DNA from: Lingula anatina
Taxonomy: Eukaryota > Animalia > Brachiopoda
Direction: 5' to 3'
Length of the DNA: 64,000 nucleotides
Assembly (NCBI GenBank): GCA_051362555.1
Contig: CM120644.1
Coordinates: 15,336,534-15,400,533 of the forward strand
Each line of letters opens with the position of its first letter. Position 1 is the stretch's first letter. The translations under genes and the position numbers were made by a program. Below the pieces are notes generated by a model, which saw only the letters and a program-made list of their open reading frames with translations, searched no databases and was not told the origin of the DNA. Below, piece after piece: positions 1 to 64,000 of this stretch.

Positions 1-354
1 AATTGCTTTCTGGAATTAACCGAAATAACTTTCTGAAATATTTTACAGATCATCGTTTTGCCTGCTTACATACAGTAAACATTTATTGGGGAATGGGGCT
101 ATGATGGGCGAGATTACATATCGCCCCCTAATGGGCCCCTTCAATAAAGAACCCCCTTTCCCTTTCTGTAAACAGGAACGAACGTACATTTTTATGTCTC
201 ATTTTATCACCTCACGTTGTTAACGACGTCGCATGCATAATTCGTGTGTTATTATAATATCTGTCCAAGGTTGAGAGACAATGGGGAAAGTCCAATGGCT
301 TAATAGCTATTCTCTAATCCAATCAAAAACATCCAGCTTTGAAGTCAGTGTAGA

Positions 355-360
355 TTTATT
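355..360 (-). terminator. Candidate polyadenylation signal (AATAAA) of the secreted CBM14-like gene
   Basis: TTTATT on the + strand, ~340 nt downstream of the stop at 699. A second candidate lies at 82-87. Confidence 0.4.
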
Positions 361-698
361 TGAAAATAAGAACACGTGCACTCTAAATTCTATGGCGCTG
401 TTAAAAAATTAACAAGTCTGCGAATAATATTCAGCTATATTGTATAGTTGATTTGGGATATATTTCTTCAATTATTATCATTCTATGTCTGTGTCACTCT
501 ATTTCATCCCGACCTGCCCATCACCGTCTTAAAACCAATTCATATTATGTATCAGTATTCTTCCTTCCATTCCCTACTTTGCATTTTGTTAAATAATCAT
601 GATCGCTTCTGGTCCACGTTATCTGTGATCCCCGCCACAAGCCTAATCCTAGCTTTTGTGACGCCACCCAGTCCATGACGTCACTTCTATCAGTGACG

Positions 699-922
699 TC
701 ATTCCATGCAGTATCCGCGGTCGTGCTCTTTACAGAAGCGCATGCCCAAGGGTCTCGACAGGAAGCTGCTTCGCGGACCGTTATACGTCCCGCGGGGACA
801 GGCCCACAGAAAGGATGAACGCATTGAACAACGGATGAAAGTACATTGCGGATCGCCCAGTGTCGGGTCCAGGTTGAAGTAATCCCCATCCGGCAAGTTT
901 TGGCATAGGTCTGAACCTAGTA
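699..922 (-). CDS. Exon 2 (last) of a small secreted protein; 6-Cys chitin-binding type-2 (CBM14/peritrophin-A)-like domain
   Basis: Acceptor ttttattttag|TA, phase 1. Reads (V)LGSDLCQNLPDGDYFNLDPTLGDPQCTFIRCSMRSSFLWACPRGTYNGPRSSFLSRPLGMRFCKEHDRGYCME*. Cys spacing is C-x19-C-x4-C-x9-C-x21-C-x7-C, with DG-Y and CP-GT motifs. Nearby AGs (exon start 916 or 910) are also phase 1. Confidence 0.75.
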
Positions 923-1146
923 CTAAAATAAAAAAATGGGGAAACTCTGTATTAGGTTGTTTCTTTCTTTCTTATTTGTTTATTTATTTTCATGAAATGG
1001 ATAACAATGTGTACCAGAAGATGCTGATGATATTTCCATTACGGATGTTCATAGAAATATAACGTTTTTAAACAGAATTTGATGATGATCAAGTTTCATG
1101 TAACTTTGTGTTTGCAGTCTTGTTTAAGATTATGTGCGTGCATGTG

Positions 1147-1148
<2 letters not shown>

Positions 1149-1182
<34 letters not shown>
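1149..1182. repeat. (TG)n microsatellite
   Basis: Seen directly in the sequence. Confidence 0.95.
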
Positions 1183-1190
<8 letters not shown>

Positions 1191-1520
1191 GTGTGTCAAC
1201 AACAAAACATGAAGAAAAGAAAGTTTTGAGACAGAATATTTTACACTCATCCTTACAAGTGAAGGGGACGAAACAGTTAGATACGAAACTTCAAGCTGTG
1301 CTATTGTTTCGGTCGTCGAAAAAGCTATAAACCAAAGATGAAAGGACCAAAGCTTGTCATTGATGAAGAGATACATATTTCATATAGCGTTATGCCCGTG
1401 GGCAGGAACTAATAAAAAGAACGCAGGTGAAAATTTTGAACATGCAACACAAAATAAATGCGTTTTTGAAACCAAGTCTACTGTTACACGATAAAAAGAT
1501 ATAAATTATTATATAACATA

Positions 1521-1960
1521 CAGGGTGGTCCATACATTCCATCTCAATTTTGATATACATGCAAAGAAGATATTTCCAACTTTCTTTCATCAAATTGTTC
1601 CATAAGGATGACCATTTTATCTTTGCAAATTCTGCAGAAATTGAAACCTTTTAAGTAGTCGAATTCTAATAATAATTCTAAAAAGTACAGCCCCCCCCTC
1701 CCCTCCCCAAAGTGGAAGGTACCCCAAAAGAGAGAAATCTGACGAAATGGGTGATCTGGCGAGAAGGGTGGCCAAGAAAATTCCGTGCGACGTGAGATTA
1801 AAATTTGACTACCTAAAAGGTAGTCTTTGGCAACAATATATTTCCAAATTTCAGAGGAAAATAGAAAGGTGAACTGGGACCATCTGAAATCGGCCAAAGT
1901 CTCGCGGCTAAGCGTAAAATTAAGTGGGATTTCCCGGGATTTAGAGTGGATGACAGTGTC
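1521..1960 (-). mobile_element. Decayed Tc1/mariner-superfamily transposase remnant with one terminus
   Basis: Broken frames read W-ISDGPSSP (QDGAP-H-like) and LISRRTEFSWPPFSPDH...LFWG (WPPxSPDL...FLWG motif). A TA|CAGGGTG terminus lies at 1519-1527. The upstream boundary is approximate. Confidence 0.7.
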
Positions 1961-3116
1961 GAAAAAAATAAAGACAGAGCAGCAAGTGCAATGCTGAAAC
2001 GAATCAAAACTGACAAAAAATTATTTAGAAATATTTTCTGGTTATTTTTAAATTCTGTAGTAGTCTTGTGCACAGCAGTTCTTATTCACCATATTTGTTT
2101 CTTATGGTTTAATTGCTTTCTTAAGACGACGCTTCCGGCACAGGTTAAAGGTTTGCATGCACATGTACCTCACATGGATTCTCGCACATCTGGTGTGAGT
2201 TTTTTTTTTTCTTCTTTTTAATTTGTTATCTTGGGCAATTTCTTTTCTTTTCTGTTTGAAATGTGATCTTCGTAACGTGATAACACGTCTTTATCAATGC
2301 AAGTATAATATATGTAAGTGACTGAGTTTTGAAACGTTGAATTACAGGTTTTATCCGATTGTAAATTAAGGGAAACTGTGCACCAGAATTCACCTTCTAA
2401 ATGATTTTTTTTTTCTTTTCATTGTCCAGAAAATGTTAACCTCACATAGTTCTAAGGTGCACTAAAGAATATGCACGGAGCCCGAAGCTGGTCAACCTTT
2501 AGAAGTTAATGATTGTTAAACGCATGACGGTATTCTAATAGCTCTACGATGAAACGCAAACCACTGGAGTCAGCAATACTTTAATAATTAGATTATGTTG
2601 CAGTACTTAATTTAAATAGCTTTATATTTTCCATTTGAATGTCCATTATGTGCCTGAATGCATATTTTCATTTGATTACTTTTCTTCTTCAATCTTTCGC
2701 TATACTGTTATGTAAATTCATCTACTATGCCTTAGACTTATTTTATTGTTTCAATCATTTTGTAAGATTTATATTGTACAATCCAGTTGTTTTTTGTGGG
2801 AAAGATAAACGATTGTCGACGTCCACGTACTGAATTTTATGCTAATTCTCAAGGAGATTGTAAACGCAATTTGTGAAATTAAAACTAACTACCTGTAATA
2901 TTTGTCTTTAATTTAACTGACCCAAATCTATGATTGACTCCACAAAACGGGCAAATTAAAAGCAAAACCTAAGGAAAATGTGGGTGACCCAAAATAATGT
3001 TACCACAAGCGGTAGACTGAATATAAAACTATATAGCAAAGCCTTCAAGGCAAGTAGTCAATAGTAACCTGCGCTTTGTGTTGTTTCAATAAAATATATT
3101 ATTAACCTTGAAGAGA

Positions 3117-3159
<43 letters not shown>

Positions 3160-3178
3160 ACAAATAAATAAATAAATA
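3117..3178. repeat. (AAAT)n microsatellite
   Basis: Seen directly in the sequence. Confidence 0.95.
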
Positions 3179-3444
3179 GATTAAATACACATAAAGATTA
3201 ATCAACGAATGCATAAAATAAATATATGAAAAATCAGTAACAATGAAACATACCAAAGTAAACATGATAAATAAATAAATAAATAAAAATATAAATAAAT
3301 AATGGTAATATACATGGTGTGTATATTATGAATATAGACATTACTAAAATGCAGGCAAAATTTACGCTTCCATAGCTCGCGGCTGTTATTAAATGAGTTT
3401 GTTTTGTATATTAACGTGCCGGCATACTGCACTGTCGTAAACTA

Positions 3445-3701
3445 AGATGTCATTCCCATAGAAACCATCGGTCTATGTAGATCGATCCAACTCTACAGGA
3501 ACTCTTGCTGAGTGCAACCAGCTAAACCGATTCACACCCTCCTGGCGTTGTAAAGAATATTGAAAAGCTGGTGATTGTACAAGTATTGCATTGGAAACAA
3601 TAGGTGCTGTGGCTTTCAGTTAAGCTGATTGCACACAGCGAGAGTCCCTGAAGAGTTGGATCGATTTACGTAAACCGATGGTTTCTGTTGGAATGGGGCC
3701 T
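3445..3701. mobile_element. Palindromic MITE, family B
   Basis: Long imperfect inverted repeats (cattcccatagaaaccatcggtctatgtagatcgatccaactct / agagttggatcgatttacgtaaaccgatggtttctgttggaatg) with TA at both ends. Related copies lie at ~12.2, 39.5 and 55.6 kb. Confidence 0.8.
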
Positions 3702-4244
3702 TATTTTATTGGCTGAAACGAAAACTAAAGCCTCTCTCATTCACTATTTGAATCCCTTTATAGGAATGATATATTAGTAAAGACTTAACCAAACAAGACG
3801 TCTACAAGAGTTTTCAGCTGTACAAAATCCGTACTCAGAGTTTTTTATAAGAGGGCTTTCTTCTTATTGCTTGTCTTCCCTCTGATTTCTAATAACTTTA
3901 CAATATTGTTCATAGTTGACAGTCTTTGCTAATACAAGTTAAGACTTTTTTTCACTTCAAGTGTTGTATCTTAGCGATACCGCTGTACCGGCGTGTTGTT
4001 AAGGATAACCATACCCGCCTTCACAGGTTCTCCATAAGTTTTGTTTCCTGGCGTTAAGGCGTGTCGAGCGCAGGAACTCCGTGTAGGGGACTATTTTACA
4101 TAATATCCCAACTACAAGTTGTTAATCTCTCAAAATATACCGGCCAAGCTGCATCAATAAGATATAATGCTCGATTGAAAAGGCCCCTATATAATCGAAC
4201 ATTCATTAACAGAGGGTACATGTATGTACCAGAACAGAACTTAC

Positions 4245-4473
4245 CTTTCATTTGAAACCGCATCTTTGTTTTCTTTAAAACCCTATCTGCTGCCTTTTTA
4301 GTAGGGGACGTCGTCTTGAATGGTGTGTATACGACAGTTGATTCCACAGCATTGAAAACCTCATTTTCTTCCAGCAGGCCGGATTTGAACGCGAAATAAA
4401 GGTATGGACTTCCCGCGACGGCCCCAACGCAACATACCGTCACACTGAGGGCGAGGAGAAAATTTTGGACCAT
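4245..4473 (-). CDS. Exon 1 of the secreted CBM14-like protein (signal peptide plus Thr/Lys-rich linker)
   Basis: ATG at 4473 opens MVQNFLLALSVTVCCVGAVAG-SP, a hydrophobic signal peptide. A consensus donor AAAG|GTAAGT at 4245/4244 gives a 229-nt phase-1 exon that matches the acceptor at 922. The joined CDS is 453 nt. Confidence 0.75.
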
Positions 4474-4619
4474 GATCAAAATGTTGCCAAAGAGGTCCTG
4501 GAAGCTCTAGCCAAAAAGACTCTTCATTCTGAGGGGTCCCTGGAAAGATTGTGCGTCGAGCCTAAACGTTTAACCCAGCTATCGATGAACGTTAAAACGC
4601 AGCTTTGCTCGAAGCGAAG

Positions 4620-4626
4620 TTTTATA
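4620..4626 (-). promoter_or_regulatory. Candidate TATA box of the CBM14-like gene
   Basis: TATAAAA on the - strand, ~150 nt upstream of the ATG. Confidence 0.45.
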
Positions 4627-5860
4627 GTCGTCCTATCAAAGGGGTGTTTATAATCCAGTCCGGATGGATCAACTTTTAACGTTCTAACTCTATAGGCAGT
4701 GTGATCTCATTATCTAAATACGCTATTGCCATTGGAAATTGTGAATCTTGGTCGGGGATCCGGGGTTGGGGTAGGGAGGGATTGAGGGGGGGGGGGGGGT
4801 GCCCACCCGCATTCTCTCTCCATCTCTCTCTCTCACCACCTCTTTTTTCCCTCCCCTTGTCTCGCTCTTTCTCTCTTTCTCTCTCTCTCCGGACAAAGCC
4901 AAGAATACCCCCGCCAATTCATTGTTTTTATTTATATTATACACACACACTGAAGACGTACTTACTACGCGCCTGCCTACAAATTGGCTTGCGACTAACA
5001 ATGGTAATAGACTTGATAATTGGTGCTAGGGATAAGATTTTCATCCTTTGGATAGAAATTCTAAACGCAAGATCCGCTGAGGTAATTGAGTGGAGACGTG
5101 GTAAATTAACTGTAAACGCGACCTCTAAATCAGATTCGTTTACGTTGCTTCCGGTTTCTTATTCGCAATAAAATCCATTTGTTATATAGTGGAAAAACAA
5201 TGGATGGGGCCAATGTTATGAAACCTGACATGTTAGTCTTGTATCCTCTGAGACTAAAGCTTAGTTGAATATTGAGAATATTGTACCGACATGATTTCTG
5301 ATTCGGGAAATCAGTCTGATTGAAAGAATATGTTGACATGTTTTCCGAAAAACATGCTATTGCTATTAATTTGTTATTCAAACAAGAAACAATGACCAGC
5401 CTCACATAAAATTGATTTCTGAATATGTAAGAGAGCCCAAAATCAAACTTATTTTGCTTTCTCTGTAGATTCGATACAAAATTTATTTATTAACAAACTT
5501 ATTTATTAATTAATTTATTTGTTTATTTACGTAACGTTATCAATTCAAGGATAAACTCGTAAGTGTCAACTTAAACTATGCATGTAATCGCCTAACTTAA
5601 GATAATAATTAACAATTTAAGAAGTAATTAAAGTAAAGAACCCAGATTGGCGATATCGCGGTCAAACACCGGGGGATCTAATGGCCGTTAATGAGAACAT
5701 GGTCTACATCTTAAGTAGTGGACGCAAGGTTCCACTGACGGGCACAAATTCTCTCCGTCGTTGTCGACTTGTATAAAACATTGCCCACTTCCTTTGCCCG
5801 AAGCAGAACCGGGGTCGTAAAGCCGGGTGTCGCAGCGTAACTTGTGGAGTACTTGCATTC

Positions 5861-6045
5861 GGTCGCATTCACAACAACTGAATAACAGATCCGCGGATCA
5901 AATATGACGACCCACTTAAAAGGTTGCCGCTTAATCCCCTAAAAGATACTGAATAGATTCCCCGCGGGGATTTCGCGACAAACTTTCAATTGGGTCGGGC
6001 ATAATTGATCCGCGGATCTGTTAGTTCGCAGTTGTGAATGCGGCC
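5861..6045. mobile_element. Palindromic MITE, family A
   Basis: TIRs ggtcgcattcacaac...taacagatccgcggatcaa / ttgatccgcggatctgtta...gttgtgaatgcggcc. Homologous to the copies at 15248 and 54089. Confidence 0.85.
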
Positions 6046-6907
6046 TTTGCCTCGACGTCGTCTTTCACACGTAGATAAATGAATCGTTGTCGACGCGGTC
6101 ATGCAAGGTCGTTGGCACAGATCTTGTTGCGTTCGCGCACTGCGTTCGTGGGAAGTGGGTGGTGCGTCCACACGGTGAGAAACGGGCTAATCGTCCTTGT
6201 TGTAGTTAGTGTACAGCAAAATGGAATGGTTTTGCTGCGCTGGATAGATGCTGCAATAGAGACTTTTGTGATCAGACACAGAAAAAAAGGATGCTTTGTT
6301 TCGCTCACAAAGAGTAAAACAGATAATCGTTGATTCACTGGAAGTTACTTTATCAGCATCGCTGTGTTCAGAGATTCCAGTGTTATGATGCTTCAGTTTT
6401 GAATTCATTATATTGTTAATGTCAAATTCATCAATCCATCTTCGTGCATGCTGTTCGTCTTTAAGATGATAAACAAACACATTTTGTTTTAATTCTAGAC
6501 TAAATGCTTTGTCAATAAATAGTTACTCGGATTTCGACTATGATGGTGATGTCGTGTCTACCTTACTTTGCAATAGTAGCCTTTGACATTTTAGAAAGTT
6601 TGGGGCAAGGAAAATTATTGGGACGCTGAGATTTAAACTCTTTGGGTACGACAATCACAATTTAGGCAAGTGCATGCATTTAAGACCCACAGAAACGAGG
6701 CTAGCAGATTTTTTTTCTGAAACAATGCTTATTAGACTTAGTCTCGGTAGGTTAACATGACTTTAGACATGAAAAAAAAAATTAAACTTGTGTATTTGTG
6801 ATAACAGCCGGAGGTCCAAACATCTATCTCATCTTTTTACGATTCACGTAAACGGAGTGAAGAGATACAAAAGACAGCAGCACGCGAATCTTTTATCACA
6901 CCTACAA

Positions 6908-6913
6908 TTTATT
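6908..6913 (-). terminator. Candidate distal polyadenylation signal of the VAT-1-like gene
   Basis: Minus strand reads TGTATGTAAATGTGTAATAAAATTGT. This would imply a ~3-kb 3' UTR. Other AATAAA candidates exist closer to the stop. Confidence 0.35.
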
Positions 6914-7903
6914 ACACATTTACATACAGTTTAGCATGTACAGCGCATGAGGCTTAGATCAACTACTACTTCCACTGTGATAATCCATTCGCAATTCAAT
7001 GAAGACCCTTCTCTCCACCCCAAAACCTCATTCTCAGCTGCCACTGAATGTCTGGGAATGGTAACACTTGCATCGAGGATGAGGTTCCTGGTTGGAGGGC
7101 GTGGGAGGACTCTCTTGTTTGTAACTACCTATCTACCTAAGTTACATACTAGATTCTGCATTACACTTTACAGTTTTAACATTTATATATAACAAAACTA
7201 AACGTCGCCCCTCTTAATAGCGGAGACTTAATTTTTGAAGCATTTTGTCTTCCGAGCAGTACGTCTTTTACCCGATTCAAAATTTAAATACCTTCCATGA
7301 TTTTAAGCACAAAAAAAATCGATTCTGTTAATGCGTCTAAAATGACACTGCTTTAAAACTACATTAAAGGTTCCAAAAAGCTGCAAGTAAGCGCTTACAA
7401 AATTACTGTGACTTACAAAATAAAAATGTACTGTGATTTAGAACTATTTGCCAAGCGTTGGACAATTCTAAAGTCGTTTTCAAACCACTGTTCCTTATAC
7501 TACACGAATACACCTGTGATGCTAGCGATGGTAAATATATTCATATATATTAAGCATGGCTAATTCTAAAGTAAGTTCAATAACCAACATAAAGATATAC
7601 GAAAATATTTTCAATTTCTTGAACACTCCACACCTTGACACATGAAAGCATTCACAAAGGCCAATTTTTAGAGTACACACAATCTTGATACTGTACAAAA
7701 TTTAGACTAGCTCTTTCCGTACAAAACAAAACACATTTGATTTGGCATGGCATTCCGCATACGAAACGGCAAAACGATATTTCGTATACGAATATAGCAG
7801 CAAAATATAAGTTCAAAAACGTTGAGCATGTCGAACATACAGGGTTATAGTATTACGCCAGAGAGCAACTTGTCTTCAACTTGTATAGATGCAAACTACA
7901 CTT

Positions 7904-8194
7904 ACAGCGCGTCCAGATCAGATAATCTTCGGTCTAACAGATCCGCGGACTAAATATGGCGAACTCCACTTAAAAGCAAGCCACCTTAGCCTTTGATAGT
8001 CTCCCCACCTCCGCACGCGCCATTAAACGGATTAAATCTCAGCTATGAGGTTAAATTGCTAGACCCCTGCACGGACGGCGTGTATGGTGGCGGGGAGACC
8101 ATCAGGGGATTTAACGGATTGCTTTTAAGTGGACCGGCCTTATATGATCCGCAAATTAGTTAGTCCGCAGATCAGTTTGTTCTCAATACGCTCT
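7904..8194. mobile_element. Longer palindromic MITE related to family A
   Basis: Shares the subterminal block ctaacagatccgcggactaaatatggcga..ccacttaaaag, inverted as cttttaagtgga..gatccgc..gttag. It also has an internal inverted repeat tgatagtctcccc / ggggagaccatca. Confidence 0.7.
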
Positions 8195-9887
8195 TATATA
8201 TATACATGGAACTAATTCAAGCACCACTTGACTTTTTGCTGACAAAATATTGAGCAAAATTGTACTACTGGTATTCCACCTAGAGCTAGATTTCTCTGGA
8301 CTGCCATTTTTAGTCTGATGATCTGAGTGCAAGGTGGGTGTCTTAAAAAAGGCCGCTAGGCTTGCTTATCGTTTTAATGCATAAAATTTTTTATACTTAG
8401 TCTGTTGAATATGTCCTGTCAGAATATTTGTTATTTATTTTTGATTCGAGATCGATTTTTACTCTTTAAATCTACCGTGAACGCTTCAGTTGCTACACAC
8501 GCTGTCAAAGAACTTGAAATACAGAAAGTAATCTGCTCATGGCTGCGATTCTTTTGAATGCGACTCCTTTTCAACTAAAACTAACATTTCCATCAGTTTG
8601 TTTATTTGTAAATCATAAATACCATTTTAACCTACGAATCTACTTTAAATGTCCACAAAATAGTTTACAAAATGCTGCAAATAACATAAATGCCCCGATC
8701 ATTCTACTTTGTAACTATAATGTGATATATGCCCAAATAAACATGAATACTGTCTTCATCCAATACATAACGAGCATTAATTCAATAAATCCACAAAGAA
8801 AAAATTACATTTGGGGTACGTATATTTCACTTTTTACACTTATGAGTATACATGGGTGAAATACATGTTGCTACGTTAGGGTAATAATTATCTAAACTAA
8901 ATTAGACAACCGGTGCGAATTTGTTCAATCAGCACCATAAGACGTAAAATAATAATTAATAATAAGGATGATAATAACAATAATGGTCACAAATGATGCA
9001 GTTAATATTATATTCAATTATTACAGTCCCGGGACTTAATTCACTGTTTTGAACGTATATATATATATACCAAGCAGTTGTTGCGCATGCGTGTTTGCAG
9101 GGTACCCTGGTAGTCAAAGAGCAGAACAAACCAATCTTCTTGCTAGTAGATGGATGGAGAGTTGTCAACGGCTCCCAGACGCCCAGGGTGTTCCGTGGAA
9201 GCTCTCAATTGTAATCAGCACGATAGAACGCACAGCATGTCAAAGCCACGCATCTTGGTCCACAGTTGTTTTTGCCAAGCATTGCATTGTATTACACGAA
9301 ATAATAACCCCCCCCCCCCCCACCCCCACCCCACCCCACCCGCCCGTTTCTATTCGAAATCTATAACCCAGATCTACATACGGTATTTATCAGCTGAAAA
9401 CCATTTGGACAGTCGCTGTAACATTAAACTGTACGAATAAAATTATGAATCTCGCTAAAGACAGAAGACTTGAAATGTCACATCTAATCTAAACTCTTCT
9501 CCTCTTTCAAAAAGTTTCTTTTTTTTTTTTTTTTGCTTTTTCATATTTACTGATAAACCAAATTTGATGAAATGCACATTATCTTCAACGATGCGCAACA
9601 TTAGTTCATCTCTCAGTCACTGAGCTAACTACTAGCGATACTGATATACATATACATTGATTTTTTTTCTTCAAAACGACATGCTTTGTCATATACTTGT
9701 GGTCTTCATGACGTCATATGTGGCCTTCATGACGTCATATAAGAGACGTGACATCATATACACGAATTCATCATTACATAAGCCTCTGATTGGGTCCCGA
9801 CGTGGATAACTCTTTCATAGTCTGAAATAGTATTTTTCCCCAAGTGAATAACTTTTAGTCTTTTGAAATATTTTCAGTGTTATGACT

Positions 9888-10211
9888 CTATTTACTCTCC
9901 TCCGTCGCGGCGGGTGCTTCTTCTGCTGGTTTTTCTGCTTCAGCTGCGGGCGCTTCGGCGGCATCTTCTTTAGCCTCACCCTCGGCTGCCTCTTCTTTCT
10001 TTTCCTCTGGCTTCTCCTCGCCATCCTTCTTCTCCTCCTCCGCCTCCTTCTTTTCTTCCTTCTTGTCTTCCTTTTTCTCTTCCTCCTGTTTCTGTTGCTC
10101 CTCGGCAATCGTGTCGTCCACCTCGACTTTCTCGTCAGCAGCTTTCTCCGGGGACATCAGCACCTTGCCCACGTTCTTCCTCTCGTGCATACGGGACATG
10201 GCATTGGCTGC
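9888..10211 (-). CDS. VAT1: VAT-1 homolog, last exon (exon 6), with a Glu/Lys/Ala-rich tail
   Basis: Acceptor tgtttacag|GCA, phase 0. AANAMSRMHERKNVGKVLMSP matches the MDR C-terminal N-GKV motif. An ~85-aa acidic tail follows, then TAA at 9888-9890. Confidence 0.93.
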   Translation of the reverse strand, partial: AANAMSRMHERKNVGKVLMSPEKAADEKVEVDDTIAEEQQKQEEEKKEDKKEEKKEAEEEKKDGEEKPEEKKEEAAEGEAKEDAAEAPAAEAEKPAEEAPAATEESK

Positions 10212-10224
10212 CTGTAAACACAAA

Positions 10225-10256
<32 letters not shown>

Positions 10257-10479
10257 GTACATTATGTCGCGGTCAATTCGTAATTGACCTTTTTGCACTG
10301 ACTTTACATACACCAGAGCAACTTAAACATTATCTGTATGACACGTCTTAACACTTTGTCATATCAATAAATAAATAAATAAATAAACTAGAAGAAAACA
10401 CTTTCGTTTACAGGACCATTGCGAAAAAGGAACCAAATACTGGAGATTATAGATAATCAAATACATTAACAAATCTTAC

Positions 10480-10721
10480 CTGTTCAAAAGGCCACACAGA
10501 GTCAATCTTCGGCTTAATCTTGCCGTCTTTGAACAGCTGCATCAGCTGTCCCATGGTCTCCCGAAGCAGCTCCTTCTCGCTGAACAAGTGTCCCAGGTGG
10601 AAGCCGCACACGCTCTTGTTCTGGGCCATCAGGTGTGTTGGGCTGATGCTGCTCGACTGCCACCAGGTTTTGGCGACCTTCAGAAGATTCCTTCCCTCGC
10701 CTTGGACTGCGTTGGCTGTAC
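10480..10721 (-). CDS. VAT1: VAT-1 homolog, exon 5
   Basis: Acceptor tttattttcgtgacag|GT and donor CAG|GTAAGA, 242 nt, phase 1 to 0. Reads AKTWWQ...NKSVCGFHL...GKIKPKIDSVWPFEQ, typical of VAT-1. Confidence 0.95.
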
Positions 10722-10757
10722 CTGTCACGAAAATAAAGAAGGTTTGAGTTCAGTGGG

Positions 10758-11202
10758 GAGTTTTGGCGACTGTCGGTAGGGTTTTATCCTCGACTTGGAG
10801 GGCATTGGCTGTACTGATCACGAAAGTGAAGGATGTTTAAGGTCAGTGGGTAGTGTTGGTTCCTCTCCTCGCCTTGAACTGCACTGGCGTCAGAAACGAA
10901 GAAAGTTTTAGTCCAGAAGATAGCTTTGGCGACCGTCACTTGTTCTTTCCCTAGCCACGGATTGCCCGTAACTGTCGCGGTATTCTTCTGGTATAGTCCC
11001 ATCGCTCTACTGGCGCCTTTCAACACTTGTGTTGCTAGATTAGCATCAAGTTTTGGAGACAGAGAATGTCTCTACTCTCATAACAGGCCAAGCTGCCTTC
11101 GTTTTGCGGGCAAATAGATATTTATTTTATTATTATTTATTGCCCCCAAGGGTACTGCTCCTCGTCTTGGGCTGCATTGGCTTTACATGTCTGAAAATTG
11201 AA
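10758..11202 (-). repeat. Decayed tandem copies of the intron-4/exon-5 junction
   Basis: Exon-5 motifs (ttttggcgac, cctcgccttg, gcattggctgtac, tcacgaaa) recur at ~10758-10850, 10851-10920, 10921-10985 and 11155-11202. Confidence 0.8.
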
Positions 11203-11928
11203 TTCTTCCTAAAATAGTCACCGCTGGCTTCTTTTAAATGATGATGTTTTGTTTGCACCAAACATCATGGAATAAATTAGCACCTTCTTCTATTTTTTTG
11301 ATCATGGTGAAAGTATTTGCTGAAATCAAACCCAGCTAAGTACTGCTTTTCATTTCAATATTCCAACATGGGATTGGCTTGTTTGCTTGTCTCCTCTTCT
11401 TTAACTGATGCTTTAAATGAAATAATAAATGCTAGGCGTATTTTGTCGGACATATTTGTTTGGAGATCCACGTATAGATACTTTATTTTTTTCTTTTTAT
11501 TTAGGTTCTATAATCTAAAATACTACATCAGTTGCCACATCGAAATGGAAGTAGAATGTGCCCGGAATGCAATAAACTAATGGCAGGAAGCAAACGAGCC
11601 TCATCAAATCATAAGCTATCCCTCTCAGGACTAATTTCCCTGAATGTTAAAAATAGCGAAGAGCATGTTTTTTTCTAAATCACAATACAGTGCCATACAC
11701 AGAACGCTTGCGAATTTCATTTTCCGTTTCATAAGACTACAGGATGACGTAATTCCTTTGTGAATTTCCGAAATCACAAACGCTGACTTTAAAGAAACTG
11801 TCGTCTGATTCTTCGTATGAGATGTATCCAGTGGTTTTAATAACACTTGCGCGATGATATGAATGATATCTTTTTCAAACGTCCTCCGGGATCCATTATT
11901 AATAAAATGCAACGTTTCTACAAAACAA

Positions 11929-11930
<2 letters not shown>

Positions 11931-11976
<46 letters not shown>

Positions 11977-11978
11977 TC
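11931..11978. repeat. (CT)n microsatellite
   Basis: Seen directly in the sequence. Confidence 0.95.
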
Positions 11979-12153
11979 GCATAAATATGTCATGACACTA
12001 TCATCCTTCTACTGGTCAAACCCTGCAGCCCTCACGTATCAGAGAGCAATTGATTTGTACAGATACGCCCCGTCCTAAAATGAAATCAATGTCACGCTAA
12101 CCCTAACCAGTATGAATCTAATGCAGGGCGGACACTCTGTGGAGCGAGATTTA

Positions 12154-12371
12154 AGACCCCATTCCCAGAGATTAGATCGATCCAAACTAGATCGACCTAA
12201 CTCCCTGGGATTTCACGCTAAATAGCTGTCAGCCGAGCGGGCACGAAAGTTAATTACCCCCTTACAGCTTGTAGTAGGCGGGACGGACATTTAAGCCGGA
12301 TTATCTGACAGTAATCTAGTGACACTTCCCACGGGGATAGATCGATCTTAAATCTATGGGAATACGCCCCA
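12154..12371. mobile_element. Palindromic MITE related to family B
   Basis: Ends attcccagagattagatcgatc / gatcgatcttaaatctatgggaat are inverted and resemble family B termini. Confidence 0.6.
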
Positions 12372-12700
12372 AGTTTCATGACACCTCAATAGAAATACTC
12401 TTCTGTCACAAACTCTTTACCAACGTTTTATCACCCACTCGCGTGTGGTAAAAATTTGTACTGAATTTCTGACAAACGAGTATTTTATTTTTATTGTCAT
12501 TTTGTACCAAAAATAATGAATTTTTAACACAAATTATTTACGCCGGTTTAGAGCGAAGGTTCTATAAAGTATAGAAGTACAGTCAACACCTAATAGCTGT
12601 GTGAACGCATCCGATCGATTCTGAACCAGTTCAAAGCCGTCCCATAGTCTATACATTTTCATACACCAAATGGCAATCTTGGCGCTTTTATATCACTTAC

Positions 12701-12790
12701 CGTAATGGATGATTTTCCCCAATGGTTTCAGCAGTCCGAAGCCCTTGGCTGAGTCATTGCCCGACAGCGGATCCAAGACGATATCGACAC
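12701..12790 (-). CDS. VAT1: VAT-1 homolog, exon 4 (not in the ORF track)
   Basis: Acceptor catattttag|GT and donor TACG|GTAAGT, 90 nt, phase 1 to 1. Reads GVDIVLDPLSGNDSAKGFGLLKPLGKIIHYG. Confidence 0.95.
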
Positions 12791-13045
12791 CTAAAATATG
12801 ATGAATCGTTAAGAATACTTCACTTAGCAGTCAACCTTGCTCGTCAAGGAACATATCGACGCACTGGGCTGTGCTTACGACTATGACTCATGGATTTAAT
12901 CAATATGAAGATGGATATATCAGTGATTATTGCATTGATAGCATTTGTTGTTTTATTTTTCTCAATATTTAGACCTTACGAATATATTCTGCATGACAAA
13001 TAAAGAATATACACAATTATGTCGGGGTAAATGAGTGTAATTAGG

Positions 13046-13090
13046 ACGCCAGTTGGACCAAAATCCGTTCCAAATTAGTCAAGTCTACAC
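13046..13090 (+). repeat. Short dispersed repeat (GACGCCAGTTGGACC-headed), family C
   Basis: The same 15-mer occurs at ~49049 and ~54995, and with one mismatch at ~41430, followed by loosely similar sequence. Confidence 0.6.
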
Positions 13091-13305
13091 AGGTCTAAAT
13101 CTCAAACTACTATCTTGGGAATCGGGGTTTTTCTGCTGTGAAAACGTGAAGAAATCACGCAAAGAAGAACGCTTAACGATGTTAATCATTCACAAGTACC
13201 CCAGTCTGTGTCGGAACAGAATTTCTCAACGATCGATACGATCACCTATGTCCAAAGAATCGGGCACCAGGCAAGAAGAAGAGCTTTGGCCGTTTTTCCC
13301 CCTAC

Positions 13306-13476
13306 CTTTTGGCGACTCCTTCAAGATCTCCTCGACGTAGTCTTTGGACCTGTAGTCAATTGGGTGTGTGACGCCGTTCTCTTTAATGGTCTCATGCTTG
13401 TGGGCAGACGCTGTGCCGAAAATTGTCACGTCAGGCACTGTCATGGCCAACTGCGTGGCGGCGATTCCAACGCCTC
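13306..13476 (-). CDS. VAT1: VAT-1 homolog, exon 3
   Basis: Acceptor ttcctccag|GA and donor AAAG|GTAGGG, 171 nt, phase 1 to 1. Completes the AAGGVG nucleotide-binding motif and reads FGTAS..KHE...GVTHPIDY. Confidence 0.95.
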
Positions 13477-13810
13477 CTGGAGGAATTCAAGCGGAATTGA
13501 GTTAGAATAGTTTTGAATCTTATCGACAATAAATTAAAAAAATTGATAAGTTTAATTATGCATATTAAGTATGCGTTTATTTGTTTGTTTTCCTATTGAT
13601 TTATTCAAACATTCATGTGTCTGTCCGTCTAAATGTGTGTGCATTATTCATTCATTTATCTTTTATTTTTTCTAGATTTCCTCCTAAGAACGATCATTTT
13701 CTCGTTCCAAAAAGAAAAAGAAAGGTCTAAAACAGAACGAGAGAGAGAAAGAGAGAGAGAGAGAGGGGGGGGGACTTACACGTACAAAAAAGCTTAACAA
13801 ACAGACTCAC

Positions 13811-14018
13811 CGGCAGCCATATGGATCAGCACGCTCTTGCCGGACCTCAGATTACCGAACTCGAACAGCATCAGGTAGGCGGTGATATAGTTGACTGGAA
13901 TGGCGGCGCCCTCCTCAAAACTCATCTCCTCGGGCATCAGGAAACACTGGTCAGCCGGGACATTGGCCAGCTCCGTCCACAGTCCGAATTCCTTGTAACA
14001 AATGACCCTGTCGCCGAC
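13811..14018 (-). CDS. VAT1: VAT-1 homolog, exon 2 (first shared exon)
   Basis: Acceptor catcttctacag|GTC and donor GCCG|GTGAGT, 208 nt, phase 0 to 1. Reads VGDRV...MSFEEGAAIPVNYITAYLMLFEFGNLRSGKSVLIHMAA. Confidence 0.96.
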
Positions 14019-15247
14019 CTGTAGAAGATGTAAAAGCAAAGAGTTAGGCACGCTGTTTGTTATATGCATTGAATTATGTAAAAAAACTGGCTGTCCTTAA
14101 AAAAAAGTTGATTAGACTGAAAAGTATAAAGGATTCTTACAAGGACTTGTCCCTGTGATAACAGTAAAAACAATTCAACAAAAAAGTTATTTTTTTAAAT
14201 AGGGAATTCGACTAGCACTATATTAAGTTAAAATATCGAAGCAAAAAAGAAATGTTTTTCAAATCACTCTTACATGAAAATTATTACGACAGCTAAACCA
14301 GGCAACATATATTTATTTTGCACTGGTATAAGCGATTCAATTTTAATATCGCAAATCGGATAATCTTTTCCTTCGAACTCAACGTGTATATATGAAATGT
14401 ATAATAATTATAAACAAGAGAAGACTCGCATTAGTTGTCAACGGGTCAGAAGCCTTCCTCTATTCATATATTAGAGTAACTTATCCCGTTACAGTTTTAT
14501 ATTTACGCACTGAAGCAAAAAAGGAAATAATACTCCCCCCCCCCTCCCCGAAAAATCCTCCATGCGCCATTGAATGGACGATCTACTAATAGGAGTGCTC
14601 GTCTAAAATGTGTGATGCATAGATATTGCTCTAAAATAACATCGGTAAGAAAAGCAATAAACGGGTGCTCCGAAAGAATAAGCAGATTAGAATAAGTGCA
14701 TGACTCCTCTGTGGTCATATGGTCTGATGGAGGATTTTTTATATTTGATTATCGTGTTTACACGGAGCTCTTTGACGGGGCTAAATAAATATTTGCGTAT
14801 TAAAGAGTAAACACATTGCTTATTTTAAGTCACAGCGTTGTGGAAATTAATATTGATAATTTTTGTTTTCGCTGAAAACACAAGTTTAATATTGTTTTTT
14901 AAGGTGGTAAGGTACTGATTTGTCCTTTATTAATGAAGAATATTTTGAAATTCATCAAATAATGAATTTCTGACAGACACGAGGGGAGCAGAAACGGTAA
15001 TATAAGCTAGATAATACAAGTGTATCGCAAATTATCGTCTGCTGTTGTGATTGCATTATCGTCTGCTCCTGGCGGTGTCAAATCGAGTTAACTGAGATAG
15101 ATTCCCCCGTTATCGCTGGTATTAGATATAATTTCGATTAACACGGCGACCTTGCAGCACTGATACAGGATAAAATGATTTCTGTGACAACCGACTTGGA
15201 AACAATGGTTCTACAATATACAAACACCGCCTGGTTTTGAGGGAATA

Positions 15248-15571
15248 AGGTCGCATTCACAAAAGTGGACTAACTAGTCCGAGGATCAATTACGGCAGAC
15301 CCACTTGAATAATCCCCCAAAGGGGAATCTATTCAGTGTCTATTTTTATAAGTTAATTGTCTTACTCATTGTGATTGTTTAATAACACATTCACAAAAAT
15401 TATATTTATTTATATTGTCATTTTCATCCACCCAGGTGGATGCATATGTTACAGTGCAATAAACTAAACTAAACATTAAAAAAAACTATTAGCGGATTAG
15501 ACGGCAAGTTTTTTAGTGGGTCGCCATATTTGACCCGCGGACTAGTTAGTCCACTGTTCTGAATGCGACCT
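15248..15571. mobile_element. Family A MITE carrying a nested 141-bp insert
   Basis: TA|AGGTCGCATTCA...TGAATGCGACCT|TA with perfect 12-bp termini. It is oriented opposite to the 54089 copy and interrupted at 15345-15485. Confidence 0.85.
15345..15485 (+). mobile_element. Short retroposed (LINE/SINE 3'-end-like) insertion
   Basis: Ends in AATAAA, CTAAA repeats and an A tail. Flanked by CTATT direct repeats (15340-15344 and 15486-15490). Absent from the sister MITE copies. Confidence 0.65.
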
Positions 15572-17103
15572 TAGAGGATTTGCAGCCCTGAGGGAATATT
15601 TATTCACCAGTTCAAATCCCGATGCTTGCCATATTTTCTTCACGTCACTTGAACCTTATTTAGTTAATGAGCAAGCTCAGCTCATGAAAGGTTTAAAACA
15701 AAGAGGAAAATCAACAGTTCCAGAAACATCGATAGCATTACTTTGTTTTCGTGACGTTCCTTTTTCTAGCTTGTTTTACAACGCGCTGAAGGGTAAAGAC
15801 TTAACCTTATAAGAGCCGCACGATTAAGTTACATTTGAAAGGTCAGTCTAGTAAATTGAAGTTTTACTTTTCTCGTGCGCTTTAAGCATTGGTACAACTA
15901 AACCAGACGGCTTTTAAAACAAATGTTACCTATCAGACTCTAGAGACTTTATAACTAAAAAATGCACCCATTTCTTTCGCTTAAGTCCATGGTTCTTCGT
16001 TATCACAATTTTTTGGCGAGACGGGTTTTAAACAAGGCTTAAGCCTTATATTATTTTCCGTTCTATCATCACAATCTCTTAACACGGCTGAACATCGTAA
16101 AAATATCCTTAAATATGTTTGACAATGACGATCAACGTGCGCATGCGTAGCTTCTCTCATTTCCCCTTATACAATAAATGTGTGTTGTCTTAACATTTCG
16201 TTTTGATATATCTCGATAATTATAATACATAAACCCGACACGTTTAAGTGGGTTTTCATGTTCTTCTCCATCTTAATGTGACGAGAGATATTGCCGATCG
16301 AAGCTTCGGTCCCTATAATCAGTCTTGTTTGTTTAATGGCGCATGAAAATGAGGTGTAGCAGATATTCATTTCTTTTCTCCGACAACGTTCTGAGAGCTG
16401 AGCGAACAACATCAAGAGACTGAATATTTCATATATTCGCATTTTCCACTTTTATGCATCGCTATATATTCAAGGGGAAATACCGCTGTTTAAAAATCTG
16501 ACCTACGCCGCAGACCCAATGGAAATATAGACCTATATTGGTAAACTAACAACAACATTGTGTTAAGACATGGGACAAGCTGCCACCGTAACATATGTCG
16601 AGTAAATCAACAAGCAAAGGAAATATTTGTCTCATTGATTCCTCATTGATTGAATCATAGTAACTCGGATAACGCAGAACAATGCTCAAAAAGGATTAAC
16701 CTACATGTACACTAAGGGCAAGCTATCTATCAAAATGTTTTATTATTTAAATATTGCTTGAACTGTATTAAAATACATCATATGTTGTTTACGCTAATGT
16801 TATGATAAAAATAATAACAAAATACCTATAATAATATTGTGCTTATCATAATAACCACCATGCTTTAATATTCTTATCATCATCTGCAGTCTTATCAAAT
16901 AGGGCGTGTGTTGAGAGTTCCAATGACAAATTCATCACATAACAATGCCTGTCACTAGAGATACTGCAGCAATGACAGAAACGGCCTACGCATCCTGTCA
17001 TGCGCCGGTGAAGTGCCATATCTAATGATGAAATGCAATTCTTCTGTTGATAACAGGACGCGAAGACGCTGTAAGTGTACGTGTGGGTGTGTGTTTGCTC
17101 GAG

Positions 17104-17135
<32 letters not shown>

Positions 17136-18214
17136 AGAGAGAGAGAGAGAGAGAGAGGCGTACGCAACATTATTTGAATTAGTACCTTTGCTTTCATAAA
17201 TATTTTTAACGTTCTAGGAAACCACCCTGATGCTATTTTGGAAAGACCTCTAACCCCCTCCTCTCTACTCTACTCCCCCTTTCAACCACGAACATAAAAC
17301 ATTGCGGTTTCAGCACAGCTGCGTTCCCGTTGATCAAAGGAGTCTTCACTTGTTTAAAGCTTAACGCCATTTTGTCCTTATGATTCAGATCCAACACACA
17401 TCAAGATCGATGTACGTGCTCAACATGAAGTTAACACTGAGGAGAGTTATTTGCAGTTACAGACCGGTTTCTGTAAAATATTGAATTTGGCAATCAACTC
17501 AAGTCATTATCTGTGCACTGCGAAATCAGAAAGACGGCCGTCGTCCTCTAAGATTAACTTTTCCATGCACAGACAGCAACAAATTTCCTCTTAATTGTGC
17601 GTAATGAAATGGCATTTATGTCAAGGGGAGAAATAATGTAGAGCAATTTCAATACATAAACGCAGGTCATTTGTTGACAGCAAGGCGCTAAGATATGAGA
17701 AAACCTCACTGAAATAAGAGACCGATTTATGACATTTGCGCCAGGCAATATGGAAGTGAAATATTATAAATCACTTTCATACTACTTGCTTATCGGTCTT
17801 CAGAGACAATATACGGGGAGTATTTTTTCCTAGAAGCCAACAGACTTAACGGCATTTCAACATAGCCTCTCTCTACTGTTAACAACGAAGCCAGCTCGCT
17901 GGAACGCGGATATACGTGATTTATATTTCTTTGACATAAGAGTCCCTTATTAAAGATGTAAAACTACGTTTTTTTTCATACCTGTTTCTAACCTTATGGC
18001 ATAAATCTCCCACGATTACCTAATGCCTTCATATTAAATAACTCAATCTAAAGACTGTTGAAAGGCGTACAAGTAAGGGGCCGGCAACGCACGCGCTCGC
18101 GCGCACACACACTTACACACACACACGGGAGTTTCATGCCTTAGCATTTCTATGAACGTTTTCTCATATGTACTAGATGTGTTCATATCAGAAAAACGTA
18201 TATGTTAGTGCAAA

Positions 18215-18217
<3 letters not shown>

Positions 18218-18267
<50 letters not shown>
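18218..18267. repeat. (GA)n microsatellite
   Basis: Seen directly in the sequence. Confidence 0.95.
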
Positions 18268-18268
<1 letters not shown>

Positions 18269-18440
18269 GGGGGGCACCAGCTTATAACGCCATTCAAAGA
18301 AAATCCACAGGCCTACTTAAATCACCTTTCCTTCTCTTTAACATAATTACACACAACCTTGTAGGCCTACGTGCATAACAACAAATGTGTTTTTAAATCA
18401 CGGGGCGAGAATGAGATTTAACACCGTTTGTGACTAGTAC

Positions 18441-18776
18441 CTGAAGGCTGGTGACCTGCTCCCCAATCTTCTCCACCACACCAGCGGCCTCGTAACCCAG
18501 AACACACGGAAGCTTCGGCAAGATCTCATAACTCCCCTGTCTCCTCATTAACTCGTTAAAATTAAGTCCAGTCGCTTTGACGCGAACCAAAACCTGAGCC
18601 GGCTCTAAGGGCAGAGGTTTCTCTTGCCTGACTTTTAAGTTCCTGTACCCCCCATGCCCCGTAAGGACGATGCTCTTCCGCGTCGGCGCCGGGGTCGGGG
18701 TCTCTTTGGCTTGGGCCGCGGACGCTGCTGCTGCGCCGTCTGTCACGGCGGGGCCCTGGGCTTTATCGTCCGACAT
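18441..18776 (-). CDS. VAT1: VAT-1 homolog, proximal first coding exon (1b), GroES-like N-terminal segment
   Basis: ATG at 18776, 112 codons, donor CAG|GTACTA in phase 0. Reads IVLTGHGG...VRVKATGLNFNELMRRQG.Y...LGYEAAGVVE. Splicing to exon 2 gives 456 aa. Confidence 0.93.
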
Positions 18777-19524
18777 TGGTGGAAAGAGTGTAACTAACCC
18801 TCGATGCTACAGATTGCAGGTTACTGCTGTGGTAACCGCCTAGCCTCGCCTGACAGAGAGTAAATGAGATTACATTTTTCACTGGATCGATAAATGAGTC
18901 AAGTGTTTGTAATATTTAATGTGTTTCGTTGAAGGGACGCGAGCTGGATTGTGTTAGTTGCGCTGAGCAGTAAGGTGGAACACTCGTCGCAATGACGCTA
19001 ACTTCTCTACTGTAAACTGAACTTGGGATTGTGTTATTCATCCAGCAGCGAGCAGGCTAAGTTGATTAACCTGCATTACAGCTCGTAGTCTTATTTTGAT
19101 CTGCGTTTATTTATTTGTTTGCTTTTGTAGGCGTCATTCAAACACACAAAACGTGGTTTTGTGTGTGTGCTCCACTGCTGAGAGCAGCGTTTCAGACCTC
19201 TATCTAATCTAAGTCAACATGGGCCTATAATTATATACGACACCTCTTCCACTATAAAAAGTGCGTATGTCTTGTCACGTGCGCGACACTAGATGACCTT
19301 TCAGGTTTCCAATACCACGATGTTTATGTTATGCTTAGTGAATTTGAAACGTTTTTTGTTCTGATTATCTAACATCGATGCTGACTTTGCAGTGTGGGAT
19401 TAAACCGAATGACACCTGCATAAAAATTAACAAGGAAAAGCTTTTCAGCTCGGGTTTTATAGTTATCGCCATTGTTTATGAGGAAACTGTGAATTCATCT
19501 TTTTTACATATTTTTCTACTACTC

Positions 19525-19758
19525 CCTCGCTCTCTTTCTCTTTTGCAAACACTCATGGTTTTCTCCCATTTCTCTTTCTCCTTTCTCTCTCTCTTCATTC
19601 CTTCCTCCTTATTTATCCTACTCCATTACTCCTTTCTCTCTCTCTCTCTTTCCCTCTATCTCTCTCACTCTCTCACTCTCTCCATCACTCACTCACTCAC
19701 TCCCACTCTCTCTCTCTCTCTCCCTCCACCGCCCCCCCCCTTTCTCTCTCTTTCTCTC
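19525..19758. repeat. CT-rich low-complexity polypyrimidine tract upstream of exon 1b
   Basis: Seen directly in the sequence. Confidence 0.85.
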
Positions 19759-21725
19759 AAATATTTTACCCCTTTAACAGAACCGAAATCGGACTTATCA
19801 AGACCTAGACCTAGACGTATTAGGTAGGACCCAGACCTTAACCACACAAACCTTATCGTTCCCCTCACTTTCCCATACGACATTAGCCCCGCTAGAAAGG
19901 ACTTTCGCCACAAAAATAGATTACACGAGATCAGATATATGGAAAATCCCCCCTCGAACCTTAAATGCACCTAATATCTCTACGTGCATGTATGTGAAGA
20001 GTGTGTCACTGAATCATCATGAAATTTAGAAACTGATGACAGAGAAACGTTGTGACACCGGCCCTGCTAGTGACCCACTCCTTCCGTTATTGTTTTCCCA
20101 TATTTTCTGGCATACCTAGGTCCATGGGAATGTCTACAGTCGCTAGCTTAATCATGCCAGACATCAAATTATCAACAAACTTTTATTTTCAGGTTTGACC
20201 ACAACTGAAATAGTTTATCATTATGTCATATCATATCTTGTTGTATTATATAATTATTTATACTAGTATATTATATCAAATGTTTACAAAAATATGTTTG
20301 AAGTCGCAAATCAAACACCTTTCATATTATAAAATTTCACAGTCGACCGCGAGAGTATCATAATGCTGTGAGAGAATTCCCTAGCGGGATGTTTCACAGC
20401 CACTGCGCTGATACCGTAAATTACAATATGGAGAGCGCTATCAGTATAGTAGCTTCATCCAAGCCACTAAATATCGCAGTTCGCATAATGCAGTGCTCTA
20501 TCAATATATCCCTCCCTAAGGCAAGGCTGTCTGATCGAACACTGCAAAAACCGCATCCAACTGTCAGACAACGTTACGTGTTATTAACATGCCAGCCAGA
20601 CAATATGAGGACATTCATATCGATTTTTTTGCAGCAGAACTTCTCAACCTGATTTCGAAGGGCTTCTGTTTTTTCTCCCATGGCGGGGTAGTTTGCTGAT
20701 GACTAATGAGAGAGATATACAGTTGTTTTTTTTTTTTTTTTTTTTCTTTTCTTAAGATGTGTCATCGGTTTGATTTTTGTAAAGGTCAATTTTAGTAAGA
20801 ATGTGATGATATATGTTTATTAAATACAGCGGAAATGTTGGCGTATAAACAGAACAATGTGCTGTATTAAGAATATTTTATTATTACAAAATTAGATCTG
20901 TCTGATTTCTACACAATTTGCAGGAGCCTACCAAGAGCTTTTCTATCAGAATCGTATATTTTATATCTATTTTATCCAAGCATCAAAATAAATGAAGATT
21001 TGGGACTGATCAGCGTACTATACCATAACACACAATAACATTACGTACATTATGATATTAAGATTCAAGAGAACGAACCATCCCTTAAAACAATGCCGAT
21101 TTCTTACAATGTAAAGAAATCAGTTAATCTGTAACGGCATGCTTCTTTACGTCAGTTTACTGTAAACAGTGGGGTCAAAAGTTTCGACTTTTTCAACAAT
21201 GAGTAAGACAGTGAGTAAGAATCAGTTGAAAATGCACATGTTCACTTGCTTCAGACAGCTGACAGGAAGAAATGTCGAGAAAAATCCAACAAAATGGCAA
21301 ACCGCAGTGCCAAGAGGAGGCGGCCTGTTCAATTATGCCTTCTAAATCATGCGCACGCGCCTTAGGTCGCAATACATACATGGAGAAAAAAATTGAAGAT
21401 TAGATGGCATTTTTAAAGAGGCACACATTTGCACACGTGAGCCTTAGGAATTGAGACCGCGTGCTGTCAAATAACGCCATATTTAGTATCTGACACACGA
21501 TATCTTAGCACGACTTCCATGTATTTCAGTTTATGAATAGGAATTGATGGAATAAAATATGATACCTAACAGAAATGGACAAACACAATTTGTTGATTGT
21601 TGTTGCTTGATATATTCAGGGTTGTTGTTGCTTGTCAGGAAGGGGAAATTATCAACTCTGCGTCGTCTTTATTCATTTACGCTACTTCATATACCAAAAA
21701 GTCTGGACCTTCACCCCATTCCCAC

Positions 21726-21778
<53 letters not shown>

Positions 21779-23066
21779 CTGCTTTATGACAACGCCCCGA
21801 ACCTATCTCTTCTAAATAATTCGTTCATATTCTTTAAAACGTTCCTGAAAGAAGCTGTTTGTTCGATTCCGTTGCTTCTGTGAACAATTCGGAACCAGGA
21901 TTCACAAGGCAACCTCCACGTCTCTTAAGAAAATACAAATACCAAAATTATTGTTATGTTCATACGCCATAGAGCTCCCATGGGTAATGTGGTTTAATCT
22001 GTGCACATATTATCCATAAATTCGTTCATTTTCCAGTTATCTTCCATTGAAACGGACATTTACTATGATTTAGAACTGGTGCTGAAACGGGATGCGTCAA
22101 AAAGATCATGTAACATATGCATATGGAGCATATTTTTTTCTGAGCAACTTTAAATAAACACTGACTGCATTGTCAATTATTCTGCACATCACTTAGCGCT
22201 GTGCAAAGCGTGAAGAACAGAGCAAGACGCCATTAGCCATTTCACAGGAAAAAAGGCAATACAACCCTTATTACAGTCTGTTCCCATGGCAACGTGTTAT
22301 TGTTCGTGATCGCGAGTTGATAAATGTTAACATTCAGTCTATATGGAAATCGGTTTAATGGAATTACAATACCTCATTGCAGCAGTAATATACAGCGGCC
22401 AGTGTACAAAAATAGCAAGAAATAAAGAGAAGAGCTTGGTTTAAACGATGCAATATTTGTAGATTCAATATTTGTCGTTCAGAACTGTTTCACAGATTTT
22501 TTAACCTATCCCCTACACTCAAGAACATTCACACCAAACCACTACCGAAGCACTGCTGGAGAAAAATTACGATCTTATGCAGTATTTCACCCTCTACCCA
22601 TTCCCGTTCAAAAGTTAAACAAAGGGCTAGAGAGATAGAGGGGTAAGAAAAAAGCAGGACATAAGTCCTTTCCCTTCCAAAGCCCTGACTGTGTTATTAA
22701 TACAAAGAAATGACTTACAGACACAAACCTTTTCTATGACATGTAATGGATATTTTCTCGCAATTCTGAAAATGTCAAACCACAATGGCATTGCAACATG
22801 TCAATTTTAGAATAGTTTCATTGGAAAATATGCACAACACGCAATATGCAATTTAACTCTGCTCCTCTCTCGCCAGATGGCGCGCGTGGCAGCGTTTCTT
22901 CGATGAACTGATCTATCTAGCTGTTTCTGTCGGAAGGCGGTTTTGGCTGGTTTTTATCATCTCGTATTTTCTCTGGGGTATTTGATGTGCTTTAGTGACT
23001 GATATGCTGGGTTTTAGTTACCAACAGGGCTGTTTTGTAGAGATGAAATCGTTTGCTCGGAAGTTC

Positions 23067-23109
<43 letters not shown>

Positions 23110-26100
23110 GGAGGGAGAGAGAGACAGAGGGTGGGAGGAAGGAAGGGAGGGACGGGATCAAATTATTTTGGCAAAGCACTGACTTAATCTAGCCAATTAA
23201 AAATCCCACATACTACAACCAAAAAAGGCAAAAACACTAAATTTGTCCCTAATTTGACGTGAGAACCGAATCGGACACCTGAAACCTTCAGAGACAGTAA
23301 AAATGTATATCGGTCTGCAGAATGCAGCTGTCCACTATCCCACAGGCACACTGGGTCAATACTTGACCGCTGGTCATACACGTCCACCATCTGCTGCCGT
23401 AAAGCAGAACCACTATCTCCCTGCCTTACCATAGGCCAATTGGCAACGCCACAAAGAAACGGCATTGGCCACAATTCAAGATCCCCTTGTAAAAAACTGA
23501 CCCCTAAATTCTTAAGTTGACCGCGACTTCTGTACTGCGGTGGTGGTATGAGGAAAATCGCACTGTGCATAAGAACAAAACACTTGAAGCACTGCTGAAA
23601 GATTCGACAGTTCTTGACAAGTCCCTGCGTCTACGTGCACTTCGCCATGTAAAACACTTGACTTTGGGATGTTGATGAGTTGTTCGCAAATGCAGATATC
23701 CTTGCACTTTTTACTACCCTTTTCTATCATTTGCCTTCTTATTCCAACCTGAACGCGGTAAAATTGAAGACAAAAATGACTTGACTTCAAAATAATTCAA
23801 GCTTGTCTTAATTAATAGTCTAGAACACAAGTGTGATCTATTTTATTCCCGAATTAAATTATTTTTGACAGAGTTGTGTCGATCAAGCTCCCGTTTTTAC
23901 ACAGACATGCCTGGATATATGATTGATGTCTTTGCCGATCACAAACCCCGATATCAACGCCATCAATGATGCCAGCGCCGTATGAAACCATAGATAGAAA
24001 TCGGATAGAAAATTGGACAGAAATTATCCTGTGGACAATGCTTCTGATGTTCGATACCTGACTACAAGTTTACAGTTACAATAATGACATTGCGCACGGT
24101 AAGTAAAACACGGGTCCGTTCACACTCAACAAACCAAGACCGATCCCAATGCTTCAGATGCTAACGTTGTATATTAAAGACACGTGTAATTTTTGTAGGG
24201 GTGGACTTCAATCGTCAAATATGTAGTAAAGATATATGCCTTTGTCAGTGATTTGCCTTACGCTTGATTGCACTCAGTTTTCCCAATCCATACACCGCTT
24301 TATTCAAGCGCCCTATGTGCGGTTTATAAGAATGCGATTAGCCCACCTAATGAACGTCCTAATATTTTGGGCATAGTACCTTACACTATCCCCTCCTTCT
24401 ATCGCATAGTTGTGGGAACTCGCACTCGGACGGTCTGTCCATCCTTCGACCAACTGTACAGGGTTTGACCATCATTACGTGAACAGGAATGTTGGCAAAG
24501 AGCCAAGAATGACCATCTTACTATGATTACGTGCCTACAGCAGGGATCCGTGTTGTATTGATTTTAAACCGCTGGCGATCAATTACAGGCCAGAGGGTGG
24601 GTGGCTAGGGGAACTGACCAGTGACTGAAGGAACTAACCAGCGGTCAGTGGAATGAAAGGGGGGGGCGTGCAGATCACATGAATGACTAAGGGATGGAAG
24701 GATAGGAAAAGGGAAGGGTTAAGGGTTCAGAGCAATATGATAAATGCAGACCAAAAAGACGTGCTGAATGTTTGAAATACAGGAAATATTTCATTTTTGT
24801 CATTTTTTTCTTTTAATTGGTATGAAGACAAAATTAAAAACCTGCATAGAAGAGTTTCTCTGCAAACACACCTCTGTGCACTCCTAGAGCAAAACATGCA
24901 TTCAGTTGCATCAAATCTTACTGGAACATAAAAAGCAAATTACGCAAATTTGCTACATTCATTTTACAGATTTATATGCAACAACTTCAGATGCATGTCA
25001 GTCAAACGACTTGGAGGGAATTTCAGACCTAAAAGATTGCCAACACAAGGAAATATACATCCGCAGAAGTAAAGAACACACGTGGCGCAATGATTTGATT
25101 ACCTGGGCTGATAACAGCGTCAACACAGGTCTCCATTCATACAGTAAGCTACATTTCAAAACAAACAACACAAGTTTCTTCCCCCTCTGCATGTCCGAGT
25201 CGATTTGGCAATTCCCGTATAACCAACGTCATGGCGTGTGCTGTTGTTATGGGGGGGGGGGGGGCACTATTCGAGCTCAGAATCTCTGATTGCATTTTGG
25301 CAAGCGTTTTACAAACCAAGTACTACGAGATGTCTTATGCCCGATGTTGGGATGCCAGATCAGACAATCGGCGATTATATAGCGTCATTTTCGGTAAAAT
25401 TGGGGAGAGAGAATAACGCAGTATTATAGCACATGTAGTAATACTTGTAAATAGCTTTTTCTGCTTTTGGGGTCTGCACGAATGATGGTCGCAACTTTGT
25501 TTTTGCAACCAGTCAGTCAAACACAAATCCACCACATTTCATCTGCTCGTTTGTTTTGTTTTATTTGCCCAACAACCCGCACGTGCTGTTATGTTTTTAC
25601 AACTGAATTTTTGGGAAGGTTGACAGGAGATGCAAGATTTGTATAAACCGCTTCCCATCTGCACTGTTTTCCGCATTCCACAATATATGCCCTCTCAAAA
25701 ATCCGCTGCCCAAGCTCCGGTCCCCAAAATAATTTCAACCCCATAATTGGTCTAACCGTTTAGTCTACATTTTTGTCCACTTTAGTAAAAGAAGCATCCT
25801 AAATACTTCACTTTAAAACTAAGAACTGTCTCAAACATCAGCCTAGTATTTCTCGTTCTTAAACTAGGCACAACATTTTAATTCACGGAACCATTAATTC
25901 ACTGATATTACTTCAGCTAATTTTTTTTTTTTTTTTATAAAAGTTTAGACCATTTTTCCAGGCTAAAGATCCTTTGTATATCAGACCCTATAGTTTGTAG
26001 ACATCTGTGTGTACGTATGCCGGGGTCGTAGCTATAGTAAGAAAACACACAGTACATAAAGCCAAACACACACCAGAAAAGCACCCACGCTGTTCCTACA

Positions 26101-26295
26101 CCTGTAAAAGCCGCACGATACTGAAACATCTGGGAGTTATTGTGCCGATACCTGATCATTAGCCTATTTATCTCTTTAAACCTGTCTGCTTGAACGCTAG
26201 GTGGCCTCGGACGCGTTCAGACGGGCGAAATATGGAACGGTCTGAATGAGCCACCACAGGAACGCATTTTAATCAATATCCGAGAAAGGCAAAAC

Positions 26296-26417
26296 GTTTT
26301 CATTTATGATATATCCACATATTTGGTTTACCTGTTGACTGTTTCGTCTGTTCACTCTGACTTTAGGTAAAATCTGTTCAGGTAAATCAAACATGTGGAT
26401 CTATCATAAATGAAAAC
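26296..26417. repeat. Inverted repeat (39-bp arms, 44-nt spacer)
   Basis: gttttcatttatgatatatccacatatttggtttacctg pairs with caggtaaatcaaacatgtggatctatcataaatgaaaac, with 3 mismatches. Confidence 0.85.
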
Positions 26418-29400
26418 TTTTTTTTACTATCAAAACTGAGGTCCAATGAAACTATTTTCGTATTCACAAATATCCACGAAAGTTTAAGACGTAAGCGACA
26501 CAATGGGGTCCCTCTGGAGAATCAATCTCCGAACAATACACTTCCATAAGAGCTAGTAAGGTCGGAGAGGAATGGAGATTGATTTGGACTTCACCTCCCG
26601 TGCACCCGCAGAAACTATTTTACACACACCATATGCTTGTTGTCATTAGCTCTGACCTCTTTTGGTAGGGTGTCATAATTCTTTTTACACTCATAACATA
26701 ATAGACTTGATGAGGTCTGCGAGGTTAACAGAGCTACATTAATAATCGACGAAATTTAAAACTTTTCCCTCTTTAAATACCATTACAGGAAATTGCGCTC
26801 AAAACGCCGATGAAGGTTCCCCCGCCTTTAACACACCCCTGAGCAATAAAATTTTTCTCGAGGATTACGGCAGTTAGGAGCTCTGTCATCTAAATCTACA
26901 AGAAGCTTTCACATGCAGAGTATATTTACGAATAGGTCTTCTAATGCACTCATAAGTAACGAAGTAGTTTACAAAAATGGCAATGAAGAAAAACATGCAC
27001 AGCAAGAGCTTGGAAAAGATACTATACTTTGGCAGATTTACTGTTACCATAAGTTTCAGAGTGCCTACATGTTTATGTTAGTTTTTTTCTCCTTCCAGTA
27101 ATTTTCGGATATTTTGCCTTTTTAAAGAAAATGCGCTACATTGAAACGTTTTCCTGTTCATTGAATTGATGGTCACATTCAGTTTCTGAGTATTTAGGTT
27201 GGTAACTCACATTACGTCATAACTACGTCACTGTCTTTACAAGTGACGTCTGGTGCAAAAGATCGAAAGAAAGACTCGTTTTCCTTTCTGACACAAATCT
27301 CCAGTGCATCCCAGATCAGGGACGGACCCAGAGATATTTTCTGACAGTCTTTCACATTATCTTTGTTTATCCATCGTCCATTTTTTGACCGTCTTCCGAC
27401 AGAAAAAATTAGGTACTCATCAATGTAAACTTAGAAATTTGACCGTCTTCCGGAAGACCCAGAAGGCCGCCTCAATCTGCCCTTGAAGATAATATTAAGG
27501 GACATAGCACTTGGCAGTGACCCATAAAGGGTATTTCCCCTTGGTGTGTGAAAAAAACTGTGCGAAGAGTTGAACCCGCTACTGTAACACGCAAGTGACA
27601 TAAGACTTTGATATGCAGTGACCAAAGACTGTGACATGTAAGTGACGTAAGAGCACCATACAAGAATCTCTTTCAGCGCATCCCTACACTGCAACTAACC
27701 ACAGATGGTACTTCATTAATGAGAAAATCGCTGCTGGCCACGCATCCCGCTGCATTACGCACAAGGAGGAGATGAAAAGGAATTCTTCCATTATCGTCTG
27801 GCCTGTTAGCAGCTTTTACCCTCTTCCAGGGCTGCAGATTAATTATGTACACGTTTCTCCTACGCAGAACAGTTCCATCAATTTATCCAGAGACATATCT
27901 GTGAATATAGAGTGAGAAGTCAATCTGTGGCCCTCGTAAACGGCAATCTTCTATGACCTGGCTCCAAGGAGCGAAACATGACTGGTTGACTAGACCCCCC
28001 CCCCAAACCCACCCCCTTCCATGTTATTTCTTTTGTAATCCCTGATCTGATTGATCAAAATAATATGTGGTTGAAGGGATATCAAACGTGGAAATGACGT
28101 AAAAAGGATTGCAATCAAGCGCACAAGTACGCACTAGTTTCAGGTAACATAATAATTTAATTCGATTGCATCTTGGGACTGTTTCGTAATAGAACAATAT
28201 GGTCGCTGTTCCCAATTGGTTTTCGGGGATACTAATGTCAGTTTAACATCTTGCATCAAATTGAAGCCCTTATAAGCATAAACATTTTTCTCGTTTATGG
28301 AGTAAGTAAAGTAAACGGTGACTATTCAAAACGGCCCTGCGTTTCAAAAACTGGCCAACAAAACATTAGATGACTCACACACACTATAAGAAGAAGTAGT
28401 AGTAGAAGTAATAGAAGAAGTAGTAGTAGTAGTAGTAGTAGTGGTATTCTTTCACTCACTTGACGCTTTTTATATTTGACTAGCTTTTGATATTTGACAC
28501 CACAAACCGAATCTTACGCTTCACATCCAGCTACTTTTTTTATTCAGGCACAGTGCAATATATCAGTTATGAGATAGCACAAAAAGTTTATTTTTATATA
28601 CAAGGTCACTAAAGCAGAAAGCAGACGGTATCAGAAGAAAAGATAAAGTGATTTATCAAACGACCTTGACCGGAACACACAAACAACTTCATTATCACAG
28701 GAGATGAAATTTTGGACCTAGCACGCATACCGCTTCATACATATGTAGTGCGAATAGAGTGTCCATTGTATTCTAGAATTTTAGAAAGCTTTTTTATTGG
28801 TGTTTTCAAATGGTTATGTAACGCACGGCAATGGCGAATTTGTCATATCAAATATGATTTCGGGAAATTATGAATAAATTAAATGTTTGAATAAAAGGAT
28901 GTTAGGCTATCTGAGCAGAATAACAATGCAATACTACTCATGTTATGTGAATTGGAAGTGAACATGAAAAATTAAATACCCTTAGAGGGGTTTTGAAATT
29001 TGCAGAAGGGTCTCGTCGAAAGAATTACTTTAATCCTATTTTCGCAACGAAAGTAATTTATATGCCTCTTCAAATTGAAGTGCATGTTGACAGAAAAAAA
29101 TGGCATCAAAATAAAACTGTTCCTCCCGAATGCCTGAGTCTACAAAACAATACTGATGTTCCGTAGTGGAAACAGTATCTGACAGTCAGTGTTGGAATGT
29201 GACCTTTTGACCTTTCACCGCGACCCCGTGACCTGACACCGCAGCGCAGCACTTATTCGCATGAAACCAGCCTGTTGCCCGTAACGAATGAAGTGTTGAA
29301 TGAAAACAGAAGGAGAAGCTGATTAAATATGAGTTCTCCTCCCTTTATTGACACGTCCCGTCATCACACAGCAAATATGGGGCAATGAGCCTTATTTTTT

Positions 29401-29469
29401 TACCATTGTCGATCAGTGTGTGTGAGTGAGAGAATGAGAGAAAGAGTAGAAAACTTTACCATTTTGTTT

Positions 29470-29701
29470 GACTGCGAGTGTAAGTGCGTGCTCGTACGTG
29501 TGTACGTGTGTACGTGCGTGAGTGTGTGAGAAAATAAGTGAGTTTCTACCAATACGTGTGTACATGTAACAGTCTGCACGTGTGTAAAACTAGGCATGTG
29601 TGTATGTGCGTGTGGTCGTGTGAGTCTGTGTGTGTGTACGAGCGAGCATGTGTGTGTTTGAACGTGTGTGTGTGTGTGTCTGTGTGTGTGTGTGTGTGTG
29701 T
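29470..29701. repeat. Degenerate (TG)n tract
   Basis: Seen directly in the sequence. Similar tracts lie at 38790-38935, 42940-43135 and 56710-56885. Confidence 0.9.
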
Positions 29702-30309
29702 AAGAAAGAGAGGGAAGAATAAGAGGGAGCATGTCTAGCAAGAAGGAAGAAAGGAAGAAGAAATGACAAGGGTGGAAGGAAAACAACACGGAAAGATGAG
29801 TACAAGAATGCCAAAAGTATTTCACTCGGTCGTCTCTCAACGTGAAACCGCATTCTTTCCCATGGGACATCAAAGCCCGAATGCACTCGCGTTCCACCAT
29901 CAAAGCCCTGGTCTCTCTGCCTAACTGACGTCTACATTTCCTAGCAAGTTTTATGCCCTTTTTTAAGTCGAAGAAGTTCACTCGTAAAAGTGTCTTGTCC
30001 ATTACAACAAGCACCTGTTAACACTATCCAAATACACGAAAGAGATGCCTGTGTCTTGCCCATTAATATATATCCAAATAGGAATTTTATCTTCTGTGAT
30101 GATGGTGATTTGTGACACATTAAAGTATAGGAGGGGTTATAATTCTTAGTTATATCTGTTGTTGAAAGAACATATTTTCTTATCCATTGAATAGTTTAAA
30201 TACAGCAGAGAAGGATAACTGTGTAACATGTATACTTTGTCGAATCATTTCGATTTTGCCATGAATTAATTTTGACAATCTTAAGAGCAGCGAAAATAGA
30301 CATTGCAGT

Positions 30310-30388
<79 letters not shown>

Positions 30389-31479
30389 AGGATGCAGAAT
30401 AATATCGGTACCCTGTTAAACCCAGGCACGCCGAATCCAAACAGACACCGGGTAAGCTAAGAAACCCAGGGTGCAAGCATACAAGTCTTGCATACTTTGG
30501 TGACACCCTGTATCATATAACTGACCAACATTCTCAGTGATTCACCCATAGGATCATCCCCACTCCTTGTCCACTACACGGTCGTTTTCTTATTAATACC
30601 AGACGTGTCGTGTTCACGCGCTATCAAGTGACACAGGGTACAATGACAATGGCATTCCTGAAATATGTGTGTCACCTGGAAAGTTTTAATTGTGACAATC
30701 ACATACTTGTGACGACATTTAATGTGTAGCTACTGACGGAAACGGGGTTTTGCTTAGGGGAGGTAAGGGGTGGGGGGGCTAGGAGGACGAGATTGGGACA
30801 GTCTCATTGCAATTAATGGGCTTAGGGATAGGAATTTTCTCTCTTCATTTAGCTTGTTCTACTGTTGTTTGGGAGGGGTGTGTGTGTGTGGGGGGGGGGG
30901 GAGCTTGACCCACTGTGCCCCCTCTTAACCTGTCATTTAACAATTACAGTATCAAGCCAAGGCATCACTTTTTCACCTCAGACTACATCCGAGTAAATGC
31001 TAATCTTTCTCACACTAAATACACTGTAAACGTGGTAAATGGTAGGCGATTATGTATATCTTTTCATCTGACCGCAGCAGTTTAACGACAACACCGTGAT
31101 AAGTGTAATGATTAAGAAACAATGTGCTTCCTTGACCTTAGCTTAACCCGCACCCAGGTACACATGTATACCCTCTAAGTAGTACAATTTTCTTGTTAAA
31201 TGATTACCATAGGTCAGCTTAAGTTTACCATGGGGTTAACATGGAATTCATTGTTTTTGCATTCCTCTCCAAAAAGTGGATCAAAGTTGGCCTAGAGTCT
31301 TGTATTAAGGGTAACATCGAATACTTTGACCCACCCTGTATCTTGAGAATTTTGATCACGTAATATTAAACAGTGTTTAGCTTTAGTTTTGTAAGTCTCG
31401 AAATAACAATTCTGTCACATCTTTTAGTTATAATTGGGCATTGTTATTTCTCATAAATTATAAATATCCTAATCTTTAT

Positions 31480-32170
31480 GTGCCTAAAACTGGCTCACAA
31501 TAATCCTGTGTAATCTGGATTCTCAGAAATGTGGCAAGATCATAAAATGCCCAGTATTCCTACCAATTACGAAATCTCACACATTTTCGGAAGACTTCCA
31601 AACAATGCTACGACAAGAAGCTCTGGTATCTACGAATTCGTGTGAATCATCAGAAGAAAAAAGGCTACCACTTCATAATAGCATAAGTATACAGTCTGAT
31701 GGTTTTCTCGGAAGATTACTCAACCTGTGCACTGTATCCAAGCATTTCCAGGAATATTATTCATTTAGTGTATTACCCATTCCAGGTAAACAATGCCAGA
31801 AACTCGTGCAGTTATGTATATGCACCAATAACTGCTCCTTTGGGGTGCAGACTGCTATTCAACGTATGGGGGAAATTTGGCAAATCCTGGTAGACTGGTT
31901 GTACTGGGCTAGATTTGCAACTCGGTTCGCAAATTACCAGGCATTGTATAATGCATTCCCTTAGGTGCTTAGGAGGTTGGAATGAGATAGGAACCGCAAA
32001 AAAATTACCTAGAATCATCGAGTGCGATTTCTGCAAATTAGGAAAAGTGCCTGATTACATTAATAGATTGTTCGACCACGTGTGCGATCTCTCGGAAACG
32101 AAGTATATTTCCACATCTTATTGGCATATTTTTGGTCAAGAAGATTTTTTCATTATGAATACACTGAGCA
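31480..32170 (+). mobile_element. Highly decayed non-LTR retrotransposon ORF2 C-terminal remnant
   Basis: EIGTAKKLPRIIECDFCKLGKVPDY...YISTSYW resembles the E-GR...PR..R-C..C..G-V-DE Cys-knuckle end of invertebrate LINE ORF2 proteins. Frames are broken and the boundaries are approximate. Confidence 0.5.
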
Positions 32171-35100
32171 CGTGTGAAAGATGCAGAGTGTAAGCATGCA
32201 TGGCTTAGTTGTTCTGTACACTATCAAACGGAAATAAAAATGGGCATGTCTTACATAAATTACGTGAAGGGGTACAGAAAATATCATACGCGTGTACATG
32301 TGCACGTACGCGCGCACGCACACATCCACACACACGGCTGCACAGTAGGCCTTATGAACGAAAAATCCAACAATATGCATGATGGACTTAACATCGTGAT
32401 TACGACTCTCGTCCTTCTTTTAAAATAACGAAGCACTGAACATGGAAAAAATCGGTGTCAATGCCCTCAGCAATGAAAACCAACAGTTGCTCTGCAACAA
32501 GTTCCATTTTTACTATATTTACTTATTAACTGCAAACATTCACCAAAATCTTTCCACGCCACCCACTAAGAGCATTTCATCAGAGCAAAGAAAAGGGGGG
32601 TCAATATCAAAGAGGGCTAAAATATGGCGTGTACTTAACGATAACAAAATTAGATTAATAATAGCCCCAAAAATGTGATGGCTAAACATCCAGGCCACCT
32701 ACGCGTGGACCTGGTATTTTTGCAGGAAAATACATTATGGTTTTCACTCTAGATCTCCGTGTTGAGAGGTTAAGAAATTGTTTTATTTGTCGGTGCTTAA
32801 CTGGCTTTGTTAGACGGCTTGTTTTGAATGACTGCATTCTTTTGGGGAAAAAAAGATCCCACTTTTTTTTTCAAGAAAGTAAATGTCAAGATATTCAAGT
32901 AGACGGTCTCTTTTATCAGCTCTATAGCGCCAAGGGTGGTTTATACTTTTACTGGGGTAACATAATTTAATCTAACCAACTTAACCCTATACCACTACCG
33001 CTGACCACAAAAATGTTCTGGCGATTAAAGTACTTGACCATGTAACAGAGGCAATTCATTTGTTGCCCACGAGTTCAAACTTCAGTATTTTTTTTTTTCA
33101 AACGGGACCCTGATTTGAGCTCAAAGTGGGGAATCCAAACCTCTTGCCATCACCACCAGCTTAGGGCTTGACCATTCTCTAATTTCTGTAAAACCGATTA
33201 AACGTCGAAAGGACCAAATACTATGTTTGCCGGCCAATACACGGCAAAAATAATGCTGAAGGACTACTGGAAACTGACCCCTCCCGAAATTCCAAAAAAA
33301 AAATTTCAAAAGCCAGATAAACTGAATAGGACACTTTTCGGTGATCACCAGGGCGTCGCCAACAATTAAGACACAAAACCTCTCTGAAACTCAGGGTACT
33401 TGCTTTAGATTCTAAGAAGAAAGGAATTCCTCGTCATGCAAATCCCCGAGGAAAACAGCAATAATGTCAGTTATCTTTCCGAACGCGGCGCCTTCCAATC
33501 TCTGCCACCATTAAGTGTCCATCTCTTTGCAATAAACAACGCGGAATGATTCCATCAGTGGAATGCTTAATGGCGAATAAGAGTCCTTAAGTTGGCACAA
33601 AAAGACGCGCGGTGGCCATGCCGATCAATACGGTAGCACATAGCTTTGTACATCGGCTTTGCACATGGGGGAAATAGGCCCGTGATAATTGTACCATAAA
33701 TTAGGGATTCCTATCACCAAAAGTGTTCTATACTACATTCTGTATGGACTCAAATGGTATGTTCCATGACACACGGATGATGTAGTGGCCGGCCTATCGG
33801 TATGATGATGGTAGATGTGCCCACGGGAATTGGAAAGGGAGAGGTGAATGGCCAGAGTTTGAGTACATCGTTACAAAGAGACAAGTGAATCGTAATTGCG
33901 GGAGGTGGATTTGGGGGGAGGATGATATGATCCAAAGCCTAATAATAAGACCTACCGCACGTATTCGGGCCGTCTTGAAAAAAATACGTCTCTCCAGCAT
34001 TTTTGAATATGTTGAATACTTTGCCACTTAACAATTAGCCACTATATTGTGAGTTATTTTTGTGCCAGCTATTCTGTCTATGATGATATTAAAATTTTAT
34101 GATATGCGTGACAATCTATCATTCTTATCATTCATTGATATCATTATCCTTCACTTTTTTCTTTTTTCCCCCTTCTGTACTTATGAACTCGTGCAAACTA
34201 GTGCATGGTACCCATCATAAATTCTCTGGGCTCTGATAGCATTGCTATATGTATTCCCAAATGCATTAAGTGACGAAAATAACCACCGATACAGCATTCA
34301 CAAGCTATTGGTATTGGATTCCTGGAAGTTCTGGTATATTGTGTCTGGTAATGGCCCGATATTTGTCCTCCACTCACCTCTGACCGAATGTGCGTTCACA
34401 TTCCAGATAGGACGATCTTTCTTTAGACTGGGTTCCCATAAACATATCGCACTAGCAGGATAGGTCCAACTCTCAGGGGATTCTTGATAAAATTGCATTC
34501 AGTTTAAGTGGCTTAAATGTCTGTCACGCCCACTGAAGCTGCTGGGGAATGAGGGGGTAAATAACTTTCGTGCACGCTTAAATAGAAGGAAATTTAACTG
34601 AAACTCCTCGGAGATGGATCGATCTTGATAGTGCGCTAGGGTTATGGGAATGGTCCCTTTTTACCTTTTCGTATGTCATAGGAGGGCACTAAGCAAAACA
34701 TAAGCAGCATGAATTTACTTGTAGATTTAAGGCTTTTGTCGAGTGCAGTTATGAGGTCGGGGGTGGTGGGGTTGGCGAAGAAAGAAACGGAGAACTATCT
34801 GATTGTCTAAATGGGAGACAAATGCGATGGGCAATGCAGAATAACGGTCATTTCCAACTGTGCATTTCCGACAGAAATAGCTCCACATAAAATACACCGT
34901 ACATATCATCGTCATCACCGCCGCCGCCGACCGTCGCTGCTACTATCGGCACCATCAACCTTCTCACACTTATAGTACGCAGTGGCCAGTTCCTATAAGA
35001 AGTCATTTGACATGACTTTTGGTCACATCTTCCAACATTGAATGTACAGATACTGTTATAAAGACACTTAATATTCACCACTTTTTTCTCATAAAGGTTG

Positions 35101-38100
35101 CAGAAAGGCTTAATTCCTAACATGGGAGTTGAATTAACCCTGGGGTGCTAAGGGTCAAAAGGGGGCGGTGAACTACTGATTCCAACGCAGATATTTCTAC
35201 GGAATATGTGTACATGGGGAGAAGACATCGTAGCTCTGTTGGAATCAGGAAAATGTGGAGACAGGCGCATGGTTTTCGGTCATAGTTCGGCTGTTGCACT
35301 TAATCCGTGTCACCACTAGAAACTGAAGTTGTTCTCATGCATGGACTTAAAATCAAAGAAACGCGTGACGCGATCGACCAATCGCAGTGCTCTACTGATG
35401 GTTTTGGCCTTTGGGAAGAGCAAATGGGTAATTCGTAATTTTGACTCTAGCGCTCAGTTCATATGCAGATCGATGCTCCACCTCTTATCTTTTGACGAAA
35501 ATACTTGCATAAAAGATTTAGAAACCCACCAGGAAATACCAACGTCCCTAACCATCAGCGCAATGGGCAATTTAGCCTAACAAATAATTCAAGAGCCGTT
35601 TTAGTTCTTTCTCTCTTTTCTGATGTGATTAAAATGGTTTCATTATTTTCTATTCGTTACTTCATTCGCTTCTTTCCATTTCACTGATTTTATTACATTT
35701 GTTGACAATCATGCAAAGGTAAAATAGGATTTTACTTTGTGTTAGGTCCTGCAACAAGGCGACTTCAAAGGTTCCAAATGTTGCACATGGACAACGCACG
35801 TGAACAGATGAAGCACGTAGAATGCTAATTACCAATGACCGAGTTATTCCTGAATTTGTTTTTCCTAGAAATTACACGCAGGAACATATTACATAAGTGT
35901 AATCATACGTTACGTCCGTTTACGTCCAATTACGGCATTCAGGTACGGAAGCAATTTTAAAAGAGAACGTTTCCGCTTCCAATAATCGCGCCTTGTTCTC
36001 TCACAATCCTAAATTGTTTCCCCAATGATTGGATTGTCCGCCTAACGAAATGAAGAGGGAAACGTGATGGAGGAAATAAGACGCTTTTCCAGTCCTTCTT
36101 GGAAATACTTATCTTAATGTGTTTATCGCTGAGCTTTCCAAATTCAAAGAATCTATGCATTTTGCTTTGCGTCTCTGCCATGACGATTTGGGTAAAATTT
36201 CTATCACAAGGTTTCAGCTTCCAAATTAAACAGTATCTACTTCTTAAATATAGATATTTCTCTGCCAATTTTGCTCGAATGGTGATGTTATTTAGACCCA
36301 AACCAGTCCAAGTTAAAAATATGTCTGAACAAAAAACATCTAATCATTGGTTCATTACTAAACAACACACTTGTACCATCAGCTTCTAAATTACCCACAA
36401 TTCAAATTTTATAAATGCTTCAGAGCAACAGAACCCAGGAGCTACAACTGAGCTTCATCTTTCAAAAGAATCATCCCCACTTGCTCTCTACACATCCGTC
36501 CCTCATACATATTCCCATTAATAAACCACTTAGCGTCTGTCTAGGCGTATTGATCTTGTGACGCATGACCATGGGACAATAATGGCCGCCTTGGCGACCG
36601 AAGATGGTGTCATCCTGCTTCTGGGAGATTGTTTTTTAAAATCAAATAGGCGTGTTTTCGGGCATAAAAGGTTATTCCATCTCTTAAATTGAGGTGCAGA
36701 CCGTACGCATTCATTTCTAACAAGAATGTATATAGTAATTAAAAAAAGGCAACGGGTTTTTTATACTTAGATGATAGCTAAGCGTGATAGCTAGAAGCAA
36801 TCTTTGTCACATTCCTTTGCATTTTCACATTTCATTCTTTCTCTACAGAGACAACTGCCATATTGTTGAATCAATTGTATTTTTCAAGAAGACATATGAT
36901 CGAGTCTGACCAAGGATTTAGATGGCCGACATACTGACCAGACAATTCTTGGCACAAACTGCAGCAGTTTCAACGTCCGCCATGTTTTATTGTATTTACA
37001 AACTGTCTGGCAAGAGTGTCTGGGAAAAGCTAGTTTTCAGGAAAACATCAAATCAATATCGCTCCAATTTCATCCCAGATATGACAGATTATTTACCATG
37101 TTGGGCATTATTACATGGGTTTGAGTGAAGCATTAATTTAATTAGATCTGCTGAGTGCAGAAGCAAGAAACCCATATAAAGCTTGCTCACGGAATCACTA
37201 CCTCTTCCCTAATCAGAAATTTATGAATCCCAAGCAGTACGATTTATATCAATTTCGAACGACCTCCATGATTTCTGCAAACACACGCACGGTAGCACTA
37301 CTAGAATGACAGCATTAAAAAACATTCTACATATTTGTGTTGAAAATAAGGTCACCATAATGATATCCTGCTTTATTGTACGATATCCATTCAAGCGATA
37401 ACCATTTTCAGGGGAATCACGAAATCCATACTACGAAACAACCAACGTCTATTATATGCGCCTGCCTACAGATATAGGCTACACAAGTGATTTTAATAAT
37501 GTCGACTACCAATCCTCGGCATCCCTCTCCCCAGAGAGCCCGACTCTGAAATTTCTGTCTGATGAAAAATCGATATCGTCTATACGGAACCGATTGCCAG
37601 CGTTTTATTCACAGAGCGATCATACAAATTCTCTCCACTGATCAAGGCAGTGAGACATGCGCACAATTTGTCAGAATATCTGTCTCTTCAACGCACACGC
37701 GCGCGCGTGCAGGTGCAAACGCATACGCATGCTCACAAACACCAACAGCTAAACGGGCAAGCACACACAGACACTCAGGCATACATGCCCAAACATACTT
37801 GCAAACGCGCACAGGTAGATACATTGTGAGCAAAGGGCTTACTGACAACAAACAACACCCAAGTCGCGACCACATATCACCCAGAATTTCACTGCGAGGT
37901 TGTCAGTTTCTATTCTTTCCATCAAATACTTTTATTCTAAGGCATTGGGCACAAGAGTTTTTTGCAATGTTACCCTCACTCCCAGTGGTTAGTGGTGTAT
38001 GCTAACGCGGAAGAGATTCTCAATCGGGGCATTGGAACCGCAGGGTGCAAAGCAGAACCTGCAGATGTGCTCTTGGTATTTGTTAAGTCTTCTTTTGACA

Positions 38101-38798
38101 CTTATAAGACAGATAGGAAAGCTCAGAGGCTTTTTCATTTGCATGATGTACAAATTTGCTGCATTTATATTCAAGATTCATTTTCATTATATCCTTACGA
38201 GTGCCAAAAAGTTATGTTTATCGAAAACTTATGGCCTCATTTAACCTTAAATATGGCTTGCATTGTCGTTGGCCATCTTTTGATTCATGTTCGTTATAAA
38301 TATTTAGAAATCTGAAAATAACATAGCTTAGAAAACTGTAAATGTACAGTAACTGAGCATGCATTCACTGCTTAACAAATTTATCACACATAGAATAAAG
38401 AAAAGAAAACCCGCGTTAGAATGCACCACTATAAGGACACGCACGGGCCTTTGATCTGCCCTGACCTTAACCGTTTTCAAGTGTTGAGGTTTGTTATAGT
38501 AATCTGTCTAGCGTAAAACATTAATTGTTTTGATTCCTGTCACGGTTAGAGCAGTGCCACCTCATCTTTGCATTCCAGGCATACCCGGCATTCTCTTGGC
38601 CTGGGCGCATACCGGGGACTGAGGATGGGGCACCGCGTTGTGCGCGGAAGAGACGTAATGGGGAAATTATAACAGTTTTATAGATAAACGCACGATATTT
38701 GGAAATATTTTGTTATCTAATTTATAGGGCGTGTTCTGGTGTGGATGTGTTAGGGTAGTGTGAGGAGAATTAAGACGGTGTGCTTAGTGGATGTGTGT

Positions 38799-38839
<41 letters not shown>

Positions 38840-39410
38840 ATTGTGTGTGTGTGTTTTTTTTTGCGTGTGTGCGTGTGCGAATATTTGTGTGTGTGCGTGT
38901 GGTTGTTAGTGCGCGCGTACGTGCGTGTGTGTGTGCGGAGTGCGATAAAGAGAGATAAAGAGAGTAGCACATCCCTCCTCAAAATATTTTCATTAATTTT
39001 ATAATTTCTGCGAACTAGGTGGAAACACACAATGGCACGATGCCACGGTCCTTTACACTACATCTTGTCAACCCCTTCTGGCAGAAATGACATCATCATC
39101 CATCACCAACAACACGTAAAAAACACAGTATAAACAAACAAAAGTTAAGCACCTCGCTGATGGCGTCTGATCTGAAGGATTAGTGACGTCAAGATTCGTC
39201 TAACAAACCAATCGCTTGCCCTTTTATGAGCTAATTGTGATTAGAGGCTCAGAAAAAAACAGACGCCTTCTTGTAATGCACAATGTTACGAGTCGATAAT
39301 GTGTAAAAAATTGGGTTCCATTTTAGCACGCACGTGCTCTTACTCCACGATAAAAGCACACATACTGTAACTGAGTACATGTGTATCACCAATACGTCAC
39401 GAAGATTTTA

Positions 39411-39662
39411 AGGCATCGTTCCTAATGAATTTATATATCGTTCTATGCAGAACGATCCAACTCCGTGAGGACTATCGCCGAATGCAATCAGATTAACACG
39501 CTTCCTCTTGTTTCCAACGTAACCGTATAATCACCAGTTTGCCTGTAGCCACTCAACGCCAGGAGAAAGCGTGTTTGTCTGTTAATCCGATTGCATTCAA
39601 CAGGAGTCCGCGCGGAGTTGAATCGATCTAGGTAGAACCATTGTTTCATTGGGAATGAACCT
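39411..39662. mobile_element. Family B MITE, inverted relative to the 3445 copy
   Basis: TA|AGG...cgatccaactcc...tgcaatcag / gattgcattc...ggagttgaatcgatc...gggaatgaacCT|TA. The internal aatcaccag..caacgccaggag is the reverse complement of the 3445 interior. Confidence 0.75.
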
Positions 39663-42600
39663 TAAAACACGAACATGGGAACAAAAATGTATTTAGAAAA
39701 TGAAAAAACACGCACACAGACACAAACATGCACACACAAACACATTAACATGCACATATTGACACAGAGGTACGCAAGCGCAGGCAGAGACAAATACTCA
39801 AGCGTACACACACTTACGATGTACACACCCATGCCCAAATACCCACACTTGTTTAAGCAAATGCTAAATACACAAAATGTCTGGAAAATGTACAAAATAT
39901 AAACTTCGATCGTCAGACACTTCCATGTGACCCAGCAATGTTAACTGGGAATGCTTTCAACCATTCCACTATGATATCGGTAAAAAGAAAATTGCCTAGC
40001 CCTTAACTGCAATGAGACGACAGAGATCCAGATGGCGTTTTACTTGACCTTCCTATAATATTTTACCAGGTTACGGTGGGGTGGGGTGGGGGAGCAACAA
40101 AAAGATGCACAGTCGTAGATGTGAAGCAAGAATCTTAACATGAGCTACTCAGTGGCATCTCGTAACACCCCACAATCCTTCAGTCAGTGACTCGTCTACT
40201 TCGTCGTTAAAATCTATTTATACTGCTACAGTATATCCCTCCCATTTTCAATTGCAAAAGAGTTAACGAGAAGTCCAATTGCTCATTTTTTTCTCTCTGA
40301 AGTCGAATAAGGGGAGATGATGAAAAAATTGCGTGGAATAGGAGACTTTCTTAGAGGAACGCTTGTCGCTTGGGAATGGTTTATCACTGGAGCTGTAGAC
40401 TGAGGGATCGTTTTGATGAAAATATTGAAAAGGTTCATAATTTACATCCGTCCGTCAAATAGCTTGTTGGAGATTCACAGATTTTCTCTCAACGCGATGT
40501 TACTGTGCATGACTCAAAACAATTAATAATGCAATGGTGAGTCTCCCTAAAACGTATCGATAGACGAACGAAATAAAAGAAACGTCGCCTAGCAGCACAA
40601 AGAAACTTAAATGTCATTTAAGACTGCGATATTGTACAACGCAAAATCCAGTATTAGTCTATACTTCAGAGAATGGTTCGTGGCAAATAACAGCTTCGAC
40701 GCAACATTACTTGAATCAATAGAAAAGGCATGAAAGGCAGCTATTTATTTTGCTAAATGCCAGCGGTGACATTTTAGCTGTACAGATAGCTGTGAGCAGG
40801 TTATTTCTTCATCATCCCCATAATCTTTATCATTTGAAAATGTTTCCAATCTTTAATTATCAATAATTTCTCATTGCAATAAAAACACGAATACGTCACC
40901 AATTCCTCTTTACTTATATCCAAGATTTTTACCCCCCCCCCCCTGCCCCACTCGCCCTACTTAATATGGTTCGTTTTTTTAAATTAGATCACTCCTCTCC
41001 TACCCCAGCCTCAATCTCGATTCGGACCCGCTTCTGAACTGGTCTGCTTTGTCTCTGACCCCTCCCCCCCCGCCCACCCCACCCCACCCCATCCACTGCC
41101 CTACAGCATCCGGCAACCTTTTGGGATACCAGATTAACATAAGCCTTGCAAGCATCATTACCACTAGGGTCCTTTAAACCATCTACTAATACAGCACCAC
41201 TATGTAACTGCTTAGCAGCTTATCGCAACGAACTGTGAACGATCGATGCGCCATCCCGTGGGGACATGAGCGTTAAAGCTTCCACAATGTTCATAATACA
41301 AATGATCAATAAGTATGAATCGGATTTTAGCCTCCAACACCAAGATGTACCTGTCACATGTACCTGACTCAATGAGACGGGACTATATTAGAATGTTATA
41401 TGAACAAACCCGAGATATTAACTCTCTCAGACACCAGTTGGACCGACTTTTTCGGTCGGAAGTAAATCTGTGTGAACGGGGTTGGGATCACGACGCAATC
41501 TGCACATAACTTGTGTAAGAAAGTTACAAAAGAATAAATGTGACTATGAAGTTTAATCCCTCATAATAATAGGGGAACAGTTGACGCGTTAAAAGACCAC
41601 GGCGTCGTAAGCCCTTACTTATTGCATTATTGTGACGTAACGCGTTATTGTGACGTAACATATATCAATACCAATGCCTTGGGTCTTAATACAAAACGAC
41701 ATATGCACAAATAGACCGCACATCTGTTTCGGATCCACTGAATGCCAATGATACTGCTCATTATCCTAAATGGTCCTATGTCATGATTATAAAGCTCGCT
41801 TCCAGTTAATAATAGCTAAGAGGATGTGGTGTTCAGTTTGTGGAGTTAATTTTGGTATCTCGTGACAGCCGGGACAGAGTTAATTTGCAATTTTCGAATG
41901 CTCCAGCAGCTTTAATTTGACGGATTCATAACAAGTTCGATTTAATGTATATATCCAGTGTAATTTACTTTCTATTATTTCGGGCTTATTTGGTTATGCA
42001 ATACAGCATGACACGGATCACTTTAAAAAATATATTAAAAATTCAAACGATTCCTGGGACTTCATTCTGTGCACCTGATTATCTGGACAACCTCCTCTTC
42101 TGAAAATGTGTTTCGTTATCAAAAACCACACAGACAACGCAGTTCCCATTACGCTCATCGGCCCAAGACAAAACTCACTTGTCTTAAAGAGTTGACTCTT
42201 TACCCCCCCCCCCCCCCGCCCCCTTGATGCCCTTATTTAGATAGCGGTGAAGGAATTTATTTATCTAAACAGGTAAACACATTCAACATCTTTGTAAACA
42301 TTATCAAAGGTAAGTTTGGGTCAATGCATCCCCCCCCCCCACACACACACACACACACTGCCTGAAGAGACCGCACATGGTACATCATTTAAGAACAAAA
42401 AGGACCTAAAATCAGAAAAAAGCCGATAATTCATCTCTCGCTTAAATAAAGAAGATGAAGAAAGAGGTGGTGCGAAAATACGCGAAGCCATGTTTTATGT
42501 ATCATCCTGACTAGCTCCCATAAAATCATTCAGACACACACAAGTTTTGCCTAGTGGTATGTCAGGTCGCAACAAAAAAGAGGAATAAACAGTGGGATCC

Positions 42601-43067
42601 ATCTAGCAAATAAACTGAAAAGCAACACTTCCAAGGTTCCTCTTTTTATCTGAGGCACTTGAACTTAAAAGAGGATCGAGAACGATAACCTCCAAGGAAG
42701 AAACAACCCAAAAAGATAATGACCTTTAAAGGGCTGCAATTTTTTTCCATTTACACGCTGGAAATCAATAGAAGTGAGCTCTGTTCAGCTAATTTGGGTA
42801 GAGGCATTCTGTTGAAGTTAAGTTTTCTGTTGGCTTTGCAAAGAATGGTTTTGCAACATATTTTTATCTAAAACATTATGCACTGGATTTAATGTACTGT
42901 ATTTAACAAAACGCATCTAAAGGCAGACTTACTGACCACATACACATACACATAAACACGCACACAAACACCCACACACAAATGCACACACAATATCGCT
43001 TGTTATTATCTTTCCATCTGTACCCAACCCCCAACCTAACAACCCAAAATTACAGCCTAACCCCCCA

Positions 43068-43101
<34 letters not shown>

Positions 43102-45514
43102 TGCACACGCACACACAAACACACACCCACACACACCTCCACCACCACCACCAACAACAACAACAACGTCCGCGAACTACCTCCTAGCATTAATTCACTC
43201 ATCCCTCCCTTCTTTTCCAAACTCCATGTCAACTGTTTGACAACAAATGGCCAAAGATTCCAAAATGACTCAATAACAGTAAACATGATATACTGACTTT
43301 GTATCCCCGGTTATTCAAGTTACAAAGCCATGTTTAAAAAGAATGCGGCCAGTTCATAGAGGTCATTTTATACGCAAGGACTGCCTCGCATCTCTTGTGC
43401 TTGGACCCATTTGTGAAAAGTGCATAATACTATGACTTTAAAATGCATTTACTTAGATACGCTATCTCAAAAACAGAAACCAAGAGCTTACACACACACA
43501 CACACACACTCACACACACACACACACACACACACAGTTTAAACAAAACACACAAGCACACGCAAATAGACGCACGCCCGCATAGATTTACACACACAAG
43601 TTAAAATCCGCTTGATAACAGGCTGACCTTCAACCACTGTTTAATTTCCCAATTTCGCTTTCAGGTTTAACCAACATTTAAAATCACACATCCACAGCCG
43701 CAAGCACGTGCATTCTCCCTCAAGGTCATCCCACCGCCTGTCAAAACTCGCCAGTTGTTTATTTTTGTGGCTTTCTCTGGTACTTTTTATCTGTGCCTCG
43801 ATCAGCAATCTGCACGTGAATCAAAAATCCCGACGCACGCAAAATCTGCGTTCTGGTTAAGTGAATCATATGAAATAGAATGATAATTAGGGTATAGACC
43901 GAGTGGGTGACTGAGTCAGATCGGACTCCTATCCCTCCCCCTCCCACAAAAACACCCACGTCTCCCACGCACACGCGAAAGGCACATACTCTAACAAAGA
44001 AAGATTTTTTTCTCGTGTAGAGAGATGCATTGACAGCGAACCCTCCCCCCCTTTTTAAACCCCCTGCACACGCACGCGCAACGCTTATACGCAAGCCAGC
44101 ACGCACGCCGTGTTTTCTCCTTTCACTCGCTCCTCTCGTGTGCCAGTCAGTCTGTAACTGTCATGCAAGGGTCAAGTTGTTTTTGTCTTGTGAAGTGGAC
44201 AGGCTGACCTAACAATGATAAATTGAAACCAAGTGTCCATGCATTTCTATTATTTAGAGAGAAAATTGAATTAAGTTGGAACACCTGACTTCAACAACTG
44301 TTGCACTGACACAAAGAAAGACTGCAGCAGAAGCAAATGTAAATTTACAATAAAATGTCTCATCTAAGGACTGAAAGTCCTACATCAAATATACCTATGT
44401 CAATTGTGTCATTTTGAAAAACACAATGTGTACTCGCCAAATATCATGCACGGTTTCGGCACTAATCCAAAACAACTGCGACGACAGAGACATAAGAGAT
44501 AGACGTTTCAAAGTGCAAAACAACAATAACATGTTGAAGATTTTATCGCTACTCATTTGCGGCGGCATACCGCGATCGTTTTCCGTAACGAGGAAGACGT
44601 GAATAGGTATATACCGTGCTGTCACACGTTTGTGTGTCTCTTTTTCTTTTTATATGAGACTGTACATTGTAGCGTTTTTACTCCAACTGTTTTAATGCCT
44701 ACTACAGGAAGTGGGCAGTTTAAAAGTCAATATGAAAGTGAATATATGGTATTGCATAATTTTAATGTTTCCTTCCGCTATTTGCGAAGCCCAGGTGACC
44801 CTGCAGTTTTTCTTCGAGTTAATTAATGCAAACCGGTCTTTACTACACCTGGTCTGGTCCTGAACCCCCCTCCCCCCTCCACCGTTCATCAAAATCTTAT
44901 TTTCCCTTCTTGGCAATCCACACAAACACTTGTCATACAAGAATACCTACTTAACCTTAGATCTTATCAATATAATACCTCAAGTACGTTTTCAACAAAC
45001 AAATACGTGTCGCTAAATTTTAACTCATTATCAGATGAGGGGGTACTCTTGTATCACGACCATGTCCTGTCAACATATAAAACGGCGTGTTACTTTTGAA
45101 ACTACACAACTTTAAATGTATGTTTAAGAAGCAGTCACGGGACTGGTGCGTAAAACCGAAATTATTTATTATTTCAACCATGAGGTCAGTAAATAAATGT
45201 CGGTCGGTTAACCACAAGCGTTCTGTTTAATAAGCACACCAGTGATACAGTCTTGGGGAACGTCTAGATACAGAACAACATTTGCTTTATTAGTGGTCAG
45301 ATATGAGTACTGAGTTTGGAGATGGCTGTATTTAAACCCTAAGAGCTTCACCGTGGGATAAAATACACACTGAGAACTTCCCTCTTCTATCAGTATGCCT
45401 TTCTGCCTGTATTTGGAGAGAAGAGTTCCCTCTAAAATACTAAACTTTCAGGCCCCACTAAAATACTATACAACATTTTTGTAACAGGCTACTAGAGCAT
45501 CCTGAGGCCAGAGT

Positions 45515-45545
<31 letters not shown>

Positions 45546-47878
45546 GATTCAGTAGCTTCTCAAACTCAGGGTGCATGCCTATGACGTAATGACTAATCGA
45601 GATATTACTCCGGATTCCTTTGAAATTCCATCGCACTTCGCCAGGCCCGGCTAATTTACTATAGTATGTACTTCGTTCACAACGATTAGAGTATCGGCTT
45701 CCAAATCTAGCCAGGTATATTACGGTCTATCATAACAGTATCTCCTAACAAACATTGTGTGTCATTCAACGAGTACGGGACATAAATAATGACCGAGCAA
45801 AGATCTACACCTGATACTTAAACAACCCCTGCGTTGCGTAACGAGGAAGATGATTTAATCAGTCACCGGCGTCTTTTCGGGACGCACCTTGAAGATGACC
45901 CGTTAACGAGCGAAATCACGAGAAATGAGCCTGCTCTTTAAGAGAGAGGGAGACGCGCCCATTTGGTCTGGAGACGCTGTCGTAATGACAGAGTACGTTG
46001 ATAAACCTGAAATGCCCGTGAAACATCCTCCCAAAACCATTGTCTATCTTGCTTCCACAGGCTATGTTTTGTTCCCCTTTTCCTATTATATATATTATGA
46101 ACAACACGTGATTTGGGTACAAAACAAGTGGAGATGTTTTAAACCGCATGTTTCCTGCTTGCAGGGAACTAAGACAATTTAATTTCTTTACGCGCAGCTG
46201 TATTTTCAGACTCCGTTGGAATGAGATAAAAAAGGTCGATGTGACCTTTTTAGAATAACAAAATGGCAATAGGGATGAGGAATATTTGATATCTGATATA
46301 ATGCATTATGTTTTCATCATGTGTGTAATCAGGATGTAACCATAGATCTAATAAATACAGTCATTGTAAAAAGGGTCTCGATTTCCAAAGAGTAAATACA
46401 AGGAACGTCTGTTAACAGGGAACAAGCAACTTAAAATAACACTTATTTACTTAGCTAATGATCAATCCGTTAATATGAAACACAGAGAGCTAATCTAAAC
46501 TAATTATAACGATCGGTTGGAACAAAGTTCAGGCAGATGACAGAAATAAGTGAATGAATCATCGCCATAACAATGCGGATATGTCGATTTCGGAGTTGTC
46601 GTTTACATCGAGCTTGTCGATTTCCGCACGCTTGTTGATTTCGTCGCATGGAGATCGCTGCACTCGTGCTTTTGTCTTTTTCGTCTCATCCCCCAATGCA
46701 GCGTATCCCGTTTCGTTAATCACGAATTAGTAATATAACAGAGTGGTAAATGTATGTGTACAACACTACTTGCTTATTAAGCAGATGTTGTTGACCCGAT
46801 TGCATTCATCTGACAGTTTTCTTTTTGACTGAAATCGTCAGCAAGCCATCACTCGCCAAAAATATTGACCTTTTCATTTCACTTTGTTAAAAATAAACAA
46901 TCACTTTGTTATCGTAGCTTACACATTTAAATTTAGCAGGTTAATCTGTGAAGATAATGGATGTACCAATGAATAAATATATAACATCACAGAAAAGCTT
47001 CTATTTATATCATTCTATTTATATTAAAACGAATCCCATATTCAATCACAAGAAACATGCCGCATTATTCTCTAACACATAAATACGCATTGGCACCCCA
47101 GCCCCGAACCTGGATCATCAAATACGCGTGACCTTGGTTATTTTGTCACTGAGGAAAAAAGTTGACAACGAAATCGAACGCAAATGAAGTGATGTCATGC
47201 GGGAGTTAGTCACAAGGCAAACAATATGAATCCCGCTGTCTTTCCACATGATGGAGGCGACGGAAAATTTGTGGGTCGGAACGTGGATAATTACATCGCT
47301 CCCTTGATGATGGGGACTGAAATTATTCTGATTGCCCAGAAGCATATAGAAAGCTACAATTGAAAGCAAGCATGGCTCAGATACAAGAGAACATGCGACA
47401 ATAATGTCTCTCTGGTGTCTATATATATAGTGGTCTAATGGAAAAGAAGGAGATTCGTTACTTTGATCGGTGCATCGCATGCTTTGGGGGGGGGGGGGGG
47501 GGTCGTCGTAGGTAAAATAGCAAGGGGGTAAAGCAAAAGAGGAACTGCAGGAAGTGGGTGGGTGGGGTGGGGTGGGGTGGGGGTGGAGAGGATCATATTT
47601 GTTGTCAATGATATTGAGAGGGGGGCGGGAAACAATACTCTAAATATGTTGCTAGATATATGTCAACTGACGTTGATCTTTTTCAGATTACTTATATTCA
47701 AATAGACTCAAGCAAAGAGATGGATATGCATCTCTTTCACTCAATATACAGTGACTATGGGCCTTAATAAAATTTGAAGTCAGTCATGTATTCATGTCTT
47801 TATTCTCCCTGCAGAAAGTTTTAGATATTCTTCCATCTGTGTTTAATGCTAAGATGTTTTACAGCTATACTTCCACCA

Positions 47879-47917
<39 letters not shown>

Positions 47918-49951
47918 TATTCGGTGCACACGCGCGCGCAACCCGTCAGGATTGAGTGGCGGGGGGTGCAGCAATTTATCTTTAATCATGTGACATGTGC
48001 ACAGAAAAAAAGGAGAGGGGTGCAAATGAGTCATAAACAAAAAGTCCCTATCTCTCTCTCTCTCTCTCTCCACTTACTCAATACAAACCGCTCTGGCCAT
48101 GGATGAGTGGCTAGTCAGTATATGAATTTGACCCATAATGAGTCCGAGGGTATGACCAACTGGACCAGCGTTAAGCCTAGATGGACATCCAACACGCAGT
48201 GCCGTGCGCTATCCGATGTCCAGTCATTGTTTTTACTCACAACAAGATGACCAAGCCTCTAGTAAACGTGCTGGGCGCTATATTGTAATAGGTGGGCAGT
48301 AATTCCCCTATCAACCGTATTTGACTGAGTCAGCTGTTCAGATGGTTTTGAGTGTTAGAATTTTAAATAGACAAACATCAAATGAGCTTTAAAAACAAAA
48401 TCGCCTCTTTTTTGTTTTGTTTTGTTTTGTTTTTTTTTTGTTTTTTTTTTTTTTTTTGTTTTTGTTTTTGTTTTTTCGGTATTCTTTTTTTATCAATTTT
48501 AGGTCTATTAATACGTGGGTCGTATAAAACATGACCTTTGAATGGGACAGAAACTGTGTCGACAGATAAGATCTTTAAGAGCTACAAAAGTTATTTCAGA
48601 TTTTAATCTACATGACCCTAGTCGGTGGAATATTAACGCGAAGCATTGTCTTAACATTCTGTATGTTTAATTCGGGAATAATATGGGTCAAGTTGCATTC
48701 CACACATAACTTAAACAGACAATTGCACACTGAATAAAATAATAATCATAATAAAAAGAGAGTGAGAGTTTGTTTTACATAGCACACATGCCTTATTTGC
48801 AAAACACATTAAAGCAATGATAGAGAACCACAGCGTGATACGGGATAACATATCAATAGCATTACACTCGTATGCTTACGATGCTGGAAGAAAAACACAT
48901 CACAAACCGAACAGGGTAAAGAGATTCTCAAAAACCATGACACACTTATCACCGTAAATCTAAATAAGCAGTCAATAACTGCATGTGTCATCCACATACA
49001 TAAACGATTAAAATACAGTGGGAACTCTGCATACATAAATGTTATGTCGACGCCAGTTGGACCGAATTTTGCTCCAACGTGTCCCCGTCTGAACGGACCC
49101 GAAAGAATTATAAAAAATTACTGCATCATCCCGGCATTCAGAGAACACTGAACATAATCACACTAACATAATATATCTCGTCGCGTAAGAACAGCTTTCT
49201 ATTGATCCCCAAGCAACCTCCCTGGAATGAAATCCCGTTTTTCCTGCAGACTCGCATAACCAGGCCTAATTATCATTCTCACAAGAAGAAAGGGAGAAAA
49301 ACATATAAATTTACACCAGTCCCGGGGGCTTAATTTATGAAATTCATTTAATAATAGTGTTTGTTAAAAGGGGGAATGGTCAGCGTGGTCAGTTTGGACA
49401 GATTCCTCCGCCCAGTGACGGGGAGATAATGAGAAAAAGCTGCCCGTCCGGAGCCTGGTTGTAAGCGTCAGATCCGCTGATTCGGACTGCGAGAGAGGCG
49501 TGGCAGGAAAGGGCCGCATCAACAACGAAAACGTCCAGCTCTCTCCAGCGGCGCTGAGGCCAGATTTGATTTTGTCTGAGCAATATCAGTGCGGCATATT
49601 TCTGAACACATTTTAGATAAGATATCTCTAACTGGTTACGCATTTATGATACAACAAGCCTTGGTTTTGCTAATTTGGAATAAATTATTGCGTCGAAAAA
49701 TCGAGGAGATCGCTACGTGAAGAGTGAGGTTTTCTGGATTTAGGAATAACGTCGAAGTGTAAATCAAGTTTCATAGAATAGTTTAAATAAATAAAATTCA
49801 AGTCCTCGTTTCATTTGGCTTGAAGATGTAGCATAAAATCAAAACCAAGCTGTTGTTTTCTACCATGAATCAATAGCGCAGTTTCTGAAAACTATGTAGA
49901 GCGGAACAGTAAGAAAATAAACATCAGGTGTAACAGTAAAACGTGTCTTAC

Positions 49952-50458
49952 CTTGAAATCGTCTACTTCTTCCCCGACTGCCTCGATAACTCCAGTTGCC
50001 TCCCAGCCCAGAGGTGTGGGCAGCTTGAGATGGGGCTTGTAGAGGCCGCATTTGGCCATCAAATCATTGAAGTTAACACCGACAACTTTGACGCGGACCT
50101 GGACATGCTTGGCCGGGGGAGTGACCTCGTATTCCTTTTGTCTGATCTTCAACTTGTGCTTTCCGTGAAGAAACACATGACGGACCGTCGGCTTGGCGGG
50201 CTCCTCGACTTTTTCCTCCTTCTCCTTCACTGCTTCTCCGTCTTTTTTCTCGGTGCCGTTCGTCTCAGCGGCAGCATCTTCGATCTTGGTCGAAGTTTCC
50301 CCGTTCTCCTTCTTCTCCTCGGCGGCCGTGGTGTTGTTAGCTTCGTTCTTCTCCACGTTGCCCTCGGTCTTCACTGGGGCATCCTGGCCATTTTGTTCTG
50401 CAGGGGGTGCGGCTGGCTTCTGCTCTGTTTGTTCCTTGTTGTCGCTGTCTGATGCCAT
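49952..50458 (-). CDS. VAT1: VAT-1 homolog, distal alternative first coding exon (1a): acidic N-terminal extension plus GroES-like segment
   Basis: ATG at 50458 (aaaATGG), 169 codons with no stops, donor AAG|GTAAGA in phase 0. Reads VRVKVVGVNFNDLMAKCGLY...LGWEATGVIEAVGE. Splicing to exon 2 gives 513 aa. Confidence 0.88.
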
Positions 50459-51018
50459 TTTTATAATGAGAACTGACCACACAGTGCAGAGAATGTACAG
50501 TACTAGCAATGCTCTTAGCAGTGATGATCAACCGAGTGATATGCGCTCGCTTGGTTCTATACGACCGGGCCAACGTAAGCTCCGCTTGAGTGAACTAAAT
50601 ACGACTGTGATGATACAGCGACGCTGTCAGTAAGATCTCTTCCTTGCGTTTTAATCTATATGTCCTACACTAACGCCTGCCTTGAACCGTGCCTACTTGC
50701 TTTCTCTCTTCGGATGACTCGAATCTCCGCTGCTTACTGCTCTGCCCTACGCTCTTCGTCACAGGAATGTTGAACACTCAGATGCTATGCCAGAAATCTC
50801 AGTGGGCTACCCAGGGTGAACTCCGCGGGCAGATGTGTCATCCGCTGCACAAAGAGCGTTTTCATATCACCGAGTTGTCCTGAGGGGAAGAGGGTGAAAT
50901 GCGCAACGCGACAATGAGTTTTTTTTCTGATAAGGCTTGAATTAGGGCGTGTAGAATGAAATGTGCCTTGTAGCGAAATGTGTACGCGATATGTCAGTTT
51001 ATAATAGTTTGAGGGGAT

Positions 51019-51021
<3 letters not shown>

Positions 51022-51064
<43 letters not shown>
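51022..51064. repeat. (GA)n microsatellite upstream of exon 1a
   Basis: Seen directly in the sequence. Confidence 0.95.
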
Positions 51065-51070
<6 letters not shown>

Positions 51071-51747
51071 AGGAAGGAAGGGGGGATCCTGTTTACAGGG
51101 CTGAGGAAGGAGGCAAAGGGGAAGAAAGTTAATATTTGCAGGTATATAGTAGAAAGAAAGACCCTGTTTGCACTATGGAGAAAGTATTGTGGGGGAGAGG
51201 AGGGGGGGTGGAAGGAATCCTTCGTGTAGAGTGAACTCTAAAAATGTATTAATTCTCATTCCATTTATATTTTAAGAACCGGCGAAAAATAGCGGACCTG
51301 AGAAATAATTAGTCCTGGCAGTAACACAAAGAAAAAGCCAATGTTACTATTTCAAATACTCCCTACTCCAAGCGTCTAAGCAAGCGAATTCTTCTTTCCT
51401 GCAGTTTTTAAATTACGAGCATTTTAAAATTTAATATATAGGTGTCCCTTTTCATCACCGGTGCCTTTTTTGTGATGATGGCTCTCACGCAAACAGCAAC
51501 TGTCACATTAGGAGTAAAAATAACTCAAAACATATTTGGGGATATTTAAATTCAGAACATATTTCCACGATGGTGAGAAACGGAGGGCTTTCACGGTAAA
51601 CATCGGTGTTAAAATCGTACTTGGTAACTTCCGTTGTGCTATACAAAAGCAAATGAATGCCGCTCACACACATGCATACTGAAAAAAAAACATACGAAAA
51701 TCCCGGTATAAAATTTGAAATTATATAAAAACAAGATGCAAACTCCC

Positions 51748-51778
<31 letters not shown>

Positions 51779-53803
51779 CCTCTCTTTCTCTCTCTCTCTC
51801 TCTCTTTCTCTTCAAATCAAGTCTTAACCTTTGTCCTCACGAGAACAAAAAAAGCCCCAGAGTTATCTATCCTGTTTGTAGAGTACGTAGTATTTAATTA
51901 TCTCCGTAATAAAAGAAGCATCCAGTAAGCTATGTCGGGTTGCAAAGGTGAAAGCTCGCTCCAGGTGTCTCGGGGCCGTTTTCACAATTAAAAGTTTGGC
52001 ACGGAACTTGGTCCAAACGTTTTACATGTACGTCGCGGATTTCATTTAGAAAATGAAATAAGTTTTGGGCTTAAACACTGGCCATGCATTTTTCCTTTTA
52101 AAAAGACAAAATATCTGAATATTTGAATCCGATTAACCTACCACTGATCTAACTTGACTCAAAGTACCTTTCTCTAAGTTAAGACCTATTTTCGAGCTAA
52201 ATTAATTTTGTGGAACGGGCAAAAGGTATCAAGGTATTGTATTTGGCAAGTGACAAAAAGAGCGCTAGAGGCGGCCGGGGTCACCTTTGCGAGCCTCACT
52301 ATGGGATGAGTTATTGACAACTTGGAGGTCGGAGTCACCGATAATGTAGATTACAAATGCAATAAGCTGGGCTCATTTTAACCGAGGCGCGAGACGAAAA
52401 CCCCCGTCTTAACCCTCTAGATATTTTTTCTAGGTATCATTCCAGCATAGTGATGACGTAATGCCTACATAAAGAATATGGGATTAGATATTGAGAGAGA
52501 GAGAGAGATGGGGAAGAAAGAGAGATTCAGATATATCAAGTTAAATAGTTGTGTTTTGGGGAGGGAAAGAAACACACTGATGTAGCTTGGGTGCAATCAC
52601 TCTGTTGGCTCTAATTTTTTTGTCGCCGCTCATCGCTATTTGAACTCCATTTATTTTCAAGAGAGTACCACAGACTTATCTTTGCTCCAGTAAAAGATGT
52701 TTTCCGGTTTTGCTGTTATGTCAACGAACACACCTTCTGAAAATAATAACATTCAAACTTCTGAGGGAATTCTGGATGCATTACTTTAGGCAGAGACAAC
52801 ACCAAATTAAACCACCACCGCAAATGTCAAAAAGAAAGTCATCCGAACTTTAAAGGGTAATTTGATTGCATTACGCTTTGCGGAAACAACAGCGACCCAA
52901 TCCTAGAATGTCTGTTGTATCAAGGAGGTATATGATTTCCTTGGTTGAAGGGCTTTTCATATTTTTCAAATACGTTAAAAGGCACTGGGAACACTTAATA
53001 AAACTATTAAAGAACAGAGCAGGTACGATTTGAAAATTCGGCGTTCGTTAGAATCGCATTAAGGACCCGCTGAGAGCGAGGCTTCTTTCCGCTGTGAAAG
53101 GATGACAACAGGAAAGAACCGCCGCTGTATTTAGGCATAATAAGAGAACTTGCCATAAATCTTAACACCACGGGATAGAACGCTACAGCTGCTAGGATAG
53201 TCTAGACAAATTAATTACTCACCTTGTGTGATAACGGTGAACGCAGACACAAATAAAGACAACAATAATAATAAAGGGATAAATAAGAATAAAAAAAAAG
53301 AATAAACGCCAAGCTCCTTACTGCGTACTGCAGAATGGAAAAGAACCTGGAACAATGAAAACCCAAAAGTGTGTGGTTTCCAGATTTTTTTCTAATTTAC
53401 ATAATTACACCACAAAGTCAATTTTATTATTATCCTGTGTGCGTGCTTGCGAGTTGTACTGGGATGTACGCCGAAGCCTTCATTTTATTGTATTATCTAT
53501 TTGTAATAGTCTGGAATTTTTTTAGACTTTAGCAGTTGGATGTCTCTGATATCTGCCCCGAGTGTAATAGATAAAATTCCTATCATCCTTATCTTTATAT
53601 ATAAGGTAATACGTATCTCTCGTTAATGGGACTAGGTCATAATCGGGGAACTCTCATAGACTAGTCAGTAAAGTGAACAACATTGAACATGCTATGCTAC
53701 ATATATCACTCAGTACAATTTTTTAAAATCTTAATTTCTGATTTTGATTTTGAGCGAAGTTATGCATTTTTTCCAGAGAGTGTATTCGTAAGTGGGTGTG
53801 AGG

Positions 53804-53851
<48 letters not shown>

Positions 53852-54088
53852 CAGAGCCATGTGCTCGTTTTGAGTAAATACAGCGTTGTTATTTCAATTT
53901 ACTTATTACAGACATAGAACAGCGGGAAAGTAGTAGAGAATGAGATGCAGATTATTTCAATATGATATCGATATGGCAGGTACAGCGTGTTGTCTTGTAA
54001 GCAACAGAAAACAGATGCTTGCAATTTTTTTTAACTAAATCGTTTATGAAAGAGGAGTGATATTGGTAATTCGTTTCTCAGCAATGTA

Positions 54089-54266
54089 AGACCGCATTCA
54101 GAACAGTGGACTAACTGGTTCGCGGGTCAAATATGGCGACCCACTAAAAAGCTTGCCATCTAATCCGCTAAAAGACACTGAATATAGATTCCCCGTGGAG
54201 AAATATTTTAAGTGGGTCGGCCATATTTGAACCCTCGGACTCGTTAGTTCACTGTTCGTGCGGCCT
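54089..54266. mobile_element. Family A MITE
   Basis: TA|AGACCGCATTCAGAACAGTGGACTAAC...GTTAGTTCACTGTTC-GTGCGGCCT|TA. The interior matches the 5861 and 15248 copies. Confidence 0.85.
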
Positions 54267-54489
54267 TATTGGCAATTCGTTTCTTAACAATGTCATTTGA
54301 ACTGGGGCACATTTATTCAAACGTGTGAGCCCGTACACCGAGGTTTGAGACCCAGATCTGAAAAAGAATGGAAAAGATGCGGGTATTTTTTTCTTTCTAT
54401 ACTAGCACTGTGACTCATAGGACAAATACGATAAAATAGCAATTGAGTGCTTGTGAAAAAATATAAATACACATCTCTCTCTCTCTCTC

Positions 54490-54535
<46 letters not shown>

Positions 54536-54585
54536 CGAGAGAGAGAGAGAGAGAGAGCGTGTGCACCCTCTCGCTCATTAGGCTC

Positions 54586-54744
54586 CAGGGCCGTAGCCTC
54601 CGGGGGGGCAAGGGGGGCAGCTGCCCCCCCTGGGATTTAGAATTTTCCACACTGGTAGGGGGACACCCCCTCCCCCTTCGGGGGCTTCGCCCCCTCGTGT
54701 CCGCTTACTGCCCCCCCTGGCATTTTGCTCAGGCTACGGCCCTG
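54586..54744. mobile_element. Young GC-rich non-autonomous DNA transposon (CAGGG termini, 5-bp TSD)
   Basis: Perfect 14-bp TIRs CAGGGCCGTAGCCT / AGGCTACGGCCCTG, with a GGCTC direct repeat at 54581-54585 and 54745-54749. Confidence 0.88.
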
Positions 54745-55545
54745 GGCTCTGTACATTAAAGCAGCTAATATTCTTAAGCAACTCAGGCCTTAGATGTTTG
54801 TGGTGAAATAATGTCATTTACGATGACTCCTCCTGTAACTGAATAAATAATCAAAATTGACCATGTTTGGCCAAATGCCCCACCTGTGGTTATACTAGGA
54901 CGACTCACATCGATTCTCGGTCTCAATATGCGCCGTTCATTACGAGACATACAATTTTAATTAATTAATTTTTGCTGTATTGTGTCTGTCAGACGACGCC
55001 AGTTGGACCGATTTTCGGCCGAAATCAGTCTTGTCTTAATAAACCTTAACAACGCATATTCTTGATATCGTCCCTAAGGAAGAGAAAAGTCACTGATCCA
55101 CCCGTCTCGACCCCCCCCCCCCCCTTTGCAACCTCCATACCTCAAATGAATTGAGTTTCTATTGTTTTCTGTTTTATTAATTCATGGTTCTTTTACACCG
55201 CCAAGGCCGAAAATCACCCAACCGCGCCGATCACTGACCGCTTTATTCCCGTTGAGTCTCCCTAGATTCCAATAACCCGCTAGAACACGCGTGCATATAT
55301 AGCAATGAGAGAATTCGTTCAACAGAATTAATCCAGTTCACCGAAACTGCCAGTACTGGGATCCCTGGTAGACTGATCGATTAGCTGCTGATGATTCAAC
55401 ATAACGATGAGTCGTTTAACTCTGATGTATTGTATTTTAAGTGCATGCGATAAGGCTCCGTCCGCGTTGCGTTTTTCTGGGGTGGCGCTGAATCGGATAG
55501 AATTTTGGACTCCATGCCCCTAACCGCGTGGATTGAAATAAATCC

Positions 55546-55753
55546 GAGGGGACTCTCGCTGAATGCAGTCAGTTTAAGAGGTAACACTCCTCCTCTTGGC
55601 GTTAAGTAAAATACAGAAAAGCTGGTGACTTTACGTGTACATTGTAACCAAGAGGAGGCGTGTCTCTCAGTTAAGCTGATTGCACTCAGCAAGAGTCCCC
55701 GCAGAGTTGGATCGATCCACTTAGACCGATTATGTCTATGGAAATTAGGGTCT
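55546..55753. mobile_element. Family B MITE with a degraded left end
   Basis: gaaaagctggtga...tcagttaagctgattgcac.cagc..gagtccc..agagttggatcgat matches 3560-3700. Confidence 0.8.
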
Positions 55754-55863
55754 TAATGCTGCCACTTACAACAGACTCGGCATTCCACGGACGATTTTGG
55801 ACCGAGGCGTGTTGGATTTATGAGAAAATGGACCATAATTTGAGTTGTAAAGTTACGAGTTCG

Positions 55864-55985
55864 GAGGAGTCAACTGTACTTTTTTTCTTCTCAGAAACAT
55901 ATAGTGAGGAGTCAACTGTACTTTTTTTCTTTTCAGAAACAAATAGGGAGACATCTGTACTCTTTTTCTTGTCAGGAACAAATAG
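55864..55985. repeat. ~42-bp minisatellite, ~3 copies
   Basis: The unit gaggagtcaactgtactttttttctt.tcagaaaca.atag is repeated, and the third copy is diverged. Confidence 0.9.
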
Positions 55986-58900
55986 AATGACATTTAAACA
56001 TTGACGAGAATCAATACTGAAAACAAGCAGGCTGCTTGCAATTAATAAGACTCGACAACACCAAATCTAGGCACGTTGGAAATTATTCTGTTTAAACAGT
56101 ACTGATTGTAATTAAGTTGGTGGATATACAGCGAGAACAAGATGAAAAATGAATTTGTTTCCTATTTCTTTCTTTTCTGGTTCTATTCTCGAAACACTGC
56201 CTCGAGATCTATTCGAAACTAGGTGAGTGCTTTGACACAATGAAAAGTTCGGATCAGAAACGTTGATTGCAATTAATCTTCGGGGTGCAGAGTTTGTGTT
56301 CACATTACACGGCAAAAATTGTTTACAATCATCATTAAATACGACCATGTCGATGTCTGAATACCGTCGATTGTACAGCAGTTGATTGTAGTACTATGCT
56401 ATGAACCCAGTTTGGGTGCCTTGCTTTAGCACAAAAACATCTACATATTTACAACCGCTGGGATAAAGAGATTTGGAAATACCATTTAAACACATCCGTG
56501 ATAGGAGCACACAATATAGGTACCTAGGGATCCGAATCAGTTTTGCCAGGCTATATGCGCCAGTATTGGATTTGTCAAATATCTAATAGCACATTTCAAT
56601 AGCGAAGATGTATTGTACAACGAGGAAATTGTGTGCTATTTGGATATATTAATTATGTGAAATGTAATGTCCTGTTAGTGCAATGTTTCAAGGGCGTACG
56701 TTATTTTCAGTGTGTCAGGTGTGTGTGTGCGTGTCTGTGTGCACGTGCGTGCGTGCGTGCACGTGTGCTTGTTTATTGTGTGTCTTTACGCGTGCATGTG
56801 CACTCACGTGTCAACCCGTATTTATACACTTGTAAGTGTATCAATACATAATAGGGCGCGCGTGTGCGTGTGTTTGCACGCGCGCTGGTGGGCAGGTCAT
56901 CCTATATAAAGATATATAGATGAAATTTTCACATCCCATAAGATGACTAAGTATTGTTTGACTCTGTGTGGAATAACAACTTACAATCGACATGAAATGC
57001 CTCCGGATGATTCATAGTTCCTCTATGGCCAGGCGCAGTGGACGATCGAGATATTCTATAATTCACTTAAATTATATATTATAGACAACATATTAATATC
57101 TGACACTGAGAACTGAGCAGTAGTGTGTATAGAACAAAACTGACTGATTAATGGGCTTAATTCTAACCCTTAAGATAGTCATAACCAGTAGAGCTGTTTC
57201 TTATGAATAGCAAATGAAAAATCAACGTGAATAATTATTGCAGCTCGAATCCTTCAAGGACGTTATGGTGATATTCTTCCCGCCAACAAGTCGGTTTCTT
57301 TCTCCCTAATTAGTTTTAATTGGTAGTGATACATAAATGGAAAATGTGGCAATGTGTTAAGAGTAGTTATTTAAGAACAGGTTGCTTTTATCAACTCAGT
57401 GCATTAAGAAATTATTTACTATTTCATCTTAATCTATTAATTTTAACGGTACAGCGAGTACTTAACTGGACGTAGCGGGCCTCCGATGGAGACTTTTCTA
57501 GTGGACTTGACCATGATAAAAATCTCATGAGACGTCCTGACTGCAGATGATGACCATGGTCAATTGTTAGGAATTTGATCAACTCCGATAACGCGGGTTG
57601 TTTTGGGACTATCTTCTCTTTATAACTTAGGCCAAAATTTGTCTTGGTTTTAAAACATAATGTATTGACTTTTTTGTCGATTCAGACATTATCCAATGCT
57701 AGATAGTCCAGTAGAAAAAAAGTAACTATTGGTAAAGGGCAGTGTTTTTTTTTTTCAATGCCCGATTACTTCAATTTAGGACCCATCAACATTTTGGGTC
57801 TAAGAAGGCTCCCCATGGTCTTACATAGTCCCGACACTACACAAAGATGAGGTTAACTTTAGACAGCGGATCCTCGCTTGCAATCAAAATACCTTTGGAG
57901 ATTTTAATCATTCATTGAAAAACCCTGTGCGTTCATGAGCTCGTTCGGGACAGATAAAAACTTCATGAAATCAATAAAGTTATCTTGGCGCTTAGTATAC
58001 TTAATAAAAGCCCATCTAAATTTAGTAATTTAAGAGATGCAAAGTGACGGGTCGCCAATATTTTTCTATTTTGATGATAATCGTATATTTATAAGTGCAA
58101 CCAGAAGTTCAAACATTTACATTCATAGCGTACATGCAGCAGAAAGTTGAAAGCCATGATGATGATATATGTCAAAATTATATTCACAATAAAATTACTT
58201 GAACTTAAAAGTATAAGGTAACGGTGTTAAGGTGAAGATCTAGAACGTACATTTTACAGATTGCGTGAACTCAGTTTCTTATTGCTGTAACCACTAAAAA
58301 CCCTTGCTCAAACTGATCTTATCAGCACTTAATCAATGGCCATGTTTTCCAAACAGACCGATCTCAAGGATTAAAAGAGATTCATTGACTAATAGATGTG
58401 GAGTAATTTAAAGAGAGTTTGATGATAAGGTCTAAGCTAACTGCATTATTGAAAAGGAAGTAAAAGAAAACATGGGTTAGATAAAACATTTGATTAACGA
58501 TTTAAAACAACATTCAGGTGCTTGCCGACCAACATATTAACGAGTTCGATCTCATTGATTTTCTTTTAATAAATAACCCTACACCTGTACCTGTAAAACA
58601 TTTTTACATGGATAAAATCGAGTGGATGGTTAAATTTATTTTAACTTCGCTTTATTTGTATTCGAGGCGAAAGTGTTCCTCTTCTTACTAGCTCAAAGGA
58701 ATATACAGGAAGATATAAAGACAAAATTTGTTTCGTCGGTATAGTACGTAACCTGTGAAACGTGTCCTGTCCTCTACTTTATTAATTTTAATTAATCTTA
58801 AAAGATGCGTTTTAAACGAGATTAATGTCCAGTAAAATTGACAAGGAGATATTGAGATAACCCCATTATAATATAATAACCTATTGTGTATTCATTGTAT

Positions 58901-59110
58901 TAACCACTGTGGTCAGTTTGCGGTCAGTTAGTGGTCAGTATGTGAAGTGGTCTTTTCAACCAGGGCCACTGAGGTTTTTTTTTTTTACATTCACAGATAA
59001 TTTTTGGGCTGCTTCTGGTCGCATAATGTATTGTGAATTTCTGAAAGAATTTATTATCATTATTTTTTTTTTGCTCAGAAATGACGTCATCACCCAGTTG
59101 ACCGGCGATG

Positions 59111-59163
<53 letters not shown>
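59111..59163. repeat. (AAT)n microsatellite
   Basis: Seen directly in the sequence. Confidence 0.95.
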
Positions 59164-59165
<2 letters not shown>

Positions 59166-59503
59166 AGTTTATCCACCCATTATATGAAGTATAATATATA
59201 AAAAGATAAAACCATCTCAGGTTTGAAAAATGACTGCCCAATATTCCATATGTCCAGTACTGTCCACAGTGTCCAGTGAGTGTGTTCCATATGTTGGACA
59301 TGTGTCCAGGGCAGGTCAGCTTCAGGAATGTTGACAGGTCATCCATCCAGGTCCGTTGCCGAGCAGTATTACACACGACACACGTCTTTTTTAATGTTGA
59401 CCAAAGGTCAGGATAGAGCGTGACTGAAATCATTAACAATGGAGTGAAAGGGGAATATATAGATGTGCGTTCTCTCTCTCTGTCTCACTTTCTCTCCCTG
59501 TCC

Positions 59504-59558
<55 letters not shown>

Positions 59559-60017
59559 AGCCCCCTTCTTCCAAATTCTGCAAACTGCAAGTGCCGATGG
59601 CACGGGAATTCATCTCAACACTCACATCTTGAAATTGCATCACAGGAATAGAGATATTTTGATATTAAAAAAACTCTCATTTTATAAAAAGAACTCAAGG
59701 CCAGCTAATTATATAACTTGGACTTTTCTTCCTGTTGCCTTTTTCCTCTCTATAATAGAAAATCAAGTCATTTCTTATCCTGCTTTCTAATTTCCCTTGA
59801 TTGTCAGTCATCGTTTTCGTGCACTTATTACAATTTGCTTTAAAGAAGAATGGGTCTAAATATCATTTATGACGTGTTGCTTATCAATAACGATGTCAAT
59901 GGCAAAACAAGAATATTGACGTGAAAAAAAATTGGGGAAAATATTATGAGGTATTTTGCAATATTTCTGAGATCGGGGAGGGGGTGTTTTTTAACTCAAG
60001 CCCCCACCCCCCATTCA

Positions 60018-60053
<36 letters not shown>

Positions 60054-60719
60054 ACAAGGGGGTGAGAAAGGGAGATAGGTTGTCACCTCCTTCACTTGTA
60101 TCTGCCTAGGACAGTCACGTGTTCTAGGACGGATCCAGTGATAGGCTGAAATATCCCCTTCTTCCTCTTTTCTCTCTGTCTCTCTCCCCCCCCTCTCTCT
60201 CCCTCTCTCTCTCTCTCTCAAGGGTTGACCAAACAACCTTCTATCCCCATTATCCAACATGCTATCGTAAAATTCCCTCCATCTACCAGTTATATATTAT
60301 TTTCCCTAACTCATACCGGTGTTGTAACCTCCCTTCCACATAAGCAACCCCCTGGATGCACCACTCAGACCACTGGTATTTAACGACATTTTCCATCCAT
60401 GCTATCGAGTACGCAAGTTGGGTAAACAGTCATCGTAGTTACACAATGTTTTTGTTATCTGAAGGCACCTCCTCTAGACATAACAAAAACTGGAAGTAAA
60501 AGTTCAGCAGGACAGAGATATTATACAGCAAGAGGTGGGGGGGGGGGGATATTCCACCCTCCTCCCCAACAACCACTCGCTACCTTCCCCAAAACAAAAT
60601 GGTGGTAGCAGCAAACGTTTTAAATTAAGCAAACAGGGGAAAAATATTAAAAGAGCGATCTGAGTGAGATCTATGGATGGGCTGCAAAATGTCCAAGATT
60701 GCAAATGTTTGTAACCATT

Positions 60720-61370
60720 TATCCAAAGCACTCCCACCCTCACCAATCTCCGTTCGATATTCTGATTTTCCTCACTGAGCAGCATATCCCTAAAACTTCC
60801 GCTGTCTCTTTCAAGTTAGAAATACCAAGGCATATATTGGTCTACAAAGTGATTTTGTTCTGAAGATATACGTAAATACACATCTGTTCCAAGACTTGGC
60901 AACACACGCTGGCAGATTAAAATTGTGCCCCAAATACACCGTGGCTAATTTGGGGCGGAGTAGAGTTTTTACTTCATACAAGGGAAGCATTGAAAATTTA
61001 AAAAAATCTTTATGGATGAACTGCAAAATGTAAAAGATTGTCATGTTTATAACTACACGTATTTATTCAAAGCACCCAACCAATCCAATGATATTCTGAT
61101 TTTCCCCAGTGATCAATATAAGCCTTAAACTCTCGTTGCCTCATAAAGAGGTACACATTGGTCTACAAAGAAAATTTGTATTGAAGATAAACGTAGAATA
61201 CACATTTGTTCAAAGTCTTGGCAACACTTTAATGTCATGTAACTGCCATGTTACTGCCAAGCTGTTGGCCGTCGCATTTCGACGTGTTTTTGGCAGATGA
61301 AATCATACCCCAATATACCGTTGCACATTTTTAGTCGGAGTAGCATTTTCACCTCATACAAAGGAAACAA
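60720..61370. repeat. Diverged tandem duplication, unit ~345 bp
   Basis: Collinear blocks (caaagcac, gatattctgattttcc, attggtctacaaag, tgaagata, atacacat, cttggcaacac, tggcagat, cggagtag, tcatacaa) occur twice in the same order. Confidence 0.85.
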
Positions 61371-61975
61371 AGAAGATAAAAAAAACCGAGATCACTTCAA
61401 TCTCATACTTGACGCACAAGAAAACTTGGAGCAGATCTTCCTCGACGCTGCATGACGCTCCAGCACAGGTGTAGGCGTTTTTTTTCTACGATTATCAGGA
61501 CAAAGAACATACTTTCACTTTTAAATATTTCGCCGACGCACCTGTCCGTTCTTGGTGTATGTTTCACAAGCAGCCAGTTGTGTAAATTTCAGCCGCAAAA
61601 TAACTTCGGTTCTTCTTATCTTCATCTTAACGATGAGATCTTCCTTTTTTTTTCTAAAACACGTGCGCATTTGTAAGGTTAAGTACCGCGATCTGCAGTT
61701 ACTCCATGTTCAAGCAATTGCCAAGTGCTGACACTGGTACTATTTAGTTTAGTACTCGCACAGTCTAAACTAAAACTGAAACGGGAATTGCTGAAGTATC
61801 TCCAGGAAAGGCAGGGGGTGGTTTCAATGCATCGTGCAGATTTTTTAAATTAAAAGAAAAAAGAAAAAAAAAAGTGATGGCACAGGTGGAGAGATATCGG
61901 CGCTTAGACAACCCCAAGTTTTCACTGGTTTATCTCCTTCGTGCATTTTGGCACATGTGAATCCAAGATTATAGA

Positions 61976-62274
61976 GGGATGGGCCCGTTTCTATATTCCA
62001 AGGGTCTGCTTTTTCCAAGGCCCGCTATTCCAAAGGTCCGCTTTTCAGAGGATCCGCTGTTACGAAGTTACATTTCACATATATAGGGCAAACAGCCTAA
62101 ATATAGCATATGAATGCGCTTCTTTGACACGAAGGTCAGAGCCCGGATTACGCAACATTTAAAATCCGTTTAAACGCTGCTATAGCATCAATAAACTTTT
62201 TCGGAAAGGCGGACCTTCCGAATGGCGGACCCTAAGAATGGCGAACCCTCGGAATATAGGGCTGCCCCCGTCCG
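61976..62274. mobile_element. MITE-like element with subterminal ~16-bp repeats
   Basis: Termini ctatattcc / ggaatatag are inverted. ggtccgct-ttcc-type units repeat on the left and their inverse (gaatggcggacc) repeats on the right. Confidence 0.7.
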
Positions 62275-64000
62275 CTCCAAACCATCATCGTGTAAACGTA
62301 ACAAATCTGGCACTTCAACGGCTGAAAATTTATGCCTCCACCTGTCAAGAGTCGAGGTGGAAATACAAGACACTCAAAAATGCTTTTAATGATATTGATC
62401 TCAATTTGAAATATGGGCTTTGTAAAATCATGCCATCCGTTTGCCATATCGGTGGTTCAACGCGCAAATCTTAAGAGACGCTCTAAAAAAATCACTAAAT
62501 AAGGAATTGTGATACGTGAGACAAAAGATCGCATGCGTGCACTCTATTCATTAAGACTGAAATGGGAAATCTATAAATGCATGGACGATGTATATGTCCC
62601 TTAGCATTTCTCTGCCAGGGAGCATTTTTGTTTCCCAGCTTCTCGTCCTGAAATTATCAATAAAATGTCATCTTCACAAATGGAAGTTTGTAGTGGTAGG
62701 TCGTGAAAAATGACTTCCACTATGTTTTATTAAACGAAAAGGGGTGTTAATTTGCTTTGGCAATGTACCTCTGATCACTTACATATATTTTCATTATTCA
62801 ACTTTTTATAAATTATATTTGCATATTTTTTCAATAGTCTTCTTATTGCCCAACCTATGGTGTTGAAAACTAAATACAACCGGAATCCACACAGAATTTC
62901 AAGAAACTCTGCTGTAGTAATGATGATAGAAAAGCATAAGCTTATCAACACAAAACTGAGCACGTGAGCGCATGATTGTGCAAGCAGGCACGCGCGAAAT
63001 ACCACGCGCCTGTCGTAGCTACTGTTTTCTGGAGTTATCACGATCACATGGATTTTTTTTTTTTTTTTTTTTTTTGCAATATCTCGCTCGTAAATGCCCA
63101 TTAATGTAAAGTGCACTTGGACCACCCATATTGGAATTTCATAAAACCTTCTCACACTACTGTGCGACACGCAAAAAAAGAAGAAAAAAACGACTTAAAG
63201 GGATAATAACTCTTCGTTTCGGCCAAAAAATGAATTTTCCTGGGGTAAACAACAATTTTTCCATACTTACCAATGGTTAATGAATCCATTTTTACATTCA
63301 AAGTTAGTCCCTGTTTTTTTTTCTAAAAAGTTTGGTTTTTTGTTAAAATCTCTTAAGAGATTTTAACAGAGTGTAGCCATCAATGGAGGTCACGTGGTCT
63401 AAAGACAAGCTCAGATATCAGAATAATAGCTATAACTGCCTTTTTGTGGTAAAACAGAATATGTTATATTTCTATGAGTTATTCACAATGTTTTTATTGT
63501 GAAATCATTTAATGTAGATTTCATACGAAGAGTTATTATCCCTTTAACTTCACCAACTGGCATAAAACCAAGCTTAGATATGAAGGACCGAATAAGCATT
63601 GTTTTCCTTTCTCTAAATTTTTAATTTTCCGGTCAGTTCTTACGGGCGTTCGCACTTCCGCGGTCCATCGTTACCAATTAATACTAGAAGGTAAAGACCT
63701 TGAAATTTGCTCACATTTTTCCTGATGGTTTATCAACGGCAGATTTTACGGCTTCGATTCTACAAGTGCGTTCTAAAATGAAATGCTGTCGACGATTAGA
63801 CCGAAATGAGCTACAATTAAAATAGAGAATATTAGCAATTACCTGATAGACATTCCGTTGTTCACTTTAGACGTGTCATTTATTAGCTAAAAACATCTTG
63901 CTTGCTTATATGTGGGATAGACGACACTTATACCTCAGACCACCAATAACATAAAGTATTTCAATACTGTCCATATATCTTACATTATCGGCAATGGTGA

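What the first reader, a model, noticed from the sequence alone, without database searches (positions are those of the whole stretch)
13811..50458. VAT-1-like gene with two paralogous, interchangeable first exons sharing one constant region
Seen: exon 1b (18441-18776) and exon 1a (49952-50458) both encode the GroES-like N-terminal segment of an MDR/VAT-1 protein. Both are stop-free and both end at the homologous codon with a phase-0 GT donor that fits the single exon-2 acceptor at 14018. Their last 51 residues align without gaps at 26/51 identity (hand count). I found no second set of exons 2-6 in the 31 kb between them. Known: this segment contributes to the catalytic domain of MDR enzymes, and variable first exons spliced to constant exons is the UGT1A / clustered-protocadherin design. 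Inference: an old exon duplication kept under selection lets alternative promoters swap part of the catalytic domain while the NADPH-binding region stays constant. I do not know this arrangement from VAT-1 genes.
Basis: partly seen in the sequence, partly recalled or inferred. Interest (0 to 1): 0.85.

Follow-up and report, generated by a model that had tools for sequence, protein, structure and literature searches.

The report
VAT-1 gene with two first exons
A brachiopod gene for a VAT-1-type enzyme carries two old, diverged copies of its first coding exon above one shared body; RNA reads show the far copy spliced in, the near copy is intact and likely used too, so the gene likely makes two versions with different front ends.

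Summary
Observation confirmed. The gene is VAT-1 of the brachiopod Lingula anatina (RefSeq XP_013421215.1 matches). Exons 1a and 1b both join exons 2-6 in frame (513 and 456 aa); their last 51 residues are 26/51 identical. The window holds only two exon-1 copies and one constant set. RNA from 4 of 4 runs laid shows 1a spliced to exon 2 across 36 kb (162 reads); 9 of 10 variants in 1a are synonymous. The open point is 1b. It is intact, more canonical than 1a and unlikely to be long dead. But no public protein holds it, its donor is weaker, and its splicing and both start sites were not tested. The swap covers about half of Domain I, yet 4 of the 5 pocket residues it supplies are identical, so a change of substrate is unproven. 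The layout is the known UGT1A/GCNT2 type; I found no report for VAT-1, and this scan noted the same layout in other invertebrate genes. New variant of a known kind.

The parts
49952..50458 (-). Exon 1a coding part: about 88-residue acidic, low-confidence tail plus first strands and helix alpha1 of Domain I; expressed and spliced to exon 2
   Evidence: last 82 aa 100% identical to XP_013421215.1
18441..18776 (-). Exon 1b coding part: about 30-residue Ala/Pro-rich tail plus a canonical VAT-1 module; intact, unannotated, splicing not tested
   Evidence: absent from protein searches
18777..18865 (-). Acceptor-like AG (next base 18849; 10 of 13 pyrimidines, like the gene's real acceptors at 9-10 of 13) and 73 ATG-free bases before the 1b ATG; use unknown
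   Evidence: sequence
13811..14018 (-). Exon 2, first constant exon; receives 1a in RNA
13306..13476 (-). Exon 3 (rest of the AAGGVG motif, 2'-phosphate-binding Ser/Lys/Tyr)
12701..12790 (-). Exon 4
10480..10721 (-). Exon 5 (Switch segment and dimer beta-alpha-beta motif by homology to human VAT-1)
   Evidence: PMC7822847
9888..10211 (-). Exon 6 coding part: C-terminal strands of Domain I plus acidic tail, stop at 9888-9890
10750..10960 (-). Two decayed tandem copies (about 95-bp unit) of the intron 4 end and exon 5 start; not open, not part of the first-exon system
   Evidence: (75% over 100 bp)

Best explanation
One Lingula VAT-1 gene has two old paralogous copies of its first coding exon above a single set of exons 2-6; exon 1a is spliced to exon 2, and exon 1b is likely spliced to it too from a likely separate promoter, which would give two versions of a predicted NADPH quinone reductase differing in the N-terminal tail and about half of Domain I. 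Shown: the anatomy, the 1a junction, the skipping of 1b by 1a transcripts, and selection on 1a. Inferred: 1b use, promoter choice, and splicing of the cap-proximal donor to exon 2 as in UGT1A/protocadherin clusters. The likeliest purpose is separate control of expression plus different tails and a slightly altered pocket mouth (Trp against Tyr; 1a lacks the G[HFY]GG loop), not a wholly different substrate. The dimer surface is constant, so mixed dimers would be possible where both are made.
For:: 54, 28, 52 and 28 reads end at the 1a donor in 4 of 4 runs laid; their loose ends match window 13987-14016 (exon 2 start) at 29, 30, 25 and 25 of 30 letters, agreement 0.97-1.0; intron depth 0; 9 of 10 variants in 1a synonymous (0.23 expected, p 1.3e-5; 0.0017 at 0.4). 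RefSeq XP_013421215.1 is 1a plus this constant region. For 1b: open 112-codon frame with ATG and phase-0 GT; GC at third positions 0.67 against flanks 0.39-0.42 and 0.66-0.70 in the other exons; 152 of 153 fetched proteins that hit both modules score higher with 1b, the exception being the Lingula protein; best PDB hit human VAT-1, E 2.4e-15; simulated neutral decay leaves it intact in 12% of trials at 5% divergence and 2% at 10%, whereas fourfold sites between copies are saturated, 4 of 15 identical. Pocket and dimer mapping: PMC7822847 with alignments.
Against: No RNA was laid on 1b or exon 2, so its junction and share are unknown. No protein holding 1b came up in three searches (197-2000 aa, 61-196 aa, best 120 of 1894 listed) or two exact look-ups, and the RefSeq name has no isoform suffix, so annotation knows only 1a. 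The 1b donor lacks the +5 G that the five other donors have. No start site was seen for either exon, and 1b has an acceptor-like AG upstream. No relative with both copies was found; the homologues fetched are mostly fish and amphioxus, so they are not independent, and all 22 amphioxus isoforms share one N-terminus. The decay simulation uses assumed rates (without indels 44% intact at 5%).
Confidence: 0.65

Rival explanations
1. 1b is a recently silenced or barely used relic (of an exon duplication, or of a tandem sister gene that lost its body); the gene works through 1a alone.
For: 1b is in no public protein found; RefSeq lists the 1a form without an isoform suffix; weaker donor; 1a reads skip it.
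Against: Frame, ATG and donor are intact after saturating synonymous divergence; coding-type GC3; shorter branch than 1a (0.42 against 0.98); decay would be visible beyond about 5-10% divergence.
Confidence: 0.17
2. 1a and 1b are mutually exclusive internal exons behind one shared non-coding first exon and one promoter, so splicing, not promoter choice, picks the module.
For: Acceptor-like AG 73 nt above the 1b ATG with no ATG between; 5' ends unobserved.
Against: AGs within 140 nt above 1a are weaker (at most 8 of 13 pyrimidines within 60 nt, one 9 at 126 nt) and an Inr-like motif lies 18 nt above its ATG (motif recalled). A private non-coding exon above 1b would explain the AG equally and still means two promoters.
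Confidence: 0.12
3. 1a and 1b are spliced in series to give a protein with two N-terminal modules.
For: An in-frame AG lies 30 nt above the 1b ATG.
Against: That AG has 7 of 13 pyrimidines; the stronger AG is out of frame with a stop after 28 codons; loose ends at the 1a donor agree 0.97-1.0 with exon 2.
Confidence: 0.02
4. Assembly artefact or a second gene copy elsewhere: the two first exons belong to different loci.
For: No whole genome was held, so other copies were not searched; runs X7 and X9 differ from the window at 5 of 30 letters at the exon 2 start.
Against: Continuous N-free sequence; X4 matches exon 2 at 30 of 30; a RefSeq model, one residue different from the window in the compared constant region, makes the same join; 1b lies only 4.4 kb above exon 2.
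Confidence: 0.04

Closest known systems
Lingula anatina VAT-1 homolog, RefSeq XP_013421215.1 (P0184)
   Same: 513 aa; 1a module 100% identical, constant region 99.6% over 262 aa
   Different: Annotates only the 1a form; 1b is not in it or in any other protein found
Human VAT-1 (PDB 6K9Y, 6LHR, 6LII; PMC7822847, parts 1-3 of 5 read)
   Same: phmmer E 2e-119; model of the 1a form matches at TM 0.93 by target, 54% identity; AAGGVG motif, 2'-phosphate residues, Asn89/Phe90/Met94/Tyr100 equivalents kept
   Different: Ala91 is Asn in both Lingula copies (0 of 145 other proteins), Met112 is Trp (1a) or Tyr (1b); no duplicated first exon seen among the fish and amphioxus isoforms checked
Vertebrate variable-first-exon clusters UGT1A, GCNT2, UGT2A, clustered protocadherins (PMC1885805, 12 of 23 passages; PMC9209448, passages)
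   Same: Paralogous coding first exons in tandem above one constant set; GCNT2 has only two in chicken, frog and opossum
   Different: Unrelated protein; only two copies seen; separate promoters and use of both exons not shown here; the variable exon supplies half a domain rather than a whole substrate-binding domain
Chelicerate sDscam 5' cassettes (PMC4835542, abstract and headings)
   Same: Invertebrate case of tandem variable 5' units chosen by alternative promoters
   Different: Large arrays of multi-exon Ig cassettes for cell recognition; here two single exons of an enzyme

Membership tests
VAT-1 subfamily of MDR quinone oxidoreductases | GroES-like plus Rossmann MDR fold closest to VAT-1 | tested here: met
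   Pfam ADH_N above cut-off in both first exons, ADH_zinc_N_2 above and ADH_zinc_N below cut-off in single exons; best PDB sequence and fold hits are human VAT-1
VAT-1 subfamily of MDR quinone oxidoreductases | AXGXXG motif and NADPH 2'-phosphate residues (human Ser222, Lys225, Tyr240), Asn379 | tested here: met
   Aligned and kept in the constant region (residues from PMC7822847); His241 is Arg here
VAT-1 subfamily of MDR quinone oxidoreductases | NADPH-dependent quinone reduction | not testable with these tools
   Shown for the human protein only
Variable-first-exon / constant-exon genes (UGT1A, GCNT2, Pcdh type) | Two or more paralogous coding first exons in tandem, same phase, above one constant set | tested here: met
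Variable-first-exon / constant-exon genes (UGT1A, GCNT2, Pcdh type) | Each variable exon is separately spliced to the first constant exon | tested here: inconclusive
   Met for 1a; no RNA was laid on 1b
Variable-first-exon / constant-exon genes (UGT1A, GCNT2, Pcdh type) | Upstream variable exon skips the downstream one | tested here: met
   Loose ends at the 1a donor agree 0.97-1.0 with exon 2
Variable-first-exon / constant-exon genes (UGT1A, GCNT2, Pcdh type) | Each variable exon has its own promoter | not tested
   No reads on either 5' end; only weak recalled motifs (TATA-like 461 nt above 1b, Inr-like 18 nt above 1a)
Variable-first-exon / constant-exon genes (UGT1A, GCNT2, Pcdh type) | Layout conserved in related species | not testable with these tools
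   No brachiopod or other lophotrochozoan locus could be fetched; 4 metagenome loci were distant, 32-46%

The most novel reading that the evidence does not exclude
Lingula uses promoter choice to build two catalytically distinct VAT-1 enzymes, and mixed dimers, from one gene: a canonical 1b form and a fast-evolved 1a form (Trp at the pocket, lost glycine loop, long acidic tail) with a different substrate or membrane target. This would be the first variable-first-exon MDR enzyme and a natural domain-swap experiment on the unresolved function of VAT-1.
Probability: 0.25. Interest if true: 0.65.

Novelty: new variant of a known kind. Interest (0 to 1): 0.45.

Why it matters
Paralogous coding first exons are rare in human genes (PMC1885805: of more than three thousand genes with multiple first exons, only a few clusters have similar ones), and I found no report for VAT-1 or other MDR enzymes. 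The native substrate and cell role of VAT-1 are unsettled. Two natural forms that share the cofactor domain, Switch segment and dimer face but differ in tail and half of Domain I would let one ask what that half does. It also corrects the annotation: 1b is missing from public proteins. The layout itself is not new, and this scan noted it in several other invertebrate genes, which suggests it is commoner outside vertebrates than the literature read here shows.

Tried and rejected
No whole genome was held, so more exon-1 copies beyond the 13.5 kb above 1a, and other gene copies, were not searched. The run search listed no RNA holder; raw-read runs with the same species label were laid instead, 4 of 9 listed, about 6, 6, 25 and 30% of each run read, on the 3' end of 1a only; 1b, exon 2 and both 5' ends have no read data. 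Protein searches with 1b gave 7 hits of 320-338 aa (those named are NADPH:quinone reductases) and 2 short hits. The profile search was crowded by fish and amphioxus (best 120 of 1894 listed). dN/dS between the copies: dN 0.46, dS not computable (saturated). The tree of the 83-column module (31 rows after dereplicating 154 modules at 80%) neither groups nor rejects 1a+1b as a clade (p-AU 0.178), so the duplication is undated; the shared Asn at the Ala91 position only hints at a lineage-specific origin. No similarity between the flanks of 1a and 1b. CpG content was uninformative. The Atlas search only returned the GroES-like family. The sigma-70 scan does not apply to an animal and was ignored. 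Loci L001-L004 were distant and not opened. 20 other long frames gave no Pfam hit above cut-off. PMC9209448 concerns deletions within an insect UGT exon, not variable first exons, so it is cited only for its UGT1A summary. No complex was folded: halves of one gene would pass by likeness to solved structures. No supplements were read; gene lists there could mention this locus.
Full report
Observation. On the minus strand the window holds one VAT-1-like gene. Exon 1a (50458-49952) and exon 1b (18776-18441) each start with ATG, have no stop and end in a phase-0 GT donor. Exons 2-6 lie at 14018-13811, 13476-13306, 12790-12701, 10721-10480 and 10211-9888, and either first exon gives one open frame of 513 or 456 residues. 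The last 51 residues match at 26 positions without a gap; the local score is 164 against a maximum of 58 in 2000 shuffles. Both pass the Pfam ADH_N cut-off. A profile of the two modules finds no third copy in the six frames of the window, and tblastn and nhmmer find no second constant set.

Identity. A profile search returned P0184, named synaptic vesicle membrane protein VAT-1 homolog of Lingula anatina, XP_013421215.1. It is 100% identical to the last 82 residues of 1a and 99.6% identical over 262 constant residues. So the organism is this brachiopod and the annotated form is the 1a form. Whether the window comes from the same assembly cannot be told; one residue differs. The model of this form (mean pLDDT 71.9; 1-78 and 467-513 below 50) matches human VAT-1 best (E 7.8e-49, TM 0.93 by target).

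RNA evidence for 1a. Raw reads of 4 of 9 listed runs were laid on 49850-50190. All four cover the exon (198, 66, 171 and 114 reads laid), and depth is zero in the intron bins. At the donor, 54, 28, 52 and 28 reads run on into other sequence. Compared by eye with window 13987-14016 printed, the consensus of those ends matches the start of exon 2 at 29, 30, 25 and 25 of 30 letters, with agreement 0.97-1.0. The two stranded runs place the RNA on the minus strand, if the libraries are of the usual kind. So 1a is spliced to exon 2 across 36 kb and skips 1b. Of 10 variants listed in 1a, 9 are synonymous, against 23% of possible changes (binomial p 1.3e-5; 0.0017 if 40% is assumed). 1a is a working exon.

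Evidence on 1b. No reads were laid on 1b or exon 2, so its junction is untested. In favour of function: the frame, ATG and donor are intact; GC at third positions is 0.67, like the other exons (0.66-0.70) and unlike the flanks (0.39-0.42). It is the more canonical copy: 152 of 153 fetched proteins that hit both modules score higher with 1b (mostly fish and amphioxus, so not independent), it keeps the G[HFY]GG loop found in 131 of 145 homologues and missing in 1a, and its branch is 0.42 against 0.98. The copies are old: 4 of 15 fourfold sites are identical and dS is saturated. In a simulation with assumed rates, a dead 1b would stay intact in 42% of trials at 2% divergence, 12% at 5% and 2% at 10% (72, 44 and 22% without indels). 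It is therefore in use or only recently lost. Against: no protein with 1b was found, the RefSeq name has no isoform suffix, and the donor GTACTA lacks the +5 G of the five other donors. I put 1b use at about 0.8 (judgement).

Promoters. No 5' end was observed. Above 1b there is an acceptor-like AG with 10 of 13 pyrimidines, 73 ATG-free bases before the start. It may be chance, the entry from a private non-coding first exon, or the entry from an exon shared with 1a. Splicing 1a into it would be out of frame, and the reads show 1a does not use it to any extent. Two promoters is the simplest reading and remains an inference.

What is swapped. From PMC7822847 (parts 1-3 of 5 read), Domain I of human VAT-1 is residues 43-168 plus 357-393, Domain II holds the Rossmann fold, Switch segment and dimer motif, and ten residues line the putative substrate pocket. 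By the alignments the exon boundary falls at human residue 129, so exon 1 supplies about half of Domain I and 5 of the 10 pocket residues (Asn89, Ala91, Met94, Tyr100, Met112). In Lingula these are N, N, M, Y, W in 1a and N, N, M, Y, Y in 1b: four of five agree (and alignments). Neighbouring positions differ (1a AKCGL, 1b RRQGS; Gln in 140 of 145 homologues, Cys in 1a). Phe90, which touches the cofactor, is in exon 1 and shared. The tails differ strongly: about 88 acidic residues against about 30. The same paper found that removing the human N-terminal tail nearly doubled activity. The likely outcome is two forms with separate regulation, different tails and a modestly altered pocket, and possibly mixed dimers because the dimer face is constant. 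Enzyme activity and all of these effects are inferred.

Origin. Both copies have Asn where 0 of 145 other proteins do, a hint of a duplication within this lineage, but the tree neither groups nor rejects them as a clade (p-AU 0.178) and no lophotrochozoan relative was fetched. An unnamed protein, P0295, departs from the family right after the same codon, which suggests this intron position is shared with another animal (inference). Single-exon duplication and whole-gene duplication followed by loss of one body cannot be told apart.

Comparison with what is known. The layout works like UGT1A, GCNT2, UGT2A and clustered protocadherins (PMC1885805, 12 of 23 passages; PMC9209448, passages) and chelicerate sDscam (PMC4835542, abstract). 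Membership is met for anatomy and for skipping, half met for separate splicing, and untested for promoters and conservation. Searches for VAT-1 with alternative first exons, VAT-1 in Lingula, brachiopod alternative first exons and MDR enzymes with duplicated first exons gave 0 papers; a looser search listed 20 of 38 papers, none on this by title. The library lacks most subscription papers and no supplements were read. All 22 amphioxus VAT-1 isoforms fetched share one N-terminus. This scan's own notes list similar layouts in other invertebrate genes (unchecked) and nothing for this sequence or genome.

Verdict. Real feature, half proven by RNA. New variant of a known kind; best explanation 0.65; interest 0.45.

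Noticed in passing
window 10750-10960, minus strand: Two decayed tandem copies of a roughly 95-bp unit spanning the intron 4 acceptor and the start of exon 5 (Switch segment); nearest copy 75% identical over 100 bp, frames closed or shifted. Possible old alternative acceptors.
   Followed up: partly
window 13987-14016 against runs X7 and X9: Reads of these two runs differ from the window at 5 of 30 letters at the exon 2 start (three silent codon changes and one Val-to-Ile codon) but at only about 5 fixed or near-fixed sites in 239 bases of exon 1a: a divergent allele or population, or a second exon 2 elsewhere. Unexplained.
   Followed up: no
window 3438-3708, 5861-6047, 15244-15573, 26291-26422, 39437-39658, 54087-54270, 55540-55755: Short dispersed repeats, several of them self-inverted (MITE-like), in at least two families.
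   Followed up: no
window 9888-10120 and 50195-50458: Both ends of the 1a form are long Glu/Lys/Ala-rich low-confidence tails; amphioxus VAT-1 has many annotated isoforms that vary outside the shared N-terminus.
   Followed up: no
window 18777-49951: No other protein-coding gene was detected between the two first exons among the long frames scanned (20 frames across the window, none above a Pfam cut-off).
   Followed up: partly
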